Shown here piece after piece: positions 1 to 64,000 of a DNA stretch of 64,000 nt (positions within the stretch are counted from its first letter, which is position 1; each line of letters opens with the position of its first letter). Source of the stretch: Adineta vaga (lineage: Eukaryota; Animalia; Rotifera); assembly GCA_021613535.1 (NCBI GenBank), contig CP075497.1, forward strand, positions 868,001 through 932,000. Direction: 5' to 3'. The notes under the pieces were generated by a model. It did not search any database. It was not told where the DNA came from and was given only the letters and a program-made list of their open reading frames with translations. A program made the translations under genes and the position numbers.

Positions 1-3000
1 CAATTTCTTTCCAATGAACTTCTCAATAATCAATCATTTCAAACTCAATTTAATTCCATTTTTGATGAATTTAAACAAACAATTCAAGAATCATTTCAAC
101 GAGTTTTACAAACAATAAAGTTCAATTTTGAGATCAATCAATTTAGTACAGAATTAAATTCAAGATTTGGCTATTCCTCAATGGCTCATACTATAGGACA
201 GCTTTATATTTTACCTCTTTCACGAAAGATATTATCAACATCTGATTCTAATATTCCAAACAATATAGGATTACACGCAGAATCTTGTTCAGTTAAAGAT
301 CTTCATCAATCATGTTACGAAAAAGTCGTATTAAGATTAAATGAAACAAAAAGTATAACTATTCCTGGATTGTTTCTTCATTGGTCTCCTTATCAATCGA
401 TTTTAATGTCATCATTTGAATGTTTTTATAATCAAACATGTTTTTCTTCAATTGTCTCTGAAATTCATTCGACAAAACATTTTTCGATACTTAAGTCTTC
501 AAAATATGAAAATGAAACAATTGAATCATTATCAAATCAATTATTTCTTCAAACATGGTCGAATGAAATCTTATATAAATCATATTTTAATCAATGTCAA
601 CCATTCAAATGTCAATATAGTTATGAAACGAGATTACATTTTCTTTATATTTTTACAACATTTCTCGGGCTTGTTGGTGGTTTAAATATTGTTTTTCATC
701 TTTTGTCATTCTTAATTGTCAAATCAATTTCTAAACTTCATCATTATATTTGTCAATATCAACGAAATCAAGAAGAACAATCGATATTTGTAAGTCATCT
801 TCAGAATTTTTTCGTATTTTTAAAAGAAACTCTGATTCATTTGAATTTATTTAATACAATTCCATTATCAAATGATGAAAAAATTCTTCGAAGAAATCGT
901 CGAAAAACTCGAATTTATTTTCTTCTATTAATAACAATATTTCCTATCGTTATATTTTATATAATATTAAAAAAAGAAACAACTACAATCATTGTAAAAA
1001 ATCCGACAATAATTCAATATAAAGAATTCTCAAGTAAATATTCAACAACATTACAATGTCCTTGTACACATATTTCAATAAAACATCAAACAATAATTAC
1101 TCAATTCCCACCGGAATATCATGAAATTTGTTCAAGTACTTATCTATCATTCAAATGGTTAAAAGCATTGCATTTTGCTGAGATTAATGTTCGAATTAAC
1201 AAAGATTTACATTCATATATAACGAATACTTTCAATGGAATATCAGAATTATGTAAACTTTCGAAAAGCATGTTAAATGTCGCATTATCAAATTTTGAAA
1301 AAACAAATTTTATCACATCAGATGTTTTATTTCCTGATGATTTTCATAGTCGAATACAACGAATTCTTGGAGAATTTAAAAGAAGAATATCTTATGAATT
1401 TTCAGAAACATTTCGAATTATTCAAAGAATAAATATTGCAAATCAATTAGCTACAATTGACCAAATCAGTTGGCACTTTATTTCAAAATACAATGTTTCT
1501 TCCGAAACGATTCGTAAATTCGTTTTTATGAATATCTTAACAATACCAAAACGATATGATTCAGTGAATTGTTCATGTGGTTTACAATCGACTTGTTTAC
1601 ATTTAGATCATTTTCATTTCGTAGAATTTTTCCCTGAAATATCATCATTACCTCCTGGATTTTACAAGGCATGTCAACTAACAGATACGATTTTTCATTT
1701 TAATTTAAATTGTTTCTATGATTCAAAATGTGTCAATTTCTTATCATCATATTTTCTACCTTCTCATTCAAAACCACTCGAAGTTTTTACTTCGAATTCA
1801 TTTTCATTACCGAATATAACAATTGAACAACTTGTCAAGAAATTATTTGTTATCAAATGGATTGAACAAATATCATTTGAGAAATATTTCCATGAATGTC
1901 AACCTTCAATATGTCAATATACACATACTATTCGATATAATAATCTCTATATACTTACACTATTACTTGCATTATTTGGTGGATTATCAAAAGGAATGCA
2001 TTTTTTTGTTGAATATTTATCAATTATAATTTATAAAATTATTGATTATCGAAAAAAAAAGGTTAACATTGTACCGAACTCAATTCAATCTGATATAATA
2101 GAAGTTACTCCAGAATCTTCCATAGCAATCGATCAAGTAGATAATTCCTTTGAATCAAATGAAAATTCAAACAAAGATGAAAGAATCAGAAAAGAAATTT
2201 GTCGTCATCGAATCTTCTTGATTTGTTTAATTTTATTATGTTTAATTATTCTTATAGTAAGTATAATAAGTTTATTTCTTACACAAAATAAAGAACAATC
2301 AATATCGGTAACAATAATTGATATTACTACAACAACAACAACAAGAGATACAATAATACAATCAACAATTCCAAGTAGATATTGAAATATACGAAGAAAT
2401 AATTTCTTTCAAACATTTTTCTTTTAGAAATTTGTTATAAGACATTCAAATATCAAAGTGAAATTTATTCAACTGGACAGAATCCTGTAGAATTAGTTAC
2501 TGGTGATTTTAATTCTGATTCATACGTGGATTTGGCTGTAACTAATGCTGATTCGGATTCCATTAGTATTTTATTAGGAAATGGAGATGGAACATTTCAA
2601 AAACAACGAATTTTTCCACAAAGAAATGGATCTAATCCACAAAAACTGGCAGTTGGTGATTTAAACGATGATGGATTATTGGATTTGGGTAAGTTCAAAT
2701 TCGTATCAAATTATCAGAATATGATGTCGATCTTTCTTTAGCTGTGACATTAAATGGAACTGACGAAATAATCATATTTTTTGGTAAGACAACAGACGAT
2801 CTATTCGAGATACCGAGATATAATATAACCTATGGTTATCCTCATACAAATGTTAGTTCAATTGAAATATTTGATTGGAATCATGATGGATTTAATGATT
2901 TAATAATTAGTTATTATTCAAATACAAAATCTCAAAAAAAATTCAATCTTTTGTTAAATATTGGTGATGGATATCATTTTGTAGAATTTGGTACTGTAGT

Positions 3001-3764
3001 TACCGAACATCTTTACAAGACTACTGAAGTGGTAGGATTTACTGTACTCTCTATCAATCAAGGATACGAAAACGAAAAGATTATATTATGGACACCAACT
3101 CATGACTTCATGACTTTGCTCTACCTGAAAATAGATAATGATTGGAAAGCAAAGTACGATGGGAGAGCTCCTGATGAAATGCCTCAAATTCCTTCAAAAG
3201 TCATCCAGGGTAAATTTAGCTACGATGAACAGAATGATTTAGCTGTGATTTCGTCAAACGAAAGTCTATTGTCGGTTATTTGGATGATTGAAAAAATTGG
3301 GTAAGATGCAAACAGCTTGAAATTCATGACAACCGTTTGTAACTTTTGAAGGTGATATTTGTAATCACCATCGAAAATTATATTAGATAATGCAGAAAAA
3401 GTTTTATCTGAAAGTGAAGTTGTCTGCATATTCTTCTTTATCTTGTAGTCACTCCTTGCATTTCACGTTTTTGACAAGATGGTATCCAACATCTCTCGTT
3501 CTACTCGATTTCAATGATGATGAAATAGATGATATAGCCGTACTACATTGTGATAGATCGATAATTGTCTTTCTTTCAACAGAACATGGACTTCATGATC
3601 GGAATTATTTGTCTTTTCAACTCAATGTTGATAGTAAAAATACAATATGTGCGAAATCATTGAAAAGTGTCGATTTAAATCAAGATGATGAAAATGATTT
3701 GATTTTTCTTGACGCAGAATTTGATACTGTTCGAGTTCTTTTAAATTCTGTTTGTGACAATTAA
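1..3764 (+). CDS. 5'-partial multi-TM repeat protein (bdelloid-type, Cys-rich loops) with C-terminal FG-GAP/VCBS repeats; exons <1-2374, 2428-2688, 2742-3300, 3449-3764
   Basis: Frame is open from base 1. Repeated YFxxCQPxxCxY / TLQCPC / GLxGGL-TM modules. GT-AG introns 2375-2427, 2689-2741 and 3301-3448 join the ORFs in phase. GDFNSDSYVDLAV, GDLNDDGLLDL and DFNDDEIDDIAV are FG-GAP motifs. Confidence 0.8.
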
Positions 3765-3862
3765 ATTACAATTTTGCTTTACTTTTTCTGCTTAAAATTT
3801 TTCAAACTTTGTTGTGAATGTGAAAATCCTTCAACAATATTACGGAATAGATTAAAATAATA

Positions 3863-3920
3863 ATCTTGAGGGTGTGGGTGAGGTTACACAAAAGTGTTAA
3901 AACTACACTCGCACATTCCC
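3863..3920. repeat. telomeric-repeat hairpin element (right arm degenerate)
   Basis: ATCTTGAGGGTGTGGGTGAGG...ACACTCGCACATTCCC, ~100 bp after the stop at 3764. Confidence 0.75.
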
Positions 3921-4033
3921 ATTCGATTTTTATCGAATCCATAAATGAATTTGAGTAGGATTCCATTCATTTCTTATCACTATACTAGTTGGATCAAGAA
4001 AATCTCATAAAAACAAAACAACTTCATCTTCCT

Positions 4034-5485
4034 CTACTGTGAGAGGTCAGTTTTAAATACTTGATATGTATCATTGACAATCTGAACATTTAATGCACAT
4101 AAGTTTGGCATGGAATAAACTAAATCAACTACATCCATTGTATTTTCAACATAGATTCGAAGCAATGCACATTGTTTACCAAATGAAGTTTTGGATAATC
4201 TGCACGCGCTGTTGGCTATTGAACCAATATTCGGGCTTACTATCAGTATATTCTTGCACATCAAGCTGACGTATATAAGAACTGAAAGTATTGAGCAATA
4301 TATTTTCCAGAACGTTCATATTTCCACAAGTAATTTTCAATTCATACAGGCACGGTGCACGATCGAACAGCATTTGTAATTGTTTTTGTATTTCAACATT
4401 GTTATTACGAATAAAAACATTCAGTAATTTCAAATGATCAAGTATAGGCAGAGCAGAGTATAGTATGTTGTGTGTTGGAAGTGTAAGAGAAAGATAACGT
4501 ATATTCTAAAAATGAATTCAATCTAGCATCGAACATGGAATTAATGAATCGCAGTAATATTGTAATTGATGCACATGAGTATATGACCAGTAATCAGTTT
4601 CATTAGGAGACGTTGATTTAGATCTAATTTCAGGATGTAAAATGTCGTATCGATTGAAACTATATGGTAAAGTATAGAGACAGAGGTAAGGCGACAATTG
4701 ATCCATAATCCATTCACATCGTACAAACCAATGATGTTCTCTTAACCAAAAGGGACTACTAAAAGATTGAATCAGTAATGCATGAACTTCATTATCTTTC
4801 ATACTAGACATCCAACATTGATGTTTCATTTTGAGTTGAAAAGTCTCAAGTTTTGGCAAACGGTCAACAATGATCTTTTCCCATTGACATCCATTCATAG
4901 GAATGGAAAATGTAAGTCTCGCATACTGATTACAATCAACACGAAGTCTCTGCCACAACCAATTTTTTACATTCCCTAAGTACGTATCGATGGATAAATA
5001 TTTAAGATGAGGCATATTTGTCATTAATTGTATTAATGTACTGGAAAGAATATTCACTGATTGTATGATCAGATGTTTAAGATATGGAGATGTAACCGTA
5101 GATCTTTGAAAAGATGTTCTTGCAGGAAAACTCATGTCAATATGACAAGGAATTAATTTCTGTTAGTGTATTGCAAGATAAAATGCGATCAAATGAAAGC
5201 GATCGCAAGTTAGAGAAAATATTCGATTGGATCTGGCGTTTCATTGTCGTTTGAGAAATAGATAGATGCAATTCGAGCAGGAATTACAGATACATGCTGT
5301 ACAAGAATATTTGAAACAATTTTCTTTGACGCTGATCGAAAATCGAGATGACAATGACGACCTGATGAGAAAAATAACGAATTAAATCGATAATTGAGAC
5401 CATACAAAGTATGAAAAAGACGAACATAATCCAGGAATTCGAATAGATATAATAATATTTCATTGGATAACAATTCCAAACTCAT
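4034..5485 (-). pseudogene. F-box/LRR-like protein, frameshifted
   Basis: MSLELLSNEILLYLFEFL (F-box) starts at ATG 5485. FWLREHHWFVRC and LYTLPYSF motifs are typical of this expanded family. Split over four ORFs in different frames. Confidence 0.7.
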
Positions 5486-5517
5486 AATTTGTTCCTTTTT
5501 GGTCAGAACTTCTGACC

Positions 5518-5563
5518 ATCTTGAGGGCGTGGGTGTATCTCTTCTTCTCTCACCCACTCTCAA
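5518..5563. repeat. telomeric-repeat hairpin element
   Basis: ATCTTGAGGGCGTGGGTG-TATCTCTTCTTCTCT-CACCCACTCTCAA. Confidence 0.9.
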
Positions 5564-6314
5564 AACTACGTGCAATCAGTTTCCACCGTTGCAAAAGTAG
5601 ATCGCACAGAATTTTGCTTTTTTTTTAAATAAAAAGTACACAATTCTAATAAACTGCTCTTTGTAAATTGTAGATCTTTTCACACTGCATCTGGTGATAT
5701 ATTTCTTGTTTAATAAAAATATACCAGATAAAAAAATAAAATACAAAATGTACTATTCATTATACCCCAATCATAACTTAAATTCGACACAACAATAGTC
5801 CTTATCGAAACTTTATTAATATGATATTGGTTGAACTATTATCAAAGAGCATAGAAAAATAGAGCTTTGTTTTCTCTATCACCTCATACAAAAAGAAAAT
5901 TTCTTCAAGCCTTCTAGAAGAAAATAATGTATCTTCGACATTACTTTTGGATACCCCTAAGTATTACATTACAATAACTAATATTAAAAACAAAATGTCT
6001 TTTTCTTGCTTTTCTTTCTTTAGTTAATCTTCATTATAATAGTATGCGTTAAAAAATACTTATAATTCAATACAATATTGATATGTAAAATTGTTAAGAA
6101 AAAAGTCTTTTTTTCATCGATTTGCCTGGATTTATATTCATTTCAGTATAATTAATGATAATGAAAAGATTAAGGAACAAACGCTTTTCTTTGTTAAGTC
6201 AATGCAAAAGAAAAGATAAATATTTATTTCTATGACAAAATAATTTTATTAACAGAATGAATAGTGAAAAAAATGTTGTATTCTTTTGCCATAAAAGATT
6301 TTAATAATAATATA

Positions 6315-9300
6315 ATGCATCGATTTAGAACATTTATGTTAATATGTTTATTCTGGAATATATCGAATGGGAATTATCGAATATATGAAACAAAATCTAA
6401 ATCTGATTGGTCTGTTTCTGATTGTTTATATTATTTCTTAATAGATGGTGAAAATTTACCTCGATTAAAAATGGATATACATATTGAGAATATTCCATTT
6501 TGTCGACAATCATCAATAAAAAATGATCATAATCATTTATCTATCAATAATGTACAATGGACTTTTAATCAACTTCGTCAAATGAATATAACATATGAAC
6601 AATTATTTAATTGGTATGTTCCATTAGATATCATCGAAGAATATATCTCAGAACAATCAAATGAAATTTTTGTTAATTGTTCAAATAGAAATAATTATTA
6701 TTGGTTCGGAAATCGTTGTCAATATACATTTGATTCAAATCAACCATTAGAAGAAATTTTATGGGATCGATTTGATGCAAAATATTATATAAACCATGAT
6801 ATATTATCAATTACAAATGGAACATGTTATGTAATACCTAATGATCAATGTCAATCGATTATATGTTTAGATTGGAGAGAAATTTGTGATGGTAAATTCA
6901 GATGAAATTACTTTTTTCATTTATAAGTTAATAATCTATTTTGACTAATATCTTAGATTAGATTTTATTCTCAAATTTATCTCATTATACATATAGTTTT
7001 TGAAGATCATATATGAGAATATTGACTTCTGCAACACATCATCATTATTTCACTGATTTTTTGACTTCATCACTGATTTGAAAGGATAGAAATACTTGAT
7101 ATAATAATAAGATTCTTTCGATAAAATCTATAATTCTGTCTATCTTCGAACAAATTCATGTTTTTAAGGAAGAAAAATCTCGTTTTTCTATATTTATTTT
7201 CTTGACTGATTTTTTTAGGAAAGATTGATTGTCAAAATGGATTCGATGAATATTATTGTCATTTACTTGAAATGAACGAATGTGATGAAAGAAATGAATT
7301 TCGTTGTTTAAATGGTCAATGTATTGATAAAACATTCTTTCAAGATCAATATTCTGATTGTATGGATCATTCGGATGAAAAATTTCAAAAATTCGACGAA
7401 TGTCCTTATAAATTTCGTAGTTTTTGTGAAGACCATTCATGTCCAAATTTGTGGTTTTCTTGTGGTGATGGATTTTGTTATGATGGACTAGTGAAAATAA
7501 ATGAAACATTTTGTATATCACAAAGAGATTATTTTTATTTTCAACAAATGTCATCATTATCTACATTAATTTTATTTTCTCATATTCATATTATTTATAA
7601 TAATATTCAACAACCAGAAATGATTTGTTATAATCAATCATTATGTCCATATTTATCTAATGAAAATCATTTCAGACTCATAACAACAACAACAACAACA
7701 ACAACATTAAATGGTTTAACTTGTCAATTATTCGATAATAAACAAATAATAAATATTAAACAGTTTATTCAATCATGCTCATTATTACCTTCAATAAATG
7801 AATGTTCATTATTTCGATGTAATGATGGAAGTAAATGTTTTTCTAAACATCGTTTATCTGATAGTTATCAAGATTGTTCAAATAATGAAGATGAAAATCA
7901 AAATAATACTTGTTTACTAAATTATCCTTTTCGACTTCAATGTGATCAAGGAACACGATGTATTCATCCTAGTGCAATAGGCAATAAAATGGTTCGTATT
8001 TGTTCGATAAAAATATTCTTTGATAATTGATTCATGAAATCATTGTAGATAGATTGTAATGATGGAAATGATGAAAAATATTCAAATAATTATTTATGTA
8101 ATTCATTCTATCATGAAACATGTCGTCATTTTCGAGGTGAATCTCGTCGATTTAATGTTACTTTTGAACAACTTTGTAATGGTTTTACTGAAATTTATCC
8201 TGATTTAGAAGGAAATACAGATGAAACAGATTGTCATAGTGACGAATGGAATTGTTTGACTTTTTATACAAAATGTGATCATATTTGGAATTGTCCAAAT
8301 GGAGAAGATGAATTAGGTTGTGGAAAACCAAATTTAGCTTCGCGTCATTGTAATAAAACGACACATTTTTGTTTGAATATTCAAGATGGTTTACCAATAT
8401 GTTTACCTTTAAATAAAGCCAATAATGGTATTATTGATTGTCTTGGTTCAATAGATGAACGATCATTTTGTCGATTAAAATATCCATATAATCATGTTCT
8501 TCGATATCGATGTTTAAATTCTGATATTTGTATTTCACCATTTCAGATATGTGATTGTCATCAAGATTGTCCTTTAAATGATGATGAAACAATCTCATGT
8601 CGATGGATGAATAATGGTCAACCATCATTGTGTAAGAAAAATCATTTTCGATGTAGAAATGGAATAGTACTAAATCAAACGCGAAAAAATTATCGATGTG
8701 ATGGAGAAAATTTTCATTGTTCAGATGGAGAAGATGAAGTTTTTTGTGATTTAATTGAATATTTTTTGAATAGTCAAATTCATTTGATAGATATGGAAAA
8801 TTATCCATTACAAAAACAAGTTAAACAACAAAGATCAAATATAAATCCTTTGATTATATTATATTGTAATCGTGGTTTATATGTTCGTTCGTTAGAAAGT
8901 ATTTCTGGATTTATTTGTTTATGTTCAATTTTTTATTATGGTGATCGATGTCAATATCAACGTAAACGAATAACATTAATATTTCAAGTTAAAATCATCG
9001 GTTCGTTTAATAAAAATTTTCCTACAATGAAATTTGTTATTTTATTAATACGTGAAAATCAACAACGAATTATTTTATCTCATGAACAATTTCTTTATTC
9101 TCCATTAGAATTTTGTTCACCAAAATATATTACACATTTAGTTTATCCAATCAATGATATTTTATCTTTAAATATCAATGATTCCATTCAAATCTATATG
9201 TTTACTAGTACAACTTTAGAACATCGTTCAACATGGATTGTGAAAATTCCATTTCATTTTTTACCTGTTCAACGAATAACTAAACGATTAATTATTTCTA

Positions 9301-11213
9301 ATACATATATTCTGGAAAATCCTTTAGAAAAAATACTTAATCCAATAAATTCAAGTTTATGTTCAAAAGATTCAATTTATCTTGGTTATGATTTAAATCT
9401 TAATCGAGATATATGTTTATGTCCTTTAAATCGTATTGGTTCTCGTTGTTTAATTCCATTTAATCCATGTCAAATATCAAGTTGTAATAATCATGGACAA
9501 TGTTTTCCCGGGGATCAACGTACTCATTCTTATTTACAATTTCGATGTGTTTGTGATCTTCAATGGTTTGGAAAAGAATGTGAAAAAGAAAAATTTCGTC
9601 TTCATATTTTCTTTGCTAATTATGAAATGATTTCAACATCCAGTGCTGTACTTGTTCATTTAATTGTTCTACAAAATTTTCGTGAAGAAACATATTTAAC
9701 ATCATTTAATCGTTTAGATGAGAAAACATTAAATTTAACATTTTATTTTGAATATATATTTGATAATTATGAATCACATGGTTTAATTTCTTTCATTCAA
9801 TTATTTCAAGATCTTCATCATATTGGATATTATTTAGTAAATTTCGTTACACAAATTAATCAATCATTTAATAAACTACATAATAATATTGATTACTCGA
9901 ATAAATGTCAATCTATTAATCAATTACTTAATAAAACAATTCTGTCTCAATCTTATTTACGTCGTGTTAAATATTATCAACAGATATGTCTTCGATATCA
10001 ATTAATCGAAAAATTTCAATGTTTTTATGATGAACAATTGATGTGTTTATGTGATAAAACAAATCATGCATATTGTTTTAATTTAAATTCTACATATAAT
10101 CAATGTCCATGGAATAAATGTAGTGAAAGAGGACTTTGTATCACAGATCAAGAATTATGTCCAACAAATTCATTTTGTCTTTGTGATTCATGTACTTATG
10201 GATCAATTTGTCAATTTTCCAGTAAAGATTATAGTTTTTCATTGGATAAAATTATTGGATCACATATTAAACCAATGATTAGAAATTTATATTCTCAATC
10301 AACAATTATTAAAATAACATTTATCATTATAATTATTTTAGTTTTTATTGGAATAATTTTTAATATATTATCTATGGGAACATTTGCTATACAAAGTACA
10401 CAAGAAGTTGGATGTGCTTTTTATTTATTTACAGCATCATGTATTGGTTTTCTAACAATTATTCTCTTAATGTGTAAAATCATTTTATTAATATTTCATA
10501 AACAGAATGATTTAAGTTGTTCATTGATTGAATATTTATTAAAATGGTTTTTAACAAGTTGCGAATGGCTTAATGCATGTGTAGCCATGGAACGATGTTC
10601 TGCAGTACTTTATAAACATACTTTTTCTCGTTCAAAAAGTAAATATATTTCGAAATTGTTAATTCCAAGTGTAGTTATTGTTATTGGTTTAATATCTTTA
10701 CCAGAAATATTATTTCGTCAAATGATTATTGATGAAGAAGAACAACGAAAATGGTGTGTTTTTACTCTGAATAATAATCGACCAACGATTTTTAAATTTT
10801 ATATTATCTTAAATCTATTTCTTTTCTTTTTACCAATAATAATTAATTTATCGACTAGTGTTATAATTATTCGAGAAACTTTTCGATTAAAACAAAGAAC
10901 TATCCCGAATTTTAATCGAAATAAAAATCAAGTTAATCGATGGAATATACGACTTGGTTTATTTAAACAAGAAATTCTTAAACAAAAACATATTCTTTTA
11001 GGCCCTCTTTTACTTGCCATTTTTTCATTTCCTCGAATTTTATTTCTTTTTTTATTTGTCTGTACAAAATTTGATCAACGACCATTTCTTAGTTTATTTG
11101 CTTATTTAATTGGATTTATTCCATCAATGTCAATTTTATTTTTATTTATTTTACCTTCATCACTTTATCGATCGGCTTTACGTTTATTTATAAAACGAAT
11201 TTTTTGCAATTAG
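6315..11213 (+). CDS. LDL-receptor class A / EGF repeat-containing rhodopsin-like GPCR; exons 6315-6891, 7219-7991, 8049-11213
   Basis: Signal peptide; CLDWREICDG|KIDC joined across intron 6892-7218; intron 7992-8048 in phase; many LDLa (DCxxxxDE) and EGF motifs; 7 TM helices with CVAMER. Confidence 0.88.
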
Positions 11214-11301
11214 ATTTAAAATCAAGTGACTATCCATACTTATTCTACTTCTCATTCTATCAATATAATTTTAAAGATAATAAAATAAACTCCTATGTTT
11301 T

Positions 11302-11362
11302 ATCTTGAGGGTGCGGGTGCGGGTGTGGGTGTGGATGAAGAAGATATACCCACACCCTCAAA
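11302..11362. repeat. telomeric-repeat hairpin element
   Basis: ATCTTGAGGGTGCGGGTGCGGGTGTGGGTGTGG-ATGAAGAAGATATA-CCCACACCCTCAA. Confidence 0.9.
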
Positions 11363-11801
11363 ATTTGCATTTATATCGCTCTTGATCAATCATGTATATG
11401 AACAACTCTTTCGTTTATTCTCATGTTCCACAATAAGAACTTAACAAGAAAAAAAACACGGTATAAAATTCAATATTTTATATATTTTTTCGACTTCGTC
11501 ATTCATTCGGGTGAAGTGAGGGTGAGTAAGGATGATGACACAGAGTTGGCGGATCGGTTTGGGCTCGAACGGGGAAAAGTACATACTATTAGGAGCAATG
11601 GGCCATTGCGAGAACTGTTTGTTACATACAGGTAATCAAAGAAAAACTACAAAGACCGATAAACAAACATGTTTAAGGACAAAAATAGACGCAGTTTGAC
11701 AGAGTGAGAAATCATGAAAAAGAATCAAACTAATATTCAAGTTAATCAGTACTTCAGAAATATTCTACTAAATTCTGTTAATAAATTGGCAACATTGCTA
11801 A

Positions 11802-13808
11802 TTATTTATATGTGAATTTTGTTGGTAACTGTAGACGAAAGTTATCGAACTGTACATAGTTCCAAGATGTTCCAATGGCAATCGATCCTCGAGAAGTAGA
11901 TACATTCAGCGAACAGCGACCGATTAAATTACCATTAATATATGCTTCCGAATGGTCAGACAAGACATTCAAAGTTATAGTATACCAAGTACCAGACGTA
12001 AGGGATAGACTACCCTTACTAACGGGATTAAGAATAGCCGTGTTATTTGTCAGTTGCCATGTTCCGTTGTTTGTCGTGCTAATACTAAATACAATACCAG
12101 GACTTCCAATTCCACCAGACTCGCAACTTCCTCGTGTAACGCCAACAGCGACAAATGCAGTTCCAATGCTCTCAATCATTACATCTGCACTAACGTTGAA
12201 AGGTTGCTGCCAATTGGGATCACCAATAATGGAATATGGATATGGTGTCTCGGCACACCAGCTTATAGGTATTTCCGTGACCATCTGTCTCATAACTTTA
12301 CCTCGACTACTAGATGTATCGACGATCTCCCATGATCCCGATTGATCAGAAAAGTACGCAGCTTCACTGCTTATTGAATATTGATCAAAGTTATCCTCGT
12401 ATGGCACTGGAAATGGCTTGGAAGGTGGTGATGCTTTGTGCGCGCCTTTTGTGCCATTGATTGTTGATAATGTGTAAAATACTTCGACCGGTAATCGAAG
12501 AGTAAATGACCCATTTTTTAGTGCAATGGTTCCATTGTAGATGAACGCTTGATTAACATCGATTGTACTGAGGTTACTGAAAAATACAAACAGTTGGGTT
12601 ATATGAACAAAGGAGCTGTCGAGTTGAAAGGTTGCTGTTTGATCACTTGTTTCATAGCCTATTGAACCAGAAAATCGACATTGTGAGTTGTCTCGTATCA
12701 TCGTTTCAATGATAATCGTTAGCTGCTGACCAGTGGAATCAGTTAGTGCTACGTAACTTCCACCATTATCCAATAAACCAACACCCGCTCCATGTTGTAG
12801 AAAAAACCATCCTGGTTTGGTGAACTGTGTCCAATGAGCAGCTGCCCAAATGACTTGTCCAACCTGATAAAATCCTGACCATGGCTCAACAGCACGTAGC
12901 ATACCAGCACCAGGATATGCTAGATTGTCATAAAATGAATTAATTAAATCCCAAGCAATTGTTGCAGTTAAATTAGCACGAACGTAATTTTGGTTGAGTT
13001 CTCTCGCCCAACATCTAGCGCCAGTATCCCAACTAACCGCCATATCTTCACTTGACCATTGAGTTTTATTCAGAGCGGCACAGTTTGCCGCTATTCCCGC
13101 AGCAGGATAGTGTGCACCGATGATATCAATGGCAGCTGTCCATTCTGCATCATTAGATAAATCGTTACAAACATTCCAATCTGTCCCATCATGAGCGACA
13201 ATTTTAATTTTTAGTCCGGCTGTAATAATAGCAGCTCTAAGTGCTAGTGTGTAAGCTTTGTTCCATGATCGTTCATTCCAGATTCCAATATAATCAATAT
13301 CAAGGTTATAATATTTCTTGGCGCCCAATATCCATTTCATTGTGTATTCAACTGTGCTATTAGTCCATGGAAGTCTAGTTCCTTCTCCTAACCAATTAGG
13401 AAATCCCCAACTTAGAGCATAGAGAGTGATGTTTGGATTACGTTTTTTCGCTTCTACCATCGTCTTCCATTCATAGCCACGTTGATAGTTTTCATCGTCA
13501 GCCGAATGCATATGCGATGGCTCTGTTCCCTCGGTCGATTGTACATCACCACCGATTTCAACTTTGAGCATGTGTAACGAAGCACCAAAACCAGGTAAGA
13601 AGAAATAGTCCATTATTTGATTGTACCAACCATTATCATAATCTGCAAGCAAACGTGTAACGCATCCGCCACCACTCAATCCACCGATTCCATCAAACCG
13701 TCGACTTACGCCTTGTGCCTTACTAACTGCATATGTAAAATCCACAGCAGATGTCGAGAAAAATGTGAGGAGAGCACTGATGAAAAGAATAATGTTTATT
13801 CGTATCAT
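11802..13808 (-). CDS. GALC: galactocerebrosidase-like glycoside hydrolase, family GH59, secreted, intronless
   Basis: FDGIGGLSGGG, LKVEIGGDVQSTEGTEPSHMH, NYQRGYEW, IGIWNER (acid/base), WSSED (nucleophile); signal peptide. Confidence 0.9.
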   Translation of the reverse strand: MIRINIILFISALLTFFSTSAVDFTYAVSKAQGVSRRFDGIGGLSGGGCVTRLLADYDNGWYNQIMDYFFLPGFGASLHMLKVEIGGDVQSTEGTEPSHMHSADDENYQRGYEWKTMVEAKKRNPNITLYALSWGFPNWLGEGTRLPWTNSTVEYTMKWILGAKKYYNLDIDYIGIWNERSWNKAYTLALRAAIITAGLKIKIVAHDGTDWNVCNDLSNDAEWTAAIDIIGAHYPAAGIAANCAALNKTQWSSEDMAVSWDTGARCWARELNQNYVRANLTATIAWDLINSFYDNLAYPGAGMLRAVEPWSGFYQVGQVIWAAAHWTQFTKPGWFFLQHGAGVGLLDNGGSYVALTDSTGQQLTIIIETMIRDNSQCRFSGSIGYETSDQTATFQLDSSFVHITQLFVFFSNLSTIDVNQAFIYNGTIALKNGSFTLRLPVEVFYTLSTINGTKGAHKASPPSKPFPVPYEDNFDQYSISSEAAYFSDQSGSWEIVDTSSSRGKVMRQMVTEIPISWCAETPYPYSIIGDPNWQQPFNVSADVMIESIGTAFVAVGVTRGSCESGGIGSPGIVFSISTTNNGTWQLTNNTAILNPVSKGSLSLTSGTWYTITLNVLSDHSEAYINGNLIGRCSLNVSTSRGSIAIGTSWNYVQFDNFRLQLPTKFTYK

Positions 13809-14750
13809 CAAAAAGCTCGATGTTTGTGAAAATTTACGAAATATCTGGAATCAAATGAAATTTTATATGAATATGATAAAATGGTTTGCTAGCAGTTTAA
13901 TGATAATATTCTATCAACTGACTTTACTTAGGCGTAAAAGATTCTCTATCTAACGACATGATCATCACTAAGACAAAGGCTTACCGCACTTTCTACAAAA
14001 TATCTAATTATCAATTCTGAATGAAGTAGAATTTTATTATTTAAATGCATTTTTATGTTCACACTAGCAGCAATAAGCTATGTTGTCTGACAAATTTTCT
14101 ATTGCATTCTAAACATATTAGGAAGAACTTAAGTCAAAAACAAATTGTTGATCACAAGATGCTGACGCGGGAGACACCGTATCTGAGCAGGGAATGCGGT
14201 ATTTTCTCATCGCATCTCCAGCATCCTCAATTTTTTAGATATGTAACAATGCTGAGAAAATACTAGTACTTTATAGTTTTGGAACTCATAATTTGGCTTA
14301 TAGAAAATCTAACTGTACCATCGAATAGATTTTATTGAGTTATGCCTGGAATGACTGTTGGAACAGTGGAAACATGCTCTTGATATTGTTCGCGCATCGA
14401 AAATCCTTTTCCGGTAGTATAAAGAATACTGTTAGTAAAGACGAAATTAAAACACCTAATGTGACAGAGGTCTTCAGATAATAGTGTCCTCGTCAAATGT
14501 GAGTACCTGACTGTAATGGTAATATATTTGTAGAAGGGAGAACAGAAATAAAAACTTTATCTTAAAATTTGCACTACCACTTTATATGTGAATCTCAAAA
14601 GAGAAAAAAAAGAAATACACATCATTTTATACCCAAAGATATATTTCGACTCACAAGAGTATATTTACTTTTATCTTGATAAAAGAGAACCTAATAAATT
14701 TCAACTCTGTATTATAGAACTCGAGTTTTTCTCTTTTTGTTACTAGATTT

Positions 14751-14810
14751 AGCATCTTGAGGGTGAGGGTGTGAGAATGAGTAAAAGCATACCATCATCG
14801 CATTTTAATC
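14751..14810. repeat. telomeric-repeat hairpin element (left arm intact)
   Basis: AGCATCTTGAGGGTGAGGGTGTGAG has the same AGCATCTTGAGG terminus as the 47760 copy. Confidence 0.7.
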
Positions 14811-16727
14811 CTGGCTAAAGGAAATATCAGAAGGCTTTAGAGTTTTGTAAATTATCCAAATGATCCGAAGACCATAGATGAATCTACGTAATCTACATAG
14901 TTCGACAGGCAGTGGTTTATACAGCGATGGGGACACGGAACTTTGTAGCCTCTCGGAGATTATCTCTGCCCCCACCTCGGAATTCAGAAAAATCATGCTT
15001 TTTGCGCCTAAAACTCTGCGTTTGCCCTCCCGGTCTATGGTCAGCCACTTATGATCATTCGTTTCCAGATTCCGCTCCAGATACTTCGATCACTTACACT
15101 TCAAATTCACGACAAACAACGCCATTTATTTTCTCATCTTTTATCATTTCCATTTCGAAAAAAAAGAAAGTGTGCAGTGCAAACGATTTCTTTGGTGTCT
15201 CCGATGACTTTCAAATGTAAATCTATTTCGCAAAAGTTGCAATAAAATTCGTAGAGAAAACTAAATCAGAACCAGGCTCGCCAAATGAAAATTTTAGAAA
15301 TCAGGAATTTTTGAAAAAAAATCAAGAGTTTATCAGGAGAAGTTTTCTTAGAAATCAGGAGAAAAACCAGAAGTTTTTCTTTAGAAGTTCAAGAACGTTT
15401 ACATGATTTTTACTGTGCAAGTTACACTCATCTAAAAACTTGCTTAAGTGTTTCTAGTAGAATCTATGTTCTTCACTGTTACTGAACTTTTTATTCACCC
15501 AGTTTGCAAAAACTTGAACTTATATTCGAGCTCCACGAATCCAACTATTCGTCAGTGAATCCTTACCAAAAATAATTAGTTTTTCGTAGAAGCAAAGATG
15601 TTTTTTCTATCCAAAACAATAGGACCTATTCTTTTCAAACTATTGTCAAATCCAGATTTCCTATCTTCTGTTACCTTTTAGTCAAGTATTAGATTAAATG
15701 GCCTCTCTTGTTTTTACTCATCTTCCGGTCAATCAGTGAAATGCGACCACTAAACAAGTAAATAATTTGTTCTTGCAGAAATCCTTTTCTATCAGAATCA
15801 GAATAATATTTAACTTTTGCCTTAGTGTATGCCTATACCTTTACAGACGTGTCAACTCCTTCATTACAAACTAACTATAAAAGAATTTCATATAACTAAA
15901 GGAAACTGAAAGAAATACTCATTTCACAAAATTTATTTCTATATTTATTCTATGAATAATTATTAGCAAATGAGTATTAACTTCTCGATTGATATAGAAC
16001 AAAAAATGAAGCAGAAAGTATGTAATTAAGTAATTACTATTAAATTGGTGACTTTTTTCAATGAGACTATATTTCTCTGAAGATCGAATTTCTCTGAGTA
16101 TATTCAATTTAGTGAACACATAAACATAAAACTGTAGATGTCAAATCGGTGTTCATATAGTTTGGAATTCTACTCCAGCTAAAATATGTGTCATCTTGTT
16201 TCTGATTGTTGTCAAAAAAAAGATCATGTATCTAAAAACTGATTTAGAAAAAGCATTCGACACAGAAATAGTTAATAAAAATCTATTGAATTCTGATTAT
16301 TTTCTCATTTTCTCCACCAAATTTGTATAAACGAGAAGGTGTCTGTCAATCTCGACAAAGGGAAAGCAAAAATCAGGAGAAATCAGGATAAAATGATGGA
16401 AATCAGCTCCTGATTTCAGGAGATTTTCAATCAGGAGGTTTGGCAGCCCAGATCAGAACTGAATCAGTCAATCTTTAAACAAATGTCTCACAGATCTCTC
16501 TAGTTAGATTAACAGATGTATCTTCTACATTATCGTGCATTTCGATTATAACGTGTACAAGGATCTAAGAGTACCCCCCGTATAGTAGGACTTCAAGATT
16601 CTGTGTATATTGAAAGCCGTGACCTTTGACCTGTGACAAACATACATACATACATACAAACGAGTTTCGATTTTTTCGTCACTCTTTTTTCAAAACAATA
16701 CCCCCCTTTCAGTCGAGAGTATAGATA
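14811..16727. mobile_element. putative non-autonomous Helitron/Helentron-like element, interrupted by a hAT insertion
   Basis: GACCTTTGACC motif followed by (ACAT)n microsatellite near 16620-16660; boundaries uncertain. Confidence 0.35.
15273..16451 (-). mobile_element. internally deleted hAT DNA transposon
   Basis: TIRs CAGGCTCGCCAAA / TTTGGCAGCCCAG; perfect 8-bp TSD ATCAGAAC (15265-15272, 16452-16459); subterminal AATCAGGA repeats at both ends; VSNAFSKSVF remnant on the minus strand resembles the hAT dimerisation motif. Confidence 0.85.
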
Positions 16728-17572
16728 ACGACTTCTTCAAATGATTTGATAAATAAATGCTGTAAAACATAAAACTGGTGTTTATAAGATTGTTGCAAGT
16801 GCGTAACAATCAGTCAATATACAGCGCATATTTTTCATTAAGATGTTAGAGTTTCCTTTCTCTCATCGTTGGTCATTCACTGTAGCAGTAATATATAATA
16901 TTCGATAGGAGCGAGAAATTTTTCTCGTACATACTTCGGTTTTTCATGTGTGTTTTCGAATATAAGGATTTATCAATATAGACAATGACCGTCTAGAGAA
17001 TGTAGAAAAATAGTACTCATCTTCGCTATTAACATTGTTGCAAAGAAGTTTATACAGCTACGAAATTTTGGCAAATGAAAGAAAATACTTTCACGTACAT
17101 TCAGAGCTAAGATGTTAGGGTGGGTGAGCATGAGATCTGCTCTTTGAAATCTTTTATCTGCTAGAAGCTATGGCTAAATGACTGTGGTAACGCACTCAGC
17201 ATACTTGGTAACACGCTCAGTATGGTTTTTAAAACCATCAGGTATTGCAAATTTACGCATCAATTCGTCTTTTAAATAACTTCTGAGCAATTCTGACGGC
17301 GGTTATAGGTATAGATAAGTATGTGGGAGCGAGTCTAGATAACGACCTGTGGATGGGTATGAGGATGTAGACGAGGGTGCTGGTGTAATGCTATGAATCT
17401 CGCATGATGTATCTTAACATCACCGATTAGGGTGCGACGGCACCGAGGCAGTCCTCGCGAACTATGAGACCGAATTATAATCAATTTAAGTCTACGGTAT
17501 TGGTTGATACGTATTGCCTTTTATACATAACTGTGCACCGAACGTGATACTTTACTTGACTTTTTTGTCTAG

Positions 17573-18031
17573 GACAATCACCGTCGAATAACGAGATCTG
17601 ATCTTCCCCTCAAAATATTGTTTCTCGGTGATAGTGGCGTAAACAAGGTATGATGAATTTTTTGAAGAGAAAATTCTTGTTCGAATCTTTTTCTATAGAC
17701 AGCCATTTTATTTCGCTTTGCCGATGACTCATTCAACTCCTCGTTTATTGCCACAATTGGTATTGACTTTAGAATAAAAACCATCCAAGTGGATGGACGT
17801 GATATTAAGCTACAAATATGGTAAGTAGACGTCTGTCTATATCTGTTTGATGGGTGTGGAGATGTGTGGAGATGTAAATATTTTCCTTCATTATCCGCAC
17901 GCACATCCACCCACCCACTCCTATATGATCATACTATCCGCCATGGACGAGTATATCATTAGAATCATTCTATTCTTTCTTCCTCGTTCAGGGATACTGC
18001 CGTCCAAGAACGTTTCCACACCATCACTAGT
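17573..18031 (+). pseudogene. Rab8/Rab10-like small GTPase, degenerate and 3'-truncated; exons 17573-17647, 17699-17820, 17992-18031
   Basis: Spliced translation LKILFLGDSGVNK|[41 protein letters not shown]|DTAVQERFHTITS. P-loop G>N and DTAG>DTAV changes. Ends at a hairpin. Confidence 0.88.
17847..17921. repeat. telomeric-repeat hairpin element inside the Rab intron
   Basis: TTGATGGGTGTGGAGATGTGTGG...CGCACGCACATCCACCCACCCACTC. Confidence 0.75.
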
Positions 18032-18109
18032 AAGGGTGTGGGTGTGGGTGTGGGTGGGTGACGTTGTCTATTCATTATATGCCAACAATCTCACCCACAC
18101 CCTCAAGAT
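18032..18109. repeat. telomeric-repeat hairpin element
   Basis: AAGGGTGTGGGTGTGGGTGTGGGTGGGTG-spacer-CACCCACACCCTCAAGAT. Confidence 0.9.
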
Positions 18110-18715
18110 CCAAAATCGCTTCTTTTTTTAGATCTTCTTGTTGTATTCGAGCAAACTATACATTGTCCCTTAGTATTTTGCATTGACACTATTGGCGGTA
18201 TCAATAATCGAAAATGATGACCGTATAGGAAGAAAAAGTATTTATGAAGAGAATACAGTTAAGTATACAAAAGAATGAGAATGAGCATAAAACATTACTG
18301 ACACATAACCATAGTTCTCTCATAAACCAGAAGATACCACAAAAGACACTCACAAAATGAACTACAAGTTGATACAGTATCATCACGTATACATACGTGA
18401 CCTGTCCCGAAGCGGTTAACTTTCATGATAGAATTATGTGACCTCCATACATAAAAGACAAAGAATATCTATTACTAACATTTCTTTCTTGTTGTCTCCA
18501 GGTAGGCGGCCGGAAAGTGTTAATTCCCCACCATGGACTTCGTCCTGACAAACGCGCATGATGGAAATTGTATATAAATGCAGATTTCATCAAATAGAAA
18601 GATTTTATTAATGCATGTTAATTAAGATTATCAAAGCGTATGACAACATGAAATAAAAATATAAAGATGTTTAATTATTTTAACGTCAGTTGATATACAT
18701 GAGAAAGAAATGTGA

Positions 18716-19517
18716 TTATTCGTAATCAACTTCTTTGATTAGTATTCCATAAATTCGAATATCTTCAGGTTCTGGAACAACCCAGATGTTCTCTGCAGGA
18801 GTAATGACTACACGAGCTGGATTAACAGCTACTTGAAGCATGCATTTAAACTTCTTTTGTCCTTTTTTGGTCGCCAAAGAAACCGCACCAACATAATTCT
18901 GTTCTGAAAAAGTAGGATCAGGGTTACAATAAACACCTTCTCCGTACACATGAACTCTTGCTTTACGAAATCCATTTTCATAAATACTCGCTATAGCATC
19001 AACAGGAGCGTACTCTGCAACAATATCATCGTGGGATTTAGAAAAATCTGCAGCTGAAGCTCGTCCGGTTCCATGATAAGCTTTAAACCAATTTCCTGGA
19101 TGTCTCGATGGATGCAACCATTGATCATTTTGATATTTACCCAATACTTTCAGTCCATATCTTGTCCATCCACACGATTGAATGTATTCTCTTTCTCGTT
19201 GAGGTGGTCCAACTAAATATGTTACTTGCTTCAAAAATATTTTATTTCCACGTTCATCAAATTGTGATATATCAAAGGATGGTCGAAATAACACGGGATG
19301 GATTTTGGCACTTTGAAATTGTTTGAATTGATCTCTTAACTTTGCTGAGGCATTCGTCACGTAATTGACTACGTCATTTGGTAAATCGTTCACAGTATAA
19401 ACAGCGCCAAACGATCCTATGGAAAATAGTTGACATTAATTTCGTTTTTATCATTATTATGTATTTTAGATAATTGTTCGATTATATACTCAGTGTCGGT
19501 AGTTGGACATTATCCAT
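18716..19517 (-). CDS. stand-alone NEURL4-like (PARP/H-Y clade) ADP-ribosyltransferase domain protein; exons 19517-19490, 19416-18716
   Basis: GWTRYGLKV, AYHGT, YGEGVYC and DIRIYGILIK motifs. ATG at 19517 and a phase-1 intron 19417-19489 give MDNVQLPTLRSFGAV. Confidence 0.75.
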
Positions 19518-20189
19518 TTTTCTCAAATACTCGATCCGTAGACACAGTGGGATAAAAGTGTTCTGAGTTAGACTCCAAGTCGCCAACGGATCTGTCTAGA
19601 ATGGGCTAACTTCTGCAAAAAAAACTATTGTGTATACCAAATTAAATATGAACTTTTAAATCATTTATCATGTAGCTTTTCTTGCTGATTTTAGATACTA
19701 TCGAAATTTCGTAAGTAACGCAGCCCATTGCTGCTGATCCCCAATTGAAAGGATGTGACCATAACGTTCCACCACCTTAAGATAAGATAAAGATTCTCTT
19801 ACTTCATGAATCGAATCAATTTTCTATCTCTTCAAAGGCGTTTTCTTCTTAATCAACTTCATCATCATAGGCTTCTAAAGTTAACGCCTAGTCATTCGTC
19901 GGTCTCCCTATTGTCGGTCACTCATGACTAGCCGCTTCAATCGACACCGCCACTATATACTGATTACCTTCTATTCACTCTCAAAGTAAATAAATAATTT
20001 CCTTGCATTCTATTTTCATCAGCTGATCAGTTTGTGTTATTAAGATTCTAGGAAACAAAGTATAAAGAGAAATTACTATTCAAAGACTCGCTACAGATAC
20101 AACAATTCGAGTAACCTTCGATCAACCTCTATAAAAAATATTGTTGTCAAAAAATGATCGTTTGTCTAAAAAAACAGAACATAAATTAA

Positions 20190-20340
20190 AAAATGCGGAA
20201 ACTTCGGATTTTATCCGAAATTTATGTGTACTGCAAAAAGTGTATGTGATAAAAGACATAAGGAAGTCACAGAAGATTATCAGTATTTCTGTGATAACTC
20301 AGGAATGGCTCGCCCAATTAGACTCATCTTCGGATTCGAG
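20190..20340. repeat. dispersed repeat, inverted copy at ~37420-37553
   Basis: AAAAATGCGGAAACTTCGGATTTTATCCGAAA...GTGTACT is reverse-complemented at 37510-37553. Confidence 0.7.
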
Positions 20341-21302
20341 CGAGATATCGATGCGACAATGCTCTCCAGAAAACATTATCACATTTAGATGAGCCTTTCG
20401 GGAATTATCATGTAAATGAACGGATGGATGAATACACTGATCGATTCCACTAGAGCGCTTAATTTTCCTGATTATTAGAAGAAGTCAGACGTTTCATATC
20501 GCTTGTAAATAACATATTGTTAATACTTTGATAATGACCAATTGAAGCCTACCATATAAAAAACTGAATGATATATAAGTTGCATAAAAAGTACTCAAAA
20601 AATTGCTAAATCAATTTTTTCATATATTGAATTTTGAGACCATTGATAACGACTAAAGGGCGAATTATCAAATAGGCTGAAAATTGTGGAACTTATTACT
20701 ACAGTTGACCCCTATAATAGCTGAAAGTTTCAGACTAAACAGTCTCTGCTTTCTGAGTTTCCTCGAAACCAAACGGGTCTCAATTGTCCTATAATATCAA
20801 ACAAATATTAGTATTTGAGGTTCACCATTTTTCGGACAAATTTCAAGATCCTTAATTTTTTATTGCATTGGCGTGTAGTACTAGGATAGTAGTCTTTCCA
20901 AAAAAAGTTTGAACAAAATCGCTCGAGCTGATCGGGAGAAATCATATTCACAAGATGGATCCCTTTGCGCCTATATTGAGACTAGAGTTAGAAATGGAGA
21001 TAATACTTTTTCACAACGTATCTTTTATTAAGTAGCATGGTTGTGTTCTCCATGTTCAGATCTATCACTGGTAAAAATTTCAGATCTCTATCACGTTGTC
21101 GTAAAAAGATATTGTAAAAATAGTGCCACCCAAAAAATATCAAAAGTTGATAAAAAGGCATTTTGGGACTTTTCAGACAAAGTATCATATCTCAGCCAAA
21201 ATTGAAGGTTTAGGGCTAAAAATTTGGATTTATGCCTAAAACAATGTCCGGTACTGTTAGCGTCTGTGATGAATCACTCGACGCTAAACTCGAGATTAAG
21301 TT

Positions 21303-21376
21303 GGTCCTTCTAGTCTAACTGGCTAGGACATCTGCCCGGATAGCAGAAGGTGTGGGTTCGAGTCCCATGAAGGTCA
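21303..21376 (+). ncRNA. tRNA-like sequence (pseudo-tRNA or SINE head)
   Basis: A-box TAGTCTAACTGG, stem TCTGC/GCAGA around CCGGATA, B-box GGTTCGAGTCCC, CCTTC/GAAGG acceptor pairing. GGA anticodon without U33 or a long variable arm. Confidence 0.6.
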
Positions 21377-21712
21377 CCTTTTCTCCATTTTCTTTCTTTC
21401 GTTCTCTTTCGCTGATGACCCTTGCATGGCTCATATATGAAGCTAACATGTACAAGATGAGCTAACTCCCATCTTGAGCTGAGAATATCGATTGAGTAGC
21501 TCTGGCTGTGGTTCTCGTGCAGTAACTCCTAGGGGTAAGTGAATCGAGTTTCGACAAAGGTTACTTGTATATTAATTGTTGAAAAACTAATAATACAATA
21601 CATGTCAATTCATACGTAAGTTACCCTAGTTGAACTAGGAAATGTAAGTTTAAGACTTAACTTATCCTTGAGATTAGAAAAAGAAAGTAAAATTTCTATT
21701 TGAATCAAAATA

Positions 21713-22127
21713 CAGTAGAACCTCTCACAGTGGACACCTCCCTACAGTGGACACTTTGAAGTCCAACAGAGCACTTTTTGTTGGAATTGAACCTCTACAT
21801 AGTGGACACTCCCGTATAGTGGACATTTGAATATAATCGTCTACGATAGAGATTTTTTGAAGAGTCTGTTAGTGCTCATAGGAAAAATTCGGCTATATTT
21901 TGACAACTATTCAGTTATCGAGAGAAATATGAATGCAAGAAGGAGTAACGATACACAGTAGCATCTTATATTGTTCACTAGGAACCCTTAGTTATCTACA
22001 AAACATATTTACTCTGTGTTTGAAAGAACTGTCCTGCAAAATACCTCACCTCTATATAGTGGACACCTCTCTACAGTGGACACTTTTGAATGGTCCCGAG
22101 AGTATCCACTATAGAGAGGTTTTACTG
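21713..22127. mobile_element. pogo/Tigger-like (Tc1/mariner) MITE
   Basis: TIRs CAGTAGAACCTCTC / GAGAGGTTTTACTG, flanking TA duplication, internal AGTGGACAC repeats. Confidence 0.9.
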
Positions 22128-22152
22128 TAGTCATTTATTTCAATAAGCATAC

Positions 22153-23678
22153 CTATGAATTTATTTGATTTATCTATATTGGATTGAGAACTCGGTCCAA
22201 GTTGTTTCTTTAACTCGGCTGCTTTTCGGCGCCATTCTAAACTTTTGTCTTGGTTGCCTAAATGTGATTCGACTTTGGCAAGATCCAAATATATATCAAT
22301 TCTTGATGAATTATCGGGTGGAAGTTGTTCTAACATACGCATTAGATATTTTAGAGCCAGTTCAAATTTCGACATATCCAATAATAGTTTTCCTAATATG
22401 TGAAAATTTGTTTCTTTACTCACATATTGTTCTTTCATATCCGTGAGAACATCTCGTAAATCATGTTCTTCATCGTTACATAATGTCATTTGTATAATCC
22501 AAACTCGGTCATTTTTGTTAATCGTGATGTTGTCCAATCGAAAAATCGATCCAATCATAAATAAAATTTCATCTTCATCTTGAAATTCACTAAATTTTTT
22601 AAGATTAGCAAAAGGTTTTGTTATAGCCATTTTAGGATCAGCATTAATTTGAAATAAAACACCAACTAACTTTTCTGTATCATCAGGAACTTGAAGAAAT
22701 TCAAGAGCTTGTTCTTTATTTAAACTGGTTGAAAAAAACGAATTAATTGAAATAAATTGATGAGAATAGTTTTTTAAAGTATCTAATTCTTCATTTGACA
22801 TCATCTGACAACGATAAACTTGAATTGAATTTTTAACTTGATTTTGTTTTAATTGATATTGAATATCATTTATATATTTACGATAAAGAAATATTATATG
22901 AATAGATGATCCACGAAGTGCAGCATTAAGTGTTTTATAAAAAAATGATTCTCTTGTATACCACCATAAAGCATTTTTAGATAAATATTTTTCTTCAAAT
23001 TCATGAATATTACTTAATTCAACACGATTATCTTTATATTGTTGTTTGCAAAGTTCAATTAATTCTCTTTGATCAGTTTCAGTAAATTTTAATCGAATAA
23101 GACAATCAAGAAGAACTTGTGAAAAAAGAAATTCACTATTTAAACCAGTTGTTGATGTACCTGTAGTAAATATATTAATTGATAAAGGTTCTTCAATTTT
23201 CTTTTGAATTTTATGATCAGATTGAATTCGGGAAACAAGTTCATCCAGTTGAACAACAACTGCTTTTGTCTATCGATAGAAAAATTCTATTTTAATTTAG
23301 ATTCGTTTTCTAATTAGTATTTACTTTTCGATAATCTCGAGACCATTTTTTATTGCTTTCTTTATCCATACAATAAACATAAATAGATATAACTTGGCGA
23401 AGATGATGAATATGTGGAACAATTTCACGTCCTAATCGACCACTAACAATCATAACAACTCGTTCATTTGATGTTCGTGTACGAATGAAACTTTCACAGG
23501 ACGGAATATCTTGAAATTTTTTGAAGTAATTAATAATTGAACGCAGTTGTTGTTCAGTATTACGCGCATCTTTACCAACTGAGTTAGCATCAAGCCAAAC
23601 AAGACAAAAGATTTCTAGTTCCATATTTTCTGATGTTGTAAGAGATTGAATATCCAATGGTATTGTAACAGAAGCCAT
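22153..23678 (-). CDS. R-S-E clade (NAD-arginine) ADP-ribosyltransferase-TPR protein; exons 23678-23325, 23269-22153, last exon unresolved
   Basis: LVWLD N-terminal domain; 55-bp intron 23270-23324; ALWWYTRESFFY, VYR, FFSTS, EDEILF; C-terminal TPR-like helices. Confidence 0.85.
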
Positions 23679-23757
23679 ATTTTCTTAAGAAATAGTCTAA
23701 AAATACGATTTTCTTCATTTTAGCATGTTACTTGTCACTAGGATCTAGCGGTGTTGC

Positions 23758-23905
23758 TAGAGGCGGTGCCAGGATTTTTGTTTAAGAGGGCTTAGCCCCC
23801 AAAATGTTATATTTTTGTAAGAAAATCATGAGTTTTCTACAAGAACTTTAAAAAAAATTCTGGGGGGCTCAGTCCCCTCCAGCTCCCCCCTTGGCGCCGC
23901 CACTA
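23758..23905. mobile_element. 148-bp hAT MITE nested in the previous element
   Basis: TIRs TAGAGGCGGTGCCA / TGGCGCCGCCACTA; perfect 8-bp TSD GGTGTTGC. Confidence 0.9.
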
Positions 23906-24492
23906 GGTGTTGCGCCAACCCCGTTGTTGTCGAGACCAGGATTGGCACTTGATGAAAATTTTTGAGACGCAACAACTATCTCACCGAAAAATACGGCTTA
24001 ATCTATTTGTTCAGAATTCGGCATAATCTTTCGTAAAATTAAAACTAGAAAAAGAAATATAATGCTGAAGAAGAAAATGATTTTTTATATAAACTATACG
24101 GATAGATATCGAGGCGATATAATTGCACAATATCAGATATATTGCCGTCGATATTATAATCTCTATTGATTTGCCATTATTAACTTTACTGTCTTCGATC
24201 TTTTCTCGCGTTTTAATTTTGAAATATTGAAATATTTAGTCTGCCTCAAATGACATGCTGTGTCACATAAGCGAATAAAGAGTATTTAATCAGTTTCGAC
24301 CCTGTTTTAATTTTTTTCTGTCGTTACGATTTTCAACTGAGGAAAAATATTGAATATATATCTTTTTAAAGAGTAAGACCTGAACTATTAACGAAAAAAA
24401 TTTATTACATTTGCATAAACTATAGAAGAGGACTGCATGAAAGAAAATTTTGAAAAAAATTTATCAGTGATATTTTTTAATTTTTCACTAAA

Positions 24493-24563
24493 GGAGGGTG
24501 TAGGTATGAGTAAGGGTGTATCGCTGTTTGGGTAAAATTTGAGCACTGCACCCTCAGCCTCAA
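24493..24563. repeat. telomeric-repeat hairpin element (degenerate), inside the hAT element
   Basis: GAGGGTGTAGGTATGAGTAAGGGTG...CACCCTCAGCCTCAA. Confidence 0.7.
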
Positions 24564-25586
24564 TTATTTTCAACTGATTCAAAAAATCGGAAACAAACAG
24601 GGCCGTGACAATTTTTTCTGATCGAAATCAGGACTGGGAGTGGAATACTGAAAGAGTATTTTACAGGGATGGAAATACGTTTTATTCAAGGTGTATATGA
24701 TCGGAATTCGGACGAAAATATCCGATCCCGTTAGACTCTACTTGTAACTGTATACAATGAGTTTTCATTGAAAGAATTCTAAAAATATTTTCAATCAAAC
24801 ATAAGTAAAAAGAAGTGAAAAAATCTAAAAATTTTCAATCATAAAGATGAAAAGTTTGTTACGAATCTTTGTGTCTTTGTATGTGAGACGGAATGGGTAT
24901 TTTTTTCGATTGTGCCATTTTATTTTGTTTTACGTTTACAATTCATTTTTTTCTTTTTCGTTTGTTCTTCTGTTTCAACCACATGAACATGTAAGCAACA
25001 CTAAAACATCGAAAGTAATCGGCAACTCAACTATGGCATATAGGAATATATGTATAACGAATGTTTATTTTTAAAAAAAGTATGAAGAATTCAGAGAATT
25101 TCTTTCTTAAAAAATAGTAAAGAATAAATGAAGGAAAAAGAGCAGTAGAAAAGAAATTAGAAAAGAAAGAGAGGACTGCTGCAAAAATCATATTGAAAGA
25201 AAGATTTATTTCATTCAGAAATAAAAGACGATAGATTCGAGCTTTCGTGTTCGAACTGAACACATCATCATCAGGAATGACCTGTGAAATATTTATTAGG
25301 TTAAATGAAACATTTTTTACAAAAACTAAGTAAATGTAAGGAAAAGGTTTGAAGATGGTTGCTGCTGATGTTTGATGTTGTTGATGTTAATTTTGTGGAT
25401 GTTGACTTTTTTAATGTTGTGGAGGTTTTCTTATTATTGGTGTAATTATTATCGATATTATTTTTTATTATTATTATTATTATTTCTATTTTATGACTAT
25501 TTACAACTTTTATTGTTTTATTATGTCAGACTCAATTATTCTTGAATGATGTATAATCAAGAAAAGCAATATTCATAAGAATGTTA

Positions 25587-25673
25587 TGAAGTGTGTGTGT
25601 AACTTTCTCTTCCATACACCCAGATCCGCCCACCCACACCCACACCCACACCCACACCCACACACACCCCTAG
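25587..25673. repeat. telomeric-repeat hairpin element with long (CCCACA)n arm
   Basis: GTGTGTGTGT-AACTTTCTCTTCCATA-CACCC...(CCCACA)5...CCCCTAG. Confidence 0.8.
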
Positions 25674-26104
25674 AAGGTACAAGAGAGAGCATATGTCATC
25701 TATATAGAAAGAACGAGAACAAAAACATGGGTACTTGAACATACCAGAAAAATGATGTACGTATGCACGTATGATAGTAGAACGAAATAAGATATACATA
25801 TAATATGTATATATAGTGACGTCATATCAATAGCAGAAAGAAAAACCTATGCATGTAGAGTGGTACTGCACAAAAGTATTATTCATGAAAATATTCAACT
25901 TTTACATTGGAGACATAATTATTTAAAAAATAACAGAAGAGTTGTAAGAATAGTCAGATATGCAGAATATACCGTTGTAATGCGATTGATATGCTTCACA
26001 GTTTATTAGATAGCTATAGAATACTCCCATATGAGTGGACAGATGTATAAAATATGAGAATGAAAAATTTATAATCAAATATTAGGAGAAAACTAATGTT
26101 ATAA

Positions 26105-26338
26105 TATGGGGTCCAGTTGGACTCCAGGTGCGCAATATACGAATATATATGCACTTTGAGGTAATTTATCTCATAGATGACTTAAAGAGATAAGCGAATG
26201 CTTTCTATAGTATACTCTACTACTCTTCACTAGAGCATATCTGGAGTGGCTTGATATGATGTGTCATCGTATATATAAAACATTAGAATGAAACTAGCTG
26301 GGGTCCGCGTGGACCCCAGGTGGGCGTTTCAGGGTTAA
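26105..26338 (+). mobile_element. piggyBac-like right end (fragment)
   Basis: Two GGGGTCC...GGAC(T/C)CC subterminal palindromes; terminus CAGGG|TTAA. Confidence 0.55.
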
Positions 26339-26397
26339 AATCTTTTAGTATATCTATGCAATGATGTTATTCTTTTTTTAATTAAAATTATTTTACA

Positions 26398-27230
26398 CTA
26401 GCAGAGGTACCCAGTGGTGATTAAGATAATGGGACTTGATATGATTTGCGTGTTAGAAAACGGCACCTTCTCGGTCTTTGAACGTTATTAATCTACAATA
26501 CTGTAACATACCCTTAGATTTTACCGTTTCCAGATATCAGTAATTAATATTTTAAACATATTTCAAAAATATTTTCTATGTGACTTTTATTTATGAACTT
26601 TTGTAGTAAAACAATACTAAAATAGAGTTTTTATTGTAAAGCTGTTGGATGCACAATATTTTTAGTTTTCCTATCTATTGCAAAAACATACAAATTCCTT
26701 CCAGTCCCCATTCTTGAGCAAGCAACGTAAAGTTGGCCATGAGAAAAGCAAAGACTTTCTAGATTAATACCAGCGACTTTAAGTGTTTGTCCTTGTGCTT
26801 TGTTAATAGACATCGCGAAAGCAAGACGAATAGGAAATTGAAGTCGCTTAAACGGAATCGTCGTATCCGTAGGAGCTGAGGGTATTCGTGGTATGAATAC
26901 ATCCTCACCCCTTGCACATCCACTCAAGATAGTTGCTTCGATAACGTGGGGCATTAGACTTTTTATGGCCAGTCTTGTGCCATTGCACAACTTTGGCGCA
27001 TCCAGATTTCTCAGAACTATAATTGGAGAACCGACTTTTAGCACCAAATTATGTAGCGGCATTCCAGAAGGTTCAAGGGAATTGAGAAATTCTATTGGAT
27101 ACTGAACTGCGTCATCGACATCGGTTACAGTATCAATTGATTTGTACGATGTTATTTCTCCAGGAAGTTCTTGTTGAATCTGTAAATTAGTGGCATTTAC
27201 ACTAATATTTTTTGGTGCTAGAATAGGGGT
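26398..27230 (-). mobile_element. Helitron 3' fragment with PIF1 helicase C-terminus (26631-~27200)
   Basis: LRNLDAPKLCNGTRL, RLQFPIRLAFAMSINKAQGQTL and FSHGQLYVACSR motifs; 3' terminus CTAG|T at 26398 on the minus strand. Confidence 0.85.
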
Positions 27231-27866
27231 AATATCTGATCGCCAATTCAGCATTACGCCAATTGGCAAATATAATAATAAGAAATTATTTTGTTTATTG
27301 GTGAATGTCAGATCAGAGTACTAAACCAAATTTATTGAAAATGATATACATGGAGAATAATGTTGCCAGTATTTAGATCGGGTAACAATAATTATTTCAT
27401 GTGTGTCAACATGTAATTAAACATTAACATAAATTTCTTAGTCTTTGAGAAAGTTCGATGTATTACCTTATACTATTGAGAATACATGTTTTTGGACTAT
27501 AACAGACTGTCCTCTGTGTATATTTATTGTTTACTTAAGAATTATCTAACATCTAAAAGAATATGACTGATGACTATACACGGTTAAAGATAAATGTGAT
27601 TCTTCTTATCTTCTTTTGCATTCATTTATCTGATTATTGTCTAAATTTCTTGTCGTGATCCATCTATACATATGATTATGAATATATTCTCTTTCTTTCC
27701 TTCTATTTCTTTATCAATAAACTATTTATGTATGTATGAAGACAGCGAGTGAGATATATACAGAAAAAGGAATAAAGAAAGAGAAAGCGCAAGGAAAATA
27801 GAATATATGACTATATATATACACGTCGTGCATAAAAATTCTGATATTTAAATTTAAATTATCAGT

Positions 27867-29922
27867 ATGGTGAATACCGAGTCAAAATGTCGTTTACTTC
27901 GAAATGAAACAGCAGCTAAATCTGGACAAATAGTGAAATCATCTTCTTCAACAGAAAAAAGTAGTAAACGAAAACGAAAAAGAAATGATGAAATTAATGA
28001 TAACAATGAACATACATTAGCAAATTCTAGCACAACGGCTACTTCTTCTTTTACATTGCTAAAAATCGATCCTGTTGTTGTTGAATCAGTGCCTGTTTCA
28101 TATACATCAACAACATCACATGTTCATACAATAGAAATAGAAGACGATCAATGTAACAATGAAGCTGTACAATCTCTATCATCTCCACTACTTAGTCTTT
28201 CAGGAGTTCTTTCATTAGAAGTAGTTGATGATGATAATAATAAATATCTTGGAACATCATATTTAATAAATAATCCAAGTGATTCTGAAGGTGATAATTT
28301 CGATCATAATCTTCATTTACAGCAACAAATTTTAATCAATACTTTAAATCTTGAAGAAAATGAGCAAGTAGTACAGCCAGATGACACATATCCTGATGCA
28401 GTTGTATTACCATCGATATTAACACAAACATCGAATTCATGGCCAATTGAAAAGGATAAATTACAATGGATAACGACAAGAAAAAAACAGTACTGTTTAG
28501 TTATGGGCAATTTCAGTTATATTTATATGTCCAAATCAGAGGGGGAAAATATATTGAACCTTAGATGTCAACGACGTGATACAAAGTGTGGTGCAATTGT
28601 ACATTTAACTTTAGATACACATTCATTCACTGATACTAATGATGTTAACCACAACCATCCTCCAGATAAATTTAATATGAAACAAAAGATATTGAATCAA
28701 ATAATTGATCATAGACTTGCTGCTGAACCAACTGCTGTTCTGCGAGTAATTGAACGTATATATGCAGAAGCAAATTTGACTGATGAAGAACAATCAAACA
28801 AACATCTTCCTAGAACAGCAGGTAAATTTTCAACAGTTACATTTACTTATGACTAGCTATGCTTTTTAAATTAGATTCTAGCTAGTGCTTTTTATAGGAA
28901 ACGGTCACGTCGTTATCCTGCGCATCAAAAAACACAAGATTTTGATATTCCACATTATTACAGTATAAACAATCGTGCAGAAAATTTCGTAATTTATGAT
29001 GGAACAAAAGAAAAATTTGATGGACGATTATTGATGTACAGTACACCAAAATGATTATCTGCTTATTCAATTCCACTATCGTTCTTTGTGACGGAACGTT
29101 TAAAACTCGTCCATTGCTCTTTCAACAGGTTTATATTCTAATGGGCAAATTCTATGGCGAAGGTAAGTACGAGTCATATGACGGAGTTTTGCCATTTCAA
29201 GGTTCTTAAATGATTATTCGATCTTTGTCGGTTTCTCTCTTTTATTAATAATTCCTCTTGTATAGTGCTTAACGTCATCAAAAGCTCAGCCCGTATATGA
29301 TGCTATTTGCAAAAAGCTAATAGAGATTGCTAAAAACATGCAGATCGAATGGAAACTAGAACAATATGTGATGGATTTCGAACGAGCGATGATTAATTCA
29401 TCTCATGAAGCAGTAATCATATATAAGTCGAATGTTTTTCGTTAAGTTTATTTTATTTTTATTTCAAGTTTCCAAATGTTGATGTTAAATATTGTTGGTA
29501 TCATTTCGTTCAAGCTCTATGGAGAAAGATCCAAAGTATTGAACTCACAATTCCGTATGAGACTGATCCATTGATTAATTCATGGTTCAAACAATTCCTT
29601 CAACTGATCAAAGATATAATAAATTCTTGAAAATTTTTCAAAAGAAATACATGGAACGTACTTCGATGGATTTATGGCATCATGGCAACAATGACATGAA
29701 AACCAACAACTCCCTTGAGGGTAATCGTTTCATATACCTCTATACCTTCATTTGTATTTCTCTAATTTCTTTAGGATACAATTTTCGGCTATTAACACGA
29801 TTTGGATTACATCCATCGATTTGGGGCTTTTTGCACTTGTTAAAGGATGAAGAAAGTTTAGCATCACACAGAATCACCCATTTAGGAGGGGGAAATAGAA
29901 CTACTTCAAGTACATTGGTTTA
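27867..29922 (+). mobile_element. MULE transposase pseudogene (FLYWCH + MULE domain), with introns and frameshifts, 3'-truncated
   Basis: C..C..HNH FLYWCH-like motif; CDGTFK, MDFERAM, CWYHFVQALWRK, TNNSLEG. Confidence 0.85.
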
Positions 29923-29972
29923 TTGAGGGTGGGTGTGGGTTAAAGTGATGAGGAGACACCCACATCCACCAC
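29923..29972. repeat. telomeric-repeat hairpin element
   Basis: TTGAGGGTGGGTGTGGGT-TAAAGTGATGAGGAGA-CACCCACATCCACCAC. Confidence 0.85.
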
Positions 29973-30136
29973 TTTCCATTGATAAAAGTATTGTTGCAAC
30001 ATATTACAATATTGGCAAGTTGTTTCATAAGCAAGCAAAATTCAATCAAGCACTAGATATTTATAGGAAAGTATTCATCAAATTGAAGAAGATATCCTCA
30101 CTTTCAAAAAAAATATCGATAAATAAATCTTTATGA
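29973..30136 (+). pseudogene. orphan TPR 3' fragment
   Basis: SIVATYYNIGKLFHKQAKFNQALDIYRKV is a TPR consensus; no 5' part present. Confidence 0.6.
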
Positions 30137-30258
30137 AAATCTCTTTTTCTCTATCATTTATGAGGTTTTGTTTATCGATTGATATAAATCATTTTGTTAA
30201 ATTATTAGAAATACAAAGAATACATCTATTGTTAAATTTCTTTGAAAATTTAGTCTAT

Positions 30259-33200
30259 TTAATTCCACACTGCATGAAATTCATATTGACCTGAACCAAC
30301 ATGTACACTCAATAAATTTGTTGTTAAATCTTTTTCAATTTGAAATTCTTGATTATTTGCAATAGTAACACCTGATGACCATATTATTTTGTTACCTTCA
30401 ATCAATGTTTTGCATTGTGCACCAGGAAATAATGGTTCAAACATAATACGAGCTTGTGCATTTGGTGGTATTGTAACACGAAGTAAAATGGAATTAGCAA
30501 TTGTATCACGTTCATCACGAGTATATGAAACATGTACAAGACCATATAATGTACTTAATTGACAATCTAATTTTTTCATCAAATGTTTTTTAGCTTCAGA
30601 AGCCATTCGTGGTCGAATAATGATTGCATCTGATGTAAAATCAATACCAGCTAAATGAGTATAAAACCATGTACCAACAGTAGAATACATATGATGATTA
30701 CGTGAATTCATGCCTGGTCCTGTAAGTGGAGCATTCCATAATTCCCAAATAGTGGTGGCATTTTCATAAGGATTGTTAAACATATAACCGTAAGATGGAT
30801 ATGTTATTGATGTAACTACTTCAAGTGCTAAATCATGATATCCATTATCAGATAAAACAGGATAGATTTGAGCATTAGAGACAATGCCTGTTGTTACATG
30901 ATTTCCTTGTTTGCTAATATCTGTGACGAGATTATCGACAACAACACCACGTACATTAGGTGGTACAACACCAGGTAATGCCAAAGCTAAGACTTGAGCT
31001 GCTTGCATTCCATCAGCATAAGTGTTTGTTGCATTATTAAAAAAGACACGATGAAATTCTTGGGTAAGTTGTTCATAAAATGCTGAATATATGGCAGTAT
31101 CACTCGTTTTTCTCAACACTTGAGACATATTTAATAGAATATTAACATCATGAAGAAAAGCAAATGATGATATAAGAGCTCTATTAGTTTGACCAAATGG
31201 TGGTGGTGGAACCCAATCACCATATTTGCAGAATAAATTAACAAGACCAGTTTGATTATATCCCTTACGAATATATTCTACGTAAGCACGAACATTGTCA
31301 TAATAAGGTTCGAGAAGTGATGAGTCATTCGTATGTCGATAAACTTGCCAAGCTATTGTTGGTAATGCAGTTCCCCAATTTGGATCGGGATTATAACTGG
31401 ATCCAGGTACGAAATCTGGAACTTGTCCATCGGGTAATTGAACATCACAGATTAAATTAAGAAAATTTAGATAAAATTTGACTAAATCAAAATTATATAA
31501 GGCTTCATTGACTGTTAGTGCTGCATCTCCCATCCATCCTCGACGTTCATTACGTTGTGGACTAAAACAATAGAATTCAGAAGAAAAATATTCTATCAAT
31601 CAAACTTACCAATCAGTAGGTAAAGACATTGAGTTACTTAATTGACCCCATTGAACATTATGTTGAATTTGATTAATAATGGGATTGCTCGAAGTGAAAT
31701 TACCTTTTAATGTTGTTTCACTATGTACGAAAGGACATTCAACATCATCGAGAGCCAATGGATTGGGTGAACCATATACAGATATATAACGAAAACCATG
31801 ATAAGTAAAACTAAAGAAAATACCAACTGAAATGAAAACAAATACTAAAGAAATGTCATACGTTGGTTCATAAATTTCAAAAACTGGATCACCATGAAGA
31901 ATGTAAGTGTCCGATGCAACAGCTTCACGAAGATTTTCTGTGTAAATATTTTTAGTAGGTTGACTAAAATTAAATTATGATCATACAAGATCGAAAAATA
32001 AATCATTGATTACTTATTTCCAACAGTTCCTTGAACTAATGATTCTCCGTGACGTATATATGTACCATAACCTGGTGGACCAAGAAATCGTAAACGACAC
32101 CATCCAGCAATATTCTGACCAAGATCAAATGTATGAACACCTGTAAACTATTTATTAGATCTTCTTTCAAACAATAGAAAACATACCCGATTCTGAACTC
32201 CAAGAAGAAACAGGTTGAATTACAACACCAGCAGTTAATGAAGCACCTTTTATTTCGCCTATATCTTCCGTAGTTAAATAATTGTGTTGTTGATTATCAT
32301 TAGTTACTTCAAAATGTAATGCATCCTCTCCCGCTCGAATTGGTGGCATGTCTTGAAGTACAAGTAAACCGGAATCACCGGCCGGTGATGATAATGACTC
32401 AGGAGTAATCCAAGCTGATAAAGAGTCATTGAATCCAGCTTGAGACCAACCAGCACGATTACTTCGACTATCGCAGAATTCTCCATTATAAACACTATCA
32501 TGTTTGATTGATCCTTCACGACCTGTCCATGTCAAATCACTGAGAACTCGCATGTCATCGCCATTTTGAAACGTAACAAACAATGTAAAAACAAGACGAG
32601 GTGGACCTGAAATTCAGAAACAATGTTTGTGCAAGAAAAAAAGGAAAGTTTTATTCACCATTGCCTCCTTGTTCATGGGCATACCAACCATTGCCTAATT
32701 TCACACCCACGGCATTCATACCAGTCTATACAGATAATAATCACTCGTCTTATCGATTAAAAATAAAAATCTCTCACCGTGATATTGGCTGTCACATCAT
32801 ATGAAGCGAGTAAAGTACGTTTCTCATAGGTTGTCCAACCAGGATCAAGTTTACGACTTGGATCAACATTTTTTCCATTCAAATAAAATTCATAATAACC
32901 GACACCAGTCATATAAACAATTGCTGATTTGACAGGACTAGTATTTGGAACATTAAATTCTTTTCGTAATTCATTCATGTTAATTTTTGTTGAGCCAATC
33001 CAAGTAAGATTAGCATTCTGCGTTATATAATTATGTAAATTAAATATAGGTGTTCGAAATTGAATCCATTTAGTCCATTCACTTGCTTCTGCGGAATTTG
33101 TTGTCCATACTCGTATACGAAGCCGATAATATGTTGATGGAAGAAGATCAGCTTGACCTGTGTATTGAACATGAGTTGACTGTGATGAAGCAACACGTTC

Positions 33201-33476
33201 AGAGTTCCATCGATACAAAGTATCTCGATCAGTTAATTTAATTGATTCTAATTGAATTTGATATGCAATTTGTTGAATATTTCGTTGTTGTGAAATATTG
33301 TCAGAAAAAGGAATTTTCCATGAAAATCCAGGTCTTGGTGTATTTATAATTAAATCACGAGTAGTATCAACTTTATGATGATCTATACGAACATCGAATG
33401 GGGCTAATGAACGACCATCAACAACTGACCAAACAAAAATAATAAGAGTGACGCAGTAATGTAGACAGAGCATCAT
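30259..33476 (-). CDS. alpha-L-rhamnosidase, GH78, secreted; six introns (32726-32777, 32607-32658, 32141-32186, 31964-32013, 31811-31861, 31562-31609)
   Basis: LDPGWTTYEKR, FDLGQNIAGW, YHGFRY, PTDCPQRNERRGWMGD, YGDW, ATTIWELW, SRNHHM motifs; 46-52 bp GT-AG introns. Confidence 0.9.
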
Positions 33477-34295
33477 TATACTCTGTAGTAGAGAATAAAA
33501 TATAAGAATGAAATGAGACCTTGCTTTGGTGTCGTACTTTTATATATTCACATCTATCTTATCGGTAACCTCATTGTTTACTCGTCCTTTTTTTAAAGAA
33601 ATAAGCAAAGTGCGCACGAAGTAAAAAGTACAACTAACGTTCTTTAAATATCGTGTCACTAAAAATATAAAAGATATTCAACTATCAGAGTTCTAACTTC
33701 AAATCTCTACGGATGCGATGAGTGAAAATTATTACAAAGACATTGAACTATTTCGCTGTAAATAATAAATAATGGGTATTGTGTAGTAGTTTTCTCTTTT
33801 CACACTTCTTTTGTTCGCATATCTTTGTTTGCTTGAGAAGTGAGAAGGACAAAAAAAAGGCAGGAGAGATTATATGTAATTGATAGTTTTCTCTTTGAGA
33901 AAGAGATAACCAAGGGGGGAAAAGAGGATCCTGGATACCAATAGATCCTGTGGATCCGCAAATATTCTTGAGGATCCTTGTAGGTTCGAGAAAAACTTTA
34001 CAAGTATCATCAACGTCAATAATACTTTACTTTTTAATTTCTTTTCTTTTTTTCGACGACTCATATAACGAAGCCATTTGACTTGATCTATGAACTGTTC
34101 TATAATTATCTTTATTGTATTCGTCTTCATTTAGCAAGGTTCTGTGTAGAATGCAACTGAATCATAATCGATTAAAATACGTTTATAAATTTAAAAGAGA
34201 CCATATAATTGAATTGTAAATTATTGTGATAATAAACATAAGACTCTTACCCTCTTTATCTCGGATCGAGAAGAAAGCAACTTGTATCTACAACG

Positions 34296-36360
34296 ATGAC
34301 AATCGATTTAAATAATTTACCGGATGAAATCATTTTTCTTGCAATGATTAATTTTATGAATTTGTCAAAACTTGTCTAGGTCATGATGAAATGTTATTAC
34401 TTCAAATACAATCTATTAAAAACATTCGAACATTACTTAATGCTCCAGATGTTTTAGCTGTAATTAATATCAAATGTAAAGAACTCACCAATATCAAGAA
34501 TCGTATATGTTTTATTAACGAAAATAACAACAATCAATTTGTTGTAAAAGCAGGAATTAAAGGTGGTATTGATGATTTAATAGCTGCTCTTAAAGAAAAG
34601 AACAAAACGTTTAAAAGCATTAGCGTATTCTTCGAAGAATCATACTTCAACAGCTTCATCTATGTTGAATTCATCAAATCTAAATTCTTCTATTTCAGCA
34701 ATGACACCAACCACAGCTAATTCAACAGCAAACACAAATTCTATTGATTTGACATTAACACTATCAGCAAACATCACAACATTAAATTCAGGTTGAAATG
34801 ATTCAACATTAGTACCAACAACAGATGTAACAACATCAAGTTTAGATTCTACGACCTCATTACTAACACCAACAAATAGTTACTACAGCGTCACAATAGT
34901 TGTCGATCAATGATTATGTAGATTTAATTTCTACTAGTATTGAAAAATTTTCATTGAGTACATTTACAAATCTTGTTTTACGAAACAAACATGATTACAC
35001 GGTATCCTTAGCTGTCTTGGATAAAGATATCGATGGATATATTAAATGTCGATCGAACACAAATACATTTCAATTATCCTCATTTTTCAAACATGTGAAG
35101 AATAGCTGTTGCGTTATGAAGAAAAAGCAACAAACGAAAACGACTTCAAAAGAAATGAACGCTTCATTGAGTAAGTTTTCAGAAAATAATGACTATGATA
35201 ATAATCGAGAAGATGTTGACGATGATGAAAACGCGATAAATTTAACAAATCAAAATGATAGTTATCGAATGGAAACTGACAATTCGGTTTCACAAAAATC
35301 AGATACTGTTCGAAAAAAACGATCTTTGTCAAATTCAACATCATCAAGAATTACAAAAAATCAAAAACATGACAATATGTGAATTATTTTCATTCAATAC
35401 TTATTTATATTATTTATTCTTATGCATTAGTCAATTAGTTATAATTTATAAAATATATGAACTTATTTTTTGTTTGTAAACTTTCATGTTTTGTTTTGGA
35501 TGTAAATTAAACTTAGTTTTATGTTTTTTTCTACTTTGATGTACATTGAATTATTTTGAATAAAATTATGATTAGGTTTTGGATACATTTCTACATCTTG
35601 GATAACCTGCTGTTAGTTTAGTTATTTTGATAAATAACATTTGATTTTTGAAAACGTTTTTCAGCATTTTTCCATTGTGGATAATAATAAAGATTCATTA
35701 TCGTTCTTCAACGTCATTTCATCACTTTCGGATGATGCCTTTTATGATTTTGTTAAAGATACAACAAATCAAAAACGCTCGGATTTTATTGCGAGTACCA
35801 GATGCCTTTTCGTTTTTTAATATTAATAACAAAGAAATAAATAGTTTAAAAGAACGAACTTGTTTTGTTGATGAAAATAAACAACACATTGTAAAGACAG
35901 GAATTCGAACAAATATTCAATTGTTTATTGAATAATTGAAGAAAAATGACGAATTAAAATCAGGTATGATTCATTTGATTTTAGTTCTAATGGTAACATA
36001 TATATATATATATCTGTATTATAGTTCATGAAAAAAATGATCTTATGAACAACTCTAGCAATTTTATTACAGAGAAAAGTGAACCAAATGAATTAAAATC
36101 ATTTTCACAAATATTTATCGATAACTTCTTGAAGAATATGAACAGATCTAGCAGCAATTATAAATTTGACGAGATTGTTAATAAATTTGCTTCAGCATTA
36201 CATATATTATCAGGACATAATGCTTACGAATTTGTTTGCATAAATTTACCTGGTGCTTTGCCTTCGATTACTACATTAAAAAAGTAAAATGAAAACATTA
36301 ATTTACATTTATATGAATGCGATTTTCGATTCGATTGAGTCGATGCTAATTATGTATTTT
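34296..36360 (+). mobile_element. degenerate transposon-associated ORFs plus a P-element/THAP9-like transposase N-terminal fragment
   Basis: Two related fragments (LQIQSIKNIRTLLNAPD at 34391; LKIQQIKNARILLRVPD at ~35750). FASALHILSGHNAYEF..NLPGALPSITTL resembles the P/THAP9 motif. Many stops. Confidence 0.5.
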
Positions 36361-36699
36361 CGGTAAGCATTTGACAAAAAATTCAAGAACGAAGAGATTG
36401 AATTGAATCTTGTGGAAATTCAGGAAATGCAGAGTCTATATATCAGGCGATATGGATTCTTGAAAACGAATACATTATCTGACATTAAAGAGAATTGATC
36501 GAAGGGAGAAGCAAATATATATAAGTATGTAAAACAGCCATGATTTCGATGCACATAGATGTATCGTTAGTAGATTCCTATGAATAATACGTTCTTTCAG
36601 TGTTGATTATTGGGTGCTCAAAAAACTTCTAAAAGATTTGTTGAGTCCATTAACAAGTTGTAGTTTTCATCATAGTTTATCAGAAGTCTTTTTGTGTAC

Positions 36700-36800
36700 T
36701 CAAAAAGTGAGTATACTACTAGAATCGGTCAGTATGTCCGTCCGTTTACACGATAACTCTTCAAAAACATAAGCGAGTGAGCTGAAATTTTGTACACAGC
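36700..36800. mobile_element. DINE-1/HINE-like end fragment truncated at a hairpin
   Basis: GTCCGTCCG microsatellite, ACGATAACTC, CTGAAATTTTG motifs. Confidence 0.4.
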
Positions 36801-36801
36801 A

Positions 36802-36852
36802 TTAGGGTGGGTGTGGGCGTGGGTGTGAGTGATCTTTGTGAAGTTTCACCCA
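36802..36852. repeat. telomeric-repeat hairpin element
   Basis: TTAGGGTGGGTGTGGGCGTGGGTGTGAGTG...TTCACCCA. Confidence 0.75.
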
Positions 36853-38583
36853 GGTGGTTTCGTGGGTTATAGTGCTTACTTAGGTCTAGAAAATAGGTCA
36901 CAATGTGATCGGCATCATCAGGGTGAGTGTGAGGAATCAGTAAAAAAACTTCACACGCTTATATTTATCCTTGCTTTGCACTTTGTCCTTATGCTGTATT
37001 CTATTCTTATAATCCTTTGTTCTTTTCTCTTTCGAAAGGGTATATAAGTGACTATTTTGTGTGAGAACGATACGATATATGATAAGAAGAAATATAGGGA
37101 AGCGTAGCTCCATCAGCGCTAAAGCCTCTTTTATCAAAAATCATCATAATGCGGGTCAACTGAGAGACCTTGGTGACTTTCAGCTAAGTCTTCTTTGAAT
37201 TTGAAGGCCTCAGATGAACATAATCCAGGCATCAACAATATGCTATCGAGAACAGATTTAGAATCTTGTACTTTGTCAAGTGTAAGGAAAAAGTGAGCGC
37301 ATAACTAGAATCAATCGATGTGCCCGTCTATCGGTTCGTTTACTTGATAACTCCCGAAAGGCTAATCCGATTATGATGAAATTTTCTAGAGTCTTGTTTC
37401 ATCAATATCTCGCTGTAGTTCGAAGATGAGCCTGATTGGGTGAGTCGATGCTGAGTTATTGGAAAAATACTGATATTTCCTTATATCATCTATCTAATAC
37501 ACTTTTTGTAGTACACATAACTTTCGGATAAAATCCGAAGTTTCCGCATTTTTATAGATTATTGTGGTTCATCAATAAATTATATAAGAATAAAGTGATT
37601 CATCTAAAGAATCTGGCAGAAAAATACCAATTTTACGTTTTACTGCTGAATAAATATAGCAATCAAAGATCTATTTGGAGAAAAAAATCGGCGCAAATAA
37701 TAATAACGGGACAAAGTAACTGGTGGTCGATCAAATGCGATGAGTTATATTTTCAACGATATAAGAAAGTTGGGAGCACGTTTACAGTGAAACTTGAATA
37801 TTTTCATCTAGGAAAACAAAGAAATCCACGTTCTCTATTCACTATGATTATTTAAAATATTATGAATATATATTACGTCCAAAGCATCTGAAAAGTTCTT
37901 CAGCACAAGCGAACTCATGCTAGTGGTTGCTTGATTTATCGTTATTCGTTTCGTGTGAGTTATCTTGTGGAATACATGTTATACATAGAAGAGACAGAGA
38001 GAGAGCGATTACAGGATTTTTTAGGAATGCGCATTCCTAGAATTTCGCATTCGAATTATCAATTTGAACTAACTGAATTACCCTTTCAGCAAGTTTTACA
38101 CAGAAGACCTTGCTTTATTGTAACTTTATTTTACCATTAACCAGAGAGATGAGTACACACAAGAAAGTAAATAGTTTATTCTTCCAAGATTCTTTTCTAC
38201 GAGAACGAGAATAAGTAAAAATAAGTCTATTCCTATTTATGTCTATTCTATATCTTATTCGTAGGATAAGTGTATCTATTTATTTTATAAGTCGTATATG
38301 ACTGTTGCGAGTCCATTTACATTATAATTTGAATTAGGCAACTCCTGTTTTTTTTATTGTATTTAAAAAGTTGCACAGCCTAACGTAGTTTATAAAAGCA
38401 CATGCAACGTTTCTCTCTTTCTTCGCAGATAACAAAACATGCCAGTCGTATACAAGGAAGAGATGAGCAAATAGTAGATAACGAATAGTATATAAATTTG
38501 TGAGTAGATCTCACATTGTCAAGTTAACTTCTCCAAAAATTTCACTTATTATGGCGTCAAATTTGGGTTTGAGATGAAAAAAT

Positions 38584-38853
38584 ATGGACTTGAACGATAC
38601 AACTACTTCTTTTAATCCAAATTATATCTATCGAATGTATTGTGAAGGTTGGCTGATGGCTACCACAATTACCTCAACAGTTTTATATTTTCATCCAAGC
38701 ACTTCTGGCAAATACTATGGCTGTGTGCATTATAGTCACAAGTCAGAGTGGGATTATCGAATCGAAGGAGATTGCGCTAAACGTCCCCCATCATATCCGA
38801 TCTATGTCGCTCCAGTCGAAAAATTACAATATATTGTGGTTGAAAGTGATTAG
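38584..38853 (+). CDS. small hypothetical protein (89 aa)
   Basis: ATG-started ORF with natural amino-acid composition, TATAAA at ~38490, followed by a hairpin; no family recognised. Confidence 0.45.
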   Translation: MDLNDTTTSFNPNYIYRMYCEGWLMATTITSTVLYFHPSTSGKYYGCVHYSHKSEWDYRIEGDCAKRPPSYPIYVAPVEKLQYIVVESD

Positions 38854-38992
38854 TCGGACAATCCTTGACATGCACATTATTTGTTATACTTTTATACTCA
38901 TAAGGAAGGTATATGTATTGATAAGCGAAAAGATAGAATATTTTTATATCAAATAAAAGATCTCGTTGAGAAACTAACACGTTTTAATATCC

Positions 38993-39046
38993 TAAGGATA
39001 TGAGTGTGGGTGATTAAAGGAAAAGCACACTCATCCACATTCTCAA
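38993..39046. repeat. telomeric-repeat hairpin element
   Basis: TAAGGATATGAGTGTGGGTG-ATTAAAGGAAAAG-CACACTCATCCACATTCTCAA. Confidence 0.75.
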
Positions 39047-39195
39047 CATGGTAACTAAACTTTCTACTGTGAATTTAATAATATTTCATTATATATTAAT
39101 TTTTAATTCGATATATAATTGAATAAAATCTTGTGATTTTATCATAAAAAAAATTTATATCATTTGAAAAGTGCTTTAGTCCGGATGAAACGCGT

Positions 39196-39228
39196 CATGG
39201 TAGCTAATCTCATCCTCACACCCTCAAG
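39196..39228. repeat. solo right arm matching the 46034-46441 foldback terminus
   Basis: CATGGTAGCTAATCTCATCCTCACACCCTCAAG versus CATGGTAGCTATTCTCATCCTCATCCTCAAG. Confidence 0.75.
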
Positions 39229-39416
39229 GAGGAATTGAAAAGACACGACAGCAATGCATTCAAGTGCTTTCTCGATTATTTGTGCAATAATTTCTTAGAA
39301 AAACAAATATAAAAAGCAAACAAGCATTTAGTTGGAAAAACCAAAAACTTAGTGCAACAACTATGACTCTGCCTTCTTTTTCGAATATCTGAATCATTAC
39401 AAAACTTGACGAAAGG

Positions 39417-39535
39417 TCAAGGGTGTGAGTGTGAGTGTGAGCAATGGATGAGAAGAATACCCCACACACACACCCACACCCACCCCCACCCCCACCCCCA
39501 CCCACCCCCACCCCCACCCACACCCACACCCTTAA
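39417..39535. repeat. telomeric-repeat hairpin element with expanded C-rich arm
   Basis: TCAAGGGTGTGAGTGTGAGTGTGAG-CAATGGATGAGAAGAATA-(CCCACA/CCCCCA)n-CCCTTAA. Confidence 0.9.
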
Positions 39536-42500
39536 CTATTGATATTTGTGAATCTTTTTTTCAATATCCATCTATTCCTGTTCTTTATGGACATGTACAT
39601 TTTTTGTATAATAATAATCAATCAAGATTAATGGAAGATATTGGAAATGTTTTATTACCTGATTATATTTGTTATGATAAATATTTATGTAATTCTATTC
39701 AACCGACGTTTTCTTATGAAAATTCTAGTTGTCGATATCGTCAAGAAATAATTAATATTGATCTTGATTATGATAAATTTTTATTATCTGTAGAAAAATA
39801 CTTTCGTCATTGTGCAATTCCATTTATGATGAATCATAATGAACAACATTCATCGATTTATTATTGTAAAAACTCTTCGAAATATATTTCAAAACATCGT
39901 CTTATGGATCATATTATTGATTGTCATTTAGGTGATGATGAAGAACAATTTGAACTTAGTTGTTTATCAAAAGATAAATATCGTTTTAAATGTTATGATC
40001 AAGATAAAATATGTTGGTCATCATCCGTCGATCATAATGTTTGTATTATAAATAATCAAAAACAAAATTTCAATCAAATATCATTTCAAAATATTTGTGA
40101 TGGAATTCTTCATCTTATATCACAAGAAATCAATGGAGAAATTCATAATGATGAAACAGAATGTCAATATTGGCCATGTAATAATATTTATACAAGATGT
40201 GATAATATAAAAACTTGTTTAAATGGTGAAGATGAATATGGATGTTCGGAAAATGATTGTTCATTAAATGAATATTTATGTATTTCACCAATAACATATA
40301 AAAGAATGTGTTTACCATTAAATGAAATGGGTGATAATATAATTGATTGTCTTGGAGGAACAGATGAACTTCAACATTGTTATTTATTACAAGAAGAAGA
40401 AAATAAATTTCAATGTTGGAATAATACACAATGTATTTCTCTTGAAAAATTATGTCATTATTTCTTTGATTGTCGTTTAGAATCTAATTGTCAAATTAAT
40501 GATGAAATATGTTATAAAAATAGAAATAATTATTATCAAATTGAAGATTTAATTTGTCAATTAAATGATATTCAAAATAGAATTAAAAGTTTTTCATTAA
40601 AAACTGCACGAATTTATCCTCAATTAGAAACAAATGTATCTCATAAAAATCTCAATAATAATCATCATCGTGAAATTCATATTAAAAATATTCGATCTGA
40701 TTTTGGTTATGATGGATGGATATGGTATTGTCATCGTGGATTACCTATTATTACATGGTTAGATAATGAAACATTTATACAACAATGTTTATGTCCTCCA
40801 ACTTATTATGGTGATTTATGTGAATATCAGAATGAACGTGTTAGTCTTACATTACGTTTATTATCTATTAATCTAAATAATGTATATACATTTTTAGTAT
40901 TATTAATGGATGATGATGGACAAATTAATTCATATGAACAATTTATATTTACAACACAATGGGATTGTTCAAAAAAATTTAATCTTTATCTTTTATATTC
41001 TACTCGTCCAAAGAATTTATCGAAAATATATTTTATACATATTGATGCTTTTGATAAATATACAATGATATATCATGCTAGTTGGTATTTATCAATTCCA
41101 TTTCTTTTTCTACCTGTCAATCGAATTGCAGCAAATTTATTTATACCATTTCAAAGTATTCAAAATTTACCGACTTGTAATTTAACATGTAATCAAAATG
41201 GTCAATGTATGAAATATATTAATATAGAAAAATTCTTTTGCCGTTGTTATTTGAATTGGACTGGTCTATATTGTGATATACCTGTTGATATTAATGATTG
41301 TTCAAATGATTATTGCGAAAATAATGGTCAATGTATTGTTTTACAAAATAATATAAATGCTTATCGATATGTTTGTATATATTCAGAATTATTTTCTAAT
41401 TTTGATTGTGAAAATAAAAATAAAAAATTAGAAATAATATTAAATAATATAGATATTCCATCATATATATTATTCTATATTATGATACAACATGGTGAAT
41501 CATGGGAAACAATAGTTTTTATCAAAAAATTAATGTATAATCAAAATATGATTCAATTGTATATTGATAGAATAATATCTCTTGCATTTATTAAATTTTC
41601 TAATGATTATTATTTAGCTGTAACACGAACAGAAGAGAATAGTTATGAAGATATTCATACACAAATAACTCCTAATCAACGATGTTTACATATTAATGAA
41701 TTATTTCCAATAACATTATCACGTATTCAACGAATCAAATATTATCATCAAGTTTGTTACAATCGATCAATCGATATCTGGTGTTTTTATGATGAAATTT
41801 ATATGTGTTTATGTACAATAGATAATCATACAAATTGTCTTAATTTTAATCATAATTTAACACTTACATGTCGACATAATGATTTTTGTGAAAATAATGG
41901 TTTATGTTTTCAAGATGATATTACTTGTCCAACAAATACAATATGTATTTGTACAGATTGTTATTTTGGTAATCGATGTCAATTTTATGCAAAAGCTTTT
42001 GGTTTAACACTTGATGATGTTCTTCGTTATGAAATTCAACGTAATTTAACATTTTCTCAACAATCAACAACAATTAAAGCAAGTGCAAGTATTACAATAC
42101 TTATATTTTTTTTAAGTTTTATCAATGGAATTTTTTCTATTTTAACTTTTCGTCAAAAACAATCACAACAAGTTGGTTGTGGATTATATCTATTTAGTTC
42201 ATCAATTACGACGATTCTTACTATGATTTTATTTTTGATTAAATTTTGGTTTGTAGTTTTATTTCAAATTGATTTTGTTGTTAATCGAATAAGTCTTCAA
42301 TTAAGTTGTAAACTTATTGAATATTTATTGAAATCTTCAATATATACAGATAATTGGTTAAGTGGATGTGTGGCAATTGAACGAGCATATTCAGTTTTTA
42401 TTGGAGTTAGTTTTAATAAAATGAAAAGTAAATATATTGCTAAACGAATAATCTGTATTTTAATCATTTTGATTATGTTATCTATTATTCATGAACCTAT

Positions 42501-42969
42501 TTATCGAGACTTATATGATGATAAAGAAGAACAACGAATTTTATGTGTTGCATTTTATTCACAACTAATACAAAATTATAATTCAACAATTATTTTAATT
42601 CATTTTCTTACACCATGTATTATTAATTTATTTTCAGCTTTATTTATAATTATTATGACTGCACGTCAACGTAATACTAGTCAATCTCGATTAACTTTTC
42701 AACAACATTTTATAAAACAACTTAATGAACATAAACAAATTCTGATTAGTCCAACTGCTCTTGTTATTCTATCTTTACCACGTTTAATTATTTCATTAAT
42801 AACAACTTGTATCAAATCATCACGTAATCCATGGTTATATCTTATTGGTTATTTTATTTCATTTGTACCATCAATGCTTATGTTTATTATTTTTGTTTTA
42901 CCTTCTGATTTATATTATAAACAATTTAAAGTCTCAATTAAAATTTGTCGATTATGTTTACAACGATAA
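39448..42969 (+). CDS. 5'-truncated LDLa/EGF-GPCR; open frame begins inside the hairpin
   Basis: Homology to the 6315 paralog starts at ~39536 (GHVHFLY...PDYICY). No signal peptide or N-terminal region. Uninterrupted to the 7TM domain (CVAIER). Confidence 0.8.
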   Translation: MRRIPHTHTHTHPHPHPHPPPPPPTPTPLTIDICESFFQYPSIPVLYGHVHFLYNNNQSRLMEDIGNVLLPDYICYDKYLCNSIQPTFSYENSSCRYRQEIINIDLDYDKFLLSVEKYFRHCAIPFMMNHNEQHSSIYYCKNSSKYISKHRLMDHIIDCHLGDDEEQFELSCLSKDKYRFKCYDQDKICWSSSVDHNVCIINNQKQNFNQISFQNICDGILHLISQEINGEIHNDETECQYWPCNNIYTRCDNIKTCLNGEDEYGCSENDCSLNEYLCISPITYKRMCLPLNEMGDNIIDCLGGTDELQHCYLLQEEENKFQCWNNTQCISLEKLCHYFFDCRLESNCQINDEICYKNRNNYYQIEDLICQLNDIQNRIKSFSLKTARIYPQLETNVSHKNLNNNHHREIHIKNIRSDFGYDGWIWYCHRGLPIITWLDNETFIQQCLCPPTYYGDLCEYQNERVSLTLRLLSINLNNVYTFLVLLMDDDGQINSYEQFIFTTQWDCSKKFNLYLLYSTRPKNLSKIYFIHIDAFDKYTMIYHASWYLSIPFLFLPVNRIAANLFIPFQSIQNLPTCNLTCNQNGQCMKYINIEKFFCRCYLNWTGLYCDIPVDINDCSNDYCENNGQCIVLQNNINAYRYVCIYSELFSNFDCENKNKKLEIILNNIDIPSYILFYIMIQHGESWETIVFIKKLMYNQNMIQLYIDRIISLAFIKFSNDYYLAVTRTEENSYEDIHTQITPNQRCLHINELFPITLSRIQRIKYYHQVCYNRSIDIWCFYDEIYMCLCTIDNHTNCLNFNHNLTLTCRHNDFCENNGLCFQDDITCPTNTICICTDCYFGNRCQFYAKAFGLTLDDVLRYEIQRNLTFSQQSTTIKASASITILIFFLSFINGIFSILTFRQKQSQQVGCGLYLFSSSITTILTMILFLIKFWFVVLFQIDFVVNRISLQLSCKLIEYLLKSSIYTDNWLSGCVAIERAYSVFIGVSFNKMKSKYIAKRIICILIILIMLSIIHEPIYRDLYDDKEEQRILCVAFYSQLIQNYNSTIILIHFLTPCIINLFSALFIIIMTARQRNTSQSRLTFQQHFIKQLNEHKQILISPTALVILSLPRLIISLITTCIKSSRNPWLYLIGYFISFVPSMLMFIIFVLPSDLYYKQFKVSIKICRLCLQR

Positions 42970-43114
42970 ACAACTCTTATAGAACAATCTAATATTAAAT
43001 ATATCATAAAAAAACGTCTGCTCCCTTTTTGAGTATGAATCTCTCTTCGTCAAAAACACTCATATCCTCATTCTCATTCTCTGTTGTTTTCCTTCTATAG
43101 TGAACAGTTCGTTT

Positions 43115-43166
43115 CTGAGGGTGTGGGTGCAGAAGATATACCTACACCCACACCCACACCCTCAAG
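43115..43166. repeat. telomeric-repeat hairpin element
   Basis: CTGAGGGTGTGGGTG-CAGAAGATATACCTA-CACCCACACCCACACCCTCAAG. Confidence 0.9.
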
Positions 43167-44063
43167 ACGGATTCGGTCGTGAGTCAAGCGAGTCGTAGCG
43201 ACGAGCGTTACTTGTATTCAAAAAGGCTGAACAGAACACCACCAATCCTTCTCGTATTTTTGACAATGATGCAGTATGTCTTTTGCGTCACAAGAGTCAT
43301 TCACAGAGAGAAAAAGAAAAGTTGATTGACACACAGTTTTTTTTCGTGGAAAGTCGATGTCCTCGTACACAACATACTTGAATAGCAACCTTCACTTGCA
43401 TAGCAAATATTGATAACAAAGAGGAGAATGACGTGCTTTGCTGGCTATCATCAGTGAGTTTTTTCTAACTTACAAAAAATATCATAAAGTCAATACACAG
43501 GTGAAGTGACGCTGAATGAGTAAGCGTTGGCGTCCGTATGATGACGTTTGCACCACTTTGATGTAAACGAATTTCTCAGACATTGCTATGTAGAGCAGGG
43601 AACAACAGTACGATTGTACACCCTGAAATAACTTCTACACTAAAAAAGTGTAGATCCTATATACGAATTATCAATCGTTTCTTCGGAAAATGTATTGAAC
43701 AATTGGATATCGAGGTCTTGTTTATGATTTTCGGATTAGTAGAATAGAGTCTCTATATACACAATTTGCTTTCTGACTCATTCCTATGATACGAGTATTT
43801 GTTGTTCCTTCGGGAAATGTATAGATCGATTGTCGATGCAAGTATCTTGTTTGTGATCGTAGGACCATTCGAACAGAATATATTTATACAATTAAGACCG
43901 TGTCTGATGAGACTCTTAGGCATGGTCTAAACGCGTCATGTTTTGCTTGACTCACTCTCTTTAAAGCGTAGTTGTTTGCTAATTGTCACACTTATTTATT
44001 CATATAAATAAATCACTTTCTGAATTACAATTACATAAGAGCAGAGTCTGTAAAAAAATTACT

Positions 44064-45228
44064 TCAGAACTTCGAAAGAACCATAACTAACACATTAAAT
44101 ACGATCATTATTGTTAAGCTGTTTTGGCTTGCACTAACTCCACTGTTGTCTGGCTTATGAGTTGTGGCTTCAGTAACTGCTGTTTTTCTCTCTGTTGTTG
44201 TTGTTGTTGTTCTTTTGCTCGTTGTCACCGTTGAACTTGTCGATAGAGTTGGTGCTGGAGTTGATGCATACGCTTGAATCCAATCAAGATAAGCAGCAAC
44301 TCGAGTATAGACACCAGCATAAGATCGTTCTGCACATCCAACTCCATGACTTGTAATACCAACCAGTTCCCATACTTTCTGATCGGAACGCCACTGCATG
44401 AGAGGACCACCAGAATCACCTTGACATGTGTCTAAAAGACGGAATGAGAGAATGGAAATAAGTAAAGACAAGGATAGATTTTCTTCTAGCTTACGAACCT
44501 TTCCCGAAAGCAGCAGCACACAACTGAGTCTTCGGATCATTCTGCTGTGTAGCGAATCGACAAGTTGGATCAGCTTTATCGATTGCCTGTATAGTCACTT
44601 GTCTCAATGTGTTTGAACCGGCTCCACTATGTTCTCGTTGATCACCCCAACCAATTGCAATAAGATTTGTTCCGACGATTGGATATTCTGGATTTGACAA
44701 ATCTACTGGAGTAGAGTTGAACGATGGCAGACAAATTCTTGAAATGAACGGCATCCGTTCAAAATCAATTCTTTGTCGAAGGGTTACTATTGCAATATCA
44801 TATTTTTGTTGTTTATCATCACTATCGTACTGAGAATGACTTCTCACATCATAAAGATCGTAGAACGCAGAGCCCGATTCCGGAGACGACTTATCATAAG
44901 CGCCGAGTAGAACCCGTACGATTTTTACTGGATCAAATCCCTGCTTTCGGATCCAAGGCCAACAATGTGCAGCTGTTACAATATGTTTTTCGTCGATGAC
45001 TGTCCCACCACAAAAGTGTGCTCCACCATAATCACTCTTCAGCTCGAAAGAAGCTGCCCAACCCCACGTACCGATTTGTGCTTCTTCACCATTGACAATA
45101 CGAGCGTTCATGATGGTTGTGTGATATTTTGAACAACCACAGCCAAGTTGTGTGTCGCAGGTGTACGTAGTAGCATTACTGGCAGCAAAGAAGAGAGCGA
45201 TGATGATGAAAGTCGTGAAGACAAACAT
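44064..45228 (-). CDS. trypsin-like S1A serine protease with Thr-rich stalk and hydrophobic (GPI-like) tail; intron 44432-44498
   Basis: Signal peptide; R-IVNG activation site; TAAHC, DIAI, GK|[10 protein letters not shown]. Confidence 0.92.
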
Positions 45229-46033
45229 GATTCTTCCGAAAAATACTGACTTATCTCTTTTTTCCCTCTCTTTATATAAGAATTCTACTACCGCTTTTAT
45301 AGTAGATAAGATAACGGTTAGTTATCAATGTATGACTAAGTTTTGTTAGTGTATAGATCATAGCACAACAATAAGAGAGATAAAACAAAAATCCTTTTTC
45401 AACGCTAAACAGCATCGTAGGAGAAGTCATGAGTTTCGAGCATAGCGAATCAGAAAAATTGTTGTGAGGTGTGATGCAAGAAACTTCTCACTTCTTTCAA
45501 AGGAGTCTAAATTCAATTTTCTGTCTTCACACTTATACAATGAATCCGTGAAAGTATTAAGTTACCAAGATTCTAAATGTCTAAATAATATGCTCGAACA
45601 TAAGTAAGCCGATTATCACAGCGTAGAGTGAAAACTCTTTTATATAAATGATGATTCACAATCGTTTATGATCTAAACAAGTTAGAGCATACAATTTAGA
45701 GATTATCCGTTGAGTTAGGCTGTCCTATATACTGGATAAAAAAAAAGAGTAGAACACTAAACTCTTGCTGTATATGCAACTTTTCATAAACTATTTAAAC
45801 GTTTATCACGGTATCCTAAACCTTTCAAGGTTTTAATGGCAACGGGTTTATGAGAAACCAAGGATATATACATAAAAAGAAGCTTATTCTTTTGAAATTT
45901 AAGAAAAAGATTTATGATTCTATAGGATGATGTCCAGTAAATCATTAGCCAAAGAAAAATTCGGATATTTCTGCCATATTTTAATTAACTGGACTAATAT
46001 TCTTACCATTGACGAGTAAAACGTTGTCAAAAA

Positions 46034-46441
46034 GTGAGGGTGAGGATGAGAATAGCTATCATGATTTGTAGTTCGTCCAGACTAAAGACTGAATGAAACT
46101 CTAGGCTTCGAGACTTACAGATTTCATGAATATTCAAGAAACTTTGGACACTACATGAAATTACTGTAACGCGCAATAAATAATACTCATCGTATAGAGA
46201 TAAGAAAATAGTTTTTTGCTTCTTAGAATTCTTTCCCACTGTAGATTTATAATTAAAATGTTTCAAGATGATATAACTAATGTGAAATACGATTGTACCT
46301 AGGGGAAACATTGTGACTTCGCCCATGAAGTCTCTTGACGTCCCTTGAAGTCTTTGGAAGTCTTGAAGCCTACAGTTTCATTCAGTCTTTAGTCTGGACG
46401 AACTCTAAATCATGGTAGCTATTCTCATCCTCATCCTCAAG
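46034..46441. mobile_element. ~410-bp foldback element with ~80-bp TIRs ending in the telomeric motif
   Basis: GTGAGGGTGAGGATGAGAATAGCTATCATGATTTGTAGTTCGTCCAGACTAAAGACTGAATGAAAC... is mirrored at ~46359-46441. Confidence 0.85.
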
Positions 46442-46711
46442 AAGTTTTCATTACATTCTTCCTTCAATTTTTTTTCGTTTCTTGGTCGGAAGCTTGAGCT
46501 CGGCGTAGTACGGGACTTTATAACTAGTGAACTCTACATCTTCCAAAATTTAGTTAAAATTTCTGCTGTCAACTTTAATTTTTAAATTAAACTTCAGATG
46601 ATACTACTTAAAATTACGTTTAATTTTGCTTGAAACTTAATTCTGCTTGAAATAAATATATAGTAAAATCTCGTCTATAATCATAACTGATGATGATAGT
46701 CTCACAGGCTT

Positions 46712-46756
46712 ACCCACACACTGTTCTACGTACACCCACAACCACACCCTCAAGAT
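46712..46756. repeat. telomeric hairpin right arm
   Basis: CACCCACAACCACACCCTCAAGAT. Confidence 0.75.
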
Positions 46757-47078
46757 ATTAGAATATGACCATGCAAAAGATTTTATGGATGTCAATTATG
46801 CTGGAAATAGGTACCAGGTGCATGGGCCTCATCGCTTGAAGTATTAGGTATTGGCTATGCTAAAGATTCATGGGACACCTATTATCTGGGGGAGAAAGTA
46901 CACAACGGTCAAAAAAATTGACTCGCCATTTTATTTGAAGGTAAATAAATTTCTTCCCATTTTATCCAGCTTTGTGCAAATCAAAGAAGAAACTAATCAG
47001 GATTTATTGTCAATGTTTCGCTCCTAAAAGGAAATTTTCGACTTAAATATGCGGCAAAATAACGATGGAGCACAACTA

Positions 47079-47150
47079 TTGAGGATGTGCGTGAGTTGGT
47101 GTGGATGTAACCCTAAACATTACTCACACGCACATCAACACCCACCCTAA
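47079..47150. repeat. telomeric-repeat hairpin element
   Basis: TTGAGGATGTGCGTGAGTTGGTGTGG...CTCACACGCACATCAACACCCACCCTAA. Confidence 0.75.
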
Positions 47151-47211
47151 TGGAACGCTAGAAGGATCATAGTTAACATATTGAGGCCGACGTTTATTGT
47201 GGCACACTCGT

Positions 47212-47759
47212 CTATTGATCGTTTGCGTGTTTCAGAGTATCATATAAATCCTTGAGACCAAATATAAGTGAGCTTCGCTTAATGAAGTGATGCTCCAAAT
47301 GGATAATTATAAAGTTCGAATCTGAATTGATTTTTTTAACGAAAAAGAGAGTTTCTGGAAACACTAACACTTCAGCTTCATTTTCATATTCCGAAATACA
47401 GGGTTCTTTGTCTGATATTTTCCCTAAATTGATGGCTTCTTCAGTTTTTTTTTGAAAACTCAAACACCATCAAAACTTTCTCTTTATCGTTACCGGATTT
47501 TGATAACTCAGCAAATGGTTGCGCTACTTGTCGATCTAATGAGGTTGAACAGAATGTTTTTGTTTCATTAGCTGCTTTCTTGCGCAATGACCACCGGTAA
47601 GGACGAAGGTCTTTAGTTGTTATTTTAAGATCACGATAGGAGGTGCCTTGGAAGAATCGTGATTTCAGTTTGCTCATTGAAGCTTCTAGCTGTTCCATCA
47701 GTGGCCCCGTGCCAGAAGCTATGTGACGACAAAATGGTGTTTCCAGAGTGTACAATCGA
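47212..47759 (-). pseudogene. R-S-E ADP-ribosyltransferase fragment, frameshifted and 5'-truncated
   Basis: RLYTLETPF, SYR, FCSTS, ENEAEVL motifs; frameshift in the poly-T run at ~47445-47453; bounded by hairpins on both sides. Confidence 0.75.
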
Positions 47760-47878
47760 AGCATCTTGAGGATGTGAGGGTGTGGGTGTGGATGAGTGCG
47801 AGGTGGATAATAAAAGAAAACGCTCTTACCCTCAGACCTCACATCCACACCCATCCACATCCACACCCTCAAGATGCT
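47760..47878. repeat. telomeric-repeat hairpin element with perfect 12-bp termini
   Basis: AGCATCTTGAGG...CCTCAAGATGCT; no flanking direct repeat. Confidence 0.92.
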
Positions 47879-48383
47879 ATATTTTAGATATATTCATTTC
47901 AATAAAATGAAATTCAGGAATCAAAATTTAACCTACAGAAGTTACTTACCCATGTTGACAAACAACTGCAGAGCAGCATACAAATTCTCGCCAAACTAAA
48001 ATCAACTGCCGATAATCAATTGCATTAAAATAAACGAGACCTCTGTGCTTTTACAATGACACCACAAACAAAAACCACAAAGAGACAATTCTAAAATTTA
48101 AAACTAATCCCAATTCTATCTAAAAAAAGCATACCCACTTCTTTCATCCGTGACACGCTTTACCGAAGAACATAACAATTCGTCATCCCGAACCTCGATC
48201 CACTGACACCAATACTATGAACGCTCCAAATCCTGGAACAATTCAGGAGTCATAAAAATGATATTTCCCAATAAAATTTCTTTCGAAAGATATATACTAC
48301 TGAGCTAATAACTACAACACTCCTGAAAATTAACTAACTATTAGATAACAGAATTATATATATATTATTGTGGTAACTCTTTT

Positions 48384-48408
48384 CACACCCACCCATATCC
48401 ACACCCTC
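48384..48408. repeat. telomeric hairpin right arm
   Basis: CACACCCACCCATATCCACACCCTC. Confidence 0.65.
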
Positions 48409-49090
48409 TTGTAAATACTTCATTCGATTATACTGTTGCGTTCGATATAAAATATTTTGAAAATCTTTCTTTAGACTTTCATTAAGATCTAACGTTTCAT
48501 TTTTGTGAAAACAGAATGACGTTGTTTACTCAATTTTGAACTGATAAAACATTTTCTGTATATGAAAAAAAGCTTTTTCTGGTTATCTCGCATTATGTGA
48601 TTTAATGCAAAAGAAGTTAACATGTTTTTCTTTTCTCTATATATTAATATATTAATAGACCTCGCCATACATAAAATGATTAGAAGTTAGTGACGATAAA
48701 ACAGAAAGCTATTTTCTCAGAATTTAATACGAAGAACATCTGCTTTTCTTCACCGATTTATACAACCGAACTCTGACTAGTTGGCAGTGAGTAGCTGTAT
48801 TTTAAGTTCTAGATAACGACAGTCTTTATTTCTGGTAGAATTTAATATTTGAATCGTTGAGAGACTAGTAAGTAGACATTTTTTTTTTGTATAAGATCAA
48901 CATTGAAAAAGCACTTTACTGTTTGTTGACTAAAAGATATTTGTGGCATTATGTTTTGTTACCACTGAAAGAGTTTTTTTCTTTCAAAAAGTTTATCGCT
49001 TTTAAAGAAGTTCAGAAAAATATGATTTTAAGATGAATTTTCTCTACTGTAAATCGTATATTGTAGATTACAGTACAAAAAAAAGTCAAA

Positions 49091-50045
49091 ATGACTTCAT
49101 CATTAATTGAATCGCTTACTTTGGCTAAAAAATTACTGCCAATTTATTTTCTTATTCCGGCTTTTATTAGTGGTGTTATTGGTGGATGTCTTAATGTTAT
49201 TATATTTCTTAGTTTAAAAATATTTCGACAAAATTCATGTGCATTTTATTTAATGATTATGTCAGCTTTTGATGTTGGTCGACTTTTCATAAATATATTA
49301 CCTTATATTATGCGTTGGGGATTTGGAATGGATTGGGGAATTTCATCATTAGATTTTTGTAAACTTAGACTTTGCACATCTAGTATAGCTACTCTATCTT
49401 CAATGACATGTTTCTGTTTCGCTGCTATTGATCGATATTTTGCAACATCTACTAGTGTTCGGTGGCAACGATGGTGTAATATTAAATTGGCTTATTGTTT
49501 ATCAACAATATTTATCTTTATTTGGATTTTACAGGGAATACCATATGTAGTATTTCATAATCATGTCATATCACCTACAACAAACAAAATTGCATGTCAA
49601 GTAACAAATAATATTTTCAATCAATATCTTACTTATGGTTATTATCCTACTTTGTTAACTCTGTTACCATTGATTACAGTTATCTTTGGATTAATGGCTT
49701 ATTATAATGCACGACATTCATCTCATCGAACAGTTCCTCTAGTTCAACGTGAATTAGATAAACAATTAACTGTAATGGTTCTTATTCAAGTTTTCATTAG
49801 TTTTTGTACTACAATACCATACTCTACTAACAATATATATGCAATAAGCGCCTCTCAACAGAGTGATCCTACAGTTCTCGCTATACAGGGTTTGGTAGGA
49901 GGTTGTGCTACGGCTATCTGTATTTTAAATATAGCGGTAAGAATTTGATGAATAATACTTTTTAGCTACAAGTTTGTATTTTCCTTTTGTTCTATTTTAG
50001 AGTCCATTTTATGTATATATTTGTGTATCAAAACGATTTCGTTGA
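49091..50045 (+). CDS. rhodopsin-like (class A) GPCR; exons 49091-49936, 50001-50045
   Basis: 7TM with FCKLR, AAIDRY and SPFYVY motifs; 64-bp intron; early TGA in exon 2 (see findings). Confidence 0.8.
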
Positions 50046-50822
50046 CAATTGAAACATGTTTTATTTGACACATATGTCAAACGATATTGAGCAAATAAAA
50101 TACTTTTAAATCAAGTAGCACCAGAATTACCAACAAACAATAGATCATAAACTCTTATCTACATTCTTGCATTTGATGTTGTATTTTTATTTATTTGTTG
50201 TATTTACTTGCTTTCGTCTGTCATATTTATATTGTATTGTTTATTTGACTAACATAAAATCAACATCAGTTTTTATCCTTTTTCACTATGTAACATATGG
50301 AAAAAGTTTCAGCCTCAAGCTAAGATTGTCTTTCAAATACTGAATTGAAACAAAAAAGACAAGACTTTAAAATTTTTACTTTGAATTGGTATGGAGATAT
50401 GATAACACATAATCAAATTCATAAGAAATATTCTAAACCTTATTCTGTATTAATTTTTTTTTCGGTGAGTATTTCTGATTGTCAACAGAATGGCATTTAC
50501 ATGATTTTATTATATAGAAAAATTTATTTATATATTGACAATTCCATTTGGTTGAGTTGTTTTGATTGAGAATGTAATTCAAATGCATTTCATTCATAAG
50601 AATGACAATTCTTTAAGAACGAAGATAAAGATTTCATTTAGTTTGAGAATGTTCAGAAAAAATAATATGAATTATGATAATGAAATTCGGATCATTTTCA
50701 TTGACAGCGCAATAAAAAAATTACTTAGGGCAATTCAGAAGTAGTATCGTCAAGGTCTTATTTTCGGATCGCAATCATTTTACCGACAAACCTTTTATAA
50801 AGATACGATATTAAAAAAACTG

Positions 50823-50890
50823 TAGGTGTGGGTGAGGGTGAGATTGTGGCTGTCTCTCTGGTACCGTCATTCTCATCCTCATCCATCCTT
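50823..50890. repeat. telomeric-repeat hairpin element
   Basis: TAGGTGTGGGTGAGGGTGAG...CTCATCCTCATCCATCCTT. Confidence 0.7.
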
Positions 50891-51151
50891 GCTCCAGCCG
50901 TATACATTGTCTTTCCCTATCTACGTATTTGCACTCTGTTCAAGAGAATCTAGCCCAGTCTCTTGATTGTGTTGTACTTTGCAAACTTCTAAATTTAGCC
51001 ACCTAAGATAATATCAAATTATAGTGATAGAACAAGTTCTTGAAAAATATGACTGTCGGCAAAGTGTAGCGGACTCCTCGAATACTCTATAAAGATGAAT
51101 CATTAACATAAACGTCATTTTCATATTTTAACGAGCACACAAAACGTCAGA

Positions 51152-51203
51152 TTGTGGGTGTAGATGTGTCTCTTCTGTTTGCTCACACCCATACCTTTAA
51201 GAT
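51152..51203. repeat. telomeric-repeat hairpin element
   Basis: TTGTGGGTGTAG-ATGTGTCTCTTCTGTTTG-CTCACACCCATACCTTTAAGAT. Confidence 0.7.
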
Positions 51204-51759
51204 CTGTTAATAAGTGTAGCTTGTTTCTTTTCTTCTTGATTATGTCTCAAAAACTGAAGCAAAATACTAACATCTTCATTCGACTCAGTTTCATCTCTAT
51301 AATGTATATTTGTTTTCCTTATCATTCAATATTTTGTAATAGAATGACTGTGCAAAGTATGTTTTCAAAAATAAAACACAACACAACACATGACTAATCA
51401 AGAATATCAAGGACCACATATATCTCAGTATTTGTGTAATGATGTATACACATTTTTATCATGTATTCCTTTGTCAGCAGCGCAAAACAATAAAAGCTTA
51501 GTGTTAAGATAAATTTTGTCTACAAAAAGAAAAACACAAATGAGATTCTTAATATTAACAATAAAAGTGAGAATATTTAAAATGATGATTTGCCTTTTGC
51601 TATAATCATCATTTTAAAATTTTAATATTTTCTACGAAGTTTTTATAGTAATGAATAAAGACAGTATAGCGACAATAATAAATTATTTTATATAAATTTA
51701 CTTTTATTTTATAAAGTTGAAAACTAAGAAATTCACAAGATTAAAAGCTCGGTATTAGA

Positions 51760-53289
51760 ATGATGAATTATATTGTATTGATATTGTCTTTTCTTATCAC
51801 ATTCGTGTATAAAACTAATGGTAATGATATTGGTCTTGTTCCTCCTCAACCAAGTCAAGTATGTAATTTAATTTATTAATAAAGATGAATACAAAAATAA
51901 ATTTATTATCGATAGTATTCTACATCGCTTCTAGTGAACGGACAGCGTTCGACGTATTATGTAGACACAACTATTTTTAGAGATAGACTTGTTTATGATG
52001 GTCAAGCTTTTAGTACTATTATAGATTTTCAAAGTTATCGATACTATAAATTATCACCAGGTAGTATTCTTTTTCAACTAATTTATTGTGAATCATAAAC
52101 TTTATTGTGCAGATGGATGTTCATGGGGGCAAATGCCTGGCAAAATAGAACCTATGTTAACATTTCGTACTTATGAATTCAAAGGAAACTTGACATACAA
52201 CAACATATCATGCTATAAATGGAGTGGATGTCATAATTATGAGGTAATAAAATTTTTTTATAGTATTCAATACACATTTTAAAAACTTTATATTTATTCG
52301 AAGTGGTAGAAATTGTGAACAAGAACAGAATAATTCTATATATTTTCTATCAGGTTTGACCATCTAATATAAGATCGATAAATTTAACGATTGTTCATGA
52401 TAAATGTCCTGTTCCTATAACATCAGATATTCAGAACTATTTTCATCCTATATCGGCTAAATCAGGCAGAAATGTTCGTCGTGGCCAAACTCTTTTAGCA
52501 CGAATATACGTGAAAATGTTTGCGCTATCAGCTGTTATTCCGTTAAAAATGATTTCGCTAATTAATTAATTAATTAGAAAGCAATTACTTAACAACTCTC
52601 GAAACGCGTAAGCGAAAACTATGAAAATTTCAGGTTGGAGTCCAAGACACAGGACACGTCTACCCTGAAATTTTCAGCGAGATCGGACATCGAAACTTTC
52701 CTCCGAAAAAATGGACTCTGTAGAAGTTCCGGAAAGTTTTATGGCGAGTATACTGGTTTCGTTGTATGCTCCAAGATCTTAAGAAGATTTTACAACTTTC
52801 CGAACGGACTTCGCAATTTTATGAAATCACGTCGCTAACAAATGATTCGGCCCATATATACTATCATGGAAAAATTTCTATGAATTGATCTTAGTAGAAA
52901 CTCAGCACTGAAGAATATCGAAGTATACACAATGATGATTATTGAGTTTCAATACCCTTCGAACTTTTTCCATTTATTCGCTTGAGTTAATAAACAGTTC
53001 AATTTATCTTGCATTAACTAGATATAACTATATTGTTAATTTATATTTTGTGTAGATACCACCAGCACCATTTTATTATTATGCAACGGTAAAAGGAAAT
53101 TTACCAATGGATTTAAATTTATATACTGTCGGTGCTGATATTCAATTTTTTAACTTTACATATGGTCCTCCTCCGTCAAGTATATTTGATATTCCGAAGA
53201 ATTGTACCCAAATACAGTTCAATCCATCAATACACCCAACCTTATTATATGAAATAGTTCGAAAAAACAGTACGGACCCAATGTGTTGA
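51760..53289 (+). CDS. ependymin-related (EPDR-like) small secreted protein, multi-exon; phase of the ~52304-52353 exon unresolved, possibly a pseudogene
   Basis: Signal peptide MMNYIVLILSFLITFVY, PPQPSQ|YST, C-terminal FFNFTYGPPPSSIFDIPKNC. Confidence 0.55.
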
Positions 53290-53372
53290 TCATAAATATT
53301 ATAAAATAAAGCAAAACTTTTCACAAAAACTTTTTTACTAAACAAACAACTGCATAACTCTAGACTACTAAT

Positions 53373-53431
53373 TAAAGGGTCGGTGTGGGTGTGGACAAGG
53401 CTATACTCCTAAACTACATCCACACCCTCAA
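53373..53431. repeat. telomeric-repeat hairpin element
   Basis: TAAAGGGTCGGTGTGGGTGTGG-ACAAGGCTATACTCCTAAACTA-CATCCACACCCTCAA. Confidence 0.85.
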
Positions 53432-56400
53432 AAACTTCTACAGACATTTTGATTTGATTCTATAGGTTACTTACAGTCGATTTTCTCATTTGTAACTCAT
53501 ATTATTTACACAATTAAATCGATACTTTCTCTCTCTCTCTCTCTCTCCTTTTATTAATCTAATAAAAGATGGCAATTTGCTTCGTAATTTATTGTTTCGA
53601 GTATGTATACTAAATATATTCTGTAATCGTGATACTTGAAAATAAAAAGTTTTAATGATATCTTTTGTGCAACAGGATCTGAAAGAGAGTGTTGAAGTGT
53701 TCAAGGGTAGAAATTTGGACTCAACCTCTCCTCGCCCCCACAGACGTCACCGACTTTATCGAAGTAAACTATTAGAGAAAATGTAGATTTTGTAATTAAA
53801 AAAAAGCAACAGAAATATTGATTATAAATTTTATTTGCAACACAATAGAAAACAGATTTATCGTGTTTCATATTTTTAATCTTGCAATAGGGATTGCACT
53901 AAAAGCTTTTTTAATATTTGTTACCATTAAAATCGTGTCGAATATTATTTATCATCCGGTATGATTTGTTAATATATCAAGGCCATTTTATAATCTCTCA
54001 CATCGTATACCGGATAAAGTGAAATTTTCATTATTTAATAACACTTTTGTTTGATACTATAAAAAAGAAAGATATAGCAACCGTTATCATTTAGCTTTTT
54101 AATACTATGTTCATTGAATTTCAGTAGATTGGTGAATGATGTTACCTATGAGAACGTTATTCTATCTCATATTATTACATTTGGTGATTGGTTCACCTCA
54201 AATCAATCTTGATCTTACTGACTGGGTAAATTATATTCAAAGTGATGCTGTGTTACAACATGATTGTATTTATGTTGCTACTTCGATTAAAAAATGAATT
54301 GATTCTCATCAGATAATTTCGTATTGTATGAGTGAATGGCCAACAGAATGGATGATACGAATAAATAGTCAAGATCGAAATTTTACTTTTGCTCAACTAA
54401 TTCAACAAAATATTACGAGTGAACAATTATATCATTGGTCCGCACCAATGGATGTTATTGAACGTTATCAGTTGTATTTGAATCAATTTCCAACCTCGAA
54501 TGAATTCTTATCGATGGGAACACAATTGTTTTACAATTGTACATCGCCAAGATTTGGTGCATATTGTGTCAATATTCATTGAATGCGAATGAATTCTATA
54601 ATTTATCGTTGAAAGAAATCATTGATAGCTTTTATCTTCAAGAATATATTTAGCAACAACATTAACATGTTACGTACATTTACAATGTTATAAAGTGTCT
54701 TCATCAGCATGTCTTGATTGGAGTAATATATGTGATGAAATTGTTGATTGTCAAAATAGAATTGATGAAAAATCTTGTTAGCCATTAGAAATTAATACAA
54801 AATTTGCCATTTCTTATCGTATTACAAATGCGCCAACATTTGCATTAACGAGAGGTAATTGGAGGAATATGCACATAATACCATTATATGAACATCTTTA
54901 TCAATGCAATACAATAATTTATAATGATGATTCTTTAGATTGTAGCAATTCTAATATGTATCAATGTATTAACTCATCGAAATGTATTTCAAAACATCGT
55001 GTTTGTGATAGTATGAAGAATTGTGATTATGGAGATGATGAAAAATGCGATGGAATTTCCGAATCCTGTTTAGGATATGGATCTAATAAACCATTCAAAT
55101 GTACAATAGCAAATATTTGTATCTCTCAATATTTAGTTGGAAATAGATTGTGTAATTGTCCAATGGATCAATATAATTTATGTGATGATGAATCACCTGA
55201 TAAACATTATATTAGAAAGCATATCTATTTTCCAACTATTTGTGATGGTTTTACAGAACTTATACCTGTTCTTATTGATGGACGAAATGAAACAGATAAA
55301 ACAGAATGTGAATATTGGCAATGTAATAATACTTATACAAGATGTGATGGTATTTGGAATTGTTTTAATGGTGCCGATGAAATTGATTGTAATCCATTTC
55401 CACGATTGAATTCTCCATATCATCATCATCATCATATATGTGTTTCACCTAAGACAAATCAATTTATGTGTTTATCAATTAATAAAGTGAATGATGGTAA
55501 AATTGATTGTCTTGGTGCTTTTGATGAACCGAAATTATGTCGAAAAAATAATTATGGACTGAACGATGAAAAATTTCATTGTTCAAATCATATCAATGAT
55601 TCTTGTGTATCTCTCAGTAAATTATGTATTGAAAGCAAATGTGAAAACAATACTGATAAACAACTTTGTGATTCCAACAGAAATGAGACCGATATCGACT
55701 CGTTTTGTGATCAAAAATATGAATCAATTCGTTCTGATGTTGAAAATTTTCTTTGTAATCATCTCGATGATACTAATAAACCAGAGATTCTACATTTTTC
55801 CTTAAATGAAAAAACTAATTTCTCCAAAACAAAAACACAACAAAGTACTAATATCATAATGACACATTCTTCTATTTTATCAACAACTCGTCAATATCAA
55901 AATCAACGCGTTAGTTTAACTTTGCAATTTCGAGTATTTTCCGATTCTTTACGAACATTATTTTCATTGATTATTTTATTGATTAATGAAAGTAATGAAC
56001 GAATTCGAAAAACGATATTTTCTGTCAATGTAATCAAGGATGTTCAGGACAATATTGTAATATTCAACAAATAATTATTTGTAAATGTTCATGCGATTCA
56101 TTATGTATTGGTATTGCAGCTAACAATCGATCTATATGTATTTGTCCTTTAATAAACAAATGGGGTTCGCATTGCTCCTTTCAAAATACTATATGTCAAA
56201 ATGGAGGTCAATGTATACCTACCGATGAATATATAGAATATTGGAAAACAAATTTATATGTATTTGTTTAAAAGGTTTTAATGGAGAGAGATGTGAAATA
56301 TTTGATACAATAATTACTGTATTATTTGATAAAGATATTGTTTTACCGCAATCAATATTCTTTCATTTTATTCGACAGATCGATCATACTGCACCTGAAA

Positions 56401-57125
56401 ATGGTTCAACATTTAAATCAGTTATTACTAATCAAAGATCAGCAACTATATTAAATGGTCACGCCCCATTTCATGTTATTTTTGTTGAACTACCTGATAA
56501 AACATTTCATTTGATTACAATTCAAACAATTTACAATCAATCAACAACTATTGATCAAATAATTAATTTATTGAATCGTTGTAAACATATAAGAGAATTA
56601 TTTAATGAAACTATTATAAAATATCATCTTCTTCGTCGTATTAAATACGATCATTTACCATGTCAAACATATTCACCACAATTGACTTGTTTTTATGATG
56701 ATATTCATTTTTATTTATGTACAAATTTTGATCGTCAAAGAATAGCTAATTGTTTTGGTAAAAGTATTTGTGCAAAATGAAGGTCAATGTTTACAAGATA
56801 AAGCTATTTGTTCACAAACATCGATATGTGTTTGTCGAACATGTTTTCATGGAGTTCGTTGTCACTTTAGTTCACATTTATTTGGTCTTTCACTTGATGC
56901 TGTATTAGGATATCATATTCAATCATCTACTTTACAAATCAGTGTGATATTAACTATAATTTTAATTCTAGTAGGATTAGTTAATGGTGTACTTTGCATA
57001 TTAACATTTAAGAACAAAGAAGGAAATGAAATGGGTTCGGATTTGTATCTATTAGGTTTATCAATGGGTACTCTAATTACTACAATTCTATTTGCATTAA
57101 AAATTCTGGATACTTTTCATGGCAC

Positions 57126-57177
57126 AAGGGTGTGGGTACTACATCTGTCCAACATCTTCACCCACATTCACCCTCAA
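57126..57177. repeat. telomeric hairpin, left junction of the cargo
   Basis: AAGGGTGTGGGT-ACTACATCTGTCCAACATCTT-CACCCACATTCACCCTCAA. Confidence 0.92.
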
Positions 57178-57926
57178 CTTTTGTATTTAAAAACTTTCCA
57201 TCGCAAGCTTTTGAATAAGTTTGAACAATCATTACAACACGACAATTACCACAAAGTGTGTATTACATCCAAAATCAGTACAAAAAGGACTGTGTTGAGC
57301 TATATAAAGATGTTCCCAACAAAAAGGTTTTTCATCGACACTTGGTTGTGGAGGAAGGAGGAATACAGACCAAACTATATGATACAAATGTGCGGTGCAC
57401 TGAAAAAGGTTTTGAGGGAAGGGACAATAAAACAGTTCCAGATCCGTACCAAACATCTTTTTTCTATCCTTCTTACGTCCTCACCCTCTATTTCAGAAGA
57501 CTGAGGAAAAAAGACAAAATTCTTTCATTATATTTTATAAATAATGATAATTAGAGCTATAATAGTGTTTATCCATATTAATACTTTCACCTGGCTCAAA
57601 TCCAACTTATAACGAGACATACACTGATAGTTTCTTTTTTTGGCTGTATATCTCAATTACAAATCATGTCTTGAGAGTGGATATCTTGGTTTATATCGTG
57701 TATATCTCGCTTATTTACAGCTCATGTACCTACATACTGAGGATTTTCTTCTAGTCCTGATATAATATGTCAAACATTCTTTTTCTACTCTCGACAGAAA
57801 TAATCTTTACTAAAGCTCTATTGATCAAACAGTATAATGTCAGATTTGTCATTCTGATATATATTTTCTAATATTTTCACGTCTGTCAACTTGTCGTAAC
57901 ATATTAATTTCCTATAGTCAAAATCA

Positions 57927-59339
57927 ATGTTGCAGAGAAGAAATTTCCATTACGAAAATGAATATTCATCACTAACTCGTAATCATATTTGTCATTGCAA
58001 TTGTTCGAAATTTTATCATTTAATAGATTTTATCATTAATGCAATTATTCCAATTCTTGTCGGAGGTTCTACAATATTCCTTGTTATTCATCAAAATCGT
58101 CTGATTCAGAATAATTATGAACAAGATCAAGTAATCGCAACAGAACAACATGAGCAAGATCTTTACATTCAACAATCTATACGGAACGAAGATCTTATCA
58201 TACGGCAATTACAACGTCAACAAGATTTAGATCTTGCTCAACTTCGACGAGAACTTGATTTGGCTATAATTGAAAACCAAAGTCGAACAAGTCGAGATCT
58301 GTCTCAGCAGTATTATAACTTATTAGAACTTTATCGAGCTGAAGATTCGAAAATATCTAGAATAAATAGAGTAGAAGATCAAATCCGAGAAAAAGAACGT
58401 CTGCTTGAAATGACATTGATAGAATATCACAATGATCTCCTAGAGATTTTATTGAACTATGGATATTTTCGTGTGACTCAAGATAAAACTATTCTTTTGG
58501 AAATTCAAATGAAAACTCGAAGTATTTTACGAAAACTCGATCCTTCAAGACGAACGATTGTGTTCAAATCCATTATGGCAATAGGTCTCAATGATCATGA
58601 CTTACTAGAGGATAAAATAGACATTTTATCATCGACTGATTTACGTGGTGTTACGTTTAGTGATCTAGTTCTACATGAGTTTTCTATTCCGCAACATCGA
58701 ATAGCACAATTTTATGTTCCACAAAGTGATCTACGAAATGCTTCGTTTCAATTTCTTATTTTTGCAGGTACTTCAGTGGATCTATCTCGAACAAACATGT
58801 ATGGGACCAATTGGAATAATGCAATATTAGCTTTCTTTAGCATTGAAAATGCTTTAATGAATGCTGCTAATTTTCATCATTCATCAGTTACTGCTATGCA
58901 ATTTCGTTTCACTCAACTCAATTATGCTTCATTTAATTTATTGGAAAAATGTCATCAGTTACATTTTGAATCCTTACAAATGAATCATGTCGATCTGAGT
59001 GAAAATAATTTTAATGAATTATGGATTCTCCATGTAACAATGATCGACAGTAGTCTCAATCATACTCGTCATATGAAATCACATTTTGAAGACGTGAATA
59101 TGACGAGAACTGATTTTTCTAATTCAATATTTATTGGTGTAATTTTCAAAAAAGTTATTATGACACAATGTCAAATGGAGAATACGAAATTTATCAGTTG
59201 TATTTTTACCCGTTCAATTTTGGTTGGATGTCTCGGATTCAATCAGGCTAACTGGCATGATACTCAATTGACAAACACTCAATTACCAAACGGAACTCAT
59301 ATTTTACGAACTTGTTTAAATTGTATACAAACATTCTAA
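57927..59339 (+). CDS. TM + coiled-coil + pentapeptide-repeat protein
   Basis: Single N-terminal TM, Q/R/E coiled coil, SDLRNASF and TDFSNSIF pentapeptide repeats; intronless. Confidence 0.85.
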   Translation: MLQRRNFHYENEYSSLTRNHICHCNCSKFYHLIDFIINAIIPILVGGSTIFLVIHQNRLIQNNYEQDQVIATEQHEQDLYIQQSIRNEDLIIRQLQRQQDLDLAQLRRELDLAIIENQSRTSRDLSQQYYNLLELYRAEDSKISRINRVEDQIREKERLLEMTLIEYHNDLLEILLNYGYFRVTQDKTILLEIQMKTRSILRKLDPSRRTIVFKSIMAIGLNDHDLLEDKIDILSSTDLRGVTFSDLVLHEFSIPQHRIAQFYVPQSDLRNASFQFLIFAGTSVDLSRTNMYGTNWNNAILAFFSIENALMNAANFHHSSVTAMQFRFTQLNYASFNLLEKCHQLHFESLQMNHVDLSENNFNELWILHVTMIDSSLNHTRHMKSHFEDVNMTRTDFSNSIFIGVIFKKVIMTQCQMENTKFISCIFTRSILVGCLGFNQANWHDTQLTNTQLPNGTHILRTCLNCIQTF

Positions 59340-59576
59340 AAGAAACTAATACTTTTTCAAATGAATAAAAATAAAATTTTTATAGAAATTCAAACTTATT
59401 CTTGAGCATGAACAAATATTTAATCTTCAGTGAATGTTTTCTTTGAACATGTTTAACGATAAATATTGAGCGAGATAAAATTCTACTGTATCAAACTAAT
59501 ATAATGTTTCAACAACCACAGAAATAGAAAAAAAGTATGTGTTCATGTTAACTAATGATTGACGAAGAGAATAATT

Positions 59577-61046
59577 ATGGCAAACAATGATCTCGACAAC
59601 ACTTCTATTAGAGCAAATCAGACTAATAATGAAAGAAGACAACGACATTTTAACTCAGGACGACATTGTTGTGGTATTGAATGTATTGAATGGTTAAAAT
59701 TAATTTCCAGTGCTGGAATTCCTCTAATGATCGCAGCAATCACTGTGCTGATCACTATTCAGCAACAGAATGTCGCTCAAAAAAATCGCGAGAAAGATTT
59801 GATTAACGCTCAAGAACAACGTAAACAAGATCTCGAAGAAGCTCGAACTCGACGAGCTGAAGATAAGGAAATAGCTCAACAACAACGTGAACAAGACAAG
59901 GATAGTTCACGATTACAGCGTGAACTTGATTTGAAAATTGCTAATGATAAACGTGAATTAGAAGAGAAAATTGCTGAACAGCAACGAATAGTAACTCAGG
60001 AACAACGCCAACATGAATTAGATATAGCTTATAAGACTCGACTCAATGAACTTGCTTTAGAAGATGATCGACAAAAAGAAGCAATTCTTATACAATATCA
60101 ACGTGATTTAGCCGATGTTCTTCTAAATCACTGGGATAATCTTCAAGGCAAACGTGATATGACGAGATTGGCTATTCAGATGAGAACACGTACAGCACTT
60201 CGACTTCTTAATCCCGAACGACGAACTATAGTTGTTCGTTCGCTATATGATGCACATTTGCTTCAGATAAAATTTGAGGAGGATGAATCGGCATTCTTAG
60301 CCTTCGCTAATCTTTCTTCAGTCGATTTTGGACAAAACAAGGATTCATCTGTAGATGATATGTGGTTCTTCTATTCACATTTGATCGTACTTGGAGCTGA
60401 TATGCGTAATGCTTCATTTCGTAATGTCTATTTAGCCAGTTCATTCTTAGGATTCAACGAAGCAAATTTAAATGGTGTTTCTTGGAAACATTTTACTATC
60501 GATAATGTTCGATTTGAACGAGTATCAATGAAACAAGTAATGTTTCAACATGGAAACATATTTAAAGTGGATTTTTTTCGTATTCAGTTGGATTTTACTT
60601 TATTTGAATATACGAAAATAACTGATAACTTCACTGTGACAATGTCATCTATGAAATGGTCAAATATTCGACATTCGAAAATGTGTCGTGCAGAGTTCAC
60701 AAAGACTTCTATAACAGATAGTCATTTCCTTAATACTACTCTTTTATGCGTCACATTTAAAGAAAATAATATGGAAAGAATGAAATTCACTGATCTAATC
60801 CTGGAGCTGGTGATCTTTGAGCGAGTGAATTTGACAAACTGTATCTTTGGGAATATTTCAGTAAACAATGTCATTTTTCGAAATGTAACTATGCGTGGTT
60901 GTCAGGGATTTCATGGTACCGAGTGGAGCTCAACTCATTTTATTTCGACAACTGATCCGCATGGAACACTTATTCAAGATAGCAACTCTGGCAAGTTTTT
61001 TTCAGAACTATTTGCACGCTGCTCAAGCATAAAATGCATTGAATGA
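59577..61046 (+). CDS. TM + coiled-coil + pentapeptide-repeat protein (tandem paralog)
   Basis: WLKLISSAGIPLMIAAIT TM, coiled coil, ANLSSVDF, ADMRNASF and ANLNGVSW repeats. Confidence 0.85.
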   Translation: MANNDLDNTSIRANQTNNERRQRHFNSGRHCCGIECIEWLKLISSAGIPLMIAAITVLITIQQQNVAQKNREKDLINAQEQRKQDLEEARTRRAEDKEIAQQQREQDKDSSRLQRELDLKIANDKRELEEKIAEQQRIVTQEQRQHELDIAYKTRLNELALEDDRQKEAILIQYQRDLADVLLNHWDNLQGKRDMTRLAIQMRTRTALRLLNPERRTIVVRSLYDAHLLQIKFEEDESAFLAFANLSSVDFGQNKDSSVDDMWFFYSHLIVLGADMRNASFRNVYLASSFLGFNEANLNGVSWKHFTIDNVRFERVSMKQVMFQHGNIFKVDFFRIQLDFTLFEYTKITDNFTVTMSSMKWSNIRHSKMCRAEFTKTSITDSHFLNTTLLCVTFKENNMERMKFTDLILELVIFERVNLTNCIFGNISVNNVIFRNVTMRGCQGFHGTEWSSTHFISTTDPHGTLIQDSNSGKFFSELFARCSSIKCIE

Positions 61047-61174
61047 TAGTAGAAGCTGGCACATGACTTTGTAATAGATATCAGTACACTAGTGAGAGTA
61101 TCTGGTCATAAATATTGTATTTCTCTCTTACTCACATCCTTATTTCTCAATCTTTTCGTTCAAGAATGATGAAA

Positions 61175-61216
61175 TGAGGGTGAGTGTATACTACTCATTA
61201 ATACTCACTTGCAACC
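61175..61216. repeat. degenerate telomeric hairpin
   Basis: TGAGGGTGAGTG...ACTCACTTGCAACC. Confidence 0.55.
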
Positions 61217-61868
61217 ATGTCGAAATTTTTTGAAAACTTAAATTCGTATTCGTTTTCTTTAAACATTTTCGAAAGCGAAACTTACTATGCTCTTCGGTTT
61301 CGTCAATGCCTAGAACTCCGTTATTTTAAGCCTTCACCAATCTTGGAAATGACAGAAACTGATTGCTCAATGCTGAGCACTGCGGAATAAGATAAATCGA
61401 TAAGTAAAAACTACAAAGAACCTTCTATTGTATTTGCCATTTTATATGATAATTCTTCATAATTACATCCCGTTGAGCTAAAATTTTGTATACAAAATTG
61501 TTTCATCAAAATCTGAGTTGAGTTCGAAGGTAGAAATGATCCTTTAAGAAATGAATGAGCTATCGAAAATATTCTCATTATTGACCAGATAATATTCTTG
61601 AAGGGAACACAGAAATTTTCCTCAAAACTATTTAAAGTGTATGGAAATGAATTCGGTTCTAGACATTCTTTTCGAGTATGAGATTAGTTCTGAATCAAAC
61701 ATCGGTGTGAGGCTAGAACCAAAGAGCTAGCACGAAAAACGAATATTTAGCGGAAATTTTTTCTGATAATGAATTCTCGTTCGTGAAAACAAGCTTATTC
61801 GATTCAGAATTTAATTCTGCATCGAATGATAGTGCTTCTATTCACGAGAAAACGCTAAGGAAATTTTT

Positions 61869-61930
61869 ATCTGAGGGTGTGGGTGTGGGTACTACATCTA
61901 TCCAACATCTTCACCCACACCCATACCCTT
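61869..61930. repeat. telomeric hairpin, right junction of the cargo
   Basis: ATCTGAGGGTGTGGGTGTGGGT-ACTACATCTATCCAACATCTT-CACCCACACCCATACCCTT. Confidence 0.92.
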
Positions 61931-62602
61931 AATTCAATAATAAATGCATTTCATTGTCTTATTCCATTTATTATTACTGTGATTTCTCAACCAATTATCA
62001 TTACAGTACTTGTTCGACAACAATTACAGATCCATCCTAAACAAAATTATTGAAATCTAATAAGTGAACAATTTCAACAACATCATCATCATCTATTCAT
62101 AACTCCATTTATTCTATTGATTCTTGGTATACCTCGTTTAATCATTTCATTCATTGCAGGTTGTATTAAATCAAATGATAATCTATGGTTATTACTTATC
62201 GGATATTTTGTTTCATTCATTCCATCAATGCTTACTTATATTGTATTTGTTTATCCATCAAAATTATATAAACAAAGATTTCTGAAGAATATCAAGCAAT
62301 ATCAACGAATGATACAAACAATATAACATCTCTAATCTAACAGGTTAGTAAAAAAAAGGAGAAAAATCTCATTATGTAAATGATAATAAAGTGCATAATA
62401 AGGTGATATGTTCTTTTAGATTAGCTTGTTGATGATCGAATCATAAAATGAAGAACAATATTCGATGTTTTTTTGCTTTTTGTCTTGTATAGCGTAGCAA
62501 TGATTATTGCTTTGGTTTTTATATCGCGATCATTAATAAATATCATGTTAATAACAGAATAATAACTTTCTTTCATCATAGGTGAGAAATTAGATATTTA
62601 TT

Positions 62603-62663
62603 TAAGGGTGTGAGGTGTGGTTCGGTTTAGAGTACAGTCTGACCCACATTCTCACCCTCACCC
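62603..62663. repeat. telomeric-repeat hairpin element
   Basis: TAAGGGTGTGAGGTGTGG-TTCGGTTTAGAGTACAGTCTGA-CCCACATTCTCACCCTCACCC. Confidence 0.8.
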
Positions 62664-63249
62664 AGACGTTTGCATAAGGCTCTCCCTACAGTCGAGGGAA
62701 TTTCAATCAATTGTGTCCTTCGCTTATTTTTCATTGTTCAACTCATCAGAAACAAAAAAATTTTGAACAAAAGATATGTACGTAATAAACTTATTCTTAA
62801 TTAGATTTATTGTAGAAGACATTAAAATGCACGAAAATAGAAAGGTTTTATTCAACTTATTTTATCCACAGAAACAAAAATCACTAGTCAAAGTAACTTC
62901 TTTTTTTTCTTTCATAAACTCTTTAAACTATGTGATTTACGTCAAAGAGAAAAAAACATTTTTCTTAACATCAAAATGTTTCTCTAAAGAAAAAATAATA
63001 GTTTTTATAGAATATTTATTGCATCTAGATTTTATTTAATATTCGATTCAATAATCATCTGCAAATATTTGTTTTCGCTGATATTGGTCAATTTAATCAT
63101 TCAATAGTTGTCAATTTCAAATGATAGCAGCCGATGAAAGATCAATTAATATCCAAGAGTATTTAAATGCTAGACATCAACAAATGAATGATAAATCTGT
63201 GAAGAGTCTCGTCGGACGTATTATAATTAAATAAAGATGAAAAGTATTA

Positions 63250-63660
63250 TCTGATCATGAAGATTATGTATCAGCATGTAATAGTTTAGGCAATGTGTTC
63301 TATGGCAAACGACAATTGAATGAAGAGTTGGAGATATTTGATTTAATTTATGAAGATCAGAATGTGGTAGAATTTAGTGAAATATTGTTAACAAAATATT
63401 AGAATAATTTACTTGTGACTTGTCTTTTGAAAAATTTGGGTGATCACATACTTAATCATTCCTATTGGCTATGCAACATGTTTGATGATGCATTAAGTTA
63501 TCAATTCAAAGCATTAAATAAACAACAAAGAATTTCATATGGAGAACAATCGCAAACTTTTTTATCGTTAGAAAATACCGGCAGTCTTTATTACAATCTA
63601 CAAAAATGACAAGAAGCTATAGATTATTTCGAAGAAGTGAAGACTATCTTAATATTAAAT
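63250..63660 (+). pseudogene. degenerate TPR-repeat protein remnant
   Basis: ACNSLGNVFY..., FDDALSYQFKAL and ENTGSLYYNLQK*QEAIDYF; stops and frameshifts. Confidence 0.5.
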
Positions 63661-64000
63661 ATTCAAATCAATAAGAACTACATTGAAGAGATAGACAATC
63701 TCATAACTGTTGCGAAACGAAAAGAAAGCACAGGATCTGATGTGAACACAAATTGTTGTCAATCAAATGAAAAGAGAAAATATCACAATATACAATAATA
63801 TGTTAAACGTTGGAAATGTTTCAAAGACAGAGTCTTTAATTGCCCTTAACTGATTGCACATCTATTATATTTTGCATTGGCAGATATAGTGTTAGCTGCT
63901 TTACTTGTGTTTCATTTTCCAAGAAGTACATTGATTTCATCGAATTCTTTCTTCAAAGAGACACCTTCTATGTCGCAATAGCGACCATATAGTTTTTCTG

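What the first reader, a model, noticed from the sequence alone, without database searches (positions are those of the whole stretch)
3863..62663. Dense family of head-to-head telomeric-repeat hairpins with variable spacers partitions the region into gene-sized cassettes
Seen: at least 24 copies (3863, 5518, 11302, 14751, 17847, 18032, 24493, 25587, 29923, 36802, 38993, 39417, 43115, 46034, 46712, 47079, 47760, 48384, 50823, 51152, 53373, 57126, 61869, 62603) of (ATC)TTGAGGGTGTGGGTG-spacer-CACCCACACCCTCAA(GAT). The outer boundary is fixed, the hexamer number varies, the spacer varies, and no TSD is seen in the copies checked (11302, 43115, 47760). Almost every gene is bracketed by them. Known (from memory): TGTGGG and TGAGGG are the reported bdelloid telomeric repeats. 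Each segment therefore ends in the G-strand and the next begins with the C-strand, like telomere-capped mini-chromosomes joined end to end. Inference: these are either attC-like palindromic recombination sites of a eukaryotic gene-cassette system, or telomerase-templated scars of double-strand-break healing followed by fusion. Either would be a route for shuffling and capturing accessory or foreign genes. No recombinase is encoded in this window.
Basis: partly seen in the sequence, partly recalled or inferred. Interest (0 to 1): 0.95.

Follow-up and report, generated by a model that had tools for sequence, protein, structure and literature searches.

The report
Head-to-head telomere-repeat scars between genes
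In this subtelomeric stretch of a bdelloid rotifer chromosome, gene-sized DNA pieces are joined by short junctions of two telomere-like tracts pointing at each other. These look like scars of broken DNA ends that were capped and then rejoined, which is a plausible way for this animal to shuffle and capture genes.

Summary
The window (Adineta vaga-type genome, chromosome 6, 0.87-0.93 Mb) holds 52 telomere-like arms against about 2 by chance. Of the 24 listed sites, 15 are clear G-strand/spacer/C-strand junctions, 3 are degenerate, 1 is a 405-bp version, and 5 are single arms or same-orientation pairs. Genome-wide, head-to-head outnumbers tail-to-tail 190 to 2.

They are neither MITEs nor attC-like sites. 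There is no target-site duplication. The two arms of a junction match each other no better than arms of different junctions. Each arm is polar: 0-10 nt of a leader (AGCATCTTGA), then TGAGGG, then TGTGGG repeats.

An intact paralogue on chromosome 3 runs through both ends of one 3.7-kb segment with no telomeric repeats. A GPCR-like gene has lost about 107 codons, replaced by junction, 4.7-kb cassette, junction. The 405-bp version is two Athena retroelement 3' ends facing each other. Similar junctions occur in A. ricciae, A. steineri and Rotaria.

Best reading: these are scars of RNA-templated healing of free DNA ends (by telomerase or Athena reverse transcriptase) followed by end-to-end joining. 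The enzyme and the joining step are inferred. Recurrent spacer families keep a copy-as-a-unit model alive. Other first-stage notes of this scan reported the same leader elsewhere in this genome.

The parts
3865..3886 (+). single G-strand arm with leader ATCTTGA; a paralogous block starts here
5521..5562 (.). head-to-head junction, spacer family a (pyrimidine-rich ATCTCTTCTTCTCTC)
11305..11362 (.). head-to-head junction, family a spacer in the other orientation; left cap of the GH59 segment
14751..14776 (+). single G arm with the full leader AGCATCTTGA; right cap of the GH59 segment
17847..17920 (.). degenerate junction; a paralogous block ends at 17851
18029..18107 (.). head-to-head junction
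24493..24563 (.). degenerate head-to-head junction
25587..25670 (.). long C arm (25627-25670) with a weak G arm; a 669-bp multi-copy repeat starts at 25670
29924..29970 (.). head-to-head junction; left cap of the GH78 rhamnosidase segment
36804..36935 (+). G arm, about 85 nt of antisense Athena-like 3' end, then a second G arm in the same orientation (classical Athena addition, not a hairpin)
38999..39039 (.). degenerate head-to-head junction
39419..39536 (.). head-to-head junction with a 77-nt C arm
43114..43166 (.). head-to-head junction, family a spacer
46035..46439 (.). 405-bp junction: two Athena-like 3' ends (85-nt arms, 92% complementary) facing each other, each joined to its flank through a TGAGG-type tail
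46709..46754 (-). two C arms without a G partner
47080..47145 (.). degenerate head-to-head junction
47760..47878 (.). head-to-head junction with the full leader on both sides; the right arm is 16 nt shorter in contigs laid from all three DNA runs
48383..48409 (-). single C arm upstream of a GPCR gene
50820..50885 (.). head-to-head junction
51149..51197 (.). head-to-head junction; the block 51149-53356 has its paralogue at chromosome 3, 0.446 Mb, minus strand
53377..53432 (.). head-to-head junction, family c spacer (Athena-tail-like); its C arm caps the break at 53433 that is unbroken on chromosome 3
53433..57124 (+). 3.7-kb segment (LDLa/EGF-like gene and 5' part of a GPCR-like gene), an 87-95% identical copy of chromosome 3 18060751-18065380, broken at both ends
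57125..57180 (.). head-to-head junction, family b; cuts the GPCR-like gene
57181..61869 (+). 4.7-kb inserted cassette with two pentapeptide-repeat ORFs, capped by a C arm on the left and a G arm on the right
61870..61931 (.). head-to-head junction, family b, with the same 39-nt core as 57125; the GPCR-like gene resumes after it, about 107 codons short
62603..62668 (.). degenerate junction, family c-like spacer

Best explanation
Each arm is the start of a telomere-like tract that an RNA-templated polymerase added to a free DNA 3' end. The tract begins with 0-10 nt of a constant leader (AGCATCTTGA), then usually TGAGGG, then TGTGGG repeats. The polymerase is telomerase or the reverse transcriptase of the telomere-attaching, endonuclease-lacking Athena/Terminon retroelements. 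A 'hairpin' is the place where two ends extended in this way, pointing at each other, were joined. That is why the order is always G strand then C strand. The spacer (median 16 nt) is a short further copy, either of the template RNA upstream of its telomere-complementary tail or of an older junction. The junctions are therefore repair scars that stitch together DNA of different histories in the subtelomere: pieces of host genes, repeats, and whole captured cassettes. Shown here: the polarity of the arms, the leader, breaks at arms where a paralogue is intact, a gene with a deletion and an inserted capped cassette, a long version built from Athena 3' ends, and occurrence in other bdelloid genera. 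Inferred: which enzyme makes the tracts, and how the two ends are joined. Candidate joining steps are template jump of the reverse transcriptase onto the other end's tail, microhomology end joining, or copying of spacer plus C arm from an existing junction so that the two G tails can anneal.
For: Orientation: the head-to-head pattern has 190 loci against 2 tail-to-tail genome-wide; in 264 kb, 42 against 2 pairs within 60 nt. Polarity: the first hexamer is TGAGGG in 59% of arms against 13% of inner hexamers, p=3e-12. The leader suffix is graded from 0 to 10 nt. There are 38 genomic sites with the full leader and unrelated upstream sequence. The leader also starts long tracts that carry an Athena 3' end with a hammerhead motif (L011) and a tract added to a truncated Athena copy (L008). 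Independence of arms: complementarity 0.467 within junctions against 0.494 between them, and arm lengths are uncorrelated. No TSD. Breakpoints: 9 of 28 ends of paralogous blocks lie within 25 nt of an arm, against 5.7% expected, p=1.6e-5. Chromosome 3 runs uninterrupted through both ends of window 53433-57124, while the window continues into arms after 3 nt (TTG) and 1 nt (A) shared with the leader. The A. ricciae orthologue of the GPCR-like gene aligns to 56640-57084 and 61874-62299, with about 107 codons missing between. Athena link: 46035-46439 aligns on both arms to Athena 3' ends; 36804-36935 is a classical Athena addition; family c spacers resemble the 14-17 nt between the hammerhead cleavage site and the tail. 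Literature: Athena elements prime on exposed ends and at breaks and are then capped by telomeric repeats (PMC3846280; PMC6431247). Telomeric repeats and Athena fragments were seen at deletion breakpoints in A. vaga lines, with transient neotelomeres 'leaving only scars' (PMC13564844). Other species: A. ricciae, A. steineri and Rotaria carry such junctions. One Rotaria sample has a junction with long arms (79 nt or more, and 68 nt) inside an LTR element that is intact in another sample.
Against: Spacers are not random. Family a has 39 near-exact genomic copies of a 21-mer, and about 40 of the 52 matches to family d are junctions of this kind. Both have the same phase of telomeric repeat on both sides, and subfamilies share variants in the inner arm. 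The two junctions around the 4.7-kb cassette share a 39-nt core. Independent end fusions would not give this, so some copying of junction cores as units must be added to the model. Only two A. vaga junctions and one Rotaria junction could be compared with an unbroken copy. The left side of the Rotaria case is an assembly gap. No RNA with the leader complement was found, and no experiment ties the tracts to telomerase or to Athena reverse transcriptase. An untested first-stage note (s1-502113) reports a filled and an empty site with a 7-bp direct repeat elsewhere in this genome.
Confidence: 0.62

Rival explanations
1. The whole hairpin (leader, G arm, spacer, C arm, leader) is a small non-autonomous mobile unit. 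It is copied from master copies through DNA or RNA and captured at breaks as a linker between two ends, or inserted like a MITE or foldback element.
For: Spacer families with conserved junctions on both sides and many near-identical copies. A 39-nt identical core at both ends of the 4.7-kb cassette. A family a-like pyrimidine spacer also occurs in Rotaria. An untested note reports a filled and an empty site with a 7-bp repeat.
Against: No TSD. Termini are graded rather than precise. Arm lengths range from 13 to 77 nt and are uncorrelated within a unit. Many single arms exist, and arms with the same leader start long telomeric tracts followed by Athena. At the one place with an intact reference, the flanks beyond the junctions are not collinear with it.
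Confidence: 0.2
2. The hairpins are recombination sites of a gene-cassette system (attC-like). Circular cassettes integrate by site-specific or homologous recombination between hairpins, leaving hybrid sites on both sides.
For: Gene-sized units lie between junctions. The 4.7-kb cassette is flanked by two junctions with the same core and different outer arms, as attL/attR would be. The strands can fold (z -1.6 to -6.2).
Against: Pairing of the arms is not maintained. No recombinase is among the 20 largest ORFs. Genes lie in both orientations. Junctions cut coding sequence and come with deletions. Arms are polar tracts that start with microhomology at broken ends.
Confidence: 0.06
3. The hairpins are functional intergenic elements (insulators, terminators or small-RNA precursors) kept by selection between genes.
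For: Intergenic position, ability to fold, and presence in several genera.
Against: No compensatory conservation of the stem. Many copies are degenerate. Some lie inside a broken gene. No Rfam family reaches its threshold. Next to no RNA contigs lie on the 6-kb stretch tested.
Confidence: 0.05
4. The junctions are assembly artefacts at telomere-like repeats.
For: Short-read contigs often break at the arms.
Against: Contigs of three studies span several junctions. The same structures are in independent assemblies of four other species.
Confidence: 0.01

Closest known systems
Neotelomeres, fusions of neotelomeres and inward telomere fusions (TTAGGG)n-(CCCTAA)n in human cancer genomes (PMC11293586)
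   Same: Telomeric repeats are added to a broken end in standard orientation, and two such ends are then joined so that the G strand meets the C strand; short repeat tracts remain at the fusion.
   Different: Here they are germline, fixed, very dense (about one per 2.7 kb) and very short. They carry a constant non-telomeric leader and recurrent spacers, and they join gene-sized pieces rather than chromosome arms.
Athena/Terminon endonuclease-deficient Penelope-like retroelements at bdelloid chromosome ends (PMC6431247, PMC3846280, PMC8557442)
   Same: A 3' end with a hammerhead motif and reverse-complement telomeric repeats primes on exposed G-rich ends or at breaks. 5'-truncated copies are capped by telomeric repeats, and host genes are caught between elements. 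Examples in this window are 36804-36935 and 46035-46439.
   Different: The papers I could read describe head-to-tail chains with repeats in one orientation. Here the dominant form is two tracts facing each other, with only about 16 nt or nothing recognisable of the element between them, plus a 10-nt leader that those texts do not mention. The primary papers of 2007, 2008 and 2017 were not available to me.
Transient neotelomeres at radiation-induced breaks in A. vaga (PMC13564844)
   Same: Telomeric repeats and Athena fragments were seen at deletion breakpoints. The authors propose that neotelomeres form and are removed during repair, leaving scars.
   Different: That work reports clipped reads at a few breakpoints. 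It does not describe head-to-head junctions, the leader, the spacer families or captured cassettes.
Twin priming and endonuclease-independent insertion of LINE-1 at breaks (from my own knowledge, not checked here)
   Same: Reverse transcription is primed from both DNA ends of a break, giving inverted structures. There is no regular target duplication, and deletions occur at the site.
   Different: A different element class. Here the copied RNA part is mostly its telomere-complementary tail.
MITEs / foldback transposons
   Same: Short, multi-copy, with inverted terminal repeats and sequence families.
   Different: No TSD, graded termini, independent arms, and flanks that are not collinear with the intact copy.

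Membership tests
MITE / foldback DNA transposon | target-site duplication of constant length | tested here: not met
   41 junctions: best flank repeat 1.15 nt against 1.10 nt for mismatched flanks
MITE / foldback DNA transposon | precise, constant termini and matching inverted repeats | tested here: not met
   leader present as a 0-10 nt suffix; arms 13-77 nt, uncorrelated, no more complementary within than between units
MITE / foldback DNA transposon | insertion into otherwise collinear sequence (empty site) | tested here: not met
   at 53433 and 57124 the intact chromosome 3 copy continues into sequence unrelated to what lies beyond the junctions; about 320 bp of a gene is missing at 57125/61931. 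Only these places could be tested.
MITE / foldback DNA transposon | families of copies sharing internal sequence | tested here: met
   spacer families a, b, c and d
Integron-type attC / gene cassette system | site-specific recombinase associated with the sites | tested here: inconclusive
Integron-type attC / gene cassette system | secondary structure conserved while the sequence varies | tested here: not met
   no excess pairing within junctions
Integron-type attC / gene cassette system | intact cassettes in one orientation | tested here: not met
   ORFs on both strands; junctions cut a GPCR-like gene
Neotelomere / telomere-fusion scar | G-strand repeats added 5'->3' onto each flank, so only the G-then-C order occurs | tested here: met
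   190 against 2 genome-wide; 42 against 2 locally
Neotelomere / telomere-fusion scar | the tract starts where a sequence that is intact elsewhere is broken | tested here: met
   two junctions against chromosome 3; one in Rotaria against another sample; block ends are enriched at arms, p=1.6e-5
Neotelomere / telomere-fusion scar | synthesis by telomerase from its RNA template | not testable with these tools
   the telomerase RNA of bdelloids is not in Rfam or in the papers held; the leader strings joined to telomeric repeats were absent from the held library, and the papers holding the bare 10-mers were unrelated
Athena/Terminon terminal addition | 3' end with a hammerhead motif and a reverse-complement telomeric tail joined to a G tract | tested here: met
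   met for 46035-46439 (alignment to L008/L011; its CUGAUGAG core is lost), for 36804-36935 and for L008 and L011. For the short junctions only family c resembles such ends. Rfam hammerhead models did not score even on L008/L011.
Athena/Terminon terminal addition | head-to-tail arrangement with repeats in one orientation | tested here: not met
   the junctions are head-to-head; same-orientation neighbours also exist (21 G-G and 24 C-C neighbour pairs)

The most novel reading that the evidence does not exclude
Bdelloids have a regular, reverse-transcriptase-based way of bridging free DNA ends. Each end receives a copy of the 3' end of one class of RNA (the telomerase RNA template with its flank, or the hammerhead-released tail of Athena/Terminon), and the enzyme or end joining then links two such ends. 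The leader and the spacer families would then be a direct read-out of that RNA. The pathway would be the route by which linear DNA fragments, foreign ones included, are built into subtelomeres.
Probability: 0.3. Interest if true: 0.9.

Novelty: new variant of a known kind. Interest (0 to 1): 0.72.

Why it matters
Bdelloid rotifers survive massive chromosome breakage and hold more foreign genes than any other animal, yet how fragments become part of a chromosome is not known. These junctions mark, base by base, where ends were healed and joined. They show a whole 4.7-kb cassette placed into a broken host gene. The GH59 and GH78 genes, which belong to mainly bacterial families, each sit in their own segment capped on both sides. 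If the leader and spacers are copies of the templating RNA, the enzyme and RNA can be identified from sequence alone and tested in irradiated lines. The junctions would also serve as genome-wide markers for old breakpoints.

Tried and rejected
Rfam at gathering thresholds gives only a tRNA in the window. At permissive thresholds the junctions hit many microRNA precursor models, all below threshold, which is a generic hairpin effect. Hammerhead models missed even the clear Athena ends, so Rfam was of no use here.

Laying contigs of four runs on 46000-51999 gave no empty allele. Most 'joints' were cross-matches between arms of different junctions. The only RNA-labelled run covers part of the GPCR region and is from another organism label.

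An all-against-all comparison of the 264 kb held locally found too few paralogues to give more broken-versus-intact pairs.

The pentapeptide ORF of the cassette has no homologue at E 1e-5, so I cannot call the cassette foreign.

The key papers (PNAS 2005 and 2007, MBE 2017) are not in the held library, and the Science 2008 paper, for which only a DOI was at hand, was not requested. I therefore could not check whether inverted repeats or the leader were described there.

As a result the second paralogue (chromosome 3, 0.446 Mb), the filled/empty site of note s1-502113 and the candidate source at chromosome 1, 11.09 Mb were not examined.

I first took the junctions for MITE-like elements. I dropped that after the TSD test, the arm-independence test and the chromosome 3 comparison.
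Full report
**Where the window lies.** The window is contig 6, 868001-932000, of a 100.8-Mb genome in six contigs. A protein hit names a contig of 20,354,754 bases as Adineta vaga, and that is the length of contig 3. This matches the published chromosome-level assembly, whose subtelomeres are rich in repeats, foreign genes and (TGTGGG)n (PMC8494291; PMC7943196). GC content is 27-37%. The larger ORFs include a GH59 and a GH78 (rhamnosidase) glycosidase, which belong to mainly bacterial families. They also include two pentapeptide-repeat proteins, a trypsin, GPCRs, LDLa/EGF proteins, a Pif1 fragment and a FLYWCH protein.

**The observation.** A 13-mer of the arm occurs 15 times against 0.01 expected. 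A periodic scan finds 52 arms against 0-6 in shuffles. In the window plus 200 kb sampled from the same chromosome arm there are 42 G-then-C pairs within 60 nt and 2 C-then-G pairs. Genome-wide the ratio for a strict pattern is 190 to 2.

- 15 are clear junctions.
- 3 are degenerate junctions.
- 1 is a 405-bp version.
- 5 are single arms or a same-orientation pair.

Short-read contigs from three studies span several junctions, so they are not artefacts of assembly.

**Anatomy of an arm.** Arms are polar. Read from the flank inward they begin with a variable part of one leader, AGCATCTTGA. The matching suffix is most often TTGA, often ATCTTGA or CATCTTGA, and never longer than 10 nt. The 15-mer that joins the full leader to the first repeat occurs 38 times in the genome and 0 times as a reversed control, and what lies upstream is different each time. 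The first hexamer is TGAGGG in 59% of arms but in only 13% of inner hexamers (p=3e-12). After that come TGTGGG units in variable number, giving arms of 13-77 nt.

The two arms of a junction are independent. Their complementarity (0.467) is not above that of arms taken from different junctions (0.494), and their lengths do not correlate. There is no target-site duplication. The strands can fold (z -1.6 to -6.2), but that follows from their composition, not from conservation.

**The leader marks the start of telomere-type tracts in general.** Near the end of contig 3 (L011), a gene fragment is followed by the full leader, about 100 nt of repeats, and then the antisense 3' end of an Athena element with its hammerhead motif. 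In L008 a tract starting with ATCTTGA was added to an Athena copy truncated to 84 nt. This is the known behaviour of these endonuclease-deficient Penelope-like elements. They prime on exposed G-rich ends or at breaks through a tail of reverse-complement repeats placed just after the hammerhead, and are then capped by new repeats (PMC6431247; PMC3846280). The window holds a classical case at 36804-36935.

**Junctions are breakpoints, not insertions.** Blocks of the window that have paralogues elsewhere in the genome end at arms far more often than chance: 9 of 28 ends within 25 nt, against 5.7% expected, p=1.6e-5. Neighbouring segments have their paralogues at different places. For example, 51149-53356 matches contig 3 at 0.446 Mb on the minus strand, while 53429-57127 matches contig 3 at 18.06 Mb on the plus strand.

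For the second segment I read the contig 3 sequence across both ends. It carries no telomeric repeat and simply continues:
- On the left, the two copies share ...CAAAAACTTCTAC. Upstream of that the window has a C arm, and contig 3 has ordinary sequence.
- On the right, both read ...GCACAA. The window then continues GGGTGTGGG, and contig 3 continues CAAACTTATATG.
- The last 3 nt (TTG) and 1 nt (A) of the broken ends coincide with the leader positions just before GGG, as expected if the end paired with a template.

**A gene cut by a junction pair.** The right-hand break lies in a gene. The A. ricciae orthologue (an EGF/7TM protein next to the LDLa gene, L057) aligns with its residues 1-151 to window 56640-57084 and with residues about 259-395 to 61874-62299. 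About 107 codons are missing. In their place stand a junction, a 4.7-kb piece with two pentapeptide-repeat ORFs, and a second junction. The inserted piece has a C arm on its left and a G arm on its right, as a linear fragment healed at both 3' ends would. This confirms an earlier first-stage note on this window (s1-484762). The GH59 segment (11363-14750) and the GH78 segment (29971-36803) are capped in the same way.

**The spacers.** The median spacer length is 16 nt. Many spacers belong to a few families:
- Family a is a pyrimidine run, ATCTCCTCTTCTTTC, always followed by ACACCC. A 21-mer of it has 39 genomic copies with at most one mismatch.
- Family b is at both ends of the 4.7-kb cassette, where 39 nt are identical but for one base, while the flanks are unrelated.
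- Family c (TTAAGAGTATAG next to the G arm) resembles the 14-17 nt that lie between the hammerhead cleavage site and the tail in Athena copies.
- Family d (TGCAAGTCAGTGTCTCTAT) gave 52 matches, of which about 40 are junctions. Nearly all of those have a G arm upstream and a C arm downstream, and subfamilies share variants of the inner arm. One copy joins d and a (L050).

**The 405-bp junction.** The junction at 46035-46439 makes the link to Athena plain. Both 85-nt arms align to Athena 3' ends, though the CUGAUGAG core of the hammerhead is deleted in both arms. Each arm is joined to its flank by a TGAGG-type tail. It looks like reverse transcription primed from two facing ends.

**What the evidence supports.** Free 3' ends were extended by copying an RNA whose 3' part is the complement of leader plus repeats, and two extended ends were then joined. 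I cannot decide whether the enzyme is telomerase or the Athena reverse transcriptase.
- For telomerase: the leader would be the flank of its template, used when a non-telomeric end has nothing to pair with.
- For Athena reverse transcriptase: the tract would be a copy of the element's tail, and the spacer a run-off to the hammerhead-cut 5' end.
- The several spacer families favour a multi-copy RNA source such as Athena.
- The same leader on every kind of substrate, in A. ricciae as well, would fit a single conserved RNA.

**What independent fusions do not explain.** The constant phase on both sides of the family a and d spacers, and the shared cores around the cassette, are not explained by independent fusions. 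Three additions could account for them:
- A template jump from the RNA onto the other end's G tail.
- Copying of spacer plus C arm from an existing junction, which would turn one G tail into a C tail able to anneal with the other.
- Capture of a ready-made unit.

This is why I keep the mobile-unit rival at 0.2. An integron-like system is unlikely for the reasons given under rivals.

**Other species.** Head-to-head junctions occur in A. ricciae (two with TCAAGATG at the outer end), A. steineri, and Rotaria sp. Silwood1 and Silwood2. Some have pyrimidine spacers like family a. In one Rotaria sample a junction with arms of at least 79 nt and of 68 nt joins the interior of an LTR retroelement that is intact in another sample. 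Its other side is an assembly gap. Junctions thus arise with long arms and still form today, and the short, mutated ones in the window are old.

**What is known and what seems new.** Known:
- Short telomeric tracts lie between transposons and foreign genes in bdelloid subtelomeres.
- Athena adds to ends and breaks.
- Neotelomeres have been proposed at radiation breaks.
- Fusions of neotelomeres, and inward telomere fusions, occur in cancer genomes.

In the texts I could read, none of the following is described:
- The head-to-head junction as the dominant form.
- The 10-nt leader with TGAGGG first.
- The spacer families.
- The cases of segments capped at both ends, including one inserted into a gene.

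The leader strings joined to telomeric repeats do not occur in the held library, and the papers that hold the bare 10-mers are unrelated. However, the primary Athena and horizontal-transfer papers were not available, so prior description cannot be excluded. Several first-stage notes of this scan made the same guess about the leader on other parts of this genome. They are unchecked and are not independent evidence.

**Limits.** Only three junctions were compared with an unbroken copy. No experiment or RNA data bear on the enzyme. Genome-wide counts come from exact patterns and are lower bounds.

Noticed in passing
window 21304-21376 (+): A tRNA gene (Rfam 50.7 bits). One weak 'arm' of my scan (21345-21358) lies inside it and is a false positive.
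   Followed up: no
window 15272-16437: A 1.17-kb repeat with more than 20 copies at 80-93% identity on all six contigs, many near contig ends. It lies between the single G arm at 14756 and the C arm at 17898. Not classified.
   Followed up: no
window 25670-26338: A 669-bp repeat with at least six copies at 91-96% identity, all starting at the same base directly after a 44-nt C arm. It may be the capped 5' end of a telomere-associated element. A Pif1 2B-domain ORF lies next to it (26631-27269, minus strand).
   Followed up: no
window 36867-37561 and 20184-20550: A roughly 700-bp repeat family with more than 15 copies at 87-92% identity. A partial inverted copy lies 16 kb upstream in the same window.
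   Followed up: no
window 39406-42969 (+): A 1187-codon open frame without a Pfam match that begins inside the junction at 39419-39536. Its 3' half (41734-42939) aligns to the EGF/7TM protein of A. ricciae, and it belongs to a family with many paralogues at 65-85% identity.
   Followed up: partly
window 47840: Contigs laid from all three DNA runs lack 16 nt of the right arm of the junction at 47772-47873 relative to the reference. This is a repeat-number difference or a consensus error in the assembly.
   Followed up: no
G000 contig 1, 11090642-11090719 (+): The only close copy of the family d spacer far from a chromosome end without a telomeric G arm upstream; a C-rich tract follows it. It could be a source locus of the spacer or just a decayed junction.
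   Followed up: no
L065 8324-8562 against L067 5591-7642 (Rotaria sp. Silwood2): Three assemblies of this species differ downstream of a shared gene. One has a long-armed telomeric junction next to an 85-N gap, where another has 2 kb of an LTR retroelement.
   Followed up: partly
L011 311-405 (contig 3, about 17.7 kb from the end): The 95-nt C tract between an Athena 3' end and the leader has a higher-order period of about 36 nt, repeated almost three times. This is not simple hexamer addition.
   Followed up: no

What the first reader, a model, noticed from the sequence alone, without database searches (positions are those of the whole stretch)
57126..61930. 4.7-kb two-gene cargo integrated between duplicated hairpins with hybrid attL/attR-like ends
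Seen: 57128-57166 and 61881-61919 match at 38/39 bp, including a 21-bp spacer found nowhere else in the window. They bracket two pentapeptide-repeat genes inside a GPCR pseudogene. The present sites have mismatched outer ends (left AAGGG...CCCTCA; right TGAGGG...CCCTT). Excising the cargo by one crossover gives two self-complementary sites: chromosomal AAGGGT...ACCCTT and circular TGAGGGT...ACCCTCA. Inference: Campbell-type integration of a circle, or insertion of a telomere-capped linear piece into an existing hairpin with the spacer duplicated as a long TSD. This is the best in-window evidence that the hairpins are active integration sites.
Basis: partly seen in the sequence, partly recalled or inferred. 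Interest (0 to 1): 0.93.

Follow-up and report, generated by a model that had tools for sequence, protein, structure and literature searches.

The report
Telomere-capped DNA piece stapled into a gene
In a bdelloid rotifer chromosome, a broken receptor gene was mended by telomerase capping the broken ends and a loose 4.7-kb piece of rotifer DNA, then joining the caps head-to-head with two near-identical short "staples"; this shows how these animals patch DNA into their chromosome ends, but it is not a phage-like integration site.

Summary
57128-57166 and 61881-61919 match 38/39, and short-read contigs from four independent studies support the junctions on both homologues.

The genome looks like Adineta vaga (six chromosomes, telomere unit TGTGGG). 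The closest paralogue on C3 carries 329 bp of receptor coding sequence where the window has hairpin-cargo-hairpin. Telomeric G-strand repeats start exactly at both broken host ends.

The cargo is single-copy rotifer DNA capped outward by telomeric repeats. It holds two pentapeptide-repeat genes. Its right end is a palindromic MITE broken at its centre.

Such G-array/spacer/C-array joints are polar and common (763 pattern matches against 5 for the reversed order). They sit where homology to other copies ends.

The spacer is not unique. It belongs to a family of about 75 sites. The two copies here are each other's nearest relatives and share private variants.

Best reading (about 0.5): a telomerase-capped fragment was captured in a gap, and the second staple is a DNA-level copy of the first or of a pre-existing one, made by homology-primed copying. 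Campbell-type att recombination of a circle is less likely (0.1).

Many unchecked first-reader notes of this scan describe the same hairpin family elsewhere in this genome.

The parts
53379..53430 (.). Outer hairpin (family F1 core) bounding the receptor-gene block on the left
   Evidence: Census of G-array/spacer/C-array units. Homology to C3 starts at 53429-53431.
53431..57127 (+). Left part of the EGF/LDLa/7TM receptor pseudogene (host left fragment)
   Evidence: Collinear with C3:18060751-18065380 at 87-95% identity. The paralogue's ORF shows EGF and LDLa domains plus a weak 7tm_1 match.
57128..57137 (+). G-strand telomeric repeats added to the broken host left end
   Evidence: The paralogue continues with coding sequence after ...GCACAA; the window continues GGGTGTGGGT.
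57138..57158 (+). Staple core (21-nt spacer, family F3), left copy
57159..57176 (+). C-strand telomeric cap of the cargo's left end
   Evidence: It ends ...CACCCTCA, the usual outer boundary of a cap. A second allele carries one extra CACACC after 57168.
57177..61871 (+). Cargo: single-copy rotifer genomic fragment
   Evidence: The own-genome DNA search finds only itself at full length. It sits at diploid depth in four studies.
57927..59339 (+). Cargo gene 1: coiled-coil-like Q/E/R-rich region plus pentapeptide-repeat domain (470 aa)
   Evidence: ORF. Pfam Pentapeptide_4 / Pentapeptide.
59559..61046 (+). Cargo gene 2: paralogue of gene 1 (495 aa)
   Evidence: (D1). Best database relatives are 32-40% identical, one from Adineta ricciae.
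61701..61874 (+). One complete arm of a palindromic MITE, cut at the palindrome centre
   Evidence: Many genomic copies lie as inverted pairs. The alignment to both arms of C3:17658263-17658645 runs to ...ATCTG and then gives way to telomeric repeats.
61872..61890 (+). G-strand telomeric cap of the cargo's right end
61891..61911 (+). Staple core (21-nt spacer, family F3), right copy
   Evidence: 20/21 identical to the left copy, in the same orientation.
61912..61928 (+). C-strand image of telomeric repeats added to the broken host right end
   Evidence: Homology to the paralogue resumes at 61929 (TTAATTC...).
61929..62604 (+). Right part of the receptor pseudogene (host right fragment)
   Evidence: 93% identical to C3:18065710-18066401.
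62605..62667 (.). Outer hairpin (F1-like core) bounding the block on the right
   Evidence: The G-array starts at the same base in the C3 copy, but the rest of the hairpin differs.

Best explanation
A receptor gene in a bdelloid subtelomere suffered a double-strand gap that lost 329 bp. Telomerase added short G-strand repeats to both broken 3' ends. A loose 4.7-kb piece of the rotifer's own DNA had been capped by telomerase in the same way at both ends; its right end came from a break at the centre of a palindromic MITE. The caps were then joined head-to-head. Each joint is a 'staple' made of G-array, a short templated core, and C-array. The two staples that flank the cargo are DNA-level copies of one staple. 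A G-tailed end annealed to the G-arm of an existing staple, copied across the core into the C-arm, and the new C-rich 3' end annealed to the G-tail of the partner end. The template staple was either already present in the gene as the scar of the 329-bp gap, or was the first joint of the same event. Formally this equals ends-in, gap-repair integration of a linear fragment whose ends are homologous to the two arms of a hairpin. It therefore gives a Campbell-like product without a circle and without a recombinase. Shown: the break, the telomeric additions, the outward caps, the core family, and the shared private variants. Inferred: the copying step, the order of events, and the enzyme.
For: Break and healing: the closest paralogue has 329 bp where the window has hairpin-cargo-hairpin, and the repeats begin at the last shared base on both sides. 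Cargo caps face outward, and the right end lies at a MITE palindrome centre. Polarity across the genome: 763 G-then-C matches against 5 C-then-G. Joints mark the ends of homology blocks. Cores are templated and not random filler: family F3 has about 75 sites and F1 about 45, and both arms join the core in a fixed register while the flanks are unrelated. The two copies here are mutual nearest neighbours at 38/39, with the next best at 34-35/39. No other genomic site lies within one mismatch of the 21-mer. Copying from nearby DNA happens elsewhere. An F1 sub-variant occurs only as five copies within 137 kb on C1, all with unrelated flanks. Another private F1 variant forms an adjacent inverted pair at C3:18060307-18060456. 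The junctions are real and lie on both homologues. Background: neotelomeres and telomeric scars at breakpoints in A. vaga (PMC13564844); telomerase-made insertions at breaks, rarely head-to-head around a telomerase-RNA fragment, in vertebrates (PMC8537989).
Against: No intermediate allele (a single hairpin without cargo) was seen. Only one lay of assembled contigs was possible, and contigs drop rare variants. The homology available for priming is short, 10 nt and 8 nt. Close same-core pairs are rare, only one among about 75 F3 sites, so this is not the usual way the mosaic grows. Consensus-like F3 copies on different chromosomes are also 36-38/39 identical, so high identity alone proves little. 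The argument rests on the few private variants. The source of the core families (RNA or DNA) is unknown. The cargo's donor locus was not found.
Confidence: 0.5

Rival explanations
1. One capture event with two independent joints. Each of the two joints was built separately from the same external template, either an RNA such as a telomerase-RNA segment or a telomere-targeting retroelement tail, or a distant DNA staple. The shared direct orientation is then a 50:50 outcome.
For: Cores form families with many identical consensus copies on different chromosomes, as a master template would give. Vertebrate TERC-ITS loci show that telomerase RNA can be retrotranscribed at breaks, sometimes between head-to-head repeats. 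Arms start as a nested set (ATCT)(TG)AGGG, as expected from copying an RNA template from variable entry points.
Against: The variant shared by the two copies occurs nowhere else in the genome. Adjacent joints in the mosaic usually carry different families. No retroelement or RNA gene carrying a core was found. The one 'long' F3 subfamily turned out to be a foldback MITE with the hairpin at its centre. An RT fragment next to a hairpin was simply another fragment between hairpins. Regional clustering of sub-variants argues for local DNA templates.
Confidence: 0.2
2. Campbell-type integration. The capped cargo first closed into a circle through its own staple. One reciprocal crossover with an identical staple already in the receptor gene then inserted it.
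For: Direct repeats with hybrid outer arms are exactly the expected product.
Against: It needs two independently formed staples with the same private variants. The cargo holds no integrase or recombinase. No circle junction or empty-site contig appears in four studies; the only skipping contig is the paralogue. It needs more steps than ends-in copying, which yields the same product.
Confidence: 0.1
3. A composite or pack-type DNA transposon whose ends are hairpin elements, moved by a transposase acting on the telomere-like inverted arms.
For: Complete hairpins have symmetric ends (ATCTTGAGGG...CCCTCAAGAT) and occur hundreds of times. Foldback MITEs are abundant here.
Against: There is no target-site duplication, and 329 bp of target are lost. 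The two hairpins are direct repeats, not inverted. The cargo is single-copy. Arm lengths and start points vary as nested sets and begin exactly at break points.
Confidence: 0.05
4. Two unrelated F3 staples that became alike later through gene conversion, or that match by chance.
For: The family is moderately abundant, three F3 members lie within 12 kb here, and gene conversion is frequent in this animal (PMC8494291).
Against: The sub-variant makes up roughly 1% or less of hairpins. The conversion tract would be only about 40 bp between repeats 4.7 kb apart. No other F3 pair lies within 10 kb among the sites listed.
Confidence: 0.07

Closest known systems
Interstitial telomeric sequences inserted by telomerase at double-strand breaks, including TERC-ITS loci with head-to-head repeats (vertebrates; PMC8537989)
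   Same: Telomeric repeats begin at a break and are accompanied by a deletion. Rare loci (two in mouse lemur, one in Xenopus) have two head-to-head stretches around a short templated fragment, explained by telomerase acting on both sides of the break.
   Different: Here the architecture is common (hundreds of sites), the central cores form several families of unknown source, the joints link unrelated fragments as well as the two sides of one break, and one joint has been duplicated around a captured 4.7-kb piece.
Chromosome healing and neotelomere formation in Adineta vaga (PMC13564844) and short internal telomeric stretches in bdelloid subtelomeres (PMC2861651, PMC8494291)
   Same: Same organism group, the same TGTGGG repeat, and repeats found at deletion breakpoints and scattered through subtelomeres.
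   Different: The passages of those papers that I read report no inverted G/core/C unit, no core families, and no capped fragments captured internally. I could not read Gladyshev and Arkhipova 2007 or the Terminon paper.
Athena / Terminon endonuclease-deficient Penelope-like retroelements at bdelloid telomeres
   Same: They attach to exposed G-rich 3' ends and are followed by telomeric repeat addition (PMC3846280).
   Different: By the published model all repeats then face one way. Here the arrays face each other, the cargo has no reverse transcriptase, and no element body carrying a core was found.
Ends-in (gapped linear plasmid) homologous integration, the double-strand-break repair model of Orr-Weaver and Szostak (from my own knowledge)
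   Same: A linear DNA whose two ends match adjacent target sequences integrates, the gap is filled from the target, and the target homology ends up as a direct repeat on both sides.
   Different: The homology here is only 8-10+ nt of telomeric repeat, so it would be microhomology-primed synthesis and not classical Rad51 recombination.
Phage-type Campbell integration at att sites
   Same: Direct repeats of a core with hybrid arms flank the inserted DNA.
   Different: There is no recombinase, no circle, the target lost sequence, and the 'att' is a repair scar family.

Membership tests
Telomerase-mediated break-repair scar (ITS / head-to-head TERC-ITS type) | Telomeric repeats start exactly where homology to an uninterrupted copy ends | tested here: met
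   Paralogue C3:18065381-18065709 (329 bp) is replaced. Repeats start after ...GCACAA and, on the bottom strand, after ...GAATTAA.
Telomerase-mediated break-repair scar (ITS / head-to-head TERC-ITS type) | The G-rich strand runs 5' to 3' away from each broken end, so arrays face each other | tested here: met
   All four ends here do so. Genome-wide there are 763 G-then-C matches against 5 C-then-G.
Telomerase-mediated break-repair scar (ITS / head-to-head TERC-ITS type) | The central fragment is retrotranscribed from telomerase RNA | not testable with these tools
   I do not know of a described rotifer telomerase RNA. Rfam gives only a tRNA in the window.
Campbell-type site-specific integration | A recombinase is encoded by the element or known for the site | tested here: not met
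   The only Pfam hits in the two cargo ORFs are pentapeptide families plus a weak SV2 luminal-domain match.
Campbell-type site-specific integration | Circular form or empty site detectable | tested here: inconclusive
   No such contig appears in four runs, and the skipping contig is the paralogue. Contigs drop rare forms.
Campbell-type site-specific integration | Direct repeat of a common core with hybrid arms | tested here: met
   38/39 repeat with arms as described.
TIR / foldback / pack-type DNA transposon | Target-site duplication and clean insertion | tested here: not met
   329 bp of target are missing and there is no duplication of host bases.
TIR / foldback / pack-type DNA transposon | Several copies of the whole element | tested here: not met
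   The cargo is unique in the genome.
Athena-like telomere-attached retroelement | Reverse-transcriptase ORF, or a body shared among copies upstream of the 3' tail | tested here: not met
   Flanks of 46 F3 copies are unrelated. The one shared flank is a foldback MITE arm.
Ends-in gap-repair integration of a linear fragment | Fragment ends are homologous to the two sides of the target, and the target homology is duplicated around the insert | tested here: met
   The cargo caps match the hairpin arms. The G-arm, core and first 8 nt of the C-arm are present on both sides in the same register.
Ends-in gap-repair integration of a linear fragment | Pre-existing target (a single hairpin) before insertion | not testable with these tools
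   This needs other isolates or species, and the one run search and one read lay were already used.

The most novel reading that the evidence does not exclude
Bdelloid rotifers build their subtelomeres, foreign genes included, by a dedicated capture pathway. Telomerase caps any free DNA end, starting from a fixed point of its template (giving ATCTTGAGGG then TGTGGG repeats). Capped ends are then joined head-to-head through a short templated 'staple' that is copied from nearby staples. Staples therefore multiply as families and serve as re-usable landing pads for further capped fragments. The cargo here would be the first caught example of a landing.
Probability: 0.3. Interest if true: 0.85.

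Novelty: new variant of a known kind. Interest (0 to 1): 0.62.

Why it matters
How bdelloid rotifers take up and keep so much foreign and rearranged DNA near their chromosome ends is an open question. This locus gives a base-level picture of one capture. Both sides of a break and both ends of the captured piece carry telomerase-made caps, and the joints are members of a polar family with conserved cores. The same architecture bounds neighbouring fragments, one of which holds a bacterial-type rhamnosidase. If that generalises, it yields a testable pathway of cap, staple and re-use, a sequence signature for dating and counting capture events, and a prediction for the unknown rotifer telomerase RNA template. 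If it does not, the locus is still a clear example of telomerase-assisted break repair with fragment capture.

Tried and rejected
(1) Empty site or circle. The lay of contigs from four studies gave one 'skip 57127 to 61929' contig. It carries the C3 paralogue's SNPs (61987-61989 and others), so it is the paralogue and not an empty allele.

(2) Donor locus of the cargo. The own-genome DNA search finds only the cargo itself, plus MITE and repeat pieces and a 70% paralogue on C5. The protein search with gene 2 gave only 32-40% relatives, so no orthologous context could be fetched.

(3) Retroelement origin of the core. The F3 subfamily with a shared 190-bp left flank is a foldback MITE arm with the hairpin at its centre. 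An RVT_1 hit 250 bp from an F3 hairpin is a broken fragment lying between two hairpins. There is no hammerhead or other Rfam hit.

(4) True chromosome ends. The first and last 2.5 kb of C6 and C3 hold no terminal arrays, so the start of a genuine telomere could not be compared.

(5) Is ATCTTGA added or host sequence? The flank of the hairpin at 11306 has no paralogue, so this is untested.

(6) Cruciform cutting as the source of the duplication. This is unlikely: the inferred single hairpin would have a 10-bp stem and a loop of about 22 nt, and the left hairpin folds no better than shuffles (-6.8 kcal/mol, z -1.2).

The census rests on about 150 kb of local sequence plus pattern counts.

(8) The note that a Rab-like gene is cut at hairpin 18033 could not be confirmed from ORFs alone.
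Full report
**Organism and setting.** The window is G000:C6:868001-932000 of a 100.8-Mb genome in six contigs. It is AT-rich and is peppered with the hexamer TGTGGG (61 near-matches to GGGTGTGGGT against 0.4 expected). TGTGGG is the bdelloid telomeric repeat, and a six-chromosome assembly of about this size is that of Adineta vaga (PMC8494291; PMC7943196). The species name is my inference. The window lies 0.9 Mb from a chromosome end, in a subtelomere.

**The observation.** The repeat 57128-57166 / 61881-61919 is 38/39 identical. Its 21-nt spacer occurs only twice in the window. Between the repeats lie two paralogous ORFs of 470 and 495 aa with C-terminal pentapeptide repeats.

Contigs of public runs from four studies cover the cargo at one even depth. 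They bridge the right junction in all four runs; the one listed contig bridging the left junction is from X7. They also show allelic bubbles: an extra CACACC after 57168 with two linked SNPs, and 12 differences in 60898-61072. Where listed, the two depths of a bubble add up to roughly the local total depth. The structure is therefore real and present on both homologues. One run differs at 23 of 3,729 cargo positions and still has the junctions, so the event is not recent.

**What happened to the host gene.**
- The closest copy of the flanks is on C3 (87-95% identical). That is too similar for the ancient genome duplication, so I call it a paralogue.
- It is collinear with window 53429-57127 and 61929-62620.
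- Where the window has hairpin-cargo-hairpin, the paralogue has 329 bp of receptor coding sequence.
- On the left, the shared sequence ends ...GCACAA and the window goes on GGGTGTGGGT.
- On the right, read on the bottom strand, the shared sequence ends ...GAATTAA and goes on GGGTATGGGTGTGGGTG.
- Both broken 3' ends thus carry G-strand telomeric repeats from the break onward. That is the signature of chromosome healing by telomerase.
- The paralogue's ORF has EGF and LDLa domains. Its C-terminal part gives a weak 7tm_1 match below the curated cut-off. 'GPCR-like receptor pseudogene' is therefore a fair description.

**What the cargo is.**
- It is unique in the genome at full length.
- Its last 170 bp are one complete arm of a palindromic MITE family that normally occurs as inverted pairs. 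The arm runs to the palindrome centre (...TTTTTATCTG) and then gives way to AGGGTGTGGG....
- Its left end is preceded by ...CACCCTCA.
- The cargo is therefore a piece of rotifer DNA with outward-facing telomeric caps on both ends. At least one end came from a break at a palindrome centre.
- The nearest database relatives of its genes are 32-40% identical; the only named one is from Adineta ricciae and the rest are unnamed or metagenomic. Nothing marks the cargo as foreign.

**The hairpins in general.**
- A stringent pattern for G-array, 6-36 nt, C-array matches 763 times in the genome, mostly in distal regions of the chromosomes. The reversed order matches 5 times.
- In 144 kb of local sequence there are 39 such units and 3 reversed ones.
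- They sit where homology blocks end. The receptor block itself is bounded by hairpins at 53379-53430 and 62605-62667.
- Outer boundaries form nested sets, (ATCT)(TG)AGGG on the G side and its mirror CCCT(CA)(AGAT) on the C side. The full ten bases appear in roughly a quarter of cases.
- I read this as telomerase copying its template from variable entry points on non-telomeric ends. That is inference.

**The spacers are not random filler.**
- The spacer here belongs to family F3 (core A[C/T]TACATCTRTCYRACA). It gives 122 pattern matches at roughly 75 sites.
- A second family, F1 (core TAAGAGTATAGYCTGA), has about 45 sites.
- In both families the core joins both arms in a fixed repeat register, while the flanks beyond the arms are unrelated.

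**Where the template comes from.**
- I found no support for a retroelement tail. The only F3 subfamily with a shared long flank is a foldback MITE with the hairpin at its centre. An RT fragment beside one hairpin is simply another fragment between hairpins.
- A telomerase-RNA origin, as in vertebrate TERC-ITS loci (PMC8537989), cannot be tested, because I know of no described rotifer telomerase RNA.
- There is evidence for local DNA templating. The F1 sub-variant ...GTCTGACT... occurs only as five copies within 137 kb on C1, all with unrelated flanks. Another private F1 variant forms an adjacent inverted pair at C3:18060307-18060456.

**The pair around the cargo.**
- Among 46 aligned F3 copies the two are mutual nearest neighbours (38/39; next best 34-35/39). 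They share deviations from the family consensus (TCCAACA and TCTT before the C-arm).
- No other site in the genome lies within one mismatch of the 21-mer.
- Identity alone is weak evidence, because consensus-like copies on different chromosomes are also 36-38/39 alike. The private variants carry the argument.
- Among the listed F3 sites no other pair lies within 10 kb.
- On both sides the caps meet the core in the same register as the host arms. A blunt, staggered-cut duplication would give this only about once in 36. That points to a homology-guided process.

**Mechanism.**
- The simplest account is that a G-tailed end primed on the G-arm of an existing staple, copied the core and the start of the C-arm, and then annealed through that C-rich end to the partner's G-tail.
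- If the staple already sat in the gene as the scar of the 329-bp gap, the capped cargo behaved like a gapped linear plasmid in ends-in integration. The product looks like Campbell integration without needing a circle or a recombinase.
- If both joints formed in one event, the second was copied from the first. I cannot tell these two orders apart.
- A true circle-by-crossover event needs two independently made staples with the same private variants. I rate it lower.
- A transposon reading fails on the absence of a target duplication, the direct orientation of the ends, and the single copy of the cargo.

**Known or new.** Telomerase-made insertions at breaks are known, as are neotelomeres in A. 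vaga and short telomeric stretches in bdelloid subtelomeres. In the papers I could search and read I found no description of three things: the inverted unit with conserved core families, its role as the joint between capped fragments, or a duplicated joint around a captured piece. Two key older papers were not available. I class the finding as a new variant of a known kind.

**Limits.**
- Only one read lay, on assembled contigs, was possible. Contigs cannot show rare forms.

Noticed in passing
window 29970-36804 (genes at 30262-31599 and 32760-33476, minus strand): A bacterial-type alpha-L-rhamnosidase (Pfam Bac_rhamnosid6H at E 7e-73, plus its N-terminal domains) lies in a fragment bounded by hairpin 29924-29969 and the G-array 36805-36831. 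It is a horizontal-transfer candidate sitting in the same 'capped fragment' frame.
   Followed up: partly
window 11805-13811 (minus strand): An intact-looking glycoside hydrolase family 59 (galactocerebrosidase-like) ORF lies between hairpin 11306-11360 and the G-array at 14758.
   Followed up: no
many hairpins, e.g. window 3860-3883, 11300-11320, 14752-14775; L050, L075: Cap boundaries share an extended consensus, ATCTTGAGGG followed by TGTGGG repeats, mirrored on the C side. 'Unit-length' hairpins show exactly one such pass on each arm. This predicts a telomerase RNA template of about 17 nt reading 3'-UAGAACUCCCACACCCA-5'.
   Followed up: partly
G000:C1:16152242-16289277: Five F1 hairpins carrying the private sub-variant ...GTCTGACT... 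lie within 137 kb and nowhere else in the genome, all with unrelated flanks. Staple cores seem to spread locally.
   Followed up: partly
L039 (C3:18060307-18060456): Two F1 hairpins with the same private core variant sit back to back in inverted orientation, only a few bases apart. The paralogous C6 block has a single copy (window 53379-53430).
   Followed up: partly
window 62590-62667 versus C3:18066385-18066440: The G-array at the right edge of the receptor block starts at the same base in both paralogous copies, but the core and C-arm differ. The same cap therefore has different partners in the two copies.
   Followed up: partly
C3:19852695-19853116; C4:14212192-14212606; C4:13163306-13163694: A second foldback MITE family (arm starting GAGTAGCTGCC) carries an F3 hairpin at its palindrome centre in several copies, as if a centre break had been stapled and the repaired element then spread.
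   Followed up: partly
window 61701-61874 and e.g. C3:17658263-17658645: A palindromic MITE family of about 385 bp with 170-bp arms and dozens of copies. Window 61441-61589 belongs to another dispersed repeat family.
   Followed up: partly
window 57168 and 60898-61072: Heterozygous differences appear in all four studies: an extra CACACC in the cargo's left cap with two linked SNPs, and a 175-bp stretch with 12 differences inside the cargo. The dense stretch could be a conversion tract from a paralogue.
   Followed up: no
window 39420-39532: A hairpin with an unusually long C-arm made largely of CCCCCA / CCCACC variants. A 1,187-aa ORF with no Pfam match (39406-42969) starts within it.
   Followed up: no
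window 21304-21376: One tRNA gene, the only Rfam match in the window.
   Followed up: no
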